IMG/VR virus record: IMGVR_UViG_3300037067_008333
Location: 23,925-87,924 of that record
Direction: 5' to 3' (one strand)
From: a virus
Taxonomy: Duplodnaviria > Caudoviricetes
Length of the DNA stretch: 64,000 bases
The notes under the pieces are model-generated. The model was given only the letters and a program-made list of their open reading frames with translations. It had not been told where the DNA came from and did no database searches. The first letter of the stretch is position 1. Each line of letters begins with the position of its first letter. Position numbers and translations under genes: made by a program. This document shows positions 1 through 64,000 of the stretch, piece after piece.

Positions 1-1945
1 TTCATCTACTACAACTGAAGGATCACCTTTGAAATTTTTGTCCAAAGTATATGATAACAATGGAGCATTGTTGGAAAATATAATGGTCGATTGGTATAAG
101 GTTTATGAGGTTGCACCTAGTGGAGTATTAACTGAAACACTTATTGTTAGTTCTACTACGGATGTTAATGGTGTGGCTTCAGTTGAATTATATGTAACTT
201 CGGGAGAAGAAGATGTTTGCGTGTGTGCTAAATATGGAGATGTTGTATCTAATTTGTGTTGGATACAAGTAAATGTTGCAGTTAATTCTCAATCGAATAT
301 TTTTCAATTTGATAATAGTGATGTTTTTTTGATACCTCAAGATGTATATACTGCTATTGGATATGATGCATGGGGTAATTTTTGGGCGTCTGGTACATTA
401 ACTGAAGGATATGATGGTATTATTACAGGGCAACCTGAAAGATATCCTTATAATGTAACACGCGGTGATTGGAAGGAATATAATGCTAATTTTAGGCGTC
501 CTCCTCTTACTATAGTTAATTATGATGGTATTGCACCATTGTTACCGCAGGAGTCTGATGATGTAGATGAGGTTTTGGGTATATGGAATATAGAAGATTT
601 TGCTCTAGCTAATGATATTGGATATGGTGATATAGATAATTTTATAAATTCGCAATATGTGGCTGTACAAGGTTATTGGGGCCAAGTTATAATTGATGGA
701 TATGATATTCGCAATGTTAGTGATTTTAATGATCATTGTTTAAATAAGTTTGATATTAGTGCTATTGGTAGTATTTGGGAAGAAAAAAATGTTAGTGGAT
801 ATTGGTATGATGTAGCTATATCTGCGAGTGGTAGTATAATGACTGCAGTTAAATATAGTGATGGAATACATGTATCTAATGATGGAGGAGATACATGGAC
901 TGAAACTCTAGGTAGTAATTGGGGGTATACTTCAGTTGATATTTCTGCTAGTGGTACTATACAAGCGGTTGTAGTTGATAATAATTGGAAAGTATTTATA
1001 TCTACAGATAGTGGTAGTTCATGGTCTCAAAAAGGATCGAATGGATACTACTCTGATGTAGCTGTATCAGCTGATGGTAGTATCATTACAATTGTTACGG
1101 GTCGTCCGCAAAGTACTCAAATTACGGGATACATATATGTATCAACTGATACGGGAGATACATGGACACAAAAAGGAAGTGTTAAATGTTGGACAGGTAT
1201 AGCAATGTCAGCAGATGGCACAAAACAAACAGCGGTTGTATATGGTGGTCAGATATATGTATCAACTGATACGGGAAATACATGGGTTGCCAAGGATAGT
1301 AATCGAAATTGGTATAGCGTAGCAATGTCAGCGGATGGTAGTATACAAACAGCAGTTGCACTTGGTCATGGGATATATGTATCTACAGATGGTGGTAATA
1401 CATGGTCGCAAAAAGAGGGTAATAGAGGTTGGGTGAGAGTTGATATGTCAGCGGATGGTAGTATACAAACAGCAGTTGAATATAACGGGCAAATATATGT
1501 ATCAACTGATACGGGAGATACATGGTTACCAAAGGAAAGTGTCAGAGGTTGGAAGGGTGTAGCTGTATCAGCTGATGGTAGTATAATGGCTGCTGCACCA
1601 TGGGACGATCAAATATATGTATCTAGTCATAACGATTTAATGTATACTATATACCATTTAGATTCAAGTGGTACCATTAATATATGGGGAAATGATTCTA
1701 ATCAATTTGGTATAAAGGGATCGTGGAATGATATATACAATGAAGAGACTACTAAATATGATTCATTGTATTATGTTTTATATTGTCCTGGATACCAAGG
1801 TTCTGATCCAGAGTATTTTAAAACACATGATTTTTATTTTCGCGGATTAGCTTTAATGAATACCGATTCCGAAGATGTAGATTATCTGAAACAGGATTAC
1901 ACTATTTACGATTTGATAACAGATACTCCATTGCAGGGATATTAG
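1..1945 (+). CDS. Virion/tail-associated protein with Ig-like N-terminal region and about 7 Asp-box (BNR) beta-propeller blades; 5'-truncated by the window
   Basis: Frame is open from base 2, so the ORF-track TTG at 29 is probably internal. Repeated 40-aa units of the form W..VA.SADG..QTAV...GQIYVSTDTGDTW at aa ~255-535. Confidence 0.7.
   Translation, partial: SSTTTEGSPLKFLSKVYDNNGALLENIMVDWYKVYEVAPSGVLTETLIVSSTTDVNGVASVELYVTSGEEDVCVCAKYGDVVSNLCWIQVNVAVNSQSNIFQFDNSDVFLIPQDVYTAIGYDAWGNFWASGTLTEGYDGIITGQPERYPYNVTRGDWKEYNANFRRPPLTIVNYDGIAPLLPQESDDVDEVLGIWNIEDFALANDIGYGDIDNFINSQYVAVQGYWGQVIIDGYDIRNVSDFNDHCLNKFDISAIGSIWEEKNVSGYWYDVAISASGSIMTAVKYSDGIHVSNDGGDTWTETLGSNWGYTSVDISASGTIQAVVVDNNWKVFISTDSGSSWSQKGSNGYYSDVAVSADGSIITIVTGRPQSTQITGYIYVSTDTGDTWTQKGSVKCWTGIAMSADGTKQTAVVYGGQIYVSTDTGNTWVAKDSNRNWYSVAMSADGSIQTAVALGHGIYVSTDGGNTWSQKEGNRGWVRVDMSADGSIQTAVEYNGQIYVSTDTGDTWLPKESVRGWKGVAVSADGSIMAAAPWDDQIYVSSHNDLMYTIYHLDSSGTINIWGNDSNQFGIKGSWNDIYNEETTKYDSLYYVLYCPGYQGSDPEYFKTHDFYFRGLALMNTDSEDVDYLKQDYTIYDLITDTPLQGY
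800..1640 (+). repeat. Coding tandem repeat with ~120-bp period (propeller blades)
   Basis: Exact 34-bp copy atgtcagcggatggtagtatacaaacagcagttg at 1325 and 1445. atatatgtatcaactgatacggga at 1133, 1253 and 1493. Confidence 0.9.
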
Positions 1946-1954
1946 GAGGTTATA

Positions 1955-2443
1955 ATGTATTCTGGTAGTTTATTGTATCCAAGTTTTTATTCTATAAGTG
2001 AAGTTCCATCATCTCTTAAATTTAACACAATATGTGATGCTATACGATATTCTAATGATGCTTTGAAATACCATACACATTCTGGTGGAAATGATGGAAT
2101 GGTTCTTGGGTCCGAAGCATTATCTGATGATTCTATCACAGAAGATAAAATTTTAGATGATAATATCACTGTTGATAAGTTGGCACATAATTTAGATGGT
2201 GTTTCCATTGGATTTGATTCAGATAAAGTTGATGGATATCATGTAGGTAATGATAGTGGAAAAATACCCATTAATAATGGTACTGTCAATACTAATCTCA
2301 ATGCCGATAAACTTGATGGTAAAGATATAATTGATGTTAAGGTCGATGCAAGAACATATAATAGTGAATTTGTGATAGAAGTGAGAACTTCAGATCCATC
2401 TACTCCTGCAACTGGTAGAATGTGGATTAGATCTGATTTATAA
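1955..2443 (+). CDS. Tail-fibre-like protein
   Basis: SITEDKI..NITVDKL and DSDKVDG/NADKLDG motifs typical of phage fibre shafts. RBS GGAGG. Confidence 0.5.
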   Translation: MYSGSLLYPSFYSISEVPSSLKFNTICDAIRYSNDALKYHTHSGGNDGMVLGSEALSDDSITEDKILDDNITVDKLAHNLDGVSIGFDSDKVDGYHVGNDSGKIPINNGTVNTNLNADKLDGKDIIDVKVDARTYNSEFVIEVRTSDPSTPATGRMWIRSDL

Positions 2444-2454
2444 AGGGAATTTAA

Positions 2455-3354
2455 ATGGTTACGAGATCTATTTTTTATCCAGATTTAGTGTCATCTATGA
2501 CAACCACTCCTCCTTCAGATAGCTATAGTTATCAAGAAATTGATGGATATCATGAATATTGTAGTGGTGTTGCTTTTACACTTTCTATGTTTGTTCGTGT
2601 ATATTTAGTTCAAACTTATCCATATGAATCAGCTTTATTATTATATACATACAACTATTTAAGTGACATAGATTATCCATTTCCGGGAAATCCAATATAT
2701 GGTGGATCTGGAGAATCATCAATTAATATACCAGTTATTACAATTCCATCTTTTGTTAGTGGAGCGTTTATACAAGATCCAATGAAAGTTAGGATGAATA
2801 ATAAATTAAGAATGTCAGTTACTTTAAATATTACAAATCATGGTTTATATACAGATACTACTAATTATATTGGTGTAATAACTCCCCAGTATAGTCAATC
2901 TAATAATGGACCCATATTGGGGGCCGTTAAAATATCTTCTTATTCTACTAATGCGTGGTATATAAAAGTCAATCCACACATACAATGGAGTGGTACATTT
3001 TATCCCGAATATGGATGGCACCGTATTAATGTTAAATATGGGTTATTTTGTGGATCATCTAATATGTATCTTTCAACAACATATGTACCAGGAGTAGATA
3101 TAGGTCTTAGAGTTAAAAAAAATTCTGGAATTGCTAAAGTTGCTTGCTTATCTCCAGGTTCAGATTATGATGTTTATGAGACATCTCAAAGTATGTGCGA
3201 TCAGATAATACGTATATCTAAGAATAATACGATTTACGATGTATGTGCTTATGGTAATAGTAGTAGTGATTTTGGAACTTCCGGATATATTGAGAAAATG
3301 CCACGTATAAGAGCTACTGGGAAGTTACTTTATATGCAAGAGTATGATATATAA
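2455..3354 (+). CDS. Hypothetical virion structural protein
   Basis: 299-aa ORF in the co-oriented, tightly packed structural block. Confidence 0.5.
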   Translation: MVTRSIFYPDLVSSMTTTPPSDSYSYQEIDGYHEYCSGVAFTLSMFVRVYLVQTYPYESALLLYTYNYLSDIDYPFPGNPIYGGSGESSINIPVITIPSFVSGAFIQDPMKVRMNNKLRMSVTLNITNHGLYTDTTNYIGVITPQYSQSNNGPILGAVKISSYSTNAWYIKVNPHIQWSGTFYPEYGWHRINVKYGLFCGSSNMYLSTTYVPGVDIGLRVKKNSGIAKVACLSPGSDYDVYETSQSMCDQIIRISKNNTIYDVCAYGNSSSDFGTSGYIEKMPRIRATGKLLYMQEYDI

Positions 3355-5699
3355 TGGAAATAAAATATCAACAAAAAATTAATAATTCAATATGTATATC
3401 AAAAAATCGTATTAATATATATCCTATGGTTATGGATTATAGTAATATATATAAACATAATCAATATGATGTTATAGGGTTAATTGATGCTGAAATTCAA
3501 GTTGATGGTGATATTAAATATATATCTGATCCAGCTATTACTAATAGTAATATAAGTATAACCACTAAAGTTGATTCTTGGGGTAATCCTTTATTTTACC
3601 AATATCAACTTAAATATGATTGTAAATATCCGGATAATATACAAGTATATGATAAAGATGGTAAGTTAATTCCATTCGTATTAGAATATGGTAGCGTTGA
3701 ATCAGAACATATTTTATTGAGTCATAATACCGAAAAATTATATGACCCTTTGGATAATTATACAATGTATGGTCAAATTGTAACTACTCCTGTTTATAAT
3801 TCAATTTCGGTTTATGGTGAGCTTCCATTTACTATATATGGTGGGTGTTTTTCTTCTGGTGAGATATACTATTCTAATGATACGATATCATCGTTAGATG
3901 CCAATGTATTTTCTATATACTTTCTTTATAAGGAAGTTGATGATGATTACAATGAGCAATTTATATTCAATGAACGCGGTACTATAAATATTGTTAATAG
4001 TGGTGGTAGTAAAAGTCTCAATTTTAATATAGATGGTAATATTGATAGCTGTAGTATTACATACGGTAGGTGGTATCGTCTCGATTATTATTATAATAAT
4101 ATTACTGATACTTCTTCAGCTATTATATATGATTTAACTTCACCTTCATCTCCTGTAGATACATTATCATTCTCAGCATCGTTATTTAATACTTCTAGTG
4201 ATCTTCACATGAAAATAACTTATAATGCTTGTTTTGATGTTGGATTTTTCAAAGATTCATTACCAGATTCCGATATGCCTTTATATGTGCATAGGTATAG
4301 TAAATCTATAACATGGAATGAAAGTGTTCCAGATAGTGATAGTTATAGAATAAGACTATTATTTCAAAGTAATATGCCGGCTATAATTCATTATGATGGT
4401 ATTGATAGTGATGGTAATCTTTTACAAAATCGTAGAGAAGAAATAAATTACCAGTTAGTTTATAAGAAGTATTATAATGCGACAGTTAATGATTGGACTT
4501 GGTCCGAAAATAAAGTTCTTTGCACTAGTACTTTGTATGATGAAATAAGTGAAGGAGATGTGGTATATGTTTATCCAGATATATCTAATCAAGTGAGAGT
4601 TTTTTATGATAGTGTGGATAAAAAAATACACGTTTCTAATGGAGAGTTTTTATCTGACGATTATGATGGTTTAAATAATCTTTACTATTATAATATTCCC
4701 GAATATGAAAATGTGGCTTTTGCTACAGATGGTCAAAATAAATTTAAACCGTATTATATAAAGGTTGTACGAGAACGAGTAAATCTAATTTCACCTTACA
4801 CTATTCAATTAGGTCAGTTTTTTATATATGAAGGGAGTTATCCTGATTATGTAATACCTAACACATATGAAATATATCGTTATTATGATAACAATGGTAA
4901 TTTACAAAAGTTAGTGACTGACGTAGAATCCAATTATATAACTTCTAGGGGAATTAATATATATAAAAATGGTACATTGTTATCAAATTCTGATATTGTA
5001 AATTATAATATGTATAATGGTACAATTACGATGCGTAATAAATTCAATGCTGATGATAAAGTTGAAGTGACTTACTTGAGAAGTGCTCCAGATTTTATAT
5101 TGACTTATCCTATTATAGATCCTTTAATTTCTGAGGATGATGGTGGTGTGGGATCTAATCTTGCTTTTAGACTTTATCTTCGTCCAAACTATCCTAATTA
5201 TGAAATAGAGAATCCCAATGATACCCAGGTTGACAGGTTGTGTTATAAATTTTTAGTAGATGGCGAACCAACTGGTGATTACCGTAGTTGTTTTAGTAAT
5301 CTAACATTTAATCCTACTATAATAACTAAACACGAGGATTATATTATTCCAATCGCAGATGTTTCTATTATTATGGATAGATCATTTGAGGATATACGTG
5401 AACGTGGCGGTGGAATTTTGGAAACTAAGGTTGATTCTTATTCAAAGAGTCCCGCATTTCTGGATGTTGGATATGGTGTAAATGGTAAAATGTTACCACA
5501 ATCTATAGTATTCATAAAGATTCCAAATAGTATTCTTACATATTTAACCGAGACATATTATAACAATGATGAAGATAGTGCTATTATTTATATAAAGGAA
5601 TCCATAGAAAGATATATAAGTTCTGGTGTATTTTATATACTTATAGATGAAGATAATAATTTGTGGAAAAAGCCGTATCCTCTTGGGATAAAAATATAA
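3354..5699 (+). CDS. Large hypothetical structural (baseplate/tail) protein
   Basis: 781-aa ORF, TAATG-coupled to the previous gene, beta-rich Y/N/D/S composition. Confidence 0.5.
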   Translation: MEIKYQQKINNSICISKNRINIYPMVMDYSNIYKHNQYDVIGLIDAEIQVDGDIKYISDPAITNSNISITTKVDSWGNPLFYQYQLKYDCKYPDNIQVYDKDGKLIPFVLEYGSVESEHILLSHNTEKLYDPLDNYTMYGQIVTTPVYNSISVYGELPFTIYGGCFSSGEIYYSNDTISSLDANVFSIYFLYKEVDDDYNEQFIFNERGTINIVNSGGSKSLNFNIDGNIDSCSITYGRWYRLDYYYNNITDTSSAIIYDLTSPSSPVDTLSFSASLFNTSSDLHMKITYNACFDVGFFKDSLPDSDMPLYVHRYSKSITWNESVPDSDSYRIRLLFQSNMPAIIHYDGIDSDGNLLQNRREEINYQLVYKKYYNATVNDWTWSENKVLCTSTLYDEISEGDVVYVYPDISNQVRVFYDSVDKKIHVSNGEFLSDDYDGLNNLYYYNIPEYENVAFATDGQNKFKPYYIKVVRERVNLISPYTIQLGQFFIYEGSYPDYVIPNTYEIYRYYDNNGNLQKLVTDVESNYITSRGINIYKNGTLLSNSDIVNYNMYNGTITMRNKFNADDKVEVTYLRSAPDFILTYPIIDPLISEDDGGVGSNLAFRLYLRPNYPNYEIENPNDTQVDRLCYKFLVDGEPTGDYRSCFSNLTFNPTIITKHEDYIIPIADVSIIMDRSFEDIRERGGGILETKVDSYSKSPAFLDVGYGVNGKMLPQSIVFIKIPNSILTYLTETYYNNDEDSAIIYIKESIERYISSGVFYILIDEDNNLWKKPYPLGIKI

Positions 5700-5700
5700 T

Positions 5701-7251
5701 ATGAAAATATTAAATCAGATAACTTCGGTATTCAATACTAAACAGAAAAAACTTTTAGAAGAGTTTCTGTTTAAAAAGGTTGGATCGGGCCTTATCCAAT
5801 GGAAAGAAGTTTTTCTTCAACAATTTAAAAAGAGACTTCCTAATTTAGCTGACGGTTTGAAGTTAAATAAAATTCCAGGTGAGAGTAAAATAGATATTAA
5901 TTCTGTAAACGAACAACTTGAGGATATAGAAATAACTTTGACATCCTTGGCTGCTGAAGATGAGGTTATAAACACAACACTCCATCGTCATGAAATGTTT
6001 CGTAAAGATGATGTTAAGGTATTTTTTAATATATCCCAGAATTATATGGATATGATTAACAATGAAATTAAGGATTATAGAACAAATAATGTTACAGTTG
6101 AGAATGGCATCATTGAGATGCTCCCTACTACAATAATGGATTTTAGTATAAAAACAGTGGATGTGACTTATTTTCCGGATAATTTAATAGATCGATCTGG
6201 TAATGATCCTACTCCAGATAATATAATCCCAGGGACTGATGCGGATTATTGGCTATCTCAAATAGTAACTCAACATAAATCTCAAGTTGGTGCTGTTGTT
6301 ACTTTCGGATTCAATGGTTATATAAAATTTAATATCTTACAGTTTTCTACAGCGGGAAAATATCCGCTTAGGGTGAGTAAAGTTGAGATAGAAGAAGGTA
6401 ATGGTATTTGGGTTGAGAAAACATTCAGTTTAAATTATTCGGGTAAATACATTCAGTTGATTGCCATGGATGGTGATATTCCTACTACACATTCAACTGA
6501 ATATGTAAGGGTAACTTTTGTCCAGGATCGCGCGGATTTTTTGTGGGAACATACGGTTACAAATGAACGTGAAGTTCTTGAAGATATGGATACCGAGAAG
6601 GATAAGTGTATTACATCATTAATATATAAAGATACATTTGATTTAATTGAAGAAAAAATAGTTAAAAATGTATATAGTTATATATTCGGATTATATTATG
6701 CTCGCATTTTGTTAAAAACATACGATGGTGATAATACCGGTAATTTTTATAGTCGTAAATTTACTCTTGATAATGGATTTGAATTTGTTAATATAAAGAC
6801 AACAGAATATAATCCAAGTCCCTTTACAATTGAATATAAATTAATACAACACGATGGTAGTTATGCTAATACTGGAATAACTACAGGTAATATATTACCA
6901 AATACGAAAGTTAAATTGTTAGATATATTTAAAGACACTCGTGTATTTTCTGGAATGAATGGTAATAGTATATCCTTACAGCATGCTCCAATAAAAAATA
7001 ATTTTAGTTGTTATTTGAATGGTAAAAGTGTGAGATTAGTGGATGAGTTCGATGAGACTAATGATTATCAGGTTATGATAGTAGGTAAGTTTCTATATTT
7101 TAATAAAGCGTTAGTATCTAGTGATACATTGCGTGTATTTTATTCTTATAGAACGGATTATATTATTGTTAAGATTACACTAAAAACTAATACGGTATAT
7201 CAAAGTCCAAATTGTCCTAAAGTTCTGGATTTTAATGTGGAGTTATCATGA
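5701..7251 (+). CDS. Hypothetical structural protein
   Basis: 516-aa ORF with helical N-terminus followed by beta-rich region. Confidence 0.5.
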   Translation: MKILNQITSVFNTKQKKLLEEFLFKKVGSGLIQWKEVFLQQFKKRLPNLADGLKLNKIPGESKIDINSVNEQLEDIEITLTSLAAEDEVINTTLHRHEMFRKDDVKVFFNISQNYMDMINNEIKDYRTNNVTVENGIIEMLPTTIMDFSIKTVDVTYFPDNLIDRSGNDPTPDNIIPGTDADYWLSQIVTQHKSQVGAVVTFGFNGYIKFNILQFSTAGKYPLRVSKVEIEEGNGIWVEKTFSLNYSGKYIQLIAMDGDIPTTHSTEYVRVTFVQDRADFLWEHTVTNEREVLEDMDTEKDKCITSLIYKDTFDLIEEKIVKNVYSYIFGLYYARILLKTYDGDNTGNFYSRKFTLDNGFEFVNIKTTEYNPSPFTIEYKLIQHDGSYANTGITTGNILPNTKVKLLDIFKDTRVFSGMNGNSISLQHAPIKNNFSCYLNGKSVRLVDEFDETNDYQVMIVGKFLYFNKALVSSDTLRVFYSYRTDYIIVKITLKTNTVYQSPNCPKVLDFNVELS

Positions 7252-8834
7252 TAGAATATATAGAATCTATTATTCTTAGTACCAAAGAACGTATAAGGTT
7301 TACTATAGATGATTTGAAATTTAAATTCAAGAGTCTAACTGGATTTTTTGAATATATTGACAAACCTTTGGTTAGTAGTATAAAACCTCTACGTGAAAAT
7401 CATACTCCTTCTTCTATTGCATATAATAAATTTTTGAGTTATGTAGAAAATGATGTAAATTTAATACATAAAATTCAGGATCAGATAAAGGACAACATGT
7501 TAATGTCGTGGAATGTTTCTGAAACTAGTTATCCAGGACAAATAAAAGAAGACGACGAATATGATGATGGTTTCATATTAGAACATGATTCGGCCACAGT
7601 TTTAACTGATAGATTGACTTCTGGTGTTAATAATTTTATAGATGCTATACCATTTATAAAAGATAAACCAATTTTGAAAGCTGAAAGTTCTGATCCCAAT
7701 ATACCAGTTTATTATGGGAAGATGTTTGGTAGTTATATTTATGGGAATGAATCAGGTGAGGATGGTATTCGTTTTGAGAATAATGATGGTTCTCTTATAG
7801 TTGATGGTAAGGATACATTCTGGGAGTGTGAAGCCATGGTATTGCAAGAATATAGGGATGATACTTTATTCTTTCAAAAAGTATATGATAAGGATATATC
7901 TCTTACGACAACTATAAAAATTATATTCAAAGAACCAGTTGCTATTAATACACTTGTTATTATTCCTTATAGTGGCGCAGCTAGCGCTTATTATAAATTA
8001 ATGAAGATAGAACTATCTGATGGAATTAAAGTTTTATCGGTAGATGTTAAGGAAACATTTATACTAGGTGAAACTAATTTTATATTCAATATACCTGAAG
8101 AGTTTACTGATAAAAAAGTTAGGTCTATGTTTATAACTCTCAAACAAGAAAATGGTTATTATATGAAGTATATGCTTGGTTATTTTAAGATTAAAAATAA
8201 CGAATCGTGGTTAGATATAACCGGACCACATGTTTGTGAAATGGCCAGGGCCTATGGTGATAATTTTAATAACAATGTTACACATTTTATCAATAATATA
8301 AATGAGTGGATCTTGAATTATTGGATGCCGGGAACATCATTCACAGAATTACCGGAATTAGTAAATTCCGTTGGAGATGAAGGATACGCTTTAGTTCCTA
8401 GTTCTGAGAGTAAGAGAAAACGATATACTATTGGTATATCTGATATAAAAGTGGGATTTAATGAGTATTCTGAAGTATCAGAGAAAGTTACCGATGAAAT
8501 AGAAATACCTGAAGGTTATAATTCCATATCATTGGATGTTAATGATCAGGGTGATAATTATTATTTTCTTTCGTTTGATAATGGAATGACATGGAATCGT
8601 ATTATACCAGTTGGAAAGGAACCAGTTAGAAATTCTGATTTATATCTGGTGCCAGATAAATTATATATAAATTCAGATATCTCTCTTAAACGTAAACAAA
8701 ATTCGGTGTCTGGTGAAAGGGCTTTTATATCTACTACAAATAAAAGTTTACGTGTTAGATTCGTATTACAACGCGGTGCCAATGGTCTTCTCCCGAGTGT
8801 GTTTAATTGGAAAGTAAATTTTGGTGTTAATTAG
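7248..8834 (+). CDS. Hypothetical structural protein
   Basis: 528-aa ORF, ATGA overlap with previous gene. Confidence 0.5.
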   Translation: MIEYIESIILSTKERIRFTIDDLKFKFKSLTGFFEYIDKPLVSSIKPLRENHTPSSIAYNKFLSYVENDVNLIHKIQDQIKDNMLMSWNVSETSYPGQIKEDDEYDDGFILEHDSATVLTDRLTSGVNNFIDAIPFIKDKPILKAESSDPNIPVYYGKMFGSYIYGNESGEDGIRFENNDGSLIVDGKDTFWECEAMVLQEYRDDTLFFQKVYDKDISLTTTIKIIFKEPVAINTLVIIPYSGAASAYYKLMKIELSDGIKVLSVDVKETFILGETNFIFNIPEEFTDKKVRSMFITLKQENGYYMKYMLGYFKIKNNESWLDITGPHVCEMARAYGDNFNNNVTHFINNINEWILNYWMPGTSFTELPELVNSVGDEGYALVPSSESKRKRYTIGISDIKVGFNEYSEVSEKVTDEIEIPEGYNSISLDVNDQGDNYYFLSFDNGMTWNRIIPVGKEPVRNSDLYLVPDKLYINSDISLKRKQNSVSGERAFISTTNKSLRVRFVLQRGANGLLPSVFNWKVNFGVN

Positions 8835-8843
8835 GAGAAATGA

Positions 8844-10592
8844 ATGTCACGTTTTGTTGATTTATTCAATTTTAAATTATCTCAAATACAATCTATGATT
8901 GAAATTTTATATGAAAATGTAAAAACTCAATATCTGAAGCAGTTATCAAAGTCATTTGCTTCGTATATAGAATTACGGCATGTATATCCTAAGCGTGAGG
9001 ATTTTTCTGATGATTTCCAAGATACTACTAGAGTTGAAGTTGAAGATAATATTATACTGGACCGCGATGGTTATAGTCTGGGTTATAAGATAACTGAGAA
9101 AAAGTTCATGTCAAATTTATATAAAATAACCACGTATCCAATGGTGATGCCTGGAGGTGAAATAATACCGGGTAGTAATTTTTCTGATATATTCAATGAG
9201 AATATAGGATTTTGGGGATATAAAAATAGTAATGAAGTTGAGTCATACTTCACTGTAGATTTATCTAAGAAAGATGCTATTAATAAGGTTTTTTTGAGTT
9301 CTAACAATGTATTAGATATTGATCTTTATGTCAAAGAGGACTATGATAAAGAATGGATAAAAATTGGCACGCGAAGTGGTTTGGATCATATGTGGAATTT
9401 TAAACCAACAAGTTGTGTCTCATTGAAATTCCAGTCAAATACTTCATTGTTTTCTGTATCTAGGTTGCAGGCCGGTTTAGCGCAATATCAACAAAATGGA
9501 AAGTTAGAAAGTCAGTATTATGCTATTTCTGATTTATATAAGTTAAAACTAGATCGAGATGATGATATTCCAGAAAATACTATTATAGATTATAGTATTA
9601 GTGTCAGTGGTCAACTTACGGAATATGCTATTGAAGATAATCTTATCATAAGTGGAGGTGTATTATGGCATACATCTAGTGGTACTTTGTCGTCTTATTC
9701 GCTACCGTCAACTTATGTTGAGGATAGTTTAACGGTGCGTGTGGGATATAATGAATGGGATATTGTATCCACATATGATTGGTTGTGGACCATTGTTCCT
9801 GATTCTGATTTTAGTTTTAGTGAGGGGGTTATAACTATATCTGAGGAATATAGTATAGTAGAAGGATCATTGCAAAGAGTGGTTTTAGGTAATACAATTT
9901 TTAATGAAAATGTAGATTATTCTGTAATATACAACATAAGCGGTAATGAAATAACTATAAAATTACTAGATAATAGTAATATACCTTCCGTAGAATTAGA
10001 TAACTTGAGTTTTTCTATTTTAGCTAAAAAACAAGAACCGGTTAATCAATTGCGGGCATATGTTGACCTTGAAAATAATGGAGATATAATTATACAGGGA
10101 TTAACAATACCATTTAGGATAAGACATGTTGTTATAAATAACGGTATTGTTAAAGATAGTACTCAAGAAATAAACTCTGATAATATGTCAATTTTCTTAG
10201 AAAGTATAGACGGTGTGACCTCATATGTATTAGACGGTATTGCGGGTACTAATTTAGTTGAATTGGAGTATCTAGATGATAATGATGATACTTATATACC
10301 AGATATTTTACCGAGTATATCGAATGTTGAATATTTTTCCAAGAGGTATTTTTTACTGGAAGTTGCATCGGATCCAACCGAATATGAGTATGTTTTAGAT
10401 ACAGTTATAGATTCTTCCGGAGTTATTCAATATTATGAATTAACTCCAGGTACATCGGGTACCCTATGGTTTAATTATGCCGAATCTTTTGGGATTGATA
10501 CTAATGTGAAACTTATTGCTTCTTTTACTAGCACCGATGGTAAAAATACACCAACATTAAGGTCATATAATATTGAAAATTATATAAAATGA
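8844..10592 (+). CDS. Hypothetical structural protein
   Basis: 582-aa ORF, RBS AGGAG. Confidence 0.5.
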   Translation: MSRFVDLFNFKLSQIQSMIEILYENVKTQYLKQLSKSFASYIELRHVYPKREDFSDDFQDTTRVEVEDNIILDRDGYSLGYKITEKKFMSNLYKITTYPMVMPGGEIIPGSNFSDIFNENIGFWGYKNSNEVESYFTVDLSKKDAINKVFLSSNNVLDIDLYVKEDYDKEWIKIGTRSGLDHMWNFKPTSCVSLKFQSNTSLFSVSRLQAGLAQYQQNGKLESQYYAISDLYKLKLDRDDDIPENTIIDYSISVSGQLTEYAIEDNLIISGGVLWHTSSGTLSSYSLPSTYVEDSLTVRVGYNEWDIVSTYDWLWTIVPDSDFSFSEGVITISEEYSIVEGSLQRVVLGNTIFNENVDYSVIYNISGNEITIKLLDNSNIPSVELDNLSFSILAKKQEPVNQLRAYVDLENNGDIIIQGLTIPFRIRHVVINNGIVKDSTQEINSDNMSIFLESIDGVTSYVLDGIAGTNLVELEYLDDNDDTYIPDILPSISNVEYFSKRYFLLEVASDPTEYEYVLDTVIDSSGVIQYYELTPGTSGTLWFNYAESFGIDTNVKLIASFTSTDGKNTPTLRSYNIENYIK

Positions 10593-10613
10593 TATATATT
10601 ATAAGGGTATATT

Positions 10614-10826
10614 ATGCTAAGAACATATAGAATTAATTTTCGTAAAAATTGGGTCATCCAGCCTTCAGTTTGGAATAAATTTTTTACCAATTTGGAGTTG
10701 GATCTTATTGATTTGAAAGCTGAGTTTGATGCTCAGATATTTTCTGCAACTACATTTCATACAGCTTCCGAGGACATTATTACAGATGGAGGCAAAGATA
10801 ATAGGATAAAACATCCTAATTTATAA
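10614..10826 (+). CDS. Small hypothetical protein
   Basis: 70-aa ORF filling the gap between structural genes. Confidence 0.45.
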   Translation: MLRTYRINFRKNWVIQPSVWNKFFTNLELDLIDLKAEFDAQIFSATTFHTASEDIITDGGKDNRIKHPNL

Positions 10827-10835
10827 AGGTGATTT

Positions 10836-11873
10836 ATGGATAATATTGATTTACATGATTACGAAATAGAAGATAACGATCCCTATACATCTGATTTTTT
10901 AAATCAGGTTGTTAGTGATTTTAGTAACAACATAGTTTCTTTATATGTTGATTATAAGGCCTTAGTAAAAAGATACACGGATTTTGTAACTAATATGAAT
11001 ACGGGATTAGATTGGTTAACTAGTCAAGTTAGTGTAATGTCGTCTGGAACGTATACCGTTTCCGGATATTCTGATCCGGTGGATTTGGATAATATTCATG
11101 TAGATAAATTATTCGGTGAAATATACCTGCAAGATTTTAATGTTGAATCTAAAATTGGAAGGTATACTAATAATTATGGTATAGTTACAGCTTATAACTC
11201 TAACAGTGTTTATTATTATAACACCGATACCTCTACATGGGTTGAAGATTCTGACATGCTAAAATTTATAAATAACAAAGATGATATATGGTCAAAAACA
11301 CATTCTAGTGATGAGTTATATATAGATATTATAACTTCAACTGTTTCAGATTATAAGGCTAATATAATCGAATTGTTTCCATTTGCCGGTACTTTAATTA
11401 AAACTATTGAATATAAAACATCTTCAGGAACATACGAAGAAATAGAAGTTAATTCTAAGTTACCTGTTAAAATATTGGGTGATTTTTCGTATAGTAGTGA
11501 ATTTCGTGTTAAATTAGGTGGAGTTAGCTCTGGTGATGGCCAGTATTATTATTCTCTTAGGTATGTTGATATATATCGCGCGGATTTTATGGATAGTGGG
11601 ACAGTTACATATGATATTGGATCATACGATACTATAAATAGTATAACTTTAAATGATGATTATGCTGAAGATGATATAAAATTACTTAAACCTATTCGTA
11701 TTGAGATCTTATCTGATGATGAGAGTTATACATATTATGATTCTAACGTAGATCCATTTCCTATACAGAGTGCTATATCCATTGAGGTCGAACCTGTTAA
11801 TTTGAGGTTACGTCTTACGTTATATAAGAAGGAGGGTGTTACGCCTGTAGTAAAATTTATAGATATAGAGTAA
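10836..11873 (+). CDS. Hypothetical structural protein
   Basis: 345-aa ORF, RBS AAGGTG. Confidence 0.5.
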   Translation: MDNIDLHDYEIEDNDPYTSDFLNQVVSDFSNNIVSLYVDYKALVKRYTDFVTNMNTGLDWLTSQVSVMSSGTYTVSGYSDPVDLDNIHVDKLFGEIYLQDFNVESKIGRYTNNYGIVTAYNSNSVYYYNTDTSTWVEDSDMLKFINNKDDIWSKTHSSDELYIDIITSTVSDYKANIIELFPFAGTLIKTIEYKTSSGTYEEIEVNSKLPVKILGDFSYSSEFRVKLGGVSSGDGQYYYSLRYVDIYRADFMDSGTVTYDIGSYDTINSITLNDDYAEDDIKLLKPIRIEILSDDESYTYYDSNVDPFPIQSAISIEVEPVNLRLRLTLYKKEGVTPVVKFIDIE

Positions 11874-11875
11874 TT

Positions 11876-12130
11876 ATGAATAATGAAAAAATAGAAACAA
11901 GTGAATATATTACGCGAGAAGAATTCGAACAATTTAAGAAGTTATACTATCAACAATTCAATAGTATTGGTTCGCAGATTATAGCACTAAAAGAACAAAT
12001 GGTGACTATTTCGCCAAAGACTCCTATAACTCCTGTTGCCAGGGAAATTTTAGTTAGAAATTTTGATCGTATGTACCGTGATGTAGAATTCTTGAAGCAA
12101 CAATTTAATAAATTTGGAGTTAAAAAATAA
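11876..12130 (+). CDS. Small helical hypothetical protein
   Basis: 84-aa ORF in operon. Confidence 0.45.
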   Translation: MNNEKIETSEYITREEFEQFKKLYYQQFNSIGSQIIALKEQMVTISPKTPITPVAREILVRNFDRMYRDVEFLKQQFNKFGVKK

Positions 12131-13011
12131 TGGGTGTTGATAATAAAACATTTGTTGAATTTAAACATAGTGTTGATGAGCAAATCCAGGCTATAAATTC
12201 TCAGATACAAATTTTAAGAGCTGAGAATGATGCTGAAATTGATCAACTTTCATTTGTAGCTTTTAAAAATGATATTTTAAATCGTATAAATGCCATCAAT
12301 AGGCAAATTCAACGTATACAGATAACAAATTCATCAGAATCTCCGGATGTGTCCTATCTACGTTCAGAATTCAATAATAAAATAAATGCTATTAATAGAC
12401 AGATTCAGCAAATGCAAACATCTATAAATACACCTGCGGATTTAATAGAAGAATTTCAAGATATGCTTAATACAGAGGCCAACGCTGGTAAAATAAAGGG
12501 GTATGTTATAAATTTGTCAAACTTAAAGCATAGGGTTGTGTTGGTTTATAATAATATAACTAGGCAATTTGAGTGTGAAGTTATGAGGACCCCAAAACAT
12601 ATAGAAGAACACATAGTGAATCCTCCGATAAATTTAGATAATATAGGTATAGCTTATAGTGGATCTACTGATGATGGTATTTTCAATGAGATATTTATAG
12701 ATGAAACTGATAGATATGATATAAATGAAAATCAGACTGTTGGTTTTATATATACTGTGGTTGCCAGGGAAGTGGGTGGGAATGGAGATAATGCCTTTTT
12801 TAAGATAGAAGGTGCTATACAACGTAATACTGGTGAAAATGTTGAATTGATTGGAACTCCAACAATTACAATAATTACGCGTAGTAATAAGGTTTCGTGG
12901 TATGTAAATGCATCCGCGGATACTGTTAACAATGCATTGATATTGAGAGTTAAAGGTGAATCGGGTAAAGATATAAATTGGAATGGTGTATTAAATACGG
13001 TGGTAATATGA
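12130..13011 (+). CDS. Hypothetical protein with N-terminal coiled-coil repeats and C-terminal beta domain
   Basis: Repeated motif N.INAINRQIQ (twice exact INAINRQIQ, plus IQAINSQIQ). Confidence 0.5.
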   Translation: MGVDNKTFVEFKHSVDEQIQAINSQIQILRAENDAEIDQLSFVAFKNDILNRINAINRQIQRIQITNSSESPDVSYLRSEFNNKINAINRQIQQMQTSINTPADLIEEFQDMLNTEANAGKIKGYVINLSNLKHRVVLVYNNITRQFECEVMRTPKHIEEHIVNPPINLDNIGIAYSGSTDDGIFNEIFIDETDRYDINENQTVGFIYTVVAREVGGNGDNAFFKIEGAIQRNTGENVELIGTPTITIITRSNKVSWYVNASADTVNNALILRVKGESGKDINWNGVLNTVVI

Positions 13012-14624
13012 AAAAATTATTACTTATATTATTTGGATTATTTTATTTTAATTTAGTATTGCAGGCTGTTGGTATAGAATATAATGAAGATTCTTTAGAT
13101 ATAGATGGGCTTATAAAGACTACCAGTGGATACGTATGTCCAGATGGAACTATTTTAACTTCTACTAATACATTAGGTTGTGGTGCTACAACTTACGTAC
13201 GTAAAGAAGGCGATACAATGCCGGGACCTTTGAGTATAACATATGCAGTTGAAAGTTCATCTGGAATAACTGATATATTACCTATTTCCGATTATTATAG
13301 AGGTTGGAATTACCCATCTTTATCAACTCATTATGATAGTCTCATTGATGGTTTGGATACTACATACATACAAACTGAATCAGAACCATATAGTTCTCCA
13401 TTGGAGAACTATCTAGATATGTTTGATATAAATATTAGTAGTATATCCGATGATAGTTGTATCACATCAATAACCGTTTATGCTAGATGTTTATTTAATG
13501 CACCTGTGAATAATCCTACCGCTGATTTTAAGGTTGCTGTTCTTACTGATGGTGTAACATATTATGGAGATGTTGTGCACTTTACCCAATCTTCTGAGTG
13601 GGGGTGGGTTTCTCATACATTTGAGTATAATCCATATACAGAACAAGCCTGGTCAGTATCCGATCTTTCTGATTTAAAAATAGGAATAAATGTTTGTCCT
13701 AGTGTAACGTGGATTTCATGTAGATGTTCTGAAATATATCTGCAGATATATTATAAAGAAGTTTCTCCGGCACTTAATGTATCTGGCATGATTAGTTCCA
13801 ATTTAGGATATATTTTCCCAGATGGTTCTATTTTAATTTCTGGAATATTCAATACAGATGTTACTAAAAATTATAATTGGACCGGACAACATAATTTTTC
13901 AAGATCATTATATGTTTCTGATCTTATTCATAGTACATCTGGATACGTATGTCCAGATGGAACTATTTTAACTTCAACGACAACATTGGGTGGATCTTTA
14001 CCTGATAATATAGTAGTAACGACAATAACTACTCCTTCTGTTTCTAGTTCTACTATACTATATCCATCTGCTAATGGTGATGAAATTACATGGGATGATG
14101 TAGGTGAAATATCAAACTGGGTAGATGTAAATGGGGGTGGAGTGGGAATAATGTATGGTGGATGGTATAGAGATTTGTATGAAATTGACGATACAATATT
14201 GATTAATATATCATCAATAACAATAACTCTATCATATGCTGTTGGTTCTGGGAATATAGCGTTTTCTTTAAAGTCTGGAAACTACGTTATTGATATTGAT
14301 ACACAAGCATGTATAGATGATTTAGGTGAACATTCAATATCTACTACTCTTGAAACAAGTCCGTTTACTGGTAACATATGGACTCCATCAGAGATAAATT
14401 CTTTACAAGCCGGTATGAAGGCAAGTGCTGGTGGTACACCGATAATTGTAATTGGGTATAATATAAGAATATCAGGTAGTAGAGCTGGAAATTTGAATGT
14501 TAGTGGTGGATTGAATGTTAGTGGTCCAATATCAGGAGAATTTATTTTATATGATGTTTATTATCCTACATCATCATATAAATTAATAGTTGCATCTGGA
14601 ACATTAGAACTTATTCCACGTTAG
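13008..14624 (+). CDS. Tail/receptor-binding-like protein with signal-peptide-like N-terminus and internal duplication
   Basis: Likely start is ATG 13008 (ATGA overlap): MKKLLLILFGLFYFNLVLQA. Contains two GYVCPDGTILTST and two P.T...W......L..G modules. Confidence 0.5.
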   Translation: MKKLLLILFGLFYFNLVLQAVGIEYNEDSLDIDGLIKTTSGYVCPDGTILTSTNTLGCGATTYVRKEGDTMPGPLSITYAVESSSGITDILPISDYYRGWNYPSLSTHYDSLIDGLDTTYIQTESEPYSSPLENYLDMFDINISSISDDSCITSITVYARCLFNAPVNNPTADFKVAVLTDGVTYYGDVVHFTQSSEWGWVSHTFEYNPYTEQAWSVSDLSDLKIGINVCPSVTWISCRCSEIYLQIYYKEVSPALNVSGMISSNLGYIFPDGSILISGIFNTDVTKNYNWTGQHNFSRSLYVSDLIHSTSGYVCPDGTILTSTTTLGGSLPDNIVVTTITTPSVSSSTILYPSANGDEITWDDVGEISNWVDVNGGGVGIMYGGWYRDLYEIDDTILINISSITITLSYAVGSGNIAFSLKSGNYVIDIDTQACIDDLGEHSISTTLETSPFTGNIWTPSEINSLQAGMKASAGGTPIIVIGYNIRISGSRAGNLNVSGGLNVSGPISGEFILYDVYYPTSSYKLIVASGTLELIPR

Positions 14625-14635
14625 TTTTATAATAT

Positions 14636-14673
14636 AAAAATAAGGGGCCAAGAATATACCTGGCCCCTTATTT
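14636..14673. terminator. Bidirectional intrinsic terminator between convergent gene blocks
   Basis: Stem taaggggcca (14641-14650), 10-nt loop, tggcccctta (14661-14670), flanked by A-tract and T-tract. Confidence 0.85.
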
Positions 14674-14689
14674 AATTATATCAGTTTAT

Positions 14690-14959
14690 TTATATTACTC
14701 TTATATCATTTTGTCCGGATGGCAAAGGTTTATTTGATTCTTGTAACTTTCTTTCTATAATCTTCGCACATTTATCAGAAAATGAAATTTCATTTTCTAT
14801 CTTGTTTATTCTTTTTCTATGTTCTTCTGCAGCTGCCGGCTCCGTAATCATTATAAGTTGGCCTTCCATTACCTCCTTTACAGTTTCCTGTAGAATCACG
14901 TTGCTTTGCAGCTTGTGCATCTCTGTTTCCAGGTTTTTACGTACATCTTCGTGCATCAT
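14690..14959 (-). CDS. Small helical hypothetical protein
   Basis: 89-aa ORF, operon packing. Confidence 0.5.
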   Translation of the reverse strand: MMHEDVRKNLETEMHKLQSNVILQETVKEVMEGQLIMITEPAAAEEHRKRINKIENEISFSDKCAKIIERKLQESNKPLPSGQNDIRVI

Positions 14960-15183
14960 TGTTTTTCCTCCATTTTGATGAGTTTTGCCTTAACTGCAGC
15001 TATAGTAAGCTTGTTAAGGTCAATTTGTGATTGCGTCCATTTCTTCTGATTGGCCACTTGTTCTGCCATAGTTCCATTGATTGGCATTTGATTCAAAACT
15101 TCGAGCTGGGCTTCTAAGATGAAACTTGTAGCTTCAAGTTGGTCACATTCATCTTCTACTAATTGTTTAATTTTACTGTTCAC
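14956..15183 (-). CDS. Small helical hypothetical protein
   Basis: 75-aa ORF (GTG start), RBS GGAGG. Confidence 0.5.
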   Translation of the reverse strand: MNSKIKQLVEDECDQLEATSFILEAQLEVLNQMPINGTMAEQVANQKKWTQSQIDLNKLTIAAVKAKLIKMEEKQ

Positions 15184-15196
15184 TTGGTTCCTCCTT

Positions 15197-15430
15197 TCAT
15201 TTATTTTGGCTTTCCTCTTGTTTATATCCCATTATTTGCATAGTTGTAATTAGGCACATTAGCGCCATGGCTTCATTGTGTGTAATTTCAAGAATGGTAC
15301 CACCAAGAACTATGTCATAACCTTCACCATTTTCCCATTCTGTTATGATACCTTGGCTCTGGCCCTCTCCTGGCCAGTTGTCGTAAGTAATAATGGAATG
15401 TTTTATTTCTCGGTCTTGTTTAACTTTCAT
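15197..15430 (-). CDS. Hypothetical protein
   Basis: 77-aa ORF, RBS AGGAG. Confidence 0.5.
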   Translation of the reverse strand: MKVKQDREIKHSIITYDNWPGEGQSQGIITEWENGEGYDIVLGGTILEITHNEAMALMCLITTMQIMGYKQEESQNK

Positions 15431-15439
15431 GGTATCTCC

Positions 15440-16300
15440 TTATAAGTAGGTATCTTCGCGGCATCGGTCAAGCCAGTTGCAATAAGAACATTCCTGATCT
15501 TGTCCGTAACCTACGGTTGAAAATTGCTCAAACTTTGATTTTGATATTTTCTTATTTTTATAAAGTTCTTTTAATTCATCAGTATTATAAAAGTTATGGT
15601 AATCGCACGGAGGAAGTGTATTGATGGTAATGTATTTATCGAGTTGAAGATACCGTTGATATATCGATTCAACATTAACAATATACATTACTTCACCATC
15701 TATAACTGGAAAACCTGATTGTAGCTTTATACGAAACTCATTTGTATCTCCCGATCCTCTGTCAATGTAGATGATATAACACTCATCGAATGGATATTCT
15801 GGATGATTTCGAAATCCATCTAGATAAAGTATAACTTGTAACAGGTTACCAAACCGTGGTGATCCCGGCTCTGTATTGCTTCCCCAAATTTGTTTCGAAA
15901 AGTAATATCCGCCTCCGGTTTTATATTCCATTCCTTTTGGAAGAAGATCCATTTGTCCGATACCATCTATTTTTCCACGGATCCTAATACCTTCGATTTT
16001 CTTTTCAAATGGTACTTGACGTGCTAAAAGTAGACCTGATTTCTGAGCTTGTTCTAGTTCAAAATCTTCTATAGAACAACCATATTTCATTTTTCGGATG
16101 CTTGCAGTTGATGGTGGATTTGTCATAACCGTTCTTTTTATATTATAGAAAGAGTTACGGAGACAGGTACCAACTACATTGCCATTGGCAAGAATAGCGT
16201 TTGCCTGGGAAGGCCAATAAACACCACGTTCCCGTGAAGGTTTATTTTGTTCATCCGAAATATAATTGTTATAAATGAATGTGTTGATATCGTTAATCAT
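15440..16300 (-). CDS. Cas4-like / PD-(D/E)XK exonuclease with probable 4Fe-4S cluster
   Basis: N-terminal Cys (GTCLR), IRGKIDG, EYKTG, Q...Y motif and C-terminal CSYC....RC. Confidence 0.75.
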   Translation of the reverse strand: MINDINTFIYNNYISDEQNKPSRERGVYWPSQANAILANGNVVGTCLRNSFYNIKRTVMTNPPSTASIRKMKYGCSIEDFELEQAQKSGLLLARQVPFEKKIEGIRIRGKIDGIGQMDLLPKGMEYKTGGGYYFSKQIWGSNTEPGSPRFGNLLQVILYLDGFRNHPEYPFDECYIIYIDRGSGDTNEFRIKLQSGFPVIDGEVMYIVNVESIYQRYLQLDKYITINTLPPCDYHNFYNTDELKELYKNKKISKSKFEQFSTVGYGQDQECSYCNWLDRCREDTYL

Positions 16301-16598
16301 GATGTATACAATTTTTATGGATATAACTACCAGATTGTTTGATCAATGGTCCCGTGGTTGAATTGCAAGTGCCGTTATTACATATGATGCAAACGATAGT
16401 GTTTCCATGACGTATACGTTTTTTTTCGATCATTTGTTCGAGTTTTCTTTCGGCCCATTGATGTGCTGATTCATCGCTATCAAATTCTTGTCCCGTTTCT
16501 TTTGCGCGGACAATGAGTTGTTGCAAGATAGTTTCAATTTTAATTGCACAATCAACTGATACATTTTCTTCCTGTGGTATTTTACTTTCTTCTTGCAT
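16293..16598 (-). CDS. Hypothetical protein with C-terminal Cys/His cluster
   Basis: 101 aa, CIIC ... HKNC. Confidence 0.5.
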   Translation of the reverse strand: MQEESKIPQEENVSVDCAIKIETILQQLIVRAKETGQEFDSDESAHQWAERKLEQMIEKKRIRHGNTIVCIICNNGTCNSTTGPLIKQSGSYIHKNCIHHD

Positions 16599-16609
16599 GA
16601 AATTTCTCC

Positions 16610-19129
16610 TTAGAAACTGAAATTTTTCAAGTTATTGGGTGGTTCTGCTTGAGCTATTTGTTGACAGTTTTTAAATAATGATGTTAGTTCTGGTTTGGGT
16701 CCTGGTCTTTTTACGAGATCCATTGGTGGTGGATCGTTGTAAAATCTATGTTGACCTTTAATGTTGTTATATTCTTCTTCGGATATTTCATAAAATTCAG
16801 AATGATCGGTACGGAATCTGAATCTTTGGATGCCCTTCCATCCGCTTTCTTTATTCTTTGCATACTGAAGTTCATTAATCGGCATATCCTTGTTATCATA
16901 ATCAGTACGTCCGACCCATACATCATCTGTACTGGGGTTTATATGTAATTCTTGATGCATAAGCCAAATGACATCACAATCATATTCAATGTCAATCGTG
17001 TCTTTGATGTCTTGAATTGTTGGACGATTGACAGATTGCATGAACTTACGCAGTTCAAGAACATTGAGTATGGGAATGTTATAGATAGTAGTGAGGTCTT
17101 TAATCCGTCCACTGATCGCTGTATATTTAGATCGTTCTGAAAGATCCGGAAAGTCACGGAGTTTATGAAAGTTATCTACAACGCAGAATAGTTTTTTATT
17201 CGGTAATCTTTGTTTGTAGTATTTAATACACTTCTCAAGTGCTACTGTCGTGCTACCATCTTCTATATCCCTTACAACAAGATTCTCGCTTAACGCATTG
17301 AATTGTCTCCATCCTTCTTTCCAGAGTTCCATCTTTCCAGGATTGTTCCATATGCGTTTGCGGGCTCTTCTTATGTCTGATATACTGAGGCCGGTGAGAA
17401 GTGAGAGATAACCCGGAATAACTTTTTGAAATGGATCGTCGATACTCATAACAATGACTAGAATATCTTCATTTTTCTTGGCCAGTTCCAATGTCAAGGA
17501 ACGCATGAAGGATGTTTTACCGATGTTTGAAATACCAGCGAGACCAATCATCGATGCTTTCTTTGGTATCCCTTCAAGGTTTCTTGAAAGTTCTTGGTAT
17601 TTACCGCAATTGAATCCTGGGTCCACATCAGCTGCTATTTCTTCTTTTAATTCTGTGATACGAATATGATAGCTTTCCATATCATTGCGGCTAAAATCTT
17701 CAGCATCTATTTTTTCATCAAGTTCATTCTTTCTGCGTGTGACACGCTGAGCAAGATCGGATAGATTTTTGGCGCGTTTGATATCCTTATCAATCTGTTC
17801 CTGGAGTTCTTTAAACTCCATGTGTTTCTGGAAATCCTGTTGGCTGGTTAGGTTTCTTACTTCGCGATCTATAATCTCAATTGGGAAATCAGTACGCGCA
17901 GAGAGAGCTGATACCATGTTTGATTGTTCTGCCGGTGATTTTTCCGTTGCGATATACTCAACCATTTCTTGAACGATCTTGGTTTTATCAGCATCGAATT
18001 TATACAGTGATAGTTTGTAGTTAAACGGTTTCAATAGTGGGAGTTTCAAAAAAGCATCAATACCGAATTTTCGTATGTAGTTATCAGGATCGTCATGTCC
18101 TTCCGGTATAACGCAGACACGTACATTGAAATTCTTATATTCGCAAAGAATCTCCAATGTATGATTCATGCCGGTGATGCCACCAGAATCATTGTCCAGG
18201 CAAAGAATAATGTCGTTGACGTTGTATTTTTTTAAGAGTTCAACGTGGCTGGCATCTTCATTGTCTGTGAAGTTGGTGCTTCCTATACCACACGCATTGA
18301 ATAGTTTTCCTTCATATGCGGTTACACTATCAGCATAACCTTCGAATATCCAAAGAGGTGGCGTGAAGGTTTTAGCCTGATAGAAGTTATAAAGGATATT
18401 TCCCTTTTGATAAATGAGGCTGGTGCGTGAATTGAGATATTTTGGTGCAGGTTTACCGTCAGAATATGTCTTTCCTTTAAACCACTTCATATCCCTGGCC
18501 GCGAAGCCGCACGGCCGGCCTTTATCATCACAAACTACAAAGATGAGATTATCTTTGTTGAGTATGTATCCGTTCATCAACTCGATTTGCATTAGGTAAT
18601 CTTTACGCCATCCCAATGCTTCCATCTTCGCAATAAAATCATCTTTGTTTTCAACACACCCGATCATTAATGTTTGAGCTATTTCTTTGTTCCATCCTCG
18701 TTCTTTCAGATATTGATAAATTAATGATTCAGGATTTTCCGGATAGGTGCAAAGTATGCTGGCAGCATCTTTGTATGCTCTATACATTTCGTATTTTTCT
18801 TTAAGATCTTCATTGATGTCATCTGGATTATAGGGAATATTGAATAACTTAGCAAGATGAGCTACATTCTTTGTCCAGAATTCCATACCATTGATAGGAA
18901 GGCCTTCATAGAAATGTGCGAGATGGAAGATATTACCACTGGCATTGCATCCAAAACAATGCCAGGTTTCAGTATTTCTTGGGTTAACATGACATGACGG
19001 AATACCATCTTCATGTTTTCCAGTAGGACATTTGAAGAATTCATTTGATTTTAAATCAAGTTTAAGGTGGTTGATAATATATTCAGACAGTTTACCTGAT
19101 AGTATATCTATAATTTCTTTGTTTTCCAC
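16610..19129 (-). CDS. Fused DnaG-type primase and DnaB-type helicase
   Basis: CHC2 zinc finger (CPTGKH...WHCFGC), TOPRIM (FEGYAD, LDND..G, DPD), Walker A GISNIGKTS, VVDNFHKL, IEYDCDVI. GTG start with GGAGG RBS. Confidence 0.9.
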   Translation of the reverse strand: MENKEIIDILSGKLSEYIINHLKLDLKSNEFFKCPTGKHEDGIPSCHVNPRNTETWHCFGCNASGNIFHLAHFYEGLPINGMEFWTKNVAHLAKLFNIPYNPDDINEDLKEKYEMYRAYKDAASILCTYPENPESLIYQYLKERGWNKEIAQTLMIGCVENKDDFIAKMEALGWRKDYLMQIELMNGYILNKDNLIFVVCDDKGRPCGFAARDMKWFKGKTYSDGKPAPKYLNSRTSLIYQKGNILYNFYQAKTFTPPLWIFEGYADSVTAYEGKLFNACGIGSTNFTDNEDASHVELLKKYNVNDIILCLDNDSGGITGMNHTLEILCEYKNFNVRVCVIPEGHDDPDNYIRKFGIDAFLKLPLLKPFNYKLSLYKFDADKTKIVQEMVEYIATEKSPAEQSNMVSALSARTDFPIEIIDREVRNLTSQQDFQKHMEFKELQEQIDKDIKRAKNLSDLAQRVTRRKNELDEKIDAEDFSRNDMESYHIRITELKEEIAADVDPGFNCGKYQELSRNLEGIPKKASMIGLAGISNIGKTSFMRSLTLELAKKNEDILVIVMSIDDPFQKVIPGYLSLLTGLSISDIRRARKRIWNNPGKMELWKEGWRQFNALSENLVVRDIEDGSTTVALEKCIKYYKQRLPNKKLFCVVDNFHKLRDFPDLSERSKYTAISGRIKDLTTIYNIPILNVLELRKFMQSVNRPTIQDIKDTIDIEYDCDVIWLMHQELHINPSTDDVWVGRTDYDNKDMPINELQYAKNKESGWKGIQRFRFRTDHSEFYEISEEEYNNIKGQHRFYNDPPPMDLVKRPGPKPELTSLFKNCQQIAQAEPPNNLKNFSF

Positions 19130-19195
19130 TGAGCCTCCACCAATCGTATATAGGTGTGATGAGCGGTTAGTATTATTGAAAATGTGATTTATGAA

Positions 19196-19660
19196 TTATC
19201 GTCCACAAGCATTAACAAGCATGTATTTGATAAAATCATCAATGGTAGCCGGGGTCAGGATATTGAACTTGGTAATATTACCTTTACTCCATTTATTAAC
19301 CCATATATCAAAATCATCATTGTCGGTTATGTTCATGGTACTCTTTATGAGTTTCATATTATCAATTTGATCCTGACGCCAATCTAGAGGGTCTACGACT
19401 ATTTGTGTGGTTGGAATACTACCATCCGGTATATTTTCTTTATTTACCGGTTGTTCCGGAACCGGTGGTATTTCTATAGTGTGTTGTTGGGAAGGTATTG
19501 CTTCTTGCTTGAGTTTTAATTCGGCAACAAGAAGAGAAGACATTCTTAAGAACATGTTGCGAAATCCATCTGGTGTAATGATTATCCTGTCACCTTCACG
19601 CACAAACTCAATCTCAACTTTTACGTCACCGTAATACAATACATTACGTTCAACTTGCAT
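19196..19660 (-). CDS. Hypothetical protein, first gene after a consensus promoter
   Basis: 154 aa, RBS AGGAGG. Confidence 0.55.
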   Translation of the reverse strand: MQVERNVLYYGDVKVEIEFVREGDRIIITPDGFRNMFLRMSSLLVAELKLKQEAIPSQQHTIEIPPVPEQPVNKENIPDGSIPTTQIVVDPLDWRQDQIDNMKLIKSTMNITDNDDFDIWVNKWSKGNITKFNILTPATIDDFIKYMLVNACGR

Positions 19661-19693
19661 GAAGCCTCCTAAAATTATATATTATTGGTATAT

Positions 19694-19722
19694 ATTATAG
19701 AATTTTTTTTTATGTTTGTCAA
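19694..19722 (-). promoter_or_regulatory. Perfect-consensus sigma70/sigmaA promoter
   Basis: Minus strand TTGACA (19722-19717), 17-bp spacer, TATAAT (19699-19694). Confidence 0.9.
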
Positions 19723-19740
19723 TGTTTATTTTTTGATGTA

Positions 19741-20424
19741 TTAATCTGGTTTTTCGAGATCATCAAGAATTATACCGGAACCGAGTAGTTTATCTTTGGC
19801 TTTATTTTTTAATTCCTGTAAGTAGACTCTATGAATATCTAAAAGCTCCGATATTTCATCCATGGTTAGTTTTTTTCCATACGATAAGTATAAAATGTAT
19901 TTTTCTAATTGAGTTAATGGAGTTTTTTCAGTTAAACATATATTCTCATATTCCTTTATGTCTTTATAGTTTTCTTCTATATCTTCATCAGATTCTATGA
20001 AGTGAGTATTAACTGAATTCAGGGCATCATGGCTAAGATAAGCAATCCATTCTTTAACCATAAACTTATAATATTGTGATAGATATCCAACGAAATATGG
20101 TCCTTCTTTACGTCTAGTGAACAGTTTTATACTTTCCAAGAAAATCAAATAAAGCTGATTAAATATTTCAGAGAAATCCCAGGTGTCGAATATTTTAAGT
20201 ATGGGGCTGTTATGAATATCTGATATATTAAGCATCTTCATAAGACTGTGAAGATCTTTATCTTTTGGGAAGGCTTTGATATATCTATATTTTAGAAAGT
20301 GCGCGTATTTTAAAATAAAACCTTCAAATGCTTTGAATATTTCCAGTGATACTTCAGGGGTTGGTGTTTTTTTATATTCAGCTATAAGTTCGTCTATCTC
20401 TTTCCTGGTGTAAATTTTATTCAT
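19741..20424 (-). CDS. Phage-encoded sigma70-family (group 3/4-like) sigma factor
   Basis: Region-2-like helices (FNQLYLIFLESIKLF, F..Y) and region-4 HTH LTQLEKYILYLSYGKKLTMDEISELLDI. Confidence 0.75.
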   Translation of the reverse strand: MNKIYTRKEIDELIAEYKKTPTPEVSLEIFKAFEGFILKYAHFLKYRYIKAFPKDKDLHSLMKMLNISDIHNSPILKIFDTWDFSEIFNQLYLIFLESIKLFTRRKEGPYFVGYLSQYYKFMVKEWIAYLSHDALNSVNTHFIESDEDIEENYKDIKEYENICLTEKTPLTQLEKYILYLSYGKKLTMDEISELLDIHRVYLQELKNKAKDKLLGSGIILDDLEKPD

Positions 20425-20777
20425 AGAATACCCTTTTGTTTTCTTTTAATGTAATCTTCAGTTTGCATGTAATCTCGACTATAAGTATATGTATTAACTT
20501 GTGGAGTTTTTACAAGTAATTTAATTTTAACTGGACTGAAAATTGTTGTTTGTTGAATAAATAAAAATAACGTTTCCCATTCTTTATCATCCTCGACATA
20601 TTTGAAATTCGATGTTGATATTATGCGGCCGGCACCCCATTCTATCTTTTCAATGTATTTAGCTCCATCGTATACATTTAAAAGCGCTGCATAGTCTTTT
20701 CCACAATCACTAAGGATACCCATACATAAAAATCGTGGATCATTGGTGGCACATGGTTTATCTGTAACTAATTGCAT
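20421..20777 (-). CDS. Hypothetical protein
   Basis: 118 aa, coupled by overlaps to both neighbours. Confidence 0.5.
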   Translation of the reverse strand: MQLVTDKPCATNDPRFLCMGILSDCGKDYAALLNVYDGAKYIEKIEWGAGRIISTSNFKYVEDDKEWETLFLFIQQTTIFSPVKIKLLVKTPQVNTYTYSRDYMQTEDYIKRKQKGIL

Positions 20778-21511
20778 TATAGTTTCCTGTAATAGTTCCC
20801 GGTTGTTTTCGTTTCCGCGGAAAGTCGTTTATATATTTCAAAGCTTGCTTTTCGTTCCATTTCTTTTTCATCCTCACTCATGATTTTAGGTACTTTTCCT
20901 ATTTCTATGGGAATAATATATTTCTGTGATTCAAGAACATGTGGTATACCTTGATTTTTTGGTAATAAACCAACATTTGTTATACGATCAAATTGTTCTC
21001 TAGCACCATAATAATATCTAGTGAATCTATCATCAATACCACCCACCTTTTCTATGACTCTTCTAGTGTAATATAATAATTGTGATGAATGTTCTTTCAT
21101 CCATGCAACTTGTATATTTCCAATAGAATCAATTTGCAATGGTGGTTCTTCCATAAGGTTCAATTTTTTATAGGTAAAGTATGGAATATTTGAAAGAGCA
21201 GATGCCAGGGTATACAATTCAACCCAGTTGGGACTAATGATTTCCATGTCATCTTCAATGATAAACATAGCATTGAATTGTGAGAATCTTCTGATAATCC
21301 TATTCTTATTTCTGTTAGGTCCTACCGTGGGGCCATAAGTGAACTCAATTCCCTCTTTCATGAGCATTTCTACGGTTCCATCTGTGGATCCATCTACCGC
21401 GCAAAATAGGTGATATGATATGTTCTGTGTATTTTTCCTGATGCTATTAATAAGGATCTTCAGGCTTTCTTTTCTGTTGTACGTGGTGATTCCCAATCCT
21501 ATCCGTATCAT
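20777..21511 (-). CDS. Glycosyltransferase, GT-A fold (GT2-like)
   Basis: ITTYNRK, DGSTDGT, IEDD, VGGID motifs. Likely start MIRIG at 21511. Confidence 0.75.
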   Translation of the reverse strand: MIRIGLGITTYNRKESLKILINSIRKNTQNISYHLFCAVDGSTDGTVEMLMKEGIEFTYGPTVGPNRNKNRIIRRFSQFNAMFIIEDDMEIISPNWVELYTLASALSNIPYFTYKKLNLMEEPPLQIDSIGNIQVAWMKEHSSQLLYYTRRVIEKVGGIDDRFTRYYYGAREQFDRITNVGLLPKNQGIPHVLESQKYIIPIEIGKVPKIMSEDEKEMERKASFEIYKRLSAETKTTGNYYRKL

Positions 21512-21519
21512 ATTTTCTC

Positions 21520-22491
21520 CTATATAAATTTCTGATGCATCAACTTTCCAGAATCCCATAAAAGATTAAGGATATTATTATAGTCAGAATAGTAACATTT
21601 TACACACCTGCTACCATCGAAGTATTTTTGTTGTGCATATACTTGATACATATCATCTGCGGTAGACATTACAAATTCTTTAGTAAAATCGTAGGATGGT
21701 TTCTTTTGCGCGTACTGGATTCCACAACATGGAAGCCAGTTTCCCAAAGGATCAATGTTTGGTTTAAGAAGACTAATAAGACAGCGTTTATGACCTTTGG
21801 TATAATTTTTTCGGCCTTGATATATAACTCGGCAATCGTTTACATCGTTATAAGAGATAAAATCTTGTACTTTATCTATATTTGAAGCTTTATTGGATAG
21901 TATATTATCCACAATACGAATATGGCTGAAGTTGTATTTATTAGCGTATATAATACAATTTAGTAGATTTCCCAGGTTATCGTTATCAGTAAGTACATAA
22001 CTAAAAGCCCAATCAATTTTAGCTTCCATTAATGGTGTGAGATGCTCTTTATTTAGTTTTTGTTCGTCACTGACGGATATTCTACACCATGTAAGTTTCT
22101 TCAATGATTCCATTTTTAGTTTATTAAATAAGACCCCATTGGTGACTAATCCGATATCTATATGTTTTTTGGTAATATAGTCAATTAGTTCATTGATGTG
22201 TGGGTATGCTAGAGGATCTCCACCACCTGTTATTGTGATAGCTTCCGTTCCCATGATATGAAATTCATTAATTATTTGTTTAGCGAGATCTAGATCCATC
22301 ACATCTTTTTTATTACGTTTATCACAACTACAAAAAGAACAATGTAATGGACATACATTGGTTGGATTCAACTGAACGTGTATGGGACGGATGGTATGCT
22401 CTTTTACTAATTTTATAATGCTTTCGTTTGAGATAATCTTCTTCGGTAACGTGCTTGCCGCTGTAAAGGAACTAATGTCAAAACCTGTCAT
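21520..22491 (-). CDS. Radical SAM / SPASM-twitch enzyme
   Basis: CPLHCSFC, TGGGDP, TNG, C-terminal C..PCC and C..C. Confidence 0.85.
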   Translation of the reverse strand: MTGFDISSFTAASTLPKKIISNESIIKLVKEHTIRPIHVQLNPTNVCPLHCSFCSCDKRNKKDVMDLDLAKQIINEFHIMGTEAITITGGGDPLAYPHINELIDYITKKHIDIGLVTNGVLFNKLKMESLKKLTWCRISVSDEQKLNKEHLTPLMEAKIDWAFSYVLTDNDNLGNLLNCIIYANKYNFSHIRIVDNILSNKASNIDKVQDFISYNDVNDCRVIYQGRKNYTKGHKRCLISLLKPNIDPLGNWLPCCGIQYAQKKPSYDFTKEFVMSTADDMYQVYAQQKYFDGSRCVKCYYSDYNNILNLLWDSGKLMHQKFI

Positions 22492-22514
22492 AATATCTCC
22501 TTATCTTTATGTCC

Positions 22515-22552
22515 TTTGTATTATAATATATACAAATATTGATTTTTTTCAA
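22515..22552 (-). promoter_or_regulatory. Possible internal promoter with overlapping palindrome
   Basis: Minus strand TTGAAA about 16 bp before TATATT, plus TATAAT, inside a 7-bp inverted repeat tttgtat...atacaaa in a short intergenic gap. Confidence 0.3.
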
Positions 22553-22995
22553 CCAATTTTTTTCTTGAAAAAGGAGATGTAATCACTACAGAGTCCGAAA
22601 ACATTTCTATATTCTATTTTCATATTTTTATCCTGGGGTAGACAGATGCAAGGATGGCAACATTTTATTTCTTTACCTGGATAGATCCAGATGATTCCCT
22701 TTGACGTAAGAGTAGCCGCATCAGTATTATGGTAGAATGTATTGAGCTTTAATCGCATCAATTCGGAAAGTGTTTGGAGGTCTTTAGCATGACACCAGAG
22801 ACCTTTCATAGATAGGAATGTTTGCGGGATATTGTATTGAGGAAAATCATGGCCCAGGAAGAAATTGATACCGTTGAACCACACATCAATCTCAACATCA
22901 TATCCTTTATTGAGTACACTGATGATGCGCCGGGGTTTATTTTCTTGGTTTGGTACTCGGCCGTTAATGTTCCCGCGGTGACTGATAAATATCAT
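22549..22995 (-). CDS. GDPD-like (glycerophosphodiester phosphodiesterase fold) small protein
   Basis: ISHRGN, VEIDVW, LGHD, WCHAK motifs. Confidence 0.7.
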   Translation of the reverse strand: MIFISHRGNINGRVPNQENKPRRIISVLNKGYDVEIDVWFNGINFFLGHDFPQYNIPQTFLSMKGLWCHAKDLQTLSELMRLKLNTFYHNTDAATLTSKGIIWIYPGKEIKCCHPCICLPQDKNMKIEYRNVFGLCSDYISFFKKKIG

Positions 22996-23708
22996 GGTTT
23001 TGACCTTGATGTATCAGTATGTTGGTGATAAATAATACCATCACTATAATTATAAGAGTAATAGACATTATCTTCATTGAGTCGTATTACTTTTTTATGA
23101 AAGTCGGGGCCCGTACATCTTGATAGTTCATCTCCCAGACATTGTTCGGAAGTATATTTATTGGTAATTGGAATTGATGCAAATGTTTTATGTTGACATG
23201 CAAATTCTCCATCAATAATAAATATACTACATGAAAAATCAGCTATATTCATGTGTTGATAACGACCTCCACATTTTCCAAGTAAGGGATTTGAATCCAC
23301 AGCGTGAAATGATTGTCCAATAGCCTGAGAAACAGCAGCTATAGCACCGCGACTCTTAATTTTTTTATAAAGTCTGTCAAAATTTGTGGCATCGGTGATT
23401 ACGGTATCTCCAGTGAACGCAACAATGTATTCGGTATTTTGTTCAAGGGAATAAAATGTGGAAAAACCCAATGAATAGTTACGGGAAATAGCATAGGATG
23501 GAAGTTCAAATCTGTTATAAATAGTGCCAAGATTCGGAAGGTGATAATATTTATTAACCAATTTTTTGATCTCTTGTAATTCGGACGATTCTTTGTCATA
23601 GGAATGACAAAGAATGATACAAGTATCTTGAAAATTATTTCGAATGTTTCTCAAGGAACTAAGTACCTGTTTATGTTCATCATACATTGTACACACGAAT
23701 GTTTTCAT
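22992..23708 (-). CDS. Hypothetical, possible GT-A fold glycosyltransferase
   Basis: 238 aa, beta-strand N-terminus, FTGDT, EQCLG. Cluster context. Confidence 0.4.
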   Translation of the reverse strand: MKTFVCTMYDEHKQVLSSLRNIRNNFQDTCIILCHSYDKESSELQEIKKLVNKYYHLPNLGTIYNRFELPSYAISRNYSLGFSTFYSLEQNTEYIVAFTGDTVITDATNFDRLYKKIKSRGAIAAVSQAIGQSFHAVDSNPLLGKCGGRYQHMNIADFSCSIFIIDGEFACQHKTFASIPITNKYTSEQCLGDELSRCTGPDFHKKVIRLNEDNVYYSYNYSDGIIYHQHTDTSRSKP

Positions 23709-24823
23709 ATAATCTCCACTTGTGGATTAATAGATTTTAGTTTATTGATAATTTCTTGATTATAAATTCCCATTCTACATATAACAATGGGATTAATATT
23801 ATCTTTGATGCATTCTGGATTATATATTGGAAAGGTATATCCGTAAAGGAACTTACCCTGTTTTAATTTCGAGTTATCCAGAAAAGCTTGAATATTAAAC
23901 ATTTGCAATCCTGATTGTAGAAGATATTGTGAAGCTGAATGAGCGGCATAAAGGTAGACTTCTTTCTTACCCTTTATTTTTTGGTTTACTTCACGCATAT
24001 CTTTTTGGATATTATCAAAAAACGTATATAATCTACTTATAGCTGATCTATTGAATGGAGCTGGTAGATTAAGTTTATTTGCTTTCTGAGCTGCAACGAA
24101 TATGGCGTGGTTTTTATGGTGGATGAGATTCACAATTCTAAATCCAGTATTTGCAATCATAGCTTCAAGACCGGATTGCGTTAGGTAATATGTGTGTTCA
24201 AAGTGCATATTATAAGGTGGCATTAAATCATGATCGGCAATATATTCCATATTAGGGAATGAGAGAATAATTTGTCCGTTTTCAGGAAGAATATCATAAA
24301 GTTTTTCTAGTATTTCCCGGGGTTGGTATAGATGCTCTAAAACATGTGAAAATACTACTGTATCTACCTTTTCCTTTATTAGTGTACTAGTATCAAAATA
24401 GGAATGTTTTATAGTTAATTTATCAGATATGATTGCATTGGGTGATGGAGTTTGTTCGTATATTGTCCAATGTTCCAAAGATTCATTGTTCACTTTTGAA
24501 AATAGTTCACCCGTTGGACTTCCAATTTCCAGGACATTTTTTGGATTATGTTTTTTAATGAATTCACTAAAAGCTTCCATGTGAGTTTTCCATGTTTCAC
24601 CGACAGTTGTATAATTAAGATTAACCATATAAACACGGTATGGTTCGGCCAAATAACCAAGTTGAATTGTTTCACATTTACGGCAGAAACAAAATTGCAA
24701 CACTTCGAAATCATCTACTACGGGTTTATCTAAACAACTCATTGAAACTGGCATGGATATTTCTCTGAATGGGATCAGTTGAATATCTCCACAGAATACA
24801 CATTTATCTCGTTTTATCATCAT
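23705..24823 (-). CDS. NDP-hexose C-methyltransferase-like SAM-dependent enzyme
   Basis: N-terminal Zn motif C..CG...C..C, LEIGS, SHVLEH, EH.YY, C-terminal LDNS..KQGK.LYG domain. Confidence 0.75.
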   Translation of the reverse strand: MMIKRDKCVFCGDIQLIPFREISMPVSMSCLDKPVVDDFEVLQFCFCRKCETIQLGYLAEPYRVYMVNLNYTTVGETWKTHMEAFSEFIKKHNPKNVLEIGSPTGELFSKVNNESLEHWTIYEQTPSPNAIISDKLTIKHSYFDTSTLIKEKVDTVVFSHVLEHLYQPREILEKLYDILPENGQIILSFPNMEYIADHDLMPPYNMHFEHTYYLTQSGLEAMIANTGFRIVNLIHHKNHAIFVAAQKANKLNLPAPFNRSAISRLYTFFDNIQKDMREVNQKIKGKKEVYLYAAHSASQYLLQSGLQMFNIQAFLDNSKLKQGKFLYGYTFPIYNPECIKDNINPIVICRMGIYNQEIINKLKSINPQVEII

Positions 24824-25535
24824 TCCTCCTCAAGTATATTTCCAGATCTTCTGGAGTGCCTATTCCCCACATTTCATTCACCATGTACGGAAGAACCATT
24901 TTACTCATTCCTATAAGTTCGTTGAACACCGGGCATGTGTAGAACTCATTGTTGACCCTAATGTTTTTGGCAATCATTTGTTCCGCGGCTTGAACAAAAT
25001 CACTTCCTCGTTTGAAATAATAGATACCCACTGTAGCTAGATTACTAATAGGATCTTTCTCTGCAACTCGTATGATCCGTTCTTCCTTTACTTCGGCGTA
25101 GCTCCATTTTTTTCCTTCTGCCAGGAAACAAAGAATTCCACCGTCTGCTTTTTTAGATTCGAAGTATCGTGCTGAGAGTGTCATATACATGTAATCTTTT
25201 ACGATTTGATCACAATTTGCCAGTATTAATTCTTGATCGTTGTTAATGTACTTTTTTGCAAGAAGGATGGTGCACGCTGCTCCTTCAGTAATTCCAGGAG
25301 TTAAAACAACATTGAAGTTAATATTATTTTTATCCATGATATCTATGAATCTCTCATAGTGTGTATACCAAAATTCTTCAAGACAAATAAATGTATATGT
25401 TCCATAGATGTTTAGATTTTTTACCACACGTTCAATCATCGGAACACCTTCAACGTTGATAAATGGTTTTGGTTCTTTGTATCCTTTTTCTACGAACCGG
25501 CTTCCCCGGCCGGCCATGGGGATAACTATTTGCAT
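24804..25535 (-). CDS. Sugar-phosphate nucleotidyltransferase-like protein
   Basis: IPMAGRGSRF...PKPFI, ANCDQ, AEK.PIS, NNEFY, GTPEDL. Confidence 0.8.
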   Translation of the reverse strand: MQIVIPMAGRGSRFVEKGYKEPKPFINVEGVPMIERVVKNLNIYGTYTFICLEEFWYTHYERFIDIMDKNNINFNVVLTPGITEGAACTILLAKKYINNDQELILANCDQIVKDYMYMTLSARYFESKKADGGILCFLAEGKKWSYAEVKEERIIRVAEKDPISNLATVGIYYFKRGSDFVQAAEQMIAKNIRVNNEFYTCPVFNELIGMSKMVLPYMVNEMWGIGTPEDLEIYLRRNDDKTR

Positions 25536-26146
25536 TTAAGTTCCTCGATTCTTTTTATGATATTTTCATAAGTAACTTCACTGCTGTTTTTAACACGGAG
25601 AACATGGGCTCCGGATGCCAAGGCTGATTTTATTCCGTTATCACTGTCTTCTACAATGAGTGTTTCAAGTGGTGATATTCCCATGAATGCCATTGCCTGA
25701 AGATAGGGAGACGGATTTGGTTTTGGGAATTTTGTTGTTTCATTTCCCTGGATGTATTCAAGATAATAATTTAGGTCGGATCGAACAAGCATCTCATAAG
25801 CTGTTTTGTAAATGCTATTTGTAACACATGCTTTTCTGTAATCTACGAGTTGGGCCATCATATCCACTTTTTGTGGGTCAGGTTTACATTGTGCATGAAT
25901 GATATTTAAGGTGTGATGTTGTTTAAGAATAAATATCTTATCATGATCGTTGTTTTTCAAGATACCTTCGGTTGTAAGCATTTTCAACTTTGTCTTTGTA
26001 GTGAGTCCATTGTATGTTTCGATGTGTTTATCATAAGGTATAACATAACCGCAAATGTCATTCAGAGCCCTATTGAGCGCCTGGTAATGCCAATCCTGTG
26101 CTTCTATAAGAACACCATCTAGATCAAACAATATACTGGTTATCAT
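25526..26146 (-). CDS. HAD-superfamily phosphatase
   Basis: FDLDGVL, TN, PKP.P, VEDS..G motifs. Confidence 0.85.
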   Translation of the reverse strand: MITSILFDLDGVLIEAQDWHYQALNRALNDICGYVIPYDKHIETYNGLTTKTKLKMLTTEGILKNNDHDKIFILKQHHTLNIIHAQCKPDPQKVDMMAQLVDYRKACVTNSIYKTAYEMLVRSDLNYYLEYIQGNETTKFPKPNPSPYLQAMAFMGISPLETLIVEDSDNGIKSALASGAHVLRVKNSSEVTYENIIKRIEELKCK

Positions 26147-27249
26147 TTGTAGAGCTTTTCGAGCATATCCTTGTTATCTTCAATCCACTTGAGTATCTTA
26201 ACATAACCCTGTTTTATGCCAACTATGGGTTCCCATCCGATATATTTTTTAATTTTACGGATATCGGATATATAAACACAGTGGTCTGCTTTTCGGACAT
26301 TAGGAACTATCGTCACTTCCGTTGTGTTTCCGGTTAGCTCAGCCAACATATCACATGCTTCCAAGAGCGATATGGATTTGTCACCACCTCCACCAATATT
26401 GAAAGCTTGGCCGGCAACATTGTCTATATTTTTCATTTCCATATCAACTAAGTTACATATGTCACTGATATAGAGTGCATCACGAACCTGTTTTCCGTTC
26501 CATCCAAATAGGGTCAATGGTAGGTTAAAACGGTAGGCGATAGCGAACCAGGTAACCCATCCCTGCTCACATTTTCCCCATTGCCGTGGGCCATAGAGAC
26601 AGCTGAACCGGTTGATAACAGTCTTGACACCAAAGGCGTCGAAATATTCCTGGCACATGAGGTCACCCATTACCTTGCTCAGACCATAGATACTGTGCTG
26701 ACCACCGTCAATAGTGAGTTCGTTACTGAATCCGTATCCATAAGTGAATCCCACTGGAGTTTTATAATCTGTATGATATCCGGCTGTAAGGTCCCAATTC
26801 CATCGTTTGTCGAATTCTTTCAATGGTATTGAATTGACAATATCTCCGCTATAAACCTTATTGGTTGACCAGTAGATGACTGCTGAACCGTTCTTCCTGG
26901 CAAATTCCAATACATTCAACAAACCAACGGTATTGTTGGTGATATCAAACATTGGATTCTTGTAGCCTTCCGTGGCGCTGGGTTGAGCACTGCATTCACA
27001 AATAAAGTCTACCCTTGGGAGTTGTTCAAAATCTTCTGGGCAACGTACATCTCCGTGAATAAATGTAATACCCCGCTCTTTTAAGGCTGGTAGATTGAAT
27101 TCACTTCCCCGGCGTACAAGATTATCCATAGCAATAACGTCGTGACCGCGCTCTTTGAGATAAAACGCTAAATTTGCACCTACGAATCCTGCACCACCCG
27201 TAATCAATATTTTCATGATGTCTCCTTTATTCATCTTTCCAATTGACAC
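26143..27249 (-). CDS. NAD-dependent epimerase/dehydratase, CDP-paratose 2-epimerase-like
   Basis: TGGAGFVG, DNLVRRG, STNKVY, YGLSK, QVRD motifs. Confidence 0.8.
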   Translation of the reverse strand: MSIGKMNKGDIMKILITGGAGFVGANLAFYLKERGHDVIAMDNLVRRGSEFNLPALKERGITFIHGDVRCPEDFEQLPRVDFICECSAQPSATEGYKNPMFDITNNTVGLLNVLEFARKNGSAVIYWSTNKVYSGDIVNSIPLKEFDKRWNWDLTAGYHTDYKTPVGFTYGYGFSNELTIDGGQHSIYGLSKVMGDLMCQEYFDAFGVKTVINRFSCLYGPRQWGKCEQGWVTWFAIAYRFNLPLTLFGWNGKQVRDALYISDICNLVDMEMKNIDNVAGQAFNIGGGGDKSISLLEACDMLAELTGNTTEVTIVPNVRKADHCVYISDIRKIKKYIGWEPIVGIKQGYVKILKWIEDNKDMLEKLYK

Positions 27250-28039
27250 CTATAGCTATACCACCATTGAATTGCTCATTAGTAACTAATTGACCATTTT
27301 CATCACGTCTATAATTACCCAATGAAGAGGATCCTGGTCGTGCCATGGTTTGAACATATGTATCTACTGTTGTTCCCCATTTCCATCCGAATTCATATCC
27401 TTTGTATTGCATGACAGCTTCATAACTGTGGGCATACTGAAGTGGAACTTTTTCTTTTTTCAGGTTGTTTACAAATCCTCCTATTTCATTGAAGAAACGT
27501 TTATTAAGAAACCAGTTACCTCCCCACTCTGATACGTAACCTTCTACTTTTCCATCTTTGCTTTTATACATTTCTGGTACATATTGTTTCATCTTCTCAT
27601 AATCGCCAGGTGCTGCCCAGTGATTGAAACCGGAAATTATTCTAACTTTATATTTTTCTGCCCATTCACTATCCAACATATCAACTAAAACATCGGTCCA
27701 TCCTGTACGATAAAATAAATCATCAGCACCTAAAAGCATATATGGAAATGCTGGATTAGAGTTGTCTATTCCGGCTTTATATGCTCTTTCCACACACCCG
27801 GTGAGTTCATGCACTGGTATATTTGCCCTGTGAGGTAAAAGTATTATTTTATCATATAATCCCTCATTTTTCATTTGTTGGTATTTTTCTACGTGGTTTG
27901 GTTCGCTACCGCCATCCACAATTACTATTTCTTTCGGTTCATATGAAGTTCTCAATTTTAAATTTCTCAGGCTTTCTTGCAACATATCTGGCCTATTGTA
28001 AGTTGGTATTATTATAGATACGCCTTTTAATTCATTCAT
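27227..28039 (-). CDS. GT2-like glycosyltransferase
   Basis: SIIIPTYNR, VDGGS, ADD. Confidence 0.75.
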   Translation of the reverse strand: MNELKGVSIIIPTYNRPDMLQESLRNLKLRTSYEPKEIVIVDGGSEPNHVEKYQQMKNEGLYDKIILLPHRANIPVHELTGCVERAYKAGIDNSNPAFPYMLLGADDLFYRTGWTDVLVDMLDSEWAEKYKVRIISGFNHWAAPGDYEKMKQYVPEMYKSKDGKVEGYVSEWGGNWFLNKRFFNEIGGFVNNLKKEKVPLQYAHSYEAVMQYKGYEFGWKWGTTVDTYVQTMARPGSSSLGNYRRDENGQLVTNEQFNGGIAIGVNWKDE

Positions 28040-28893
28040 ATAATCTCCTTAATATTTTTTATTTCTACGGCACATTTACCAGCTTCTAAAAATCTGTTAG
28101 CTTTTAATTTTACATCACAAGGATTACATGTTCCAAATTTATTACAAACTCTATAAATAGAATCGATTTGTAAATGTTTATTTGCGATGTTATCTATAGG
28201 ATATTCATCTTCGTATAAATCTCTATGACATTTATATATATTACCTTCGGGACCTATTAGTAGTTCATTACTTTTACATTCACACGATTTAATCACTCCA
28301 GATATTGATTCCGGATATTTATAATATCCAAATATATTGTTGTCATAATTTCCTAAAAAATCCTTTATAAAAAAATATATTTTTTTATTTCTGGCAATTT
28401 CTGACATTATTATATTATATTTTGTATTTAATGGGTGGTTGATACCGAATAATCCTATAGAAAATCCTGCGTCTTGTAAAGCTACACAACGTGATATTAT
28501 ATCATTTGGATCCATACTTATAGGATGATAACTTACACGTATAGATTTATAAGCCGCATTATCACAACTATAGAATATCGACGGAGATATTTTGGATATG
28601 AATTCATTGATATTAAATTGTAAATTCGTCAAGAGATCTATTTTTATTTCGGGTTTTAATAGTTTCACGAATTCATAAAAATCAGTTCGCGTAGTAGGTT
28701 CTCCCCCACCTATCGTTAGCGGTATATTGGTAAAGTCTATCATATTAAGATTTTCAGAAAGTTGTTTAATATCTATTTCAGTTCTATTTCTTTTTATTCC
28801 TGAAAAAGTATTAATACAGTATGGACATTTTAAATTACATTTTAATGTAAAATACAATTCAACATAGTTTATTGTTTTAGGTAGATTTATCAT
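28036..28893 (-). CDS. Radical SAM / SPASM-twitch enzyme
   Basis: CNLKCPYC, GGGEPT, TN, C..GNIYKC, C....C..C. Confidence 0.85.
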   Translation of the reverse strand: MINLPKTINYVELYFTLKCNLKCPYCINTFSGIKRNRTEIDIKQLSENLNMIDFTNIPLTIGGGEPTTRTDFYEFVKLLKPEIKIDLLTNLQFNINEFISKISPSIFYSCDNAAYKSIRVSYHPISMDPNDIISRCVALQDAGFSIGLFGINHPLNTKYNIIMSEIARNKKIYFFIKDFLGNYDNNIFGYYKYPESISGVIKSCECKSNELLIGPEGNIYKCHRDLYEDEYPIDNIANKHLQIDSIYRVCNKFGTCNPCDVKLKANRFLEAGKCAVEIKNIKEII

Positions 28894-29363
28894 TTTAGTT
28901 TTTTAAGAGTTAAAAATCCCGGGTTATTACTTTTATACATGTCTATCACCGCAGATTCAACTTCCTCCTTTGTAGTAGGTTCATACACTTTTATATTTGG
29001 TAATGATTTTATCATTTGAGTAGAATTAATATCCATGTGAGTTATTCCTTGTTCTGGATAATCACAATAACCAACAAGTTTAACATTTACATTTTGGGCC
29101 GATATATCTATTTTTATTTGTTCAAATGCTCTCTCCACAAGAAATGGTGTTATAGTATATACCCACGGGCGCAATCCTTTTAATGCCATCCCGGAAGCAA
29201 TACTTATCATTGATTGTTCTATTGTACCGAAATTTATGAATCTATCCGGAGAATTTTTTCTGAAATTATCAAATATACCAAACCCTATATCTCCTGCCAC
29301 AACATATACTCTATCATCATTCAGAGATACGTCAGCTAAAGTTTTTCCGAATATGTATCTCAT
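28890..29363 (-). CDS. Transketolase pyrimidine-binding subunit (short, lacks domain III)
   Basis: GDIGFG, G.IEQSM...ASG.A..G, RAFEQIK. Only 157 aa. Confidence 0.75.
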   Translation of the reverse strand: MRYIFGKTLADVSLNDDRVYVVAGDIGFGIFDNFRKNSPDRFINFGTIEQSMISIASGMALKGLRPWVYTITPFLVERAFEQIKIDISAQNVNVKLVGYCDYPEQGITHMDINSTQMIKSLPNIKVYEPTTKEEVESAVIDMYKSNNPGFLTLKKLK

Positions 29364-29998
29364 TACAATACCTCCTTAATTGCATTTTGATATTCTTCCG
29401 CGGTTAATGTGTGTACATGCCAATCAGGATGGTGTTTGAATATACTTAGCGGTTCTCCCTTTATAGACGTTATAATCTCGATATTGAGTTCGGGAAATGC
29501 TTTCTTGAAACGGTGTATTGAATCTGAATAGATGGTTTTCTCTAAAGCCTGGTATTGGTTGTGATCTATAATGATAAACAAATTTTTTAAACTGTGTTTT
29601 ATAGCAAAGTTTGCCGATTCCCATGTTGTTCCCTCGGCACATTCGCCATCACCCATTAAAACATAGACATTACCATCTTCTTTTCGTAATTTGGTAGCAT
29701 AAGCAATACCACATGCGATGGGTAATCCGTGACCTAAGCTTCCAGTTGTGCAAGATATACCGTTATCTACATCTATATCCGGGTGACTTTTGGTTATATT
29801 CGGTTTATATCCATATGATTCCAATACCGCATATAATGATGGACATCCATGACCTTTGCTTAATATAAATGTGTCTTTTTCCAAGTTCATATGTCTATAG
29901 CACTTTTCAATAATTGGAAGTGCTGAGATAGCACTGGCCAAATGGCTATTTTTAGCTTCAAAACAAATTTGGATAGTTCTTTCATAAAGGTTCATCAT
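29363..29998 (-). CDS. Transketolase N-terminal (TPP-binding) subunit
   Basis: SHL, SKGHG, HPD, TGSLGHG, GDGECAEG..WE...DHN. Confidence 0.85.
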   Translation of the reverse strand: MMNLYERTIQICFEAKNSHLASAISALPIIEKCYRHMNLEKDTFILSKGHGCPSLYAVLESYGYKPNITKSHPDIDVDNGISCTTGSLGHGLPIACGIAYATKLRKEDGNVYVLMGDGECAEGTTWESANFAIKHSLKNLFIIIDHNQYQALEKTIYSDSIHRFKKAFPELNIEIITSIKGEPLSIFKHHPDWHVHTLTAEEYQNAIKEVL

Positions 29999-31095
29999 AT
30001 GAAGTTAATTCCTTTCGGTTTAGTTATGTAGTTGTCAATAAACTTATTACACGCATCCAATCTACAAGATCCAAAACATCCAGTTGTAGAATTAAATTCA
30101 TTCCTGAATTTTTTTATGATATCCCAATATCTTTCCGACTCAAATATTTCTTTGAAAGTCTTGTCGTGGATATTTCCAAATTTATATTGATCATATTCGC
30201 GTTTACCTCCGAAAAAATAACCACAAGGAAACCAATCTCCATTTCCTGAGATTTCGGAAATTAAAGGAACTGCAGGACAATGACGATAAAGTCTTTCACC
30301 CTTTCTTTCAATTGTTTTCCATTTAGGAATGATTTGTGTCTTTTCTGTAGAGTAGCTTTCGGCTTCTTTCAAAGCTGCTATTACATTTTCGTCACTGTAA
30401 GAGTTAATATCAAAGTGAACAGCTCCTACAGATTCGTTGTTTTTAGGTAAAGAACATTGTTTTATAACAAAATAATCAACCCCGAGTTCCACTGCTAATT
30501 TCGCTTCTTTTATAGTATCATCGTTCATGAGCCCGGGTATAAATACAGATTGTAACCCTATATCGCATTTGTAGCCTTTTTTGTCTCTTAACGCTACTAT
30601 TTTTTTCATATTTTCAACTACTATATCAAATTTGTCAACTCTATGAATTTTTTTATATCCTTCCCTATCTCCCGCGGATATAGAAAAACGAGCCCAATCG
30701 CAACAATCTAATACAACTTCTCTTTTTTCGTCCGTATCCAAAGCAACACCACTTGTAGATATAGCCATGGATATGTTGCCATTTTTTCCTGTTTTGAGAG
30801 CATCGTATAGATTGGGGTTAAGAGTAGGTTCACCATCTCCTACGAAAGCTATACTCTTAACTCCGCATTCTCCGGCTTCTTTAATTGATTTAAGTAAAGC
30901 GTCTCTTTGTATGTATTCTCTTTTAAGATTTTGAAATATTCCAAAACAAAACACACAATTTACATTGCAAAATTTGGACAAACCCCAATCTATATGTATA
31001 GGAGGTACACGTTCCCCCTTATCAAAATGTTGTATAACTCTTTCCATGTGCCACAGTAACTTAGTATCATCCATATGTCTATTTTCTTTTGTCAT
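29995..31095 (-). CDS. Radical SAM / SPASM-twitch enzyme
   Basis: CNVNCVFC, GDGEPTL, C...FPC, C...C...C. Confidence 0.85.
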   Translation of the reverse strand: MTKENRHMDDTKLLWHMERVIQHFDKGERVPPIHIDWGLSKFCNVNCVFCFGIFQNLKREYIQRDALLKSIKEAGECGVKSIAFVGDGEPTLNPNLYDALKTGKNGNISMAISTSGVALDTDEKREVVLDCCDWARFSISAGDREGYKKIHRVDKFDIVVENMKKIVALRDKKGYKCDIGLQSVFIPGLMNDDTIKEAKLAVELGVDYFVIKQCSLPKNNESVGAVHFDINSYSDENVIAALKEAESYSTEKTQIIPKWKTIERKGERLYRHCPAVPLISEISGNGDWFPCGYFFGGKREYDQYKFGNIHDKTFKEIFESERYWDIIKKFRNEFNSTTGCFGSCRLDACNKFIDNYITKPKGINFI

Positions 31096-31108
31096 TTATT
31101 ACTCCTTT

Positions 31109-31603
31109 TTATTTTATTGCTACTACTGAAAATGACCAATAAAGATCGCGTTCACTGTATAAAATAGATTTAAACTTGAGATCTTCTAGTAATATTTTCA
31201 TTTGTTCAGGATTGAATGTATGAAGATGTTTCTTGTTATTTTGCGGCAACCAATAAGACATATCAGGGTGGGGAAGATACAAGAACAATACTCCACCTTT
31301 TTTGATATGATCTTTCCAGTATTCTAAAGCATTGACATAATTTTCTAGATGTTCTAATGTATGTGAGCTAAATATATAATCATACTTCCTATCAGGTAGA
31401 TGATATGCATCCCATTTATCTTTGTTGACTATATTGATTGCTTGGGCTCCAGGAAAAGTCCAGTCCAAGTATCCACCTATATCTAAACCTTTACCTTTAC
31501 AAAAACACTGGGCAAATGGAACAACAAAGCTACACGCATTGCCATTTTTTATATAATTTGGATATACTACTTTTTTGTATGTAAATGTATATTTGTTATT
31601 CAT
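31109..31603 (-). CDS. Class I SAM methyltransferase
   Basis: LDIGG, YDYIFSSHTLEH, KGG.LFLYLP. Confidence 0.8.
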   Translation of the reverse strand: MNNKYTFTYKKVVYPNYIKNGNACSFVVPFAQCFCKGKGLDIGGYLDWTFPGAQAINIVNKDKWDAYHLPDRKYDYIFSSHTLEHLENYVNALEYWKDHIKKGGVLFLYLPHPDMSYWLPQNNKKHLHTFNPEQMKILLEDLKFKSILYSERDLYWSFSVVAIK

Positions 31604-32792
31604 GGTTTGATTTTAATTCAGAAATACATCCATTATACTCATTTTTGTAAAATTTGTCAATTTTATTCCGGTATTTTTTCACGAAATAACCTATGGCTTT
31701 TTCTACACCATGTATATGAGTATCATCAAAGTATATTAATCCTCCAGATTTATTTAACAACGAGATTGCTATATCAATATCTACTATAATATCATTATAA
31801 TGATGGGAACCATCTATAAGAATTGTCGAAACATTCATGTTATGAAAATTATTTTTATTGCCATCTAAGTATTGTTTTGATGTCATCTCATATGTTTTTA
31901 CATTTGGTAGGTCCTTTATATTATGTATGGTATTTTCTTTTTCTTCAGATAGAATTTTTCCTATTTCTTGATCTGGAGTATTACCATCTGAGATATAAGG
32001 ATCTACACCATAAAACTCTCTATCAGGAAATTTGCGCGCTAATATAGCTAGAGCTGCACCATTGTATACACCAATTTCAAAGTATCCTCCTGGGTGGTGG
32101 GTGAGATAATCTTGTATAGCTATTATAGCCGGCCAACAACATAATTTTCCTTTGATTGCATATTTTTCTTTATATGCAAAAATGTTATTATAATTATTTA
32201 TAGATAATTCCTTTATTATTGGCGTGAGAATAAGAAATCCCTGCTGTTTATTGTTTCTATGAATATCATGCGATTTTGAAAATAATTCCACTATAGATTC
32301 TATGCCGTCACAATGATATTTTTTATCGATGTTACCTAATTCATAATTACCGATCTCATACATTCTTAAATCATCTATTATGAAAACATCTTTATTATTT
32401 GGTCTATAAGTTGATATTACTTGTAACTCAGCTTCGAGTGGTGTTTTTATATGACAATCTAATATATCATCGTAACTTCCAAGTTGATAATCAGCTCCTG
32501 GGAAATGAGCATCAAGCCAGAAGAGTATATTATCTTGTTGATTTACCTTACTCATGATAGTTTTTAATCCATCTATTGAGTTATTATTTATTAATTCTAG
32601 TTTACTACTATGGAATTTTTTTATATTCTTGTCATATAGTTCTTTCATTATTTCTATCGAGTATATTTTTTTAAAAGGAAATGTAAGGGCGTATGATAGA
32701 CCAAAACCCATGCCTGTACCGGTTTCTACGAATGTATTAAGATTATATTCTTTTATATAATGGTTTAAATCAAATGTGTTGAGTTCACCCAT
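31596..32792 (-). CDS. Two-domain SAM-dependent methyltransferase
   Basis: Domain 1 FVETGT...LDAH...IDD, domain 2 FEIGVY.G...IDGSH...DD. Likely ATG at 32792 (ORF track starts at 32828). Confidence 0.7.
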   Translation of the reverse strand: MGELNTFDLNHYIKEYNLNTFVETGTGMGFGLSYALTFPFKKIYSIEIMKELYDKNIKKFHSSKLELINNNSIDGLKTIMSKVNQQDNILFWLDAHFPGADYQLGSYDDILDCHIKTPLEAELQVISTYRPNNKDVFIIDDLRMYEIGNYELGNIDKKYHCDGIESIVELFSKSHDIHRNNKQQGFLILTPIIKELSINNYNNIFAYKEKYAIKGKLCCWPAIIAIQDYLTHHPGGYFEIGVYNGAALAILARKFPDREFYGVDPYISDGNTPDQEIGKILSEEKENTIHNIKDLPNVKTYEMTSKQYLDGNKNNFHNMNVSTILIDGSHHYNDIIVDIDIAISLLNKSGGLIYFDDTHIHGVEKAIGYFVKKYRNKIDKFYKNEYNGCISELKSNHE

Positions 32793-33481
32793 TTTAAATA
32801 TTCCTCCATTGTATGAACTGTTTTCCATGGTTTAGAAAACAAATGCCGTGTAGCAATATATGTTGGTACTTCATTTTCTTTGCCAAAATTTCGTGAGAAT
32901 AATATCATTTCTTTTGCTTTTACATCAAGTTTTTCTATAATTAATGTAAAACATGTATCGACAAAATATAGATTGGTTGCATGTTCAATTATATTACACC
33001 AATCAAACGGAGTAAATCCAGAGATGAATTCTATTTCAATAGTCGGAAGATCATTCATTATAGGTATATCTATATCTCGAACATCCGGTGGTGAAGCAAA
33101 TTTTTTACAGATAAGATTATATTCCATAGGTTGTATTTTCAATTGCTCTTCTTTTTGAATGTTTCTACGAAAGTTAAAATACTTAGACCAGTCGGAATAA
33201 TCTAGGTTTCCTGCCATTTTATATTTTGCATCCATACACGATATACCATGATAAAAGTGTCCAGCACTCTCAAGATCAAGTGTTTCGCAAGATCCATACC
33301 ATGTATCGGTGAGTTTGCAAAACGATACTCCTGGTGTTTTGATATAATTACCTACCCATTCATATTGGGGAATAACAGGCCATACCACATCATAGCCATG
33401 GTTGACATATTCAGTAGCTATTTTTTGACAAAAAATAATATCTCCAAGTCCTGCTGGTTGTTGAATGATACACCGTTTCAT
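32765..33481 (-). CDS. Possible GT-B-like glycosyltransferase
   Basis: QPAGLGD N-terminus, F.W...IE.A..L.FVDT motif. Cluster context. Confidence 0.4.
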   Translation of the reverse strand: MKRCIIQQPAGLGDIIFCQKIATEYVNHGYDVVWPVIPQYEWVGNYIKTPGVSFCKLTDTWYGSCETLDLESAGHFYHGISCMDAKYKMAGNLDYSDWSKYFNFRRNIQKEEQLKIQPMEYNLICKKFASPPDVRDIDIPIMNDLPTIEIEFISGFTPFDWCNIIEHATNLYFVDTCFTLIIEKLDVKAKEMILFSRNFGKENEVPTYIATRHLFSKPWKTVHTMEEYLKWVNSTHLI

Positions 33482-33482
33482 G

Positions 33483-34049
33483 TTATCCTCGGGTTTCTGT
33501 TACTGCACTATTGAAGTCATAGAAATATAAAACCTTATCTATCCTGACTTCATTTCGGACATCTTTGCAGGCCCTGACGACCCAATTGACATCCTCTCCG
33601 TAATTTAGATTGGGGTACATGTGGCGTTTGGCTATGGCTGATTTCCATACCATTGTATGAGCTGGTTTTCCTTTCCACTGGTCACCTATCTGACCATATT
33701 CATACCTTATACTATATTGAGAATACGTTTTTTGTCCACCATTTATTGTCGTAATACAGTCGAATACAACTACATCGACGGTAGGATTTGCATATAATGT
33801 ATCCATGATGGATTGCACATAATCATTCGCTACCCTGTCATCGTCATCAATAAAGGTAAGGTATTCACCTGTTGCCAGGTTCAGTAAGGCATTTCGTTTC
33901 TGACCTACAGTACGGCGTTTATTATCATAGAGGCCGATTATTTCAACATCAGGACGGTTATTAACCTGATCCTGGAGTTGTTTAATAAGACGTGGAAAGA
34001 ATGTTTCAAGTCTTGATGGTACGGTTGCAACAAGAATTGATAGTTTCAT
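33483..34049 (-). CDS. GT2-like glycosyltransferase
   Basis: LSILVAT, KRN.L...A.GEY..FIDDDD, GED. Confidence 0.75.
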   Translation of the reverse strand: MKLSILVATVPSRLETFFPRLIKQLQDQVNNRPDVEIIGLYDNKRRTVGQKRNALLNLATGEYLTFIDDDDRVANDYVQSIMDTLYANPTVDVVVFDCITTINGGQKTYSQYSIRYEYGQIGDQWKGKPAHTMVWKSAIAKRHMYPNLNYGEDVNWVVRACKDVRNEVRIDKVLYFYDFNSAVTETRG

Positions 34050-35023
34050 TATTTCCTCGCAAGAAGTTTTTCATATTCCTGGACTATTCTGGTGACAACG
34101 TTTTTGGCTGACCATGTTTCTTGCATGAATTTTCTGACAGCCTTTCCACGTTCTTCTAGGATGCCCAGGTTTTCTGAATAAAAAACAATACGTTCAGCAA
34201 TTTCATTGATGTTACGAACACGTTCAAATGGATAAAAGTCAGTTTGGAAAAACTCACGGAAGACTTTATCGAACTCTGGACAAATATTACACATAGTTGG
34301 TACACCAAGTGCAAGATTTTCTACGGTGGTCATACCGTGGTATTCTCTCCAAAGTGCATCGAATCCTAGGTTAATCATTTTCTTTCTGCGGATAATATGC
34401 TCGTGTGGTAAATCAGTTTCAATGATGGCTTTAACAGGGTATTTTTGAACAGCGATTTCAATTCCTTTTCGGAGTTCCATGGTATTCTTGTTATTGCCGC
34501 CTCCTGTTGGGAAATGGCCGATAGTAACATTATGATAGTCACGGAATGTATTCATATCGAATTCAGAAGATTTTTCATCTACGATATCAGGAATGTAAAT
34601 ACAACCATCGTAGATGTGGATAGCCTGGGGAATGGAAGAGAAGATAGCATCATAACCTATATCCTGGCGCTTATTCCAATAGTCCTTTGCCTTAGCACGT
34701 TCTCTCCAACCTCCTGGAAAACTACAATAGTCATGGAATATCTTGATTTTTCCTTTGAGTTCTTGTTCCCAATTAAAACCCCAGACATGCGAGCTAGTAT
34801 AGGTATGGGTCGCTGAGCAGAAGTGAATGACATCAGATTCACGTATAATCTGAACAAACTCATCGCGGTTGTAGTTATCAGGAGTAATATCAGTATCATA
34901 ATTAAACGTCCTTACTGCTCTGAAATGCCTGGCTTGCCAGTTGGTGTACTTGGAAATTGCACGGGCCTGCCTGATTGAGACTCCAGCTGCATCCCACGCT
35001 GGGTTAACAAAAAGAACTCTCAT
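34049..35023 (-). CDS. GT4-like (GT-B) glycosyltransferase
   Basis: VLFVNP, HG..TVE.LA.GVP motif. Confidence 0.6.
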   Translation of the reverse strand: MRVLFVNPAWDAAGVSIRQARAISKYTNWQARHFRAVRTFNYDTDITPDNYNRDEFVQIIRESDVIHFCSATHTYTSSHVWGFNWEQELKGKIKIFHDYCSFPGGWRERAKAKDYWNKRQDIGYDAIFSSIPQAIHIYDGCIYIPDIVDEKSSEFDMNTFRDYHNVTIGHFPTGGGNNKNTMELRKGIEIAVQKYPVKAIIETDLPHEHIIRRKKMINLGFDALWREYHGMTTVENLALGVPTMCNICPEFDKVFREFFQTDFYPFERVRNINEIAERIVFYSENLGILEERGKAVRKFMQETWSAKNVVTRIVQEYEKLLARK

Positions 35024-35703
35024 AATTCTCTCCTTTTTCTGGCATTCGCCAGTACTTCAACAGTATCATCATATCCCTTAACATGACTTACTGTTGCCGG
35101 GTGATCACGGTAATATCCTAATATAATCGGTATATGGTATAGATTCATCCTCTCTTCGCATTTCAAAGCAAAGTCATAATCCTGGGCTGTAAAGCGCGTA
35201 TCAAATCCTCCAAGCTGGTCAAAAAGTTGTTTGCGCCACATGAAGCAAAGACCTATATGGCATCCGGTAAGTAATAATCCTTTGGTATATGGCGGTCGCA
35301 GTATTGCCTCACCGATAATTCCATTTTCATTTATAAACTGGAAGTCCGAATAGACAAACCCAACGTCCGGTTTTCCATCTAGTATATTCGCCAGGATTCG
35401 GATAAACATGGTAAAGTAAATATTATCTGAGCTTACATAGGTATGATATTTACCTTTGGCTTTGGAGAATCCATAGTTAAGAGCGCTACCAGTGCCGCCA
35501 TTTTCTTTATAATGATACTCTATTTTATCTGGATACTGGATTGCATAATCCATAGCAATGGTTGCCGTATCATCAGTTGAACCATCGTTGATAATATAGA
35601 GTTTCCAATCATCACAATCTTGTTTAAGGATACTTTCAATAGCTTCCGGCAAAAACTTAGCTTGATTATATGCCGGCATTACGCAACTAATTGTTTCCAT
35701 CAC
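35020..35703 (-). CDS. GT2 glycosyltransferase
   Basis: PAYNQ, NDGSTD, SSDN, GGFD, QDYDF. Confidence 0.85.
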   Translation of the reverse strand: MMETISCVMPAYNQAKFLPEAIESILKQDCDDWKLYIINDGSTDDTATIAMDYAIQYPDKIEYHYKENGGTGSALNYGFSKAKGKYHTYVSSDNIYFTMFIRILANILDGKPDVGFVYSDFQFINENGIIGEAILRPPYTKGLLLTGCHIGLCFMWRKQLFDQLGGFDTRFTAQDYDFALKCEERMNLYHIPIILGYYRDHPATVSHVKGYDDTVEVLANARKRREL

Positions 35704-36062
35704 TCCTCCGTTTTGTTTTCAATAATAAAGAATTTTGTTATTGATTTATTTTCATCAAGGTCATATGCTACACAACCCCATCCTTTCTTTGGACCGTCAT
35801 CAAAACTTCCAAATAATCCATTGAGGATACCAACCATACCAACCGTGAAATCACTGAATCCTGATGGTATCTGGTTTGGACCAACGAGGTTTTTGACAGC
35901 ACCACATTGTACTGTAGGGTGGTTTGCCATAGCTTCTGAACATGATTGCTTCGTTATGACTACTTTCGTAATGGCATCTCGGTCAATTTCTAAAAGACTA
36001 TTAAGAAAATCTACTACTTCTTGCGGTGTGACGTGTTCTTTTATTGACATCTGTTCCTCCAA
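35700..36062 (-). CDS. Hypothetical protein
   Basis: 120 aa with RBS GGAGG. Looks like a non-glycan phage ORF inside the cluster. Confidence 0.5.
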   Translation of the reverse strand: MEEQMSIKEHVTPQEVVDFLNSLLEIDRDAITKVVITKQSCSEAMANHPTVQCGAVKNLVGPNQIPSGFSDFTVGMVGILNGLFGSFDDGPKKGWGCVAYDLDENKSITKFFIIENKTEE

Positions 36063-36871
36063 AATTCTTCAGTTTCTTGTATCTGTTTTGATATATCAGA
36101 TTTTGTTTTTCCATCACTATCACGAGCACACACTTTATTTTTCCATAGAGCATATTCAAGATCATTTTCGTGGGGATGTTCTATATAAGCTGTTTCGAGT
36201 ATTTGCCATGTGTAACCGTGTTTATTAAGGTCTTGCAGATAATACGCTTCATCACCCGCATATACACCCATTACTTTATATCCCCCAATTTCTTTCCAAG
36301 CTTTTAAATTCAAGAAAAAACAACCACCTGCAATATGAGCTGCCGGTGTTGGCCATATAACTCGTTCCTTCATGTTGAAAGAATTCGTGTATTCAAATGA
36401 GTTTTTACAGTTTTCAATGACATGGCAGTTATATCCAGTCATATTTGGGGCTACAACACCACACGGTTTATGTTTGTGAGATTCCATTTGCTGCACACAT
36501 TCAAGTAATCGTTTCAAAATGACACTCGAACCTTCTGGAATCTTCATATCTGAATCCATTGTGAACATATAATCATATGGTTTATCTTTCAATGCGGCAC
36601 ACACTAGATGATTAACTACAAAAGCTTTACCATAATTCTTATCGTGAAATTGAATAAGTTTTACTTCACCAGATGGATTATGGCTCCAGAACGGTAGAAA
36701 TTTTATAGTATCCGTTATTTGTTTTTTGTAATCATCATTAGCGGCATAACCACCAAAGTAAAGTTCACAATCTATTGTTTTGAAATTACGTATTGACGTT
36801 ATGGATTCCAGATTCCGTTCCAGACGTTTTTTATCTGGAGCAAATATTGGTTGTGTTATTAATATTCTCAT
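36041..36871 (-). CDS. GT2-like glycosyltransferase
   Basis: NYGKA..N, MDSD, GGCF, IGGY, GDE. Confidence 0.65.
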   Translation of the reverse strand: MRILITQPIFAPDKKRLERNLESITSIRNFKTIDCELYFGGYAANDDYKKQITDTIKFLPFWSHNPSGEVKLIQFHDKNYGKAFVVNHLVCAALKDKPYDYMFTMDSDMKIPEGSSVILKRLLECVQQMESHKHKPCGVVAPNMTGYNCHVIENCKNSFEYTNSFNMKERVIWPTPAAHIAGGCFFLNLKAWKEIGGYKVMGVYAGDEAYYLQDLNKHGYTWQILETAYIEHPHENDLEYALWKNKVCARDSDGKTKSDISKQIQETEEFWRNRCQ

Positions 36872-38420
36872 ATTTTTCCTCTGCTATTTTATGATAAAAT
36901 TCCAGTGTCGGAAGATGATTTGGATCTTTCATGTCTTCCGTTAAATTTATATCCGGTTCTAGAAGTTCCTTGTACCACTTACTTACAAAATATGGACGAT
37001 CATGCAACATTATTTCTCTGGATGGTTCACCGCGGGTGGCGCTGCATACATGATATAATGTTGAATATGGAGTATATATTATTTTATATCCAAGCTTCTT
37101 TACTTTCATACAAAGATCCACGTCCTGGAACTCTATCATATACTCGGGATCGAAACCACCCACTTGCTCGAAGATCTCACGTTTGATCATGAGGCATGCT
37201 CCGGTAACTGACGATACTTCTCTGATGTAATTTACGTGGGGAAAACTAACTTGTGCATTGAGATGTATGTGTCCAGCAATACCCCCAAGTCCAAGGGCTA
37301 CACCAGCATGTTGAATTGTCTTATTAGCATAAATAAGCCTGGAACCAACGATACCTACTTCCGGTCGTTGTATGTGTTTGACCATTTCGCTTAAAAAATA
37401 AGGAGTAGCTATTGTATCGTTATTTAAGAAAAGAAGATATTTAAAATTAGCTTTTGTTACTGTTTTATTATTTGTTTTTGAAAAGTGAAACGTATCATGT
37501 AATACCGTGTGATATGTCGTATTAATAATATTCAAAGCTTCTGTATTTGTTGAACCTGTGTCTACAATAATAACTTCATGTGGATAATCAGCATTATGTT
37601 CTATACTACTAATACAATTTCTCAGTAATGTAGGTTGATCTTTTGTGAGAATTATTATAGATACTGGTTCTGTAGTTTCAATTGTACGATCTATATGCCA
37701 GTGTGTTTTAATGATACTCGCTTTAATAGACCCCTTTATTCCGCGGCGTTTCATGGTTTCTTCTACTACAGTTTTACTGTTTGCAAATACTCGATCATCA
37801 ATACCCATGGTTGTTGTGGAGATTTTTGATTGTCTCCAACTATATAGAACGCGGCGCAGGTGACCTATTTTATATTTTTCAGAGATACGCAGAATTAGAT
37901 CGTAGTCCTGGGCTCCGCTAAAACGAACTGGTAAGAATTCCTTAACAGTTGCGGCCTTAATAAGCTTGAAATGGTTGATATACATTTTAGAAAGAAGAAG
38001 ATCATCATTATAATCTTCTTTATAAGTGTAATGGATTAGCTTATCATTCTTATCTATAAATTCTTCATCGGTATAGACCATCGAATACTCAGGATGATCT
38101 TTGAGATATTTCACGCATTCTTCAACGCAAGTTAACTTAAGCGTATCATCGTGATCTACGAAACCAATATATTCACCGGTTGCAATCTCTATGCCTTTTG
38201 TGGTTGCTTCAGCTATACCTTTATTTTCATCGAGATAGACATATTTAAACCTATCTCTGTTTGTGAAAAGAGAGTGATGATCTTTCTTTTTTGAACCATC
38301 ATCGATAATTATAACTTCAAGATTAATATATGTTTGGTCGATAATAGATCTAAAAGTTTTATCAAGAAATTTCACGTTAGAATTATATGTTGGTACGATG
38401 AGTGTTACTTTTTTATCCAT
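36831..38420 (-). CDS. Tandem GT2-GT2 glycosyltransferase (rhamnan-polymerase-like architecture)
   Basis: Two complete GT2 domains: PTYN/DDGS/DHDD/QDYD and DTGS/LNND/VTGAC/QDVD. Confidence 0.85.
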   Translation of the reverse strand: MDKKVTLIVPTYNSNVKFLDKTFRSIIDQTYINLEVIIIDDGSKKKDHHSLFTNRDRFKYVYLDENKGIAEATTKGIEIATGEYIGFVDHDDTLKLTCVEECVKYLKDHPEYSMVYTDEEFIDKNDKLIHYTYKEDYNDDLLLSKMYINHFKLIKAATVKEFLPVRFSGAQDYDLILRISEKYKIGHLRRVLYSWRQSKISTTTMGIDDRVFANSKTVVEETMKRRGIKGSIKASIIKTHWHIDRTIETTEPVSIIILTKDQPTLLRNCISSIEHNADYPHEVIIVDTGSTNTEALNIINTTYHTVLHDTFHFSKTNNKTVTKANFKYLLFLNNDTIATPYFLSEMVKHIQRPEVGIVGSRLIYANKTIQHAGVALGLGGIAGHIHLNAQVSFPHVNYIREVSSVTGACLMIKREIFEQVGGFDPEYMIEFQDVDLCMKVKKLGYKIIYTPYSTLYHVCSATRGEPSREIMLHDRPYFVSKWYKELLEPDINLTEDMKDPNHLPTLEFYHKIAEEKYENINNTTNICSR

Positions 38421-41184
38421 GTTTTAAATCTCCAATGTCAGGTGGATTTTTCCAATATTCGATGAGTTTATAATTATTTGGATTATAATAAAGTATAGGA
38501 GTATAAGGATCTCCTTTAATCATTTCATTATACCACTGTGCGACAAAATATGGACGATCATTCAATGCATCATGGATATTTACATTACCACGAGTAACAC
38601 CAGCCAAGTGATAAACAATAGATTTAGGTTGATAAATAACTTTATAACCCATTCGTCTTACTTTCATACAAAGATCAACATCCTGAAATTCGATAATATA
38701 TTTTTCATCGAATTTACCGACTTTTTCAAAAATATCACGTTTTATCATAAGGCATGCTCCGGTTACAGCTGAAACTTCCCGGGCATAATTAGCAGGTTTG
38801 TAATTAAAAGGTTTACCGATATAGAGATGCCCAGCTAGTCCATTATTTCCCACCATAACACCTGCATGTTGAATGGTTTTATTGGGGAAAAGAAGTTTTG
38901 ATCCTACAATACCAACTTTTTCATCCTGAAGGACCTTCAACATTTCACTAAGCCATGTTGGATTAACAAGTGTATCATTGTTTAGGAAAAGCAACGTGTT
39001 ATATTTAGCATATTTAAGGATCATATTGTTTGCTATTGAGAAATTGAACGTTGCAAGATTTGACTTAAATATTTGAATATTTTTATGTGATTTAATTCGT
39101 TCATAATAAGCAAGAACATTTCTATCTGTACTTCCTGTATCATGGATTAAAATTTCGAATATACCATTTGTATATTTAAGTATGCTCTCTACACATTTTA
39201 TTATAAGTTCAGGTTTGTCTTTTGTACAAATGATTATACTTACCGGTTCTTTTGGTTCTTTATTTGTATATTTCCATTCATTAAGCTGTGGAATATATGG
39301 GATCTTATCTCCAGTTGTTGTAATGGGTATAGAATCAAAGAGATTAATCCATTGTTTTTTTACTACATTGAAGTCAAAACGTTGTACGGATTTCCGGGAT
39401 TCCCGGCGAAGATGTTCAATCTTGTTATCATATACCATTTGATAACAATCAATTAAATCTTCGATTTTTGGTATAGCACGTTTCACATTCGTAATGATAT
39501 CTATATAATACGCAATGGGTTTGAGTTTAAGTGTTCCCTTATCAAATTGAGAAAGCTCCGAATAATCTGTAATGATAACCGGAATACCTGCAGCCAAGGC
39601 CTGGCAATTATGAACGGTTGCTACACCATTAACAAGAAAGCTATGATCATTTTCAACGGTAAGATTGTAAACGAAACCGTTATACCTATATACTCGCGTA
39701 GACTTGATGGGTGTAGTGATATACGTGACTCTGTGTTCAATGCCAGCGTAGTGTGAATACTTCGTTTTGTATTTTTGTGGTAGAATTTTTATAGCCCATT
39801 TATTATTTATATCATAAACTGAATTGTAAATGGGATGTTCATTGTTAATAAGGATGTCACGATATTTGAAAATAAGATTCTTATCATCACTGTAGAATGC
39901 TCTTTTCTCCAATAAGATTTTCTTTATAGTTTCATCTATAGGTTCGCGTATGATTGGATACTTTAGCAAATCTCCTGCTCTAAGATCAAGAGCTTTGTGC
40001 CCAAAATACCGGAATGGCTCCTTGGTATTTCCTTTGATTGCCATGATCTTTTCAAGAATAGTGGTTGAAAAAGCCGGTGCAGATACAGGGGTGATCTTTA
40101 CCATCTTACCTTTATATGGTATCTTGCTAACTGATATAACTTTTTGATAACGTCCTTTGTGGGTAGCCACTTCCATTCCAGTCTTTACATTTTCAATATT
40201 AAGATAACCAGTCTTAGTCTTTACAAGAGTTCCGGGTGCATAACATGTTGTTTGACCGAATCCTTCTCCCAGCGATGGTGCTACAACACATGTGCATGCA
40301 TTATAAAGTTCATTGAGTTCTTCTTTGGGAACACCCCTTCCAACTTTAAGTTTGCGATTAAGAATAATTTTATCAGTTATACCGAGATCTTCTAGCATTT
40401 GCTCTATATTCCAGCCATCTCTGTCTTTCAGGGCTGTGTGGATATAGAAATATACATTATCGGGGCGATTTGGCCACTTTGCGAACGCTTCAAGGGCATA
40501 TGGAAGGCCCTTGCGATCGTTTTGCCTGCTAAAAAACCCCAATACAACATCATCAGGATTAAGATTCCAGTGTTTCTTTTTGAGTTCCGCGGCTGTTGAT
40601 ACCGGTTTGAATGTTTGCATGTCAATTCCATTGGGTATCACAGGCCACTCTTTTATATCATCAATATTAATGTTATTATATCTTGGAGTCTTTTTAATGT
40701 GGCTCATTATACGTTTTATGGTATTTTCTTTACCAAATTGTCCCGCAAATATTACCTTGTGATTACGCAGCAATACTTCGGGCCAATTAAATGTTTGTTT
40801 ATCTGCACCCCAGGTGTCTTCTGGAATAGGAGCCCCTTCAACGTGGAAATAATAGAGCGACGGAATGAGATTATTCATGAAGTGTTGAGCGTGCCATATA
40901 TCCGTGATTATCAACACCAACGTAGGATTGAATTCGGAGAGAATATCAAAATATTTACCGTTGGCATAATTAGCAAATGGAGGTTTACATGAATATACTT
41001 TCCATGGAATAGTATGATCTCCAAAACTGACTATGTTTTCATTTGGACGTTTATCCCACAAACCCACATTAGCTATGGGATAACCCGAATCGTAACATGC
41101 TTTACTTATTTCTCTAACTAATAATGAAAATCCAGTATCTAAATACGGACTATCACCTACTACTAATACTCTGTGTTTATCCAT
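38413..41184 (-). CDS. GT4-GT2 fusion glycosyltransferase containing a mini-intein
   Basis: GT4 (TGF, PNGID, RK, EGFG...ALAAGIPVI) interrupted by an intein, followed by a C-terminal GT2 domain. Confidence 0.85.
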   Translation of the reverse strand: MDKHRVLVVGDSPYLDTGFSLLVREISKACYDSGYPIANVGLWDKRPNENIVSFGDHTIPWKVYSCKPPFANYANGKYFDILSEFNPTLVLIITDIWHAQHFMNNLIPSLYYFHVEGAPIPEDTWGADKQTFNWPEVLLRNHKVIFAGQFGKENTIKRIMSHIKKTPRYNNINIDDIKEWPVIPNGIDMQTFKPVSTAAELKKKHWNLNPDDVVLGFFSRQNDRKGLPYALEAFAKWPNRPDNVYFYIHTALKDRDGWNIEQMLEDLGITDKIILNRKLKVGRGVPKEELNELYNACTCVVAPSLGEGFGQTTCYAPGTLVKTKTGYLNIENVKTGMEVATHKGRYQKVISVSKIPYKGKMVKITPVSAPAFSTTILEKIMAIKGNTKEPFRYFGHKALDLRAGDLLKYPIIREPIDETIKKILLEKRAFYSDDKNLIFKYRDILINNEHPIYNSVYDINNKWAIKILPQKYKTKYSHYAGIEHRVTYITTPIKSTRVYRYNGFVYNLTVENDHSFLVNGVATVHNCQALAAGIPVIITDYSELSQFDKGTLKLKPIAYYIDIITNVKRAIPKIEDLIDCYQMVYDNKIEHLRRESRKSVQRFDFNVVKKQWINLFDSIPITTTGDKIPYIPQLNEWKYTNKEPKEPVSIIICTKDKPELIIKCVESILKYTNGIFEILIHDTGSTDRNVLAYYERIKSHKNIQIFKSNLATFNFSIANNMILKYAKYNTLLFLNNDTLVNPTWLSEMLKVLQDEKVGIVGSKLLFPNKTIQHAGVMVGNNGLAGHLYIGKPFNYKPANYAREVSAVTGACLMIKRDIFEKVGKFDEKYIIEFQDVDLCMKVRRMGYKVIYQPKSIVYHLAGVTRGNVNIHDALNDRPYFVAQWYNEMIKGDPYTPILYYNPNNYKLIEYWKNPPDIGDLKHG
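39607..40245 (-). mobile_element. Mini-intein (213 aa) in the GT4 domain
   Basis: Begins CYAPGTLV, ends VYNLTVENDHSFLVNGVATVHN, +1 residue Cys. No clear LAGLIDADG motif. Confidence 0.85.
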
Positions 41185-41374
41185 GTAATTTCCTCTTTCT
41201 TTTAGATTTTATTTTAGGATTGTATACTTCTAACACGTGTTTACCGCATTTTGGACAATGGATATTTCTCAGTCTTTCACTTATAGTATCATTATTATCT
41301 AATATCACTATTAAATTTGTTATTTCGCAAAATTGACACCATACAAAAACATGATTTGGTTTTTTCTTTCCCAT
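41177..41374 (-). CDS. Small zinc-ribbon protein
   Basis: C..C ... CPKCG. Confidence 0.55.
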   Translation of the reverse strand: MGKKKPNHVFVWCQFCEITNLIVILDNNDTISERLRNIHCPKCGKHVLEVYNPKIKSKRKRKLHG

Positions 41375-41382
41375 GATATCCT

Positions 41383-43170
41383 TTACATATTTTGTCTAAT
41401 AAGTTCAAATTCCCTGAGATCCTCATATCTTATTTCTTCTATCGTATCATTGAAAAGGTCACTTTTCTTATCTAGGATTTGACACATCCGTTCTTCATAA
41501 GTATCTTTCGTCAACAAAGTTATCGTTTCAATGGATTTCTTTTGTGTCATTCGCTCAATGCGGCCGGCCAACTGTTCCATGACTTTGGGGTTGAACTCGG
41601 GATTCATAAAGATGAAGAAGTTGGCTATCTCCAGATTCAATCCTTCCGTGCCTACTTTTGTCATAAGAAATATATGCCTATCCGATCTATTGAACTCATC
41701 CTTAAGATGTTTGAGGTCATCTGAATTATCACCACTCATGTATACAACACCGTATTTGTAAAGAGCGGTTCGGATCGCTTCACACATTTCCTTATAAAAA
41801 CAATAAACAATAACCTTATTTCCATCACGAACAATATCATTCACGATTTCTTTGAGCAGTTCCAACTTGGCGCTGTGGACTTTGGTCTTATCTATCAAGT
41901 GCGTGGATAAACATGCTTGACGAAGATATTGGATAAGTGAAAGAACCTCAGCTTTTTTAATACGAATTTCTTTTTGTGGATCACTTTCAATCTTGACAAT
42001 TTGATCCTTGATGTTATCATACATCACACGCTGGTCCGCAGTAAGGTCAACCCACCGTCTTACTTCACTTTTTGGCGGAAGCCATTTAGCAACATCAGAC
42101 CGTGTTCTACGAAGAATATAAGGAGCAATTTTCTTTCTGAAATCAGGTAGATTCTTTTCTCCGACAATCTGTTTATCTTGCCATCCACCTTTTACCAGAT
42201 GCTCTGCTTCAAAGTTACGATATGATCCGAGAATACATTTATCGAGAGCATCGAAAAGTACGAATAATTCATCCAGTTTATTCTGTAATGGAGTAGCGGT
42301 CATGTAATAAACAGCTGGAATAACGCGACTGAGTCTCTGAAGAAGTTTCCTACGAGCTGTACCTCTACCGGTGCACCTGTGGGCCTCATCCACAATGAGG
42401 ATATCGAACTCCTTCATCCATTTCATAGTTGTCCTGGCTTTTTTCTTATATTCTTTTATTTTCTCCTTTGTTAATTTTTGGGCTTCTTGAGTAGCCAGAA
42501 CCTTCTGTGCTGTAGTCATTCCAGGTATGAATTTAGGCTTAACCTTTATAACCTTATGAAGACCAAGATCACTTACCAATGTATCAAAAGTCGTGATATT
42601 AAAGAGCATCTTATTTGTATAATCTCGACTCTTGTCTAAACGCTGAACAGTAAAATCAGTATTCGTATGAATAAATGTATCCCACTCATCGATAACTGAT
42701 CCTGGAGATAAGATGAGAGCTTTCAGATTAGGGTTGGTTGCTCTTTGATGGAGAACGGCTCCAGTAGCATCAATCGTCTTTCCTAGGCCCACACTATCAG
42801 CCAGTATAACGCGCTTACCATTTGTCAGGAAACGGATCGCGGTGTTTTGAAATGTATAAGGAACAATTTTCCATGTAGGAATGACCAATGGTTCTTCGCT
42901 GTAATCTTTCTTGATTGTTGTCATTATATCATGGTGGTTCCTGGCTTCCTGAATACAATCAAATAAATCAGAATTTATCTTAATAGTATTATCAATTTGA
43001 TTTAAACGAGGAACAAGATCATCGTAGACAATAAGATCAAGTAACCATTGTTTATGATCACCATCGTATACTCTACCGGGATACGATTTAACCAGTTGAC
43101 ATATTTCATTAAATTTATTACCTTGAAACTTTACACTAAGTTTCTTTTTAAAGTATCCTAGCTCAATCAT
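41383..43170 (-). CDS. SNF2-family (SF2) helicase/ATPase
   Basis: LADSVGLGKT, IVDEAH, TATPLQN, LRR, EGLNL, Q..GRI.R. Confidence 0.9.
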   Translation of the reverse strand: MIELGYFKKKLSVKFQGNKFNEICQLVKSYPGRVYDGDHKQWLLDLIVYDDLVPRLNQIDNTIKINSDLFDCIQEARNHHDIMTTIKKDYSEEPLVIPTWKIVPYTFQNTAIRFLTNGKRVILADSVGLGKTIDATGAVLHQRATNPNLKALILSPGSVIDEWDTFIHTNTDFTVQRLDKSRDYTNKMLFNITTFDTLVSDLGLHKVIKVKPKFIPGMTTAQKVLATQEAQKLTKEKIKEYKKKARTTMKWMKEFDILIVDEAHRCTGRGTARRKLLQRLSRVIPAVYYMTATPLQNKLDELFVLFDALDKCILGSYRNFEAEHLVKGGWQDKQIVGEKNLPDFRKKIAPYILRRTRSDVAKWLPPKSEVRRWVDLTADQRVMYDNIKDQIVKIESDPQKEIRIKKAEVLSLIQYLRQACLSTHLIDKTKVHSAKLELLKEIVNDIVRDGNKVIVYCFYKEMCEAIRTALYKYGVVYMSGDNSDDLKHLKDEFNRSDRHIFLMTKVGTEGLNLEIANFFIFMNPEFNPKVMEQLAGRIERMTQKKSIETITLLTKDTYEERMCQILDKKSDLFNDTIEEIRYEDLREFELIRQNM

Positions 43171-43172
43171 AT

Positions 43173-43298
43173 CTATTTCTTTTCTTTCTCCTTGAGTTTA
43201 GCAAGGATTTTATTAAGTTCTTCCTTAGTAACGTTTTGTTTATTTTCTTTTTGAGTTTTTTTTACTCTATAGTTTATTGGATTAATATATTTACGCAT
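43173..43298 (-). CDS. Small basic protein (41 aa; not in ORF track)
   Basis: Hand-translated MRKYINPINY...KLKEKEKK*, exactly fills the gap. Confidence 0.4.
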   Translation of the reverse strand: MRKYINPINYRVKKTQKENKQNVTKEELNKILAKLKEKEKK

Positions 43299-43518
43299 GT
43301 TTTATCTCACATTTTATTGTACTGTACGTTTTCTTCAAAATTTTACGCACAGATTCATAAGATATTTGAAGAAGAGATCCTATTTTGTGAAGTGTTAATC
43401 TCTGATCTATATACATATGTAAGATTAACGTTTCATTTATAGGAACTAACTTTAAATTTTGCATAGTTTTTATGCGTGCTTCGTATATCATATCAGTTGT
43501 TATCTTTTTTCGTTTCAT
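43291..43518 (-). CDS. Small sigma-region-4-like HTH protein
   Basis: LTLHKIGSLLQISYESVRKI. Confidence 0.6.
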   Translation of the reverse strand: MKRKKITTDMIYEARIKTMQNLKLVPINETLILHMYIDQRLTLHKIGSLLQISYESVRKILKKTYSTIKCEIKHA

Positions 43519-44173
43519 ATGTACACTGAGATTTCAAAATACACATATTACAATTATACGATGTATTAAGAATTTTCCTAGTCTTTGAAAATAACTCTTC
43601 CATTCTCTTACCTGCATCTTTAACTGTGTAACTAATATTGTTAGTGATGTTGTAGACTATAATATCGAAATTCAATTCTTTGAAATCATAATAAAATGCT
43701 ACGGATAAAAGTCCAGGTAAAATATTATGATAGCAATCATTATTAGTCTCTTCATCATCCATCATGAAGTATATCACATTATACTTATTCTCTTCCTTTA
43801 TTACGAGGTCAAGATATCCGTTTATCTTTATACCAAAAATATCCATATCTATGGGATTACTGATACATTTTATATCCATTGGTCGATCGTACATAGTCAT
43901 CAGATTATTTATATATGATGTGAAACGCCCATGAATATAACTATCTTTATAGTTACTGGAAACTAATTCACCCCATTTCTTTTTTATTCGTTCTGTAGAA
44001 ATATGACTACCACGTAATTTCTTATAGAAGAAATGATTAGTTAAAACATGAAAACGGTCCCGGATATAAAAATAATCCGCGTAGTCCTTGCGAATATTAT
44101 CCAGAATGTAAGGACATTTTTCTTGAAATGTTAGATATCGAAGATCTAATGTATAATTACAAAGTGGTTTCAT
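43493..44173 (-). CDS. Divergent PD-(D/E)XK / RecB-like nuclease-fold protein
   Basis: INGYLDLV and C-terminal CNMC....C. Confidence 0.45.
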   Translation of the reverse strand: MKPLCNYTLDLRYLTFQEKCPYILDNIRKDYADYFYIRDRFHVLTNHFFYKKLRGSHISTERIKKKWGELVSSNYKDSYIHGRFTSYINNLMTMYDRPMDIKCISNPIDMDIFGIKINGYLDLVIKEENKYNVIYFMMDDEETNNDCYHNILPGLLSVAFYYDFKELNFDIIVYNITNNISYTVKDAGKRMEELFSKTRKILNTSYNCNMCILKSQCTYETKKDNN

Positions 44174-44176
44174 TAT

Positions 44177-44464
44177 TTACTTGTATTGACCTCGTTTACA
44201 AACATTACAATTATTTCTAAACTCAATTTTATCCATAGTACTATTGGTTTTTAATTCAAATGATTTATTATTTTTAAAGAGAAAATGTATAAAATTTGGA
44301 TCAAGTTCAATTGTAATATATGTATTTTCTCCTGCAACATAATAATTAATAATTTTTCCAATAACTTTATTATTACTAAATATTGGAAATCCAACTATAT
44401 CTTGAGATTGAATCACATGAGTAAATTCAACTGAATCCATATCAATTGTAATACGTATGGACAT
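44177..44464 (-). CDS. Hypothetical protein
   Basis: 95-aa ORF, RBS GGAGG. Confidence 0.45.
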   Translation of the reverse strand: MSIRITIDMDSVEFTHVIQSQDIVGFPIFSNNKVIGKIINYYVAGENTYITIELDPNFIHFLFKNNKSFELKTNSTMDKIEFRNNCNVCKRGQYK

Positions 44465-44476
44465 GTAATTCCCTCC

Positions 44477-47400
44477 TTACTCACAACGTGAGTAGCCACA
44501 AGAACTGCAGCTTATACATCCACCAGTGCGAATGAGTTTGCCGCCGCATTCAGGGCAATCTGGACACTCATCTATTACACCTCCTTCAATTTTTGTTGTT
44601 TCACTGGTTTCGCTTAAATAGTCTTCGAGAGCTTTTGCCACTGCATCGGGACAAGAAAGAACAATTCCTCCTTCACCAAATCCTGGTTTAGAACACCGAA
44701 TACCTTTTATTCTTTTAATAATACGTGGAATAGGTATCCTAAATTGCAAACAAAGACTGGTTAGTTTAGCCAACACCTCACACTGTGAAGTAACACAACC
44801 ACCTGCTTCACCGAATGATATAAGACATTCGTATGGCACGTTTTCCTGGCTATTAATTGTCACATACATCTTGCCACATCCGGTAACAATATCAAATGTA
44901 TCTCCCTTTCTGACACGGGATTTCTTGCGGATAGGTTGGGGTGTTGCTAGTGTAACTGTTTCTTTTTTCTCTAGATTCAAAACTTGCATTTGCCTTGAAT
45001 TGTTACGATATACTGTGAGACCTTTACATCCTATCTTGTGAGCAAAGATGTAAGCATTGGCTACATCTTCACGAGTAGAGTGTTCAGGCATGTTTATTGT
45101 TTTACTAATTGAATTTTCAACATATTTCTGAAACGCTGCTTGCATCCGGATATGCATGCTTGGACTAATATCATGAGATGTGCGGAATAGACGTTTGACT
45201 TGATCGGGAAATTTACTAATGTGTTGAATTGATCCTTCTTTGCGAATAAGTGCAATATCATCTATAGTAAGGCCATGTTTTACAATGTAAGGTTCAAAAT
45301 ATTTATTAAACTCATTCATGACCACATTGCCACCAAGAACATTTTCCCGGGTAAATATTAATGCAAAATTAGGTTCAATACCACCGGAAGCATCAGCAAT
45401 GACTCCGGTAGTACCAGTAGGAGCTACAGTGGTCAATGTAGCATTTCTACGTGGAAGCTTGTTATTTACAAATGAGCTCTTAGACCAGTTAGGGAAAGGT
45501 CCGCGGACTTTGGCAAGATCGATGCTTTCAAGTTCAGCATTATCATTAATGAATTTCATAACTTTTTCACTAAGCTCGAGTGCTTCTTCTGAATCATATT
45601 GGATGCCAAGTTGAATGAGCATGTCAGCCCAACCCATGACACCCAGGCCCATCTTCCTGCTTGATTTCGTCATCTTCTCAATTTCAGGGATAGGATACTT
45701 GTTCATATCAATGACGTTATCAAGAAAGTGAACACCAAGTATGGATAATTCACGAAGACGTTCCCAGTTTACTTGTTTCTGTGGTGTTACCAGTTTACTC
45801 AGATTGATTGCACCGAGCACACAACTTTCAAATGGTAACAACGGAATTTCGCCGCACTGACCTATAACAACACTGCCGAACATACCCTTATGTCGTTTCG
45901 GTTCAGTGAAACAGTATACTGTTTCAGCATTCGAACGTTTCTCAACACTCGTAACCGTAATGAACCGTTTTGCCACTCTTGTCGGTTTATAGGAAACATT
46001 CACACGATGCGGTTTCAGCCCAAGTTCAACAAGCTTTGTCATATCAGATCCAGAGACGGTGAGTCTCCAGGCATCTTTGCACTCGTATTCCTTTTTTCCT
46101 TGCTTTCCATCAGGCATCTGTTTCACGCAAGATGCTTTACCAAGAGCCAGAGTCGCACCTATTCCGAGAGTATGGAGCATACGTTTCACGGAAACGAGGA
46201 ATTCACGGTCTACCGACCATATCGAATATCCACCGGATCCGCATGGTCCGCCATCGGTGTCAAGAAGTCCGGCAAACCATTCGAGGCGAGTTTCGATTGT
46301 GTATTCGGGTCCAGGTACAAATACCTTATTCCATTTACCCTCGGAGTTGTCGAGTGTAAGATATATTTTGTAACCGTCTTCGTTTCCGTATGATTTATAC
46401 ATTAGATGTGGGAGAAGTTTCTTCTTTTCACCATAGAGTGATATCATGTTACGGTCGCTGCGTCCGTTCTCACTGGAGATGTAACCGTCTCCGGCAAACA
46501 CACCTCGTGTATACGATTCTTTCGAACGTAATTTTTTCTTACCTTCAACGACAGGGTAAGAGAACGCTTCGAGTTTCATGCCTTTCTTCAGATCTTTTGC
46601 TTCGATCTTCTTGACTTTAGGACGACGACTATCAGTTCCTTCGTCGATATGGAATGCATGATATGGAGTACAGTCAACATGATCTCCATCAGAGAACGTA
46701 ACACGAAGAATTTTTTGATTCTTACCTGTAACCTGAGGAGTGACTTTACTCCATTCTTCACCATTCCATACATTTACCGTATTTCCCGCAAGATCAGAAA
46801 TACACTCATATCCTCTATCAGTCATTATTTCTGTATCACCGGTGACGCATGGATTTGTGCCTTCGATTCTTCCTATACTCAGAAGAGGATTATGCTTATT
46901 GATTGTGTCAATGAAAAGAATCCCGGGCTCTCCGTTTTTCCAAGCATGATCTACAATGACATCAAAAACTTCTTTAGCTGATATGGATTTGACTACGTTT
47001 CCATTGCGCGGATTGATGAGATTATAGTTGCCATTCTTCACAACAGCATCCATAAAAACATCGGTAATGCCTACGGAAATATTGAAATTAGCAATACTTC
47101 CTTCTTTATCTTTACATACGATAAAGTTAAGGATATCCGGGTGATCTACGCGAAGACAACCCATGTTAGCCCCACGACGCCGGCCACCCTGTTTAACGGT
47201 TTCCGTTGCTGCATCGAATGCTCTCATGAATGAGATAGGACCAGAAGATACTCCTGATGTTGATTTTACCATATCTCCAGCGGGACGTAACCGTGAAAAC
47301 GAAAAACCGGTGCCGCCGCCTGATTTATGTATAATCATCATGTTCTTAATTGCTTCTCCAATAGAAGCCATGTCATCTTCTACTGGAAGCAAAAAACAAG

Positions 47401-47662
47401 CAAAGAGCTGGTTGAGAGGATTTCCGGCATTCATGAGTGTTGGTGAACTTGGAACAAATTCAAGTGCATCCATAGCCATATAGAATTCTTCTTCAAGTTT
47501 TTTTATATCATCCTCTGTGGCACCATAGGGTAAATCACCCTGGGATACGTATTTTGCAACGCGGCGAATCATGTCCTCAGGAGTCTCTATGATATTTCCT
47601 TGAGCGTTCTTATTCAAATACCGTCTGTTCAATGTCATAATAGCATTTTCACTAAGCTTCAT
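44477..47662 (-). CDS. nrdJ: Class II (adenosylcobalamin-dependent) ribonucleotide reductase with intein
   Basis: PSSPTLMN, ACF, GGGTG, RRGANMG, TNP-[intein]-CGE, ESCVLG, APTGT, C-terminal TSCPD-like region and Zn ribbon. Confidence 0.92.
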   Translation of the reverse strand: MKLSENAIMTLNRRYLNKNAQGNIIETPEDMIRRVAKYVSQGDLPYGATEDDIKKLEEEFYMAMDALEFVPSSPTLMNAGNPLNQLFACFLLPVEDDMASIGEAIKNMMIIHKSGGGTGFSFSRLRPAGDMVKSTSGVSSGPISFMRAFDAATETVKQGGRRRGANMGCLRVDHPDILNFIVCKDKEGSIANFNISVGITDVFMDAVVKNGNYNLINPRNGNVVKSISAKEVFDVIVDHAWKNGEPGILFIDTINKHNPLLSIGRIEGTNPCVTGDTEIMTDRGYECISDLAGNTVNVWNGEEWSKVTPQVTGKNQKILRVTFSDGDHVDCTPYHAFHIDEGTDSRRPKVKKIEAKDLKKGMKLEAFSYPVVEGKKKLRSKESYTRGVFAGDGYISSENGRSDRNMISLYGEKKKLLPHLMYKSYGNEDGYKIYLTLDNSEGKWNKVFVPGPEYTIETRLEWFAGLLDTDGGPCGSGGYSIWSVDREFLVSVKRMLHTLGIGATLALGKASCVKQMPDGKQGKKEYECKDAWRLTVSGSDMTKLVELGLKPHRVNVSYKPTRVAKRFITVTSVEKRSNAETVYCFTEPKRHKGMFGSVVIGQCGEIPLLPFESCVLGAINLSKLVTPQKQVNWERLRELSILGVHFLDNVIDMNKYPIPEIEKMTKSSRKMGLGVMGWADMLIQLGIQYDSEEALELSEKVMKFINDNAELESIDLAKVRGPFPNWSKSSFVNNKLPRRNATLTTVAPTGTTGVIADASGGIEPNFALIFTRENVLGGNVVMNEFNKYFEPYIVKHGLTIDDIALIRKEGSIQHISKFPDQVKRLFRTSHDISPSMHIRMQAAFQKYVENSISKTINMPEHSTREDVANAYIFAHKIGCKGLTVYRNNSRQMQVLNLEKKETVTLATPQPIRKKSRVRKGDTFDIVTGCGKMYVTINSQENVPYECLISFGEAGGCVTSQCEVLAKLTSLCLQFRIPIPRIIKRIKGIRCSKPGFGEGGIVLSCPDAVAKALEDYLSETSETTKIEGGVIDECPDCPECGGKLIRTGGCISCSSCGYSRCE
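45857..46849 (-). mobile_element. Full-length LAGLIDADG intein (331 aa) in RNR, Gln C-terminus
   Basis: CVTGDT start, block B TPYH, GVFAGDG and AGLLDTDG motifs, ends VVIGQ. +1 residue is the catalytic Cys. Confidence 0.92.
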
Positions 47663-47871
47663 TAAATGTTCTCCTTGTCTTTAATCTCTGTATTGGATGA
47701 CCAATAAATATTTCCAGATCCATTTACAACAACATATCCTCTTCCGTCACAACTCCTGCATTTTTCTGGTACAATGGAAGTAGAAATCCATTCACCGTTA
47801 GTAGTATCATAAAATCCATGTGGCACGGTACCTCGTCCTTCACATACCGGACATTTTTCTACATGAGTCAT
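47662..47871 (-). CDS. DnaJ-type zinc-finger small protein
   Basis: CPVCEGRG and CRSCDGRG. Likely start MTHVEK at 47871. Confidence 0.65.
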   Translation of the reverse strand: MTHVEKCPVCEGRGTVPHGFYDTTNGEWISTSIVPEKCRSCDGRGYVVVNGSGNIYWSSNTEIKDKENI

Positions 47872-47881
47872 GTAATCACCT

Positions 47882-48214
47882 CTATTTTCTTGCTTTAGGA
47901 AGCATTGTATGAAAGAAATCCCGTACAGCTCTCCAAGCTGCTCGCTCAATTCGTTCACACAACTGTTCTTCATGTTTATTTGTATATTTCCCTGTTAATT
48001 GTATTACTTTTGTATCTTTGTTTGGTTTTTCTAGTATTTCCCCAGCGAAAAATTTGTCTACTACATAGTGAGTAAACTCATGGTAGAGAGTTTCTATTGT
48101 TTCTTTTTGAGAAAGATCATTTTGAATTTCAATTAAGTTCTTACCCGTATAATAAAATCCACGATAGTTCTTTTTAAGTTTTTTAAAATTGATCCTTAGT
48201 TTCTGATTTTTCAT
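47882..48214 (-). CDS. Small HExxH metallopeptidase-like protein
   Basis: TLYHEFTH plus downstream E..C. Confidence 0.6.
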   Translation of the reverse strand: MKNQKLRINFKKLKKNYRGFYYTGKNLIEIQNDLSQKETIETLYHEFTHYVVDKFFAGEILEKPNKDTKVIQLTGKYTNKHEEQLCERIERAAWRAVRDFFHTMLPKARK

Positions 48215-48692
48215 ATGGTGATTGTTTCCTTAAACCGTATGTGGCAATTAGCAGCGCATCACTTCGCCCATCAAGCAATCCACCACGGGGACCCTTTAAA
48301 TCCGTCACTATCTTGGGATATAAAGCAGAAGAGACTTTATACGCCATCTTCTTCGTGTCATCTTTTGACATTCCACTAAAGAATGTGTTTTGCCATATCT
48401 GCGGTCTTACGATCTCGTACGGTATTTCCAAGGCACTCAGCAAGCCTATCCAAAGACCGAATCCATATCCTATCTTAAACATGCTCACAACACCCTGTTT
48501 CGGCATGGCTTGGGCACGTTCTATATAAACTATATCAGGTCGTTCGGATACGAGTAAAGAGCGCATAACAGGTATATCATATTCACTCTTCCCACCTATC
48601 TTATATATATACTTATCAAAAAACTTTACTTCACTATCTGCGATAAGCGCCAATGCACCAGAAAGTCCCGGGTCAATGCCACCAACTTTCAT
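48183..48692 (-). CDS. ruvC: RuvC-like Holliday junction resolvase
   Basis: GIDPG..GA, YIE, G..YG.W, SDALLIA. Confidence 0.8.
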   Translation of the reverse strand: MKVGGIDPGLSGALALIADSEVKFFDKYIYKIGGKSEYDIPVMRSLLVSERPDIVYIERAQAMPKQGVVSMFKIGYGFGLWIGLLSALEIPYEIVRPQIWQNTFFSGMSKDDTKKMAYKVSSALYPKIVTDLKGPRGGLLDGRSDALLIATYGLRKQSPYEKSETKDQF

Positions 48693-48898
48693 TATTCTTT
48701 CCTGTTGTATGGCTTTGGCTTACGAGAAGTGTCATATGGGTTTCCGGTAAGAAGCTTTAGAAGTTCCTCAATACTCTTCAGTGTCTTTTTAATTTCGTAT
48801 TCGTGTTTTTCCTGAATAACTAGAAGACAAAGAGTGCAGTCCTCGAACTTATGATCGCAGAATTTTCCTTCCATGAACTTACACTGATTTGTTGACAT
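48692..48898 (-). CDS. Small hypothetical protein
   Basis: 68 aa, coupled to neighbours. Confidence 0.4.
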   Translation of the reverse strand: MSTNQCKFMEGKFCDHKFEDCTLCLLVIQEKHEYEIKKTLKSIEELLKLLTGNPYDTSRKPKPYNRKE

Positions 48899-49076
48899 TC
48901 TTTTGTTCTCCTTTATTGGATAATATGTAATTGGCTACTTTTAAAATTATATCGTCCAGATCGTCTGTACAAATATCTAGCTTTGCGCCAAATTGTATAG
49001 CTTCCATCAAGGTTGTTTTAGCTCCTTGTAGATGTTTAATTACACAACGTAAACATGGTTCATTATTATTGTCCAT
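48879..49076 (-). CDS. Small hypothetical protein
   Basis: 65 aa, C..C..KH. Confidence 0.4.
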   Translation of the reverse strand: MDNNNEPCLRCVIKHLQGAKTTLMEAIQFGAKLDICTDDLDDIILKVANYILSNKGEQKNVNKSV

Positions 49077-49254
49077 TAAAAATATAATCCTCTATTTTTT
49101 TGCGTAAATTTCTAATCTCTGACAAAAGATTTAATAAGGTTGGATCTGAGTTTTTTTGACTAATGTACTGAACTAGGTGTGATTCTGCGGCATGTAGCTC
49201 TCTTGTAGATTCAAGAGCGTGGAAGGTGGGACTTGACCATTTGTTTTCCGTCAT
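49066..49254 (-). CDS. Small hypothetical protein
   Basis: 62 aa, RBS GAGG. Confidence 0.4.
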   Translation of the reverse strand: MTENKWSSPTFHALESTRELHAAESHLVQYISQKNSDPTLLNLLSEIRNLRKKIEDYIFNGQ

Positions 49255-49264
49255 TGTTTTCCTC

Positions 49265-49480
49265 TTATCTTGATGTACTTGATGTATATGTCGTATTTCC
49301 GAATAACAGACGGCACAAAAACGTTAAGACAAATGCTTGCCAATACCCGATGTGCGGTAGGAAACAAAATGCACCGGAGTTCGCTAGATAGTTCCAAAGC
49401 AACATAACAGCAAGACCTATAATAAATGAACTACCAGTAATAATTGCCATCATTAAGACAAACGGTAATAGATACTTCAC
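49265..49480 (-). CDS. Small membrane protein
   Basis: Two hydrophobic segments. GTG start, RBS AGGAG. Confidence 0.5.
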   Translation of the reverse strand: MKYLLPFVLMMAIITGSSFIIGLAVMLLWNYLANSGAFCFLPHIGYWQAFVLTFLCRLLFGNTTYTSSTSR

Positions 49481-49492
49481 TATATTCTCCTT

Positions 49493-49696
49493 TCATTTAA
49501 TACGCTTATAATCATAGGTTCCATCTTCATACAGATATATTTTAGCTTTACCTGCTTGAATAGTCCTATAAAGATCTTGAGCGTATTTATAATCTTTTTC
49601 TTGAATCTTAGCTATAATACGGCAGTATGTAATAGCTTCTTGGTGATTTCTTTTACTTATAATATGTCTAAGAACCTTAATCCTGGGATGAAGCAT
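49493..49696 (-). CDS. Small basic hypothetical protein
   Basis: 67 aa. Confidence 0.4.
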   Translation of the reverse strand: MLHPRIKVLRHIISKRNHQEAITYCRIIAKIQEKDYKYAQDLYRTIQAGKAKIYLYEDGTYDYKRIK

Positions 49697-50009
49697 CCCT
49701 AATATTATACAAGATTTTCATCAATTTGTCAAATGTTTTTTCAACATTTTTATTGTATAGGTCTATGGAATCATATTCATCTTGTGGATGTTTGAAAAAT
49801 GTGGTTAAGAGATCTTCTATTTGTCTGAGATATTCACCGACAAAACACGTGCATCTTGTGATATCTATTTCATTAACTTGAGCCATAAATTCTATTCGAA
49901 ATTTCAGTACAGCTGTAGGACCTACACCGAGAGCATATCTATAATCGGCATCATTAACTTCAGTAAGACATCTTATTCTTTTTGCAATATTTTTACAATT
50001 ACATTTCAT
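49677..50009 (-). CDS. Hypothetical protein
   Basis: 110 aa. Confidence 0.45.
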   Translation of the reverse strand: MKCNCKNIAKRIRCLTEVNDADYRYALGVGPTAVLKFRIEFMAQVNEIDITRCTCFVGEYLRQIEDLLTTFFKHPQDEYDSIDLYNKNVEKTFDKLMKILYNIRDASSQD

Positions 50010-50010
50010 T

Positions 50011-50322
50011 CTATTTATCTCCTGTTATTTCTTCAAGGTCAGCACCATTAAACATATGTTCATGACCATCGTTATCGACCATTTCAATTCCTATTATTTC
50101 TCCAAAAAATCCATAGATGAGTTTTATGGATTTAATTTTTGGATCTTTCAGTTTCTTAAATCGTTTATTTATTTTTTCAACTTCAACCCAATACTTATCA
50201 CGGACATGTGTAAATTCTTTCCACATAGAAAGAAGTGTTTCAAACTTCATAATTGTATTTCTATCCTGCGCTTGAACAACTCCACGTAAGTTTCTCAGAA
50301 CATGTCGTTCTATCTGATTCAT
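50011..50322 (-). CDS. Hypothetical protein
   Basis: 103 aa, RBS GAGG. Confidence 0.45.
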   Translation of the reverse strand: MNQIERHVLRNLRGVVQAQDRNTIMKFETLLSMWKEFTHVRDKYWVEVEKINKRFKKLKDPKIKSIKLIYGFFGEIIGIEMVDNDGHEHMFNGADLEEITGDK

Positions 50323-50331
50323 GATGTTACC

Positions 50332-50784
50332 TCATGTTCTTGCATTCCAGAACATATTAATGTATTCGACTAGCTGTTCTATGGTTGGATACACTTTAAC
50401 AGCATTGAAGTGAAGCCATCCGCACCTTTCCTCTTTCTGGCTGATGACGAAGATTGGTTTACGTTTAGCAAGGGCATATCCGGCCTCCATGCCGGTACCC
50501 CAACTTGGTTCGTCGCCAGTCTGTACAACAATTGCATCTGACCGGTCAATATCATCCAGGTCACGTGCAATAATTTCCTGCATTTCTATTTTTCTTTCGC
50601 TCAATGATGATACTGTGTCCGTGATGGTAGTACCTTCAAGTATCTTTTTTCCTCTCATAGGATCCAAACATTGAATACCTATGTTTCCAAATAACAAGAT
50701 TGCTTTGTACCGGAATTCCCTGGCCTGTTCATAGGTTAATCCATTGATACGTCCACTTAAATAAACTGTCTTTATCACAAACAT
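50332..50784 (-). CDS. Nucleoside 2-deoxyribosyltransferase / nucleotide N-hydrolase-like protein
   Basis: VYLSG.I, DP.R, DLDDIDRSDA, SWGTGMEAGYA. Confidence 0.75.
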   Translation of the reverse strand: MFVIKTVYLSGRINGLTYEQAREFRYKAILLFGNIGIQCLDPMRGKKILEGTTITDTVSSLSERKIEMQEIIARDLDDIDRSDAIVVQTGDEPSWGTGMEAGYALAKRKPIFVISQKEERCGWLHFNAVKVYPTIEQLVEYINMFWNART

Positions 50785-51461
50785 TACCTCGCTATGTTAT
50801 AATTTTCCAGAAAGATTCCCATAATTTCTTTATTGAGAGTTTCTATACTCTGGTCCCCATTAACCATAACTATTTTCGTCTTGTCCAAACCCATCCACTC
50901 CAACCGTTGTTTGTCGTTCAATAACTCGATGTAATTCGCATGTACTCTTCTGAGTTTTTCCTCCTTTTCGAAATAATCGACAACTGCTTTTGTCGATGCC
51001 CGAGACCGTATACGATTCAGGCATATTTCTAACGGTGTGTCAACGAAAATCACAAGGTCTACGCCATTGATTTTATTTACAATCCAGGCCATGGCATACA
51101 TGAATTCATCTTGCGTACCCATATTATGATGGTATGCGTACTGTGAAATGGTGGTGTCGCGATCACGTATAATTACTGAGGATTCCATATACACAGCACT
51201 TCCATAAGGTAGCTGCTGCAGTTCTTCCTTACGGTCAAGGTATCCGTCTTTTGCCAGAATGTAACTTATGAAAGCATCATTCACATGTGGTTCTTTACCT
51301 ACAAGTTTGCAGGTATCGAACATTTCGGTCCGAAGGACACGCGGTTCATGAAAAAACCCTACTCTTAATTCGCTATTCGTCTTTTTAAGGCCTTCAACAA
51401 GAAGTTCAGCCTGTGTACTCTTACCACTACCATCAAGACCTTCTAACGATACTCTGAACAT
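50784..51461 (-). CDS. tmk: Thymidylate (dNMP) kinase
   Basis: EGLDGSGKSTQ, HEPR, DR...S..AY, DL..FVD.P. Confidence 0.85.
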   Translation of the reverse strand: MFRVSLEGLDGSGKSTQAELLVEGLKKTNSELRVGFFHEPRVLRTEMFDTCKLVGKEPHVNDAFISYILAKDGYLDRKEELQQLPYGSAVYMESSVIIRDRDTTISQYAYHHNMGTQDEFMYAMAWIVNKINGVDLVIFVDTPLEICLNRIRSRASTKAVVDYFEKEEKLRRVHANYIELLNDKQRLEWMGLDKTKIVMVNGDQSIETLNKEIMGIFLENYNIAR

Positions 51462-52381
51462 TAATCCTCCTTATACCATTCAATAGTTTTTTTGATACCA
51501 GTTAAAAAATCATAACGTGGTCTCCAACCATAAGTACTTCTGAGCTTCAATGAATTAACTAAATATTGCTTGTCATGACCAGGACGATCCGTTACATGTT
51601 TTATCAAAGATTCGGGTTTACCCAACACATCCAGGATAATCTTTACAACATCAATATTTGCCATTACTTTCTGTGTGCTGATATTGGTAATACTTCCTGC
51701 CGGTTCAAGAGACATTATCGTTTCAATGGCTTCACAAGCATCCTCAACATAGAGCCAATCTCGCATCTGTTTACCATCTCCGTAAATAGGAATAGGTTTA
51801 TTTTTCAAAGCATTGGTTATAGTAAGCGGAATAAATTTCTCTGTAAATTGCCGGGGACCATAATTGTTTGTCATACGTACGATGATAGCGTTAACACCGT
51901 GTGTATGAACATACGATTTTACCAGTACATCTGCGGCAGCTTTACTTGCCGAATATGGATTATGTGGATCAAGTTGAGCATTTTCACTTGACGGTGTTTC
52001 CGGAGTACCATAAACTTCATCGGTACTGATCTGAACAAAGCGTTTATCATAATGTTTTACAATGTCAAGAATGGTACCAACACCGCAGAAATTTGTCTGT
52101 AGAAAAATACTTGAATCTTTAATCGAATTATCGACATGTGTTTCTGCGGCAAAATTGAGTATTATATCTGAATTACTTATTCCGTATTCAAGATAAGGCC
52201 GTTGGATTTTGAAACAAATATCGACATTCAAAAACTCATAAGGTTTATTATTGGTAATGTTATTTTTATTTCCGGCATATGTTAATTTATCAATAACCAT
52301 TACTTCATGATTCTTGTTGAGTAAATGATTAACGAAATTACTACCTATAAATCCTAACCCTCCAATAACTAGGATTTTCAT
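51461..52381 (-). CDS. rmlB: dTDP-glucose 4,6-dehydratase
   Basis: GG.GFIGSN, DKLTYAGN, FAAETHVD, STDEVYG, YSASK, NNYGP.Q..EK, DRPGHD. Confidence 0.92.
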   Translation of the reverse strand: MKILVIGGLGFIGSNFVNHLLNKNHEVMVIDKLTYAGNKNNITNNKPYEFLNVDICFKIQRPYLEYGISNSDIILNFAAETHVDNSIKDSSIFLQTNFCGVGTILDIVKHYDKRFVQISTDEVYGTPETPSSENAQLDPHNPYSASKAAADVLVKSYVHTHGVNAIIVRMTNNYGPRQFTEKFIPLTITNALKNKPIPIYGDGKQMRDWLYVEDACEAIETIMSLEPAGSITNISTQKVMANIDVVKIILDVLGKPESLIKHVTDRPGHDKQYLVNSLKLRSTYGWRPRYDFLTGIKKTIEWYKED

Positions 52382-53112
52382 CTGTTCTCCTTATACTTGT
52401 TTTTCACATATTCCGAGCACGTAATAATACTATCAGGAGTACCAGCATCGTGCCAGAAACCATCAATTTCAGTAAACCGCATTTTGCAATTTCCCAGATA
52501 GTGATTGTTAACATCAGTAATCTCTAACTCACCACGTGAACTTGGTTTCAAGTTTTGGATGATATTGAATACACTATAATCATACAGATAGAATCCAGTT
52601 ACAGCCATGTTTGATGGTGGATATTTTGGTTTCTCTACGATATGAATGTTTTTCTGATCAAATACCCCAAAACGATGTGGATCTATTACCTCTTTAAGAA
52701 ATATGTGAGCTTGTTGGCACATATCATGTTCACCAGTGAAATACATCACTTCTGCCCGGAAGTCATTTTCAAAGATGTTATCTCCAAGAATAACTGCTAC
52801 TTGTTCACCACGGGGAATATTGTATTTTGCACATTGTAACGCATCAGCAATGCCACCTTCACCAAACTGATACGCGTAGTTTAATGTTTCTATTCCCCAC
52901 TCTTTTCCATTACCCAGGAAATCTACAAACTGACCTGAATATCTGTTTCCTGTTACAATAGTTATGTTGGTAATACCGGAATTAACTAGAGTCATGATAG
53001 GAAACTCTATCATAACGCGATCATAAATAGGCATAAGGTGTTTGTTACCTACACGTTTAGTGTATATACCCATCCGTGTACCTAATCCACCTGCCAAAAT
53101 AATTCCCCACAT
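52378..53112 (-). CDS. rmlA: Glucose-1-phosphate thymidylyltransferase (short form)
   Basis: LAGGLGTR, KHL.PIYD, Q...GIA, LGDN, EKP, RGELEITD, W.DAGT. Confidence 0.9.
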   Translation of the reverse strand: MWGIILAGGLGTRMGIYTKRVGNKHLMPIYDRVMIEFPIMTLVNSGITNITIVTGNRYSGQFVDFLGNGKEWGIETLNYAYQFGEGGIADALQCAKYNIPRGEQVAVILGDNIFENDFRAEVMYFTGEHDMCQQAHIFLKEVIDPHRFGVFDQKNIHIVEKPKYPPSNMAVTGFYLYDYSVFNIIQNLKPSSRGELEITDVNNHYLGNCKMRFTEIDGFWHDAGTPDSIITCSEYVKNKYKENR

Positions 53113-53133
53113 AAAATCCTCCGGTAAAATTTT

Positions 53134-53436
53134 TTATTTATCTATTGTTTGATTCTTTTTCCACGCTTCAAGATCCTGTCTGAACTGCCCACTGTTAAGA
53201 CCATAGTTATGAGACATACGGTCAGACATATACTTACAAACAAATCCAGCTTCCGGATTTTCATAATCAACCCAATAATATGCATCAAGTAATTGCCTTG
53301 ACCAATAATTTTTATGTTCGTTTTCTTTACGAAATTTAATTTCGTGAATGATAGACGTAAGACCAATTGAAAATAAGAGTACTGATAAAGCTATAACAAA
53401 TAAAACTCCTACTACAGTAAAAATAAAATGTAACAT
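53134..53436 (-). CDS. Hypothetical protein with N-terminal TM helix
   Basis: Hydrophobic residues 1-30. Confidence 0.5.
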   Translation of the reverse strand: MLHFIFTVVGVLFVIALSVLLFSIGLTSIIHEIKFRKENEHKNYWSRQLLDAYYWVDYENPEAGFVCKYMSDRMSHNYGLNSGQFRQDLEAWKKNQTIDK

Positions 53437-53464
53437 TAATTTCCTCTATCTTAAATTATAAGTA

Positions 53465-53947
53465 TTACCAACCCTTATTGTGTCTCCATCCAGTGAATGG
53501 TATTATTTCACTGTCTAGTGGAAATCTATATTCATCTGGATTTTCTCGATTATATACACGTGATGATATGTTTAATATCGAACACGGTGTATCACCCTCA
53601 GCAGCAAAACCATGGATTACACCGGGCGGAATAAGAAGTATGGCTTCCGATTCTTTAATAATGATGTTATTAATATTACCATACGTCTTTGATTGGGGGC
53701 GATAATCAAAGAGAATAACACGTGCTGTTCCATTTATTATAGTAAACCTATCAAACTGCTCTTTATGATAATGCCAACCTTTCGCATAACCAGCATTACA
53801 GACAGTTATGTATGCTTGACCAAACCCATAATCAGTAAAGATGGGATCATCATTACGGAGAACTTCATAGAGTAAACCACGCTCATCCGTATTAATTTTA
53901 AATTCTTTTAGGATTACACCATCAATTTGGTTAGTAATTTTTTCCAT
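53465..53947 (-). CDS. rmlC: dTDP-4-dehydrorhamnose 3,5-epimerase family (cupin)
   Basis: DERG, GWHYH..Q.D, D.R..S.TYG, IPPG..HGF. Confidence 0.8.
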   Translation of the reverse strand: MEKITNQIDGVILKEFKINTDERGLLYEVLRNDDPIFTDYGFGQAYITVCNAGYAKGWHYHKEQFDRFTIINGTARVILFDYRPQSKTYGNINNIIIKESEAILLIPPGVIHGFAAEGDTPCSILNISSRVYNRENPDEYRFPLDSEIIPFTGWRHNKGW

Positions 53948-54305
53948 GTTTATATCCTCTCATCTCATTGTATTTCATCTTTAGCTTGATATGTTTTTCG
54001 ATATCAATCTCCAGGCCACCGCACAGATCACCTAACCGAATATAGGTATCTGCGATCTCATCTTCAAAGGAATTTTTGACTGATGTTTCAAAGTTAATTT
54101 TAAAAAATTGAGAATCCTTGGTGTCATCAGGATACTGATCAATCCAACCAGTATAAGCATGATGGTTTTTACGATCAGCTTCCAAGGCTTCTCCGAGTTC
54201 TGAAACTATCAACATTAAGAGTTCACCGATATTACGTTTTTCATCCCAAAAACCATGTTCCTTGGCAATACGATGTGATTCAGATGACAACTCAAAAAGT
54301 TCCAC
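53931..54305 (-). CDS. MazG-like nucleotide pyrophosphohydrolase
   Basis: LIVSELGEALEA, EDEIAD..IR. GTG at 54305 after AAGGAGG. Confidence 0.75.
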   Translation of the reverse strand: MELFELSSESHRIAKEHGFWDEKRNIGELLMLIVSELGEALEADRKNHHAYTGWIDQYPDDTKDSQFFKINFETSVKNSFEDEIADTYIRLGDLCGGLEIDIEKHIKLKMKYNEMRGYKHGKNY

Positions 54306-54306
54306 T

Positions 54307-54519
54307 CTACCTCCTTTGGATAATTTTATTACATTCATCAAAGAGTTCAGTTGTGCCTTCACCTATCTGGTAATGAGACCAACCGAGATGCATTCTGAAA
54401 CGTTCATCCGCAGTTAAAAAATGTTCTAGTTTTATCCACAAACTCATGGCTTCCTTCTGCGTGTAATAACAACATGCTTTGGATTTGAATTGGTTAATTA
54501 GATCGATGACATTATTCAT
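54307..54519 (-). CDS. Small hypothetical protein
   Basis: About 70 aa from MNNVID, bridges PolB and MazG. Confidence 0.4.
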   Translation of the reverse strand: MNNVIDLINQFKSKACCYYTQKEAMSLWIKLEHFLTADERFRMHLGWSHYQIGEGTTELFDECNKIIQRR

Positions 54520-57500
54520 CTGTATTATCTTCAACCTCTTCAACCGGTTCTTCTTTTTTCTTGCGGACTTTCTTTTTCTTTATAGTTATGGGGTTATTGT
54601 TTTCATCAAACCACGAATCAATGGGGATATTTTTAGTCTTTTCGAGTGTTACCGGATCCATCTCAAAGATAGTCAAAGCTTTGTTGGCAACAGTACGGTA
54701 GTACTCAAGATCAAGCTGGGATATGTTTGTAACCTCTTCCTTGAGGATATAGCCGTCTTTTCCTTTGAAATACTCAATAGTATCACCTACCATCAATTCC
54801 TTGCCAAAAAGGTCAAGAGCACGCTTCATAAGCGAAGGCTGTAGAGCATTGGCATTTTTATATACCGATCCAGGTTCAACATGTTTATTCTTAGGAATCA
54901 GATTAGCATTTAGTTTCGTAACTCTGGTACGCTGCATGAATTCACTTAGCTCGAATTGATTGAGAGCATAGAATGACTTAGCAAGTTCTATAATTCCAGC
55001 TTCGTTTTCACATTCTATGATCCTGCGTGACATCATATTAATGATTTCATCATAGAACTTAGGAGCCCGGGAAGACTTCATAGAAACACCATGTAGTTCA
55101 AACTTACCTTTCTCATCTCTGAGAACATAATTCTTAGTCTTATGAAAATATCCGGAAAACTTTCCCTTGAGTTCGAAATTAACCCGACTCTTAACTCCAG
55201 TTCTGCTTTCGATAAGTTCTGCCACCCACTTATTGATACCCTCAAGGTCCGGTTCGCAATCTATGTAGATACCATCAGTATCATACGCTATCACATGCTC
55301 ACCATAGTATTTGAGAACGCTACCCAAAACCCACCGAGCAAGGCCGGCAATGCCTATGGCAACACCCATATCACCGAGCCAGGTAGTATTGAGACCGTTA
55401 ATTCCAAAAATGGAGTTCATGATAACCTTCACAGCGTCAGATTGTGATTTGAGGCTTATCTTCAAGGTATCATCACAATCTTTCATAGCCTTCTTGAACT
55501 TACCACGCATATCAAAGAAGTTATCCATTTCGCGGCGTAGAAATCCATCCTTGGATACATCTATCTTAAGAAGAACATCCTTCTGGAAGTTTTCATCAGG
55601 TATCCTAACCCATAGATTCTTCTTATCATACATAAAAGAATAGTCCGGTTGTTTCTCCAAGTAACTAACAAGCTTTACTGTATCCGGGGATAAGTTGAAT
55701 GTACGCATCAGGCTCGGGTAAAAAGATGCCGCGTCAATACCCCACAATTCTTTGTGAAGACCGTGGCGCTCCATTTTGGTGAGGGCTGCTTCAAACTTAG
55801 TATCGTTGTATCTGGTTGCATTGGATTCAAAAGGACAGATCTTCAAGGCAAAAAGATGCCTAGCTTGGAAGATTTTAGGAATAAAGCTGGCGTATGAGTT
55901 AACGACATTCTCAAAGGGAATACCCAACATTTCAGCCAGGGATTGCTGAACAAGAATGTAGATCTTAGCCAAGGCTGCTGTAGCTTCTACGTCTGAAGAT
56001 ACATGCTTACGAAGAGTATCTGTATGCAGAAGAGCCTGGCTGTTCTTGGTATAAACATCTTCACATTTATAGGTAGGTATCTTGTACCATTCAGCCACGG
56101 TAGCAAGCTTCCTATTCTTGATTCCGTGAAGTGAGTTTCCCGAAAAGTATGCATATCCATTGCGTCGTACCATCATGATATGATTAGATACTTCACAACA
56201 ATAAACCATTCCATTGTAATCCACCCACATATCATGTTTTCTGTTCTGATTCACTATGGGCATCTTCTGCTTGGTTAGAATCTGTACGCGATAGATTGGT
56301 TTCAGATTTTTGGAAGTTTCCTTGATAATAGTAGCGGCGTACCCAAGTTTCAATGCTAGTTCTTGTACTTGATCAGCAAAAATCACAGAAACAGTGGTGT
56401 ACTTAGCTGTAGAATAGTATCCATTTCGATTCTTTCGTGACACACACCCATCACCAAGCATTAGTGCATCAAACAAAATCTGTAGATATGAACGATCCAA
56501 CTGCAAAAATTCTTGCGGTATAAACTTAGAGAAACAATTACCAAACTGTGATAAGTACTGATATAACTGCTTGCTTTTGAAATTAATATTACCGGAGTTC
56601 CTACCAGTTTTATCGTGGTAGTATGATGTTTTAAATCCCATTCGGTGAATGCATGCGCGAATCTTCTCGACATTTCCGTCTTTTTTCATACTTTGGGAGA
56701 TGTTGATATTGTAGAGTCCGTTATCTTTGGAGTGATAACAACTTCCCTCTGATAGATAATACCCAAGGAACTCAAGCCAATCATTCATTATTATTTTGTC
56801 ATTATTTTTGTAGTTAAATTCCATGGCATTACGATCAATAGTAGGAATATCGAAATGGGTTATATCATTACCTTTCCAGTTCTTGGCAAACTTTTTAACT
56901 TTATACCGTTTTCCGATAACCTCGTTGGGTTTCTTTAGTTCCCATTTAGGATATGATGTTGTTCCATCTTTTCGTTGATACTTATTGAATTCACTAACAG
57001 GACACTGTACATATAGATTGTGGTTCGGTGTCACCAACATATCGATACCCTTAGATTTAACTTGGTACATTTTTCCAGTATGATGATACGCCACAAGTTT
57101 TATCGGTTTCTGATATTCGAGAGTGTCAGTTTCGGTATTCAAAGTAGCAACCTTATCATCTTTAGTAAGATTACTGAAACGTTTCCAACCAGAATCTGTT
57201 AACACATCAGTTTCAGAATCATAACATTGATCTTTCAGAACAAAGTTAAATACATCGAAAATACAACGTCCAAAGAAATGATACTCGCGTTTTCCACTCT
57301 TCTCACGATATGGCTGGGCAGCCCAGCGCGATAGGCGAGTAATGTTTAGGCCGTGCTTTTCAGCTCTTGTAATAAGGTATGGAATATCGAACCCATCTCC
57401 GGTCATACCAAGACAGTTATAGCCTACAATAATATCAGGATCAGCATCTTCAATAATATGAAGGAAATCGTTGATCATATTATAGTCAGTTGTTTTCTCA

Positions 57501-57973
57501 TCGTAGTTATCAAGAACTTGGGTAGGGCCATCATTAACCTTATAACCTATAGCTATTATAGGTTCGGTTTCAGCCTTGGGAAAGCGACCGTCACCACGGT
57601 TAAAAACTTCCAAGTCAAAGGTAAGGATGGTTGGAGTGAGGTTATTGGGATATTGAAAAAAATAGTCAGGATTCTTTACAAGGACATATTCAAAGTAAGG
57701 AAGGGCAAAGACTGTTTTCGTTTCTTTGTATTCAGAATAGAACTTTGAACATTCAAAGGGATTTCTGAATGTTTTACGAAATACTTCTATTTGTTCTTTA
57801 GTAGCAAGATCGGTATACTTCTCCCAAGTTGGAAAATCTTGATATGTGAAATTAGGAAAACCTTTTTTAATAAAACAAGTAGGTGCTGAAGGTAAGTCTA
57901 CATTTTCTTTTTGCTTGTTACTGACTATCGTTAGGCCATCTTTATTGACATACGCTACCAAGGGGACTTTCAT
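54512..57973 (-). CDS. polB: Family B DNA polymerase with intein in the 3'-5' exonuclease domain
   Basis: ExoI DLE, ExoII GYN...FD.PY, Pol motifs D.ASFYPS, K..MNS.FG, YDTDG. Start at 57973 or 58015. Confidence 0.92.
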   Translation of the reverse strand: MKVPLVAYVNKDGLTIVSNKQKENVDLPSAPTCFIKKGFPNFTYQDFPTWEKYTDLATKEQIEVFRKTFRNPFECSKFYSEYKETKTVFALPYFEYVLVKNPDYFFQYPNNLTPTILTFDLEVFNRGDGRFPKAETEPIIAIGYKVNDGPTQVLDNYDEKTTDYNMINDFLHIIEDADPDIIVGYNCLGMTGDGFDIPYLITRAEKHGLNITRLSRWAAQPYREKSGKREYHFFGRCIFDVFNFVLKDQCYDSETDVLTDSGWKRFSNLTKDDKVATLNTETDTLEYQKPIKLVAYHHTGKMYQVKSKGIDMLVTPNHNLYVQCPVSEFNKYQRKDGTTSYPKWELKKPNEVIGKRYKVKKFAKNWKGNDITHFDIPTIDRNAMEFNYKNNDKIIMNDWLEFLGYYLSEGSCYHSKDNGLYNINISQSMKKDGNVEKIRACIHRMGFKTSYYHDKTGRNSGNINFKSKQLYQYLSQFGNCFSKFIPQEFLQLDRSYLQILFDALMLGDGCVSRKNRNGYYSTAKYTTVSVIFADQVQELALKLGYAATIIKETSKNLKPIYRVQILTKQKMPIVNQNRKHDMWVDYNGMVYCCEVSNHIMMVRRNGYAYFSGNSLHGIKNRKLATVAEWYKIPTYKCEDVYTKNSQALLHTDTLRKHVSSDVEATAALAKIYILVQQSLAEMLGIPFENVVNSYASFIPKIFQARHLFALKICPFESNATRYNDTKFEAALTKMERHGLHKELWGIDAASFYPSLMRTFNLSPDTVKLVSYLEKQPDYSFMYDKKNLWVRIPDENFQKDVLLKIDVSKDGFLRREMDNFFDMRGKFKKAMKDCDDTLKISLKSQSDAVKVIMNSIFGINGLNTTWLGDMGVAIGIAGLARWVLGSVLKYYGEHVIAYDTDGIYIDCEPDLEGINKWVAELIESRTGVKSRVNFELKGKFSGYFHKTKNYVLRDEKGKFELHGVSMKSSRAPKFYDEIINMMSRRIIECENEAGIIELAKSFYALNQFELSEFMQRTRVTKLNANLIPKNKHVEPGSVYKNANALQPSLMKRALDLFGKELMVGDTIEYFKGKDGYILKEEVTNISQLDLEYYRTVANKALTIFEMDPVTLEKTKNIPIDSWFDENNNPITIKKKKVRKKKEEPVEEVEDNTDE
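56135..57226 (-). mobile_element. Full-length LAGLIDADG intein (364 aa) in PolB
   Basis: CYDSET start, TPNH, GYYLSEG and ALMLGDG motifs, ends YFSGN, +1 residue Ser. Confidence 0.92.
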
Positions 57974-58625
57974 AGAACCACTCTCTCCATATAAGATATG
58001 TCTTATATACGCCAAAAGGTGCTTTATATCTTAGTTTTCTCTCAGTACCTGTAACAATACGGTCGTCACCGCGGAGTGTCTTTACTTGATATAGATCATC
58101 GGTCCCCACGTAAGGATCCATCATGTAAAGAGCATACGTAAAAGCATTTTCAGGTTTGACTGTTGTATCATCAACACAGTTTACACGGCCAGCCCGGGCA
58201 ATATTAAAAGCATCGAACCATCTTCTATAACTATATGTGAAATAATTTAATTGAGCATCAAGACCTTTTAAATGTGGTGCCTGTATTAAGACATTATCCA
58301 AGTACTCTTTGGAGGGTGATTCCTTTCTAGTTATAAGATTGCCGTTTTTTTCAAGAACAGCTAAAATAAGTTTTGGATTAACATTGTGTTGTGTACAGCA
58401 TTCTTTCATCCAATCAACAAATGGTGTAGTTCCAAATGTAAGATTTGTTAAAAAACTCCCCTTAGATTCCAGGAGAGTTTTAATATCAAAATATAAATAA
58501 TGAAATTGACTATCTTTAATAACTATATTCTTATTGAATTCAGGAATAACAGCTATGGGTTTGTAGATGAACTTTTTTTTCTTGGGAAATAGTGATTTGA
58601 ATTTCTCGATTATTTTTTTAATCAT
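57942..58625 (-). CDS. Hypothetical protein, possible lysozyme-like fold
   Basis: VNPKLILAVLEKNG.LI resembles INP..LL..LQKE motifs. First gene after a promoter. Confidence 0.4.
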   Translation of the reverse strand: MIKKIIEKFKSLFPKKKKFIYKPIAVIPEFNKNIVIKDSQFHYLYFDIKTLLESKGSFLTNLTFGTTPFVDWMKECCTQHNVNPKLILAVLEKNGNLITRKESPSKEYLDNVLIQAPHLKGLDAQLNYFTYSYRRWFDAFNIARAGRVNCVDDTTVKPENAFTYALYMMDPYVGTDDLYQVKTLRGDDRIVTGTERKLRYKAPFGVYKTYLIWREWFYESPLGSVCQ

Positions 58626-58661
58626 AGTTAGGAGTCACTGAACTTTTACTTTTGCTTGGAT

Positions 58662-58690
58662 ATTATAGCATATTAAAAAATATTTGTCAA
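58662..58690 (-). promoter_or_regulatory. Perfect-consensus sigma70 promoter with extended -10
   Basis: TTGACA (58690-58685), 17-bp spacer ending TGC, TATAAT (58667-58662). Confidence 0.9.
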
Positions 58691-58705
58691 GTGGTTAATA
58701 ATTAC

Positions 58706-58776
58706 CTCCCGGAGTAGGGTTCGAACCTACACGCGAAGCTTCAAAGGCTTCTGACCTACCATTAGTCTATCCGGGA
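58706..58776 (-). tRNA. trnQ: tRNA-Gln(TTG)
   Basis: Cloverleaf folded by hand, U1-A72, G73, no encoded CCA. Confidence 0.9.
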
Positions 58777-58778
58777 AT

Positions 58779-58855
58779 TGGCTCCCAAGGAAGGATTCGG
58801 ACCTTCAGTCCCCGCTTTCAGAGAGCGGTGCGTTAACCAATTACGCTACTTGGGA
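58779..58855 (-). tRNA. trnQ: tRNA-Gln(CTG)
   Basis: Cloverleaf, encoded CCA, T-loop TCCGAAT. Confidence 0.88.
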
Positions 58856-58881
58856 ATCATACCATATGAAACGTGTCTGAT

Positions 58882-58910
58882 ATGGTATATTATTTATTAT
58901 TTTTTGTCAA
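58882..58910 (-). promoter_or_regulatory. sigma70-type promoter upstream of the tRNA-Gln pair
   Basis: TTGACA, 17 bp, TACCAT. The -10 is overlapped by a 9-bp inverted repeat ataccatat/atatggtat. Confidence 0.65.
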
Positions 58911-58916
58911 GTATAA

Positions 58917-59513
58917 TTATTCTTCTATCTCACTATTCCAATATACCGTGTCAATGAAACGTTGCCAACTTTGACGTTTCTTCACATGAGTATTCACACA
59001 AAGAGCAAGCTGACTTCTCCAATGAGGTTTAGTAGGTTGATAGTGCATAGTCAAACCAGCTTCCTGGGGAGTTTTATTTGCTTTGTCTGTATTACAAGGA
59101 ATACATGATAACACAATGTTTGACCATTCCGTCTTACCACCACGACTTTTCGGTAATACGTGGTCCAAGTTAAGATCTTTCGTATTAAATTTCTTTCCGC
59201 AGTAGCAACACTTGAATTCATAGTGCTGGTAAATATTCTTCCGAGTAAAACGTACTTCTGATGTCGGAAGCTTATCATAGAAATTCAAAGCAATAACTTC
59301 TGGAATAGCAATTTTTAATTTAGCAGTGTGAACGAAACCAGAAGGACTATCAGAAAGCATCTGAGATAATTCAGTCCAATCTTCGAACCCATATCTCCGA
59401 TACTCTTCGTCGATAACATCAGCATGTCCAATGTACACCAAGGTCATTGCTCGTTCCCAGGAAACTATTTGAATAGCATAATAGTTCCGGTTAAGCACTA
59501 ATACATCACGCAT
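58917..59513 (-). CDS. HNH endonuclease (McrA-like, zinc-binding)
   Basis: C.YCG, DHV.PKSRGG, W.N....C..CN..K. Confidence 0.9.
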   Translation of the reverse strand: MRDVLVLNRNYYAIQIVSWERAMTLVYIGHADVIDEEYRRYGFEDWTELSQMLSDSPSGFVHTAKLKIAIPEVIALNFYDKLPTSEVRFTRKNIYQHYEFKCCYCGKKFNTKDLNLDHVLPKSRGGKTEWSNIVLSCIPCNTDKANKTPQEAGLTMHYQPTKPHWRSQLALCVNTHVKKRQSWQRFIDTVYWNSEIEE

Positions 59514-59530
59514 TATCTTCTCCTTTGTTG

Positions 59531-59603
59531 TGCACCTACCGAGATTTGAACTCGGATTAACGGATTAAAAGTCCGCTACCTTATCCAGTTAGGTTATAGG
59601 TGC
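59531..59603 (-). tRNA. trnK: tRNA-Lys(TTT)
   Basis: Cloverleaf, loop CT TTT AA. Confidence 0.9.
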
Positions 59604-59609
59604 AAAATA

Positions 59610-59681
59610 AGCGGGCGATGGGACTTGAACCCACGGCCTTCTCGTTGGCAACGAGACATTCTACCACTAAACTACGCCCGC
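59610..59681 (-). tRNA. trnG: tRNA-Gly(GCC)
   Basis: Cloverleaf, U73. Confidence 0.92.
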
Positions 59682-59834
59682 AAAATACTATTAGAATAGT
59701 TCACCTATTGATCTGTGACCACAATATCCACTTAGCCCACGAGTCAATTAAGTTTTTGAAACTGCTTCGCCAGGATATAAAGTTGATTTTTAAAAATCGT
59801 ATAATGTTTATCCCATTCTTTGTTTTTTGCATAT

Positions 59835-60035
59835 TCAGTCACCAATCTTTTTCTCCACATTGCATTTTGTTGAATCAAACACAAGAGGTTGCATATCATA
59901 TACACACTTTATATAGCAATCCTCGCAAACCTTAAAATTTCTGAGTATTTTTGTAGCTATGTTATTACAATCCTTTACTTGGCATACTTCTGTTAGTAAA
60001 TCTTTTTTATCACTCATTTTCTCAATACTGTCCAT
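59835..60035 (-). CDS. Small Cys-rich (zinc-finger-like) protein
   Basis: C....C ... C..C. Confidence 0.4.
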   Translation of the reverse strand: MDSIEKMSDKKDLLTEVCQVKDCNNIATKILRNFKVCEDCYIKCVYDMQPLVFDSTKCNVEKKIGD

Positions 60036-60068
60036 GTTCTTACTCCTTTTAATATTTTTAATAGAGAT

Positions 60069-60359
60069 TCAATTCCATATTTCAGAGAGGGCTTTTTCTC
60101 TATGCTTTAAAGTTCTTTCCCTGTATAGCAGTTCGTCTTTTTCATCAATAACTATCTCACTAAATGTTATTTCATCAAATCGTTTTACCGCCTCACGAAT
60201 CTTACTTGAGAGGAATTGCTTGACATCACTAGGAAGAGCAATACTTCTTGAACCGTCTTTGTTTATGCGAAATAGATAAGATGCGCCATTGTCTTTTGGG
60301 TCACTGTCTTGTACAAACTTCTCATCAAACTCTTTCAGTGTCTGGTCAATAAAGTTCAT
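60069..60359 (-). CDS. Hypothetical protein
   Basis: 96 aa, RBS GGGAG. Confidence 0.45.
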   Translation of the reverse strand: MNFIDQTLKEFDEKFVQDSDPKDNGASYLFRINKDGSRSIALPSDVKQFLSSKIREAVKRFDEITFSEIVIDEKDELLYRERTLKHREKALSEIWN

Positions 60360-60383
60360 GCTCCCTTCTCCTTTATTCCTTTG

Positions 60384-60455
60384 AGCGGGTGACGAGAGTC
60401 GAACTCGCGTTATCAGTTTGGAAAACTGATGTCCTAGCCACTGGACGACACCCGC
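60384..60455 (-). tRNA. trnG: tRNA-Gly(TCC)
   Basis: Cloverleaf, U73. Confidence 0.9.
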
Positions 60456-60457
60456 AT

Positions 60458-60709
60458 TTAATAAACATCACCATTTTCTTTGATTTTCTTGTCCTCATAT
60501 ACACTTACTGAACGACGGTAGAATTCTTGTTTAGCACATTCAAGAACACCGATTATGTCATTATAATCACTATATCTTTTATCTGATTTTTCAAGAAACT
60601 GTTGACATAGTTTTGTTATAATATAATTCAAATGACCGACACTTACGAAATCAATATTCTCCATCCTCTCATCCAAAGCTTTTCTTTCTTCTTTAGAAAT
60701 ATACGGCAT
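60458..60709 (-). CDS. Conserved-looking small phage protein
   Basis: MPYI, G.LNY.IT, GVLECAK.EFYRR....YED.K...NGDV. RBS AGGAGG. Confidence 0.55.
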   Translation of the reverse strand: MPYISKEERKALDERMENIDFVSVGHLNYIITKLCQQFLEKSDKRYSDYNDIIGVLECAKQEFYRRSVSVYEDKKIKENGDVY

Positions 60710-60717
60710 TTATCCTC

Positions 60718-60900
60718 CTATTCTATTTGTCTCCGATGCCTGGCAAGCTCTTCAGCTAATTCATAGATGCTTCCCATGGCATCATGTAAACCATGATTTT
60801 CTTGCCACATTTTATTAAGCCAATCAAGACCACTCTTTTCCCAAGTTTGGAGTTCACGAATATTATTTTCGATAATTCGTTTGCGATCTTCGTAATCCAA
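60718..60900 (-). CDS. Small helical hypothetical protein
   Basis: 60 aa, TTG start after GAGG. Confidence 0.4.
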   Translation of the reverse strand: MDYEDRKRIIENNIRELQTWEKSGLDWLNKMWQENHGLHDAMGSIYELAEELARHRRQIE

Positions 60901-60917
60901 TTATAACCTCAAGTTTT

Positions 60918-60990
60918 TGCGTGGCTCTGGAATTGCACCAGAAACTCCAGCTTATGAGACTGGACGGGTCACTGTCCCCTTCCGCCCGCG
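60918..60990 (-). tRNA. Atypical tRNA(CAT), possibly degenerate
   Basis: Loop CT CAT AA, T-loop TGCAATT, acceptor GCGGGC/GCCACGC with one unpaired A, non-standard D region. Confidence 0.55.
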
Positions 60991-60996
60991 ATATAT

Positions 60997-61668
60997 TTAT
61001 AAATTTAATAAATCCGACCGCATTTCTTTCTCTGCCATTTTATCCTGAAGTAAAGATTTTCTTAACATATACTCAGCATCTCTGCAACTAGGATATAACT
61101 TACTGTATAAGTTATGGCTTCTAATATAATTTTCAAGTTCTTTAATTCTTGATTCTATCTCATTATCAAGAATAGGTAATTTAGTTATATAGTGTTTTGC
61201 TATCTTTTCTACAAACATCCAATCATATCTAAAACAATATCCAATAACATTTCTCTCTGTATTCCATATCTTAATCTTAAATGTACTCTTATAAAAATAC
61301 TTCTTGCTTACATCATCTAGATTGTTATATTCATTTAAACTTAAAATCTTCAATTTGTGTTCTATTGGAACATATTTTCCAGTCTTCCAATCTTTAGTTA
61401 AAAAGTTTATATCTCTAGAATATACTGTATCATTTATCCTATCAAGGATACATCTAAAAATATGTGCATCACTGCGATTTGATATATCATCTCGTAGGAT
61501 AAAATACTTCTTCCATCCGCAACGTCTTGGGGTTTCTAAAGTTATATATCCTTTACTATATTTAGCATCATATAGTTCTTGAAGTTGTCTAGATAATTTC
61601 TTATAGCTTTTTTCTTTAGAATCCTTAAAGATCTTTCGATTTAAACGACGTTCTTTACTCATATTCAT
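60997..61668 (-). CDS. Basic hypothetical protein
   Basis: 223 aa, very AT-rich, Lys/Arg-rich. Confidence 0.5.
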   Translation of the reverse strand: MNMSKERRLNRKIFKDSKEKSYKKLSRQLQELYDAKYSKGYITLETPRRCGWKKYFILRDDISNRSDAHIFRCILDRINDTVYSRDINFLTKDWKTGKYVPIEHKLKILSLNEYNNLDDVSKKYFYKSTFKIKIWNTERNVIGYCFRYDWMFVEKIAKHYITKLPILDNEIESRIKELENYIRSHNLYSKLYPSCRDAEYMLRKSLLQDKMAEKEMRSDLLNL

Positions 61669-61681
61669 ACTTCCTTACATT

Positions 61682-61747
61682 CTAACGTTTCCTTTCTGTT
61701 TTATCGACTAAGTCTTTTGCTAATAGTGATATCCTGATAAGTTCCAT
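61682..61747 (-). CDS. Possible 21-aa micro-ORF
   Basis: AAGGAG RBS then MELIRISLLAKDLVDKTERKR*. Confidence 0.3.
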   Translation of the reverse strand: MELIRISLLAKDLVDKTERKR

Positions 61748-61766
61748 GTTCTCCTTCGAAAGAATG

Positions 61767-61838
61767 TGGCAGTGAGTGGAATTGAACCACTGTAGAACCG
61801 CGTATGAGACGGTTGCCTTGCCTCTAGGCTACACTGCC
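61767..61838 (-). tRNA. tRNA(CAT), elongator Met or Ile2
   Basis: Cloverleaf, loop CT CAT AC, A73. Confidence 0.85.
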
Positions 61839-61840
61839 AC

Positions 61841-61916
61841 TGGTGCTCCGTGCTGGAATTGAACCAGCAACACGACGGGCTTCAGCCGCCTGCTCTACCG
61901 GTGAGCTAAACGGAGC
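61841..61916 (-). tRNA. trnF: tRNA-Phe(GAA)
   Basis: Cloverleaf with CCA, loop CT GAA GC (G37). Confidence 0.85.
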
Positions 61917-61922
61917 ATACTA

Positions 61923-62309
61923 TTATAGTTTATGTATTTCTGCTTCTATACGTTCACGAGAATTTTTTGTGAGTTCTTTTTCTATTGTTCCAGACTTGAT
62001 GAAGAGGTCACCCTTATGAGGAAATATTGTAAATGACCAATTTTCTCCATACTCACTATACACATTAAAGGTGACCGCTAGTTCTCCACGAAGCCGAGCT
62101 TCACATCCCTTAATTTCCGGGTCATTCATGATGGTGATTTTACCATCATCGTTGCACTTAATTCGTAGTTGGTTGATGATAGCATAGTCATCTGGTCCAG
62201 CATGCACGATAATTTCTGAGACATGATTGTTCAGATTCTCGTTCGATGATGCTATTGTCTTACCATTTTCATCTTCTGCCGGTACAACTACAACGTGTTG
62301 ATTTTCCAT
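61923..62309 (-). CDS. Hypothetical protein
   Basis: 128 aa between tRNAs. Confidence 0.45.
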   Translation of the reverse strand: MENQHVVVVPAEDENGKTIASSNENLNNHVSEIIVHAGPDDYAIINQLRIKCNDDGKITIMNDPEIKGCEARLRGELAVTFNVYSEYGENWSFTIFPHKGDLFIKSGTIEKELTKNSRERIEAEIHKL

Positions 62310-62331
62310 GTTCCTTCCTTTCTTTTTATTG

Positions 62332-62408
62332 GGTGGCCGACCAGACTTGAACTGGCATATACCTCTTTCACAGAGAGGTGACTTTAGTCCATTTAGTCAA
62401 CGACCACC
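62332..62408 (-). tRNA. trnH: tRNA-His(GTG)
   Basis: Cloverleaf with encoded G-1:C73 (bacterial type). Confidence 0.92.
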
Positions 62409-62412
62409 ATTG

Positions 62413-62501
62413 TACACCCGCCTGGACTTGAACCAAGATCACTCCCTAATCTGGGGATTCCGGTTTATAAGGCCGGCGCTCTACCATTGAGCTACGGGTG
62501 C
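62413..62501 (-). tRNA. tRNA(TAT), Ile anticodon, with long variable arm
   Basis: 7-bp acceptor, loop CT TAT AA, ~22-nt variable region with TCCC/GGGA stem, canonical T-arm, A73. Confidence 0.8.
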
Positions 62502-62720
62502 ATCCATACTACATCTAGGACTGCATTTGGGACACGGACAACTTATCATATGTATGCACGGACTTCCATCACGTTTTACTCCGGTCCCAACACATTCTGG
62601 ACAATTTTCATGCATACAGGGCTGCCAATGATGATCACCATATCCCATACTACGTGTTATGTTCCTCAGATGCTCTTCCTGTCTACGTTTCAAATCTTCT
62701 TCGTACTGCTCTCTATTCAT
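62481..62720 (-). CDS. Small Cys-rich protein; stop codon inside tRNA(TAT)
   Basis: From MNREQY. C...C..C.G.G ... C....CPCPKC. Confidence 0.5.
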   Translation of the reverse strand: MNREQYEEDLKRRQEEHLRNITRSMGYGDHHWQPCMHENCPECVGTGVKRDGSPCIHMISCPCPKCSPRCSMDAPVAQW

Positions 62721-62881
62721 TACAATAATCCTTCCTTTATAATCCATGGATTTCTTTTTACCACTGATATAAAAACTTTAAGTGTCTCTTCAATTTCTTT
62801 GTGAGTAGCACATCTATTTCTATTCCGGCGCTCTATACGCAAGAATCGTTCCACATCTTTACCTCTTAGTGTTGGTGCCAT
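62720..62881 (-). CDS. Small hypothetical protein (53 aa; not in ORF track)
   Basis: MAPTLRGKDV...KEGLL*, TAATG-coupled to the next ORF. Confidence 0.45.
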   Translation of the reverse strand: MAPTLRGKDVERFLRIERRNRNRCATHKEIEETLKVFISVVKRNPWIIKEGLL

Positions 62882-62901
62882 TTACATTCCTTCCATCATA
62901 A

Positions 62902-62974
62902 TGGAGATAGCCGGAGTCGGACCGGCGGCCTTCTGCATGCCATGCAGACGCTCTCCCAACTGAGCTATATCCCC
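62902..62974 (-). tRNA. trnA: tRNA-Ala(GGC)
   Basis: G3:U70, A73, T-loop TCCGACT. Confidence 0.88.
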
Positions 62975-63099
62975 AATAAGCTCTTAATTTTTCTAAGTAA
63001 TTCAACTTCATCATCAATCATCCAAGTCTGATCAGAGTCCAATTGTCCTGACCATTTAACTAAAATTTCCAATTCTTTTCGTGAAAGTTCAACGTTCAT
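62965..63099 (-). CDS. Small protein (44 aa; not in ORF track); stop codon inside tRNA-Ala(GGC)
   Basis: MNVELSRKEL...KSLLGI*, start overlaps the end of the upstream ORF. Confidence 0.4.
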   Translation of the reverse strand: MNVELSRKELEILVKWSGQLDSDQTWMIDDEVELLRKIKSLLGI

Positions 63100-63286
63100 C
63101 TACGTTTTTCCTCATAATAATACCTTTTCTAAACCGATCAATTCGAGATTTTAATTTAGGTTTTAGTCCACTTTCCCATTGACATTCCTTCATATGGCAT
63201 CGCTCGCGGCCCGTAGTTATATCTCTGAATACGGAATAGTTCTTACACCTGGGACATCGTTTTGCTTTTATTTCAATGTAACTCAT
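63089..63286 (-). CDS. Small zinc-ribbon protein
   Basis: From MSYIEI. CPRC ... C....C. Confidence 0.45.
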   Translation of the reverse strand: MSYIEIKAKRCPRCKNYSVFRDITTGRERCHMKECQWESGLKPKLKSRIDRFRKGIIMRKNVDER

Positions 63287-63295
63287 ATTTAATAT

Positions 63296-63368
63296 TGGAG
63301 CCAGCGAGAATTGAACTCGCAACCTCATGCTTGCAAGGCAGGCGCTCTCCCAATTGAGCTATGGCCCC
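63296..63368 (-). tRNA. trnA: tRNA-Ala(TGC)
   Basis: Cloverleaf, G3:U70. Confidence 0.92.
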
Positions 63369-63550
63369 TTTTTTGGTGGTGCTGGAGGTGGTATATCTGG
63401 TCTTTTAAATCTATCAGCGATTGGACATACCATTCCTCTAGTTTCAATACATTCTCGTGTATATGAAAAACATAAAAATTTCTTTTTATGTATTACGTTC
63501 AAGCATTGCCAATTACTACTAAAATGTTTACAATTTATTCTAAGTCCCAT
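63359..63550 (-). CDS. Small Cys-rich protein (63 aa); stop codon inside tRNA-Ala(TGC)
   Basis: From MGLRINCKHF, five Cys, Pro-rich tail, AAGGA RBS. Confidence 0.45.
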   Translation of the reverse strand: MGLRINCKHFSSNWQCLNVIHKKKFLCFSYTRECIETRGMVCPIADRFKRPDIPPPAPPKKGP

Positions 63551-63562
63551 TCCAAATCCTTT

Positions 63563-63633
63563 TCGGGATACCCGGACTCGAACCGGGAACACACCGCCCC
63601 AAACGGCGGATGATACCATTTCACCATACCCCG
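63563..63633 (-). tRNA. trnP: tRNA-Pro(TGG)
   Basis: C1-G72, A73, loop TT TGG GG. Confidence 0.88.
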
Positions 63634-63647
63634 ATATTTGTACATTT

Positions 63648-63719
63648 TCGGGATGACCGGACTTGAACCGGTAACCTCTCCGCCCCGAACGGAGTGCTCT
63701 AACATTGAGCTACATCCCG
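63648..63719 (-). tRNA. trnP: tRNA-Pro(CGG)
   Basis: C1-G72, A73, loop TT CGG GG. Confidence 0.9.
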
Positions 63720-63723
63720 GATG

Positions 63724-63799
63724 CGCCTCCGACAGGACTTGAACCTGCATTAATCCAATTACGGTTTACCTGTTTAGAGGACAGGACCGGTACGGAGGC
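63724..63799 (-). ncRNA. D-arm-less tRNA-like RNA, Arg(TCT)-type anticodon loop
   Basis: Perfect 7-bp acceptor GCCTCCG/CGGAGGC, only 7 nt before anticodon stem CCTGT/ACAGG, 20-nt extra region, canonical T-arm. Confidence 0.75.
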
Positions 63800-63833
63800 A
63801 TTTACCTTTCAGTCAAATGACCTTCGGGCATTA

Positions 63834-63864
63834 AGCTGACGCCCGGATTTGAACCGGGGTCGGC
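63834..63864 (-). ncRNA. Acceptor-T-arm minihelix or tRNA remnant
   Basis: GCCGAC CCCGG TTCAAAT CCGGG C GTCAGC T, with no D or anticodon arm. Confidence 0.5.
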
Positions 63865-63869
63865 GAATG

Positions 63870-63940
63870 AGCATCTGGGGAGGATTGAACTCCCGTTGAG
63901 GCGTTACGAGTGCCTTATTCTACCGCTGAATTACAGATGC
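63870..63940 (-). tRNA. trnT: tRNA-Thr(CGT)
   Basis: Cloverleaf, loop CT CGT AA, U73. Confidence 0.88.
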
Positions 63941-64000
63941 GTTTATAACGTTGTCGTCTTATTGGTCTACCATTACCTTTATTTTTATTACCATAACTAT

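Follow-up and report, generated by a model that had tools for sequence, protein, structure and literature searches.

What does a phage do with a complex glycan for which its record holds many assembly enzymes and no export genes? The question is raised by an island at 20777-41184 of the window (the whole 64,000-nt stretch of DNA analysed here), which belongs to an uncultured, large phage from groundwater with no close relative among cultured phages. The IMG/VR record that contains the window spans 88 kb, or ~43% of the phage genome, and ~57% lies outside it. The sequence-only reading of this DNA had proposed a candidate new system building a branched, methylated glycan in the cytoplasm, directly on virion proteins or on phage DNA. 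Its observations were confirmed in nearly every detail, and its interpretation is partly supported.

An intact island owned by the phage

We found 23 ORFs at 20777-41184, every one on the minus strand, and an adjoining 65-aa ORF, close to the ~21 co-oriented, overlap-coupled genes originally described. Neighbouring genes overlap by 1-64 nt at 19 of the 22 junctions, and the remaining three junctions are gaps of 1, 13 and 57 nt. The 65-aa ORF (41177..41374, minus strand), a zinc ribbon recognised by its CxxC...CxxC sequence, lies 9 nt past the SNF2 stop and overlaps the start of the first glycosyltransferase (GT) gene by 8 nt; it occupies the apparent 198-nt gap ahead of the SNF2 gene and ties the island to the replication-gene array. 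Of the two borders proposed earlier, the SNF2 helicase junction is bridged by an independent contig, and the "sigma factor" has only a sub-threshold Sigma70_r4 match (E 3e-4). Replication genes rather than structural genes surround the island, and head genes are absent from the 88-kb record.

A promoter-like site, TTGAAA-N18-TATTATA (22522..22552, minus strand), occupies the one intergenic gap of appreciable length in the island, ahead of g22 and g23. This class has four sites, the three others standing ahead of plus-strand tail or structural genes, but the motif is statistically weak (with at most one mismatch, four matches in the window versus 1.9 expected, reached in 9 of 100 shuffles). There is also a 12/12 sigma-70 consensus at 31660-31632, ahead of g10.

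The island could in principle be non-functional cargo or an artefact, that is, recent host DNA, a "stuffer" for headful packaging or a mis-join. "Stuffer DNA" was raised as a possibility for cyanophage clusters by Sullivan et al. (PMC3037559), and whole-island synteny, sought in other sequences, was not found. Against this, tetranucleotide usage of the island matches that of the rest of the record (r = 0.977), an independently built 17,281-bp contig spans 24279-41559 across the GT/SNF2 junction at a depth of 9.8 (9.5-9.7 in the flanks), and a landfill sample from a different study yields short contigs of at least 99% identity along the island. Because of this phage-like composition, the even depth over the junction and the near-identical pieces in a second study, we conclude that the island is genuine and phage-owned, and not the host chimera considered by the earlier reading. 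In addition, every one of the 23 ORFs is intact and they are coupled by overlaps, the intein of g1 is retained inside a GT active-site motif (the GT4 donor motif), and g11 is nearer to viral than to cellular versions. The cargo or mis-join explanation is already largely refuted, and we regard it as scarcely credible.

Soluble enzymes for making and transferring sugars

The island holds nine GT-like genes with 11 GT domains, exactly the approximate numbers first given, as determined by Pfam, ESM Atlas and AF2/VIA. The first, g1 (38413..41184, 923 aa; Pfam, PHROG and sequence), joins a GT-B domain of GT1/GT4 type to a C-terminal GT2 domain, and a mini-intein (about residues 313-526; DNA ~39607-40245) splits the GT-B domain. 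Pfam assigns two GT2 domains to g2 (36831..38420, 529 aa; PF00535, E 1.6e-41, in two stretches) and identifies g5 (35020..35703, 227 aa; E 3.7e-26) and g15 (27227..28039, 270 aa) as GT2 and g7 (33483..34049, 188 aa; E 4.5e-10, profile positions 52-163) as GT2-like. Two genes with no Pfam match were recognised through ESM Atlas: g3 (36041..36871, 276 aa) is GT-like with a GT-A fold (TM ~0.7 to GT2 clusters, mainly viral), and g6 (34049..35023, 324 aa) is a GT1-like (GT-B) candidate, as a lead only, with a feature score of 0.98 to GT1-named clusters. The ninth GT-like gene, g20 (22992..23708, 238 aa), has a predicted GT-A fold (AF2 pLDDT 92.9) matching GT43, SpsA, TarP and PBCV-1 A64R over its full length (VIA Z 10.5-12.8), and its top matches are all GTs. 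At the far end, g23 (20777..21559, 260 aa; phrog_2456, E 8e-25) is a GT2 with tblastn matches in 552 phage records, of which 536 are from Mycobacterium phages; its counterpart in Rita gp101 is the N-terminal domain, at only 24-26% identity. By these matches, g23 is assigned to the GT family of mycobacteriophage virion glycosylation.

The other enzyme classes of the sequence-only reading (three methyltransferases, three radical SAM enzymes, a split transketolase, an epimerase and a nucleotidyltransferase/HAD/GDPD trio) were all recovered. The methyltransferases are g9 (31596..32828, 410 aa; Pfam Methyltransf_24 at residues 251-370, with a weak second methyltransferase-like match in the N-terminal region), the class I SAM methyltransferase g10 (31109..31603, 164 aa; Pfam) and g19 (23705..24823, 372 aa), which has the architecture of an NDP-sugar C-methyltransferase (Pfam Methyltransf_23 and Methyltransf_14) and matches the mycarose 3-C-methyltransferase PDB 4rv9 (E 4e-10). 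The epimerase g16 (26143..27249, 368 aa) is a CDP-tyvelose 2-epimerase-like extended SDR (NDP-hexose 2-epimerase type) with full-length PDB matches to 9rl0 (E 2e-58) and 1orr (E 7e-54). The trio comprises, by family match, the sugar-1-phosphate nucleotidyltransferase g18 (24804..25535, 243 aa) and the HAD-IA protein g17 (25526..26146, 206 aa; beta-phosphoglucomutase/phosphatase-like), together with g21 (22549..22995, 148 aa; phrog_34507), which is mini-GDPD-like by its invariant family motif HRG..EN..E.D.W..GHD and by top Foldseek matches that are nearly all GDPDs, but weak (E 3.6e-3, TMq 0.46-0.56). The third radical SAM enzyme is g22 (21520..22491, 323 aa; Pfam). The phage family phrog_21281 contains g4 (35700..36062, 120 aa; function not assigned), and g8 (32765..33481, 238 aa) has no match in Pfam, NCBIfam, PHROG or PDB. 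Beyond the island, a minus-strand satellite module (51461..53947; Pfam) encodes RmlB-like (51461-52381), RmlA-like (52378-53112) and RmlC-like cupin (53465-53947) proteins, and probably supplies a 4-keto-6-deoxyhexose substrate for g19.

As first described, multi-pass membrane proteins are missing, with no Kyte-Doolittle segment in any island protein. The reported absence of exporter and ligase genes extends across the 88-kb record, in which searches with positive controls did not find PF02397, PF00953, PF01943, PF04932 or PF01061; the record has no priming PGT, Wzx flippase, Wzy/WaaL polymerase/ligase or ABC-2 permease. Wzx/Wzy- or ABC-dependent O-antigen, capsule and S-layer loci share the classes of sugar-synthesis enzymes and the GT2/GT4 transferases of the island, but are defined by these missing genes. 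The record contains no multi-pass protein except a 2484-aa plus-strand protein upstream of the window, which has several hydrophobic segments. Among 49 related viral loci 15 kb or more in length, a single one has an ORF with at least five membrane segments, versus 16 of 54 cellular loci with a g11 homologue. The island is a glycan assembly line built from soluble enzymes only, without export genes in the record.

A recurrent radical SAM and transketolase cassette

The core cassette consists, in order, of the radical SAM/SPASM enzyme g11 (29995..31095, 366 aa; Pfam), the split transketolase and a second radical SAM enzyme, g14 (28036..28893, 285 aa; family match, weak SPASM). The transketolase is minimal, with a ThDP-binding N-terminal part in g12 (29363..29998, 211 aa; Pfam, NCBIfam), a pyrimidine-binding part in g13 (28890..29363, 157 aa; Pfam) and no Transketolase_C domain detected by Pfam. 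Although the island as a whole has no syntenic counterpart, its core cassette recurs in 73 viral contigs, and g14 is found together with g11 in 52 viral loci. There are more than 349 g11 homologues, the best 120 listed being 52-78% identical; identity reaches 61% in viral sequences (IMG/VR) and 78% in metagenomes, but is at most 44% in cellular sequences except for two short MAG contigs. At least 11 phage contigs form a clade in which the cassette and GT4 genes lie directly upstream of, and co-oriented with, the terminase-portal-capsid genes.

Bacterial g11 homologues (36-44% identical) have GmhA/HldE-like, SDR, E1-type ThDP and GT genes as neighbours, and in at least 12 (12-13) of 25 genomes their distance to flagellin genes is 5-27 kb, with ~2% expected by chance. 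Five further loci with a g11 homologue have flagellin within 10 kb. Three cassette-bearing genomes are without flagellin, some flagellin-less cellular loci carry polytopic membrane proteins, and no flagellin-like sequence was found in any viral locus examined. In flagellin islands, protein is glycosylated in the cytoplasm and no lipid carrier takes part. Flagellin receives its sugars there, ahead of its export (PMC4065374), and the bacterial context of the cassette is predominantly flagellin, that is, protein glycosylation. The pairing of two radical SAM enzymes with a ThDP C-C-bond enzyme is widely conserved and has a predicted sugar role.

Target of the glycan and precedents

Protein glycosylation is supported because g11 has homologues in flagellin islands, g23 belongs by sequence to a virion-glycosylation GT family and the cassette adjoins terminase-portal-capsid genes in other phages. 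With this contextual support, our best reading, held tentatively and at slightly less than an even chance, is a functional, lipid-carrier-independent assembly line that glycosylates protein in the cytoplasm, probably virion protein. The phage encodes hexose activation enzymes (nucleotidyltransferase and HAD mutase/phosphatase, with RmlABC in another part of the window), and further predicted steps are epimerisation by the TyvE-like SDR, C-methylation of a keto-sugar by the TylC3-type methyltransferase and O-methylation by two methyltransferases. The cassette would make a branched or chain-extended sugar nucleotide, and the GTs would build up a branched and methylated oligosaccharide on the acceptor protein itself, most likely at least one protein of the phage particle. 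Since particles are put together inside the cytoplasm, their proteins would not have to be exported, and the resulting coat would serve as a shield or adsorption determinant. Several points count against this reading: the visible structural proteins of the record have no mucin-like Ser/Thr tracts, the island sits among replication genes, soluble GT2/GT4 enzymes are just as common in undecaprenyl-linked O-antigen and teichoic acid pathways, and flagellin and polysaccharide loci have sugar pathways in common.

The main rival to virion-protein glycosylation is host-surface remodelling, in which soluble phage GTs would modify undecaprenyl- or teichoic-acid-linked host intermediates at the inner membrane face, and the host priming enzyme, flippase or ABC exporter and ligase would display the altered polymer, for example to block superinfection or keep progeny off debris. 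O-antigen and capsule loci normally encode GT2/GT4 enzymes that lack membrane helices, the polytopic proteins of 16 cellular loci and the three flagellin-less cassette genomes fit this explanation, and 57% of the phage genome lies beyond the record. The mini-GDPD, HAD and nucleotidyltransferase set also occurs in cyanomyovirus clusters interpreted in this way (PMC3037559, PMC12801897). However, 88 kb without export genes, the near absence of membrane-protein genes across related viral loci, the mainly flagellin context in bacteria and the adjacency to head genes in other phages all argue against it, and nine new GTs would have to suit the specificity of host flippase and ligase inside one lytic cycle. 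We consider it unlikely, though with appreciable weight.

The phage could instead glycosylate host flagellin, pilin or another surface protein, such as its own receptor, through a flagellin-type sugar pathway, as the position of cellular cassette homologues in flagellin glycosylation islands might suggest. This is improbable, as Pfam found no Maf- or CgeB-type (Glyco_trans_1_2) transferase in the phage, unlike in bacterial islands, and flagellin-like sequence is missing from every viral locus. Less probable again is DNA hypermodification, the other target originally proposed, in which sugars would be placed on hydroxymethylated bases to evade restriction. Multi-sugar phage DNA glycans have precedent (Pyle 2024, as cited in PMC12619734). 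The island lies within a replication-gene array, and RmlABC adjoin thymidylate kinase, a nucleoside 2-deoxyribosyltransferase-like gene and DNA polymerase. Nevertheless, the record, with its replication genes and nucleotide-metabolism block, has no ThyA-type hydroxymethylase or ThyX, the GT families are of the GT2/GT4 polysaccharide or protein type, and we know of no DNA glycan that comes near nine GT genes, three methyltransferases and branched-sugar chemistry.

The label of a candidate new system was an overstatement, as cyanophage "LPS" clusters and mycobacteriophage virion glycosylation precede the island; what is new is the distribution of the core cassette, with its viral recurrence, head-gene adjacency and bacterial flagellin neighbourhood. 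The "LPS" or cell-wall clusters of the cyanomyoviruses P-SSM2, S-SSM7, S-SM2, S-SCSM1 and S-SCSM2R (PMC3037559, PMC12801897) are likewise large and co-oriented, combine nucleotide-sugar enzymes with many soluble GTs (13 in S-SCSM2R) and have a putative role. They have the mini-GDPD family of g21, together with HAD, nucleotidyltransferase and transketolase-like genes, although g21 is the only gene family demonstrably in common; the groundwater/landfill rather than ocean origin, the distance from any cultured phage, the radical SAM/ThDP cassette, the C-methyltransferase and the intein-bearing GT fusion set the island and its phage apart.

Capsids of cluster F1 mycobacteriophages (Che8, Rita and others) are reported as glycosylated (Freeman 2023, as cited in PMC11256854), and these phages are described as using their own soluble GTs, without export genes, to add sugars to capsid and tail proteins while still in the cytoplasm (Freeman et al. 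2023, as cited in PMC11256854 and PMC12619734). Cluster F1 GTs such as that of Rita share phrog_2456 with g23. These phages have 2-4 GT genes, draw on host sugar nucleotides and carry glycosylated virions, whereas the island has nine GT genes and dedicated sugar synthesis, and its glycan and acceptor are predicted from genes. Bacterial flagellin O-glycosylation islands (such as those of Methylomonas, Aquitalea, Vogesella and Sedimenticola; loci L132, L097, L154 and L086) combine radical SAM, ThDP and heptose-type cassettes of predicted role and share g11 homologues, a ThDP enzyme, an SDR and GTs with the phage, but only they have GmhA/HldE-like heptose activation, full-length E1 alpha/beta, giant CgeB-type transferases and flagellin. 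Chlorovirus PBCV-1 and mimivirus, whose hosts are eukaryotic, use their own sugar-nucleotide synthesis and cytoplasmic GTs and methyltransferases to decorate capsid or fibril proteins with complex methylated glycans. Superposition of g20 on PBCV-1 A64R gives Z 10.6 and on mimivirus R699 Z 10.7, a likeness at the level of the generic GT-A fold.

Layout and ownership of the sugar gene island

The window corresponds to bases 23925-87924 of a linear 87.9-kb IMG/VR virus record with a completeness of ~43% (CheckV). The plus-strand half of the DNA carries large virion and tail genes, and the minus-strand half carries primase-helicase, SNF2 helicase, ribonucleotide reductase (RNR) and DNA polymerase genes. 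The island at 20777-41184 comprises 23 minus-strand ORFs (g1 to g23 in transcription order), against the ~21 co-oriented, overlap-coupled genes counted in the sequence-only reading, and the coupling itself was confirmed, with overlaps of 1-64 nt at 19 of the 22 gene junctions and a sole sizeable gap of 57 nt (22492-22548). Between the SNF2 stop and the g1 start lies a 65-aa zinc-ribbon ORF (CxxC...CxxC and a basic tail; 41177-41374, minus strand) that overlaps the g1 start codon by 8 nt; since it fills what had looked like a 198-nt gap ahead of the SNF2 gene, the island joins the replication-gene array without a break. On the minus strand, two promoters match the sigma-70 consensus perfectly (12/12; TTGACA-17-TATAAT), one within the island 29 nt before the start of the methyltransferase gene g10 (31660-31632) and one after the sigma-like gene (19722-19694). 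Another motif, TTGAAW-N18-TATTATA, has exactly four sites in the 88 kb, each in sense at a gene start (three ahead of plus-strand structural genes and one in the island's gap ahead of g22 and g23); the statistics of four sites are weak, and as the motif looks sigma-70-like it gives little information on timing.

The island is not a chimera. Tetranucleotide usage inside the island and in the remaining record correlates at r = 0.977, and each 5-kb island window scores 0.95-0.97, equal to undoubted phage regions. A groundwater metagenome carries the DNA and is its probable source; pieces at least 99% identical occur in a landfill metagenome from another study. In an independent groundwater assembly, one 17,281-bp contig corresponds to 24279-41559 and spans the glycosyltransferase (GT)/zinc-ribbon/SNF2 junction at a depth of 9.8, compared to 9.5-9.7 in the flanking contigs, and a landfill run yielded near-identical short contigs scattered across the island and the SNF2 junction region. 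Composition, the evenly covered bridging contig and the landfill recurrence thus speak against the host chimera that the sequence-only reading had considered. The island had no match when 50,697 phage records were searched by megablast, no cultured phage is close, tblastn with the primase-helicase and a transketolase subunit gave distant or contaminant matches only, and no RNA dataset is among those listed as carrying the stretch.

Searches against Pfam, NCBIfam and PHROGs identified eight GT domains in six GT genes, together with three radical SAM enzymes, three methyltransferases, a nucleotidyltransferase, a HAD-IA enzyme, a short-chain dehydrogenase/reductase (SDR) and a transketolase that lacks the C-terminal domain and is split into separate ThDP and pyrimidine parts. 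Six island ORFs have no Pfam hit, and three of them are GT-like: g6 is GT1-like by its language-model neighbours, g3 has a GT-A fold (TM about 0.7), and g20 has a GT-A fold in a model with a pLDDT of 92.9, its top hits (Z 10.5-12.8) being glycosyltransferases without exception. With these three added, the tally is exactly the nine GT-like genes and 11 GT domains estimated from the sequence at the outset. The SDR, g16, matches CDP-tyvelose 2-epimerase over its full length (E 2e-58), and the methyltransferase g19 matches mycarose 3-C-methyltransferase and is built of two domains in the manner of sugar C-methyltransferases. PDB sequence searches with g8, g20 and g21 returned nothing significant.

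A radical SAM and ThDP cassette in viruses and bacteria

Four contiguous island genes form a compact cassette: g11 (radical SAM/SPASM), g12 and g13 (the split transketolase) and g14 (a second radical SAM enzyme). The same set is found in locus L164 and in many viral and cellular loci. More than 349 g11 homologues were detected, the best 120 listed being 52-78% identical, and relatives with 78% and 74% identity sit on contigs of 147 kb and 138 kb. A g11 profile retrieved 73 viral loci, of which 52 carry g14 alongside g11 and ~26 the split transketolase, always co-oriented. Where the transketolase is missing, viral loci have at the equivalent place a ThDP enzyme that is either of the split E1-dehydrogenase type or of the acetolactate-synthase type; because the enzyme type varies while its position is constant, what is conserved is a pair of radical SAM enzymes with a ThDP-dependent C-C enzyme of one type or another. 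At least 11 phage contigs (L004, L006, L008, L011, L013, L022-L026 and L067) form a clade in which the co-oriented order is GroEL, sugar genes with the cassette, a GT4, methyltransferase and GT4 series, and then terminase, portal and major capsid genes. At one position in this clade the ThDP enzyme is interchangeably of the acetolactate-synthase, split E1 alpha/beta or split-transketolase type, a swap that is a non-orthologous replacement of one C-C-forming step. Our phage differs from the clade in that its island lies among replication genes; the capsid C-termini of the head-adjacent phages are not Ser/Thr-rich.

The synteny search in other phages proposed with the sequence-only reading found the radical SAM/ThDP core to recur alone, with no syntenic whole island in 73 viral, 80 cellular and 37 metagenome loci. 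The island is a mosaic in which three modules (those of g21, g23 and g11) have informative relatives. Related-locus searches with SNF2 or g11 as single proteins gave no match, and the relatives found in IMG/VR with an SNF2 profile from the representative search were all at most 28% identical. Among the commonest cassette partners without known function, HMMs of two families (f2 and f3) matched no window protein, and neither family hit Pfam. A literature search on split transketolase with polysaccharide found no paper, and one combining radical SAM, transketolase, GT and phage found nothing relevant. The cassette is isolated here as a highly conserved four-gene unit, frequent in phages, that has no known product and can be tested in vitro.

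In the best 80 cellular loci, g11 homologues are mostly 36-44% identical; the only closer ones, at 72% and 54%, are on two MAG contigs that are probably viral. Cellular loci place a ThDP enzyme ~2 kb and an SDR ~5 kb upstream of the g11 homologue, with GT2 genes downstream. At the Methylomonas sp. TEB locus (L132), genes for a radical SAM enzyme, an SDR, a SIS (GmhA-like) protein, a PfkB plus cytidylyltransferase (HldE-like) protein, E1 alpha and E1 beta precede the g11 homologue, a 1303-aa CgeB-type GT, a radical SAM enzyme and another CgeB-type GT. The 1303-aa protein (CgeB-type Glyco_trans_1_2 domains; 11008-14919 of L132) is a candidate flagellin-directed transferase of uncharacterised type. 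In 13 of 25 genomes searched with Flagellin_N, flagellin genes lie 5-27 kb from the g11 homologue (same contig confirmed for 12, and one deduced from coordinates), and five further loci have flagellin within 10 kb by tblastn. The chance expectation is ~2%, given two to four flagellin sites per 3-5.6-Mb genome, and proximity so far above chance marks the bacterial loci as flagellin glycosylation islands. The phage cluster is in this way tied to bacterial flagellin glycosylation, a cytoplasmic modification of protein, instead of LPS. Flagellin glycosylation takes place in the cytoplasm, before export and without a lipid carrier (PMC4065374).

Export machinery and the glycan acceptor

By a Kyte-Doolittle scan (19 residues, threshold 1.6), no island protein has a hydrophobic segment passing the threshold, which bears out the earlier impression that the cluster encodes no multi-pass membrane protein. 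The exporter search beyond the cluster proposed with that reading was likewise negative across the 88-kb record, ~43% of the genome. There is no multi-pass membrane protein in the record, where several hydrophobic segments occur only in a 2484-aa plus-strand protein upstream of the window. Initiating phosphoglycosyl transferases (Bac_transf PF02397, Glycos_transf_4 PF00953) are absent from the ~43%-complete record with positive controls, as are, with 57% of the genome missing and control genomes positive, Polysacc_synt/Wzx (PF01943), Wzy_C/WaaL (PF04932) and ABC2_membrane (PF01061). The priming and flippase, polymerase, ligase or ABC-2 components that define a lipid-carrier polysaccharide locus are thus unmatched in what is ~43% of the genome. 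Related viral loci also carry export genes almost never: an ORF with at least five membrane segments occurs in 1 of 49 viral cassette loci (of at least 15 kb) versus 16 of 54 cellular loci, so that the lack of export genes is general to the phage versions. The absence of helices from the GTs was rejected as proof of a lipid-free pathway, since peripheral GTs of lipid-linked pathways also have none.

We tentatively favour a protein, most likely a virion protein, as the acceptor, at somewhat less than an even chance. The sequence-only reading had named virion protein or DNA as the target; its protein half is the one we prefer, and its DNA half is very improbable. The window does carry a block of nucleotide-metabolism genes, with RNR, DNA polymerase, thymidylate kinase, a nucleoside 2-deoxyribosyltransferase-like gene and RmlA/B/C-like genes. 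However, neither a ThyA-type hydroxymethylase (PF00303) nor ThyX (PF02511) was found in the ~43%-complete record, with positive controls, and nine GT genes with three methyltransferases go far beyond any known DNA glycan. A TET/JBP search (PF12851) was uninformative, as its control itself gave no match. No mucin-like acceptor emerged when all ORFs of the record were scanned for Ser/Thr tracts. The structural block ends with a gene (12978-14624, plus strand) whose 548-aa product has a hydrophobic segment at its N terminus and the record's highest Ser/Thr content (22%, with 15 of 30 residues in one stretch); this protein may be a glycan acceptor or a fibre.

Modification of host-surface polymers through the host's own lipid-carrier machinery is on balance unlikely, while retaining a sizeable share of our belief. 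Three cassette genomes lack flagellin and have polytopic membrane proteins near the cassette, so the cassette sugar is not exclusive to flagella. If the host surface were remodelled instead, the island would be an unusually elaborate host-takeover module. Modification of a host protein such as flagellin is improbable: bacterial flagellin islands and the phage island both have a radical SAM enzyme, a ThDP enzyme and a second radical SAM enzyme, but the phage has neither adjacent flagellin nor a flagellin-specific transferase. No viral locus contains flagellin-like sequence, and no Maf or Glyco_trans_1_2 domain occurs in the phage island. That the genes are non-functional cargo is barely credible. 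In g1, a mini-intein (C...HN/C; 39607-40245, minus strand) splits the GT4 donor-binding E-x7-E motif and is a mark of a long-resident, selected gene; after predicted splicing the motif would read EGFGQTTCQ, the second E being replaced by Q. An intein in a glycosyltransferase is unusual.

Returning to the virion-protein reading, its fullest form would be a complete and self-sufficient lipid-carrier-free system in which the virion is covered by a branched, methylated oligosaccharide with a biochemically new sugar from a flagellin-type cassette, and phages are users and vehicles that swap the ThDP type; taken as a whole this is possible but doubtful. A glycan coat on virions, if present, would bear on phage adsorption, on immune or defence recognition and on the known range of natural sugars.

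Relatives among known phage clusters and a possible pathway

The function of large phage sugar and GT clusters has been a standing question since the first cyanophage genomes (PMC3037559). P-SSM2 and S-SSM7 owe most of their extra genome size to the 'LPS gene clusters' that Sullivan et al. 2010 described, whose role was left as a question, 'functional or stuffer DNA' (PMC3037559); 13 GTs are present in S-SCSM2R (PMC12801897). Cyanomyovirus clusters likewise combine co-oriented nucleotide-sugar enzymes with multiple soluble GTs, and the g21 family is common to both, the sole family demonstrated as shared. In contrast, the T4-like backbone is not matched (no megablast hit and distant primase hits only), and the source here is groundwater and landfill. 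The GDPD named in the sequence-only reading is g21 (148 aa, 22549-22995), whose HRG/EN/E-D/HD motifs are invariant in 34 homologues and whose confident model has Foldseek top hits that are nearly all GDPDs; the assignment is qualified by weak hits (E 3.6e-3), ~60% of normal GDPD length and the lack of a Pfam hit. Its family, unannotated and without a Pfam model, exceeds 4,276 protein clusters, with Tara and other marine data contributing many. Synechococcus myoviruses are the only cultured phages with it, and homologues 34-40% identical lie within the sugar/GT clusters of 17 Synechococcus phage records, next to HAD, nucleotidyltransferase, phosphoheptose isomerase, kinase, transketolase-like and GT genes.

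The terminal GT2 of the island, g23, belongs to phrog_2456 (E 8e-25), and its tblastn matches in 552 phage records, 536 of them Mycobacterium phages, are 24-26% identical and include the N-terminal domain of Rita gp101. The capsids of the F1-cluster phages Che8 and Rita are reportedly glycosylated (cited in PMC11256854 from Freeman 2023). The GT family of g23 is shared with this virion glycosylation; the capsid gene of our phage lies outside the record. By analogy, the island would work like the virion glycosylation of mycobacteriophages, chloroviruses and mimiviruses and like flagellin islands, while it looks like the cyanophage 'LPS' clusters. Given these phage precedents, the island is not the new kind of system first proposed. 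As a variant it is unusually large and rich in chemistry, and its core pathway has an uncharacterised product.

From the enzymes established by these matches we infer the following route. RmlB-, RmlA- and RmlC-like genes lie with the thymidylate kinase and nucleoside 2-deoxyribosyltransferase-like genes at 50332-53947 (minus strand), directly downstream of the DNA polymerase. RmlA and RmlB (51-53 kb) would make dTDP-4-keto-6-deoxyhexose, which the RmlC-like cupin would epimerise and on which g19 could place a methyl branch; since no RmlD was seen with these genes, the reductase role may fall to another SDR. A second hexose would be activated by g17 (HAD) and g18 (nucleotidyltransferase) and 2-epimerised by the TyvE-like g16. 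The cassette may branch a nucleotide sugar or extend it by two carbons, one radical SAM enzyme creating a reactive keto or radical position, the ThDP enzyme delivering a C2 unit and the second radical SAM enzyme tailoring the product. YerE and AviB1/B2 are ThDP enzymes that deliver such C2 units in yersiniose and eurekanate synthesis. The nine GTs would then assemble the oligosaccharide, with O-methylation by g9 and g10, and g21 might, as a guess, add or trim a phosphodiester substituent.

Between rmlA and rmlC there is an ORF of 100 aa (53134-53436) with a single membrane segment. Upstream of these genes, the 1167-aa DNA polymerase ORF (54512-58015, minus strand) matches polymerase PHROGs at residues 40-263 and 'thymidylate synthase' and 'PhoH' PHROGs at residues 260-382, and the 1061-aa RNR (44477-47662, minus strand) matches in two separated stretches. 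From these interrupted matches, both ORFs look like carriers of further intein insertions.
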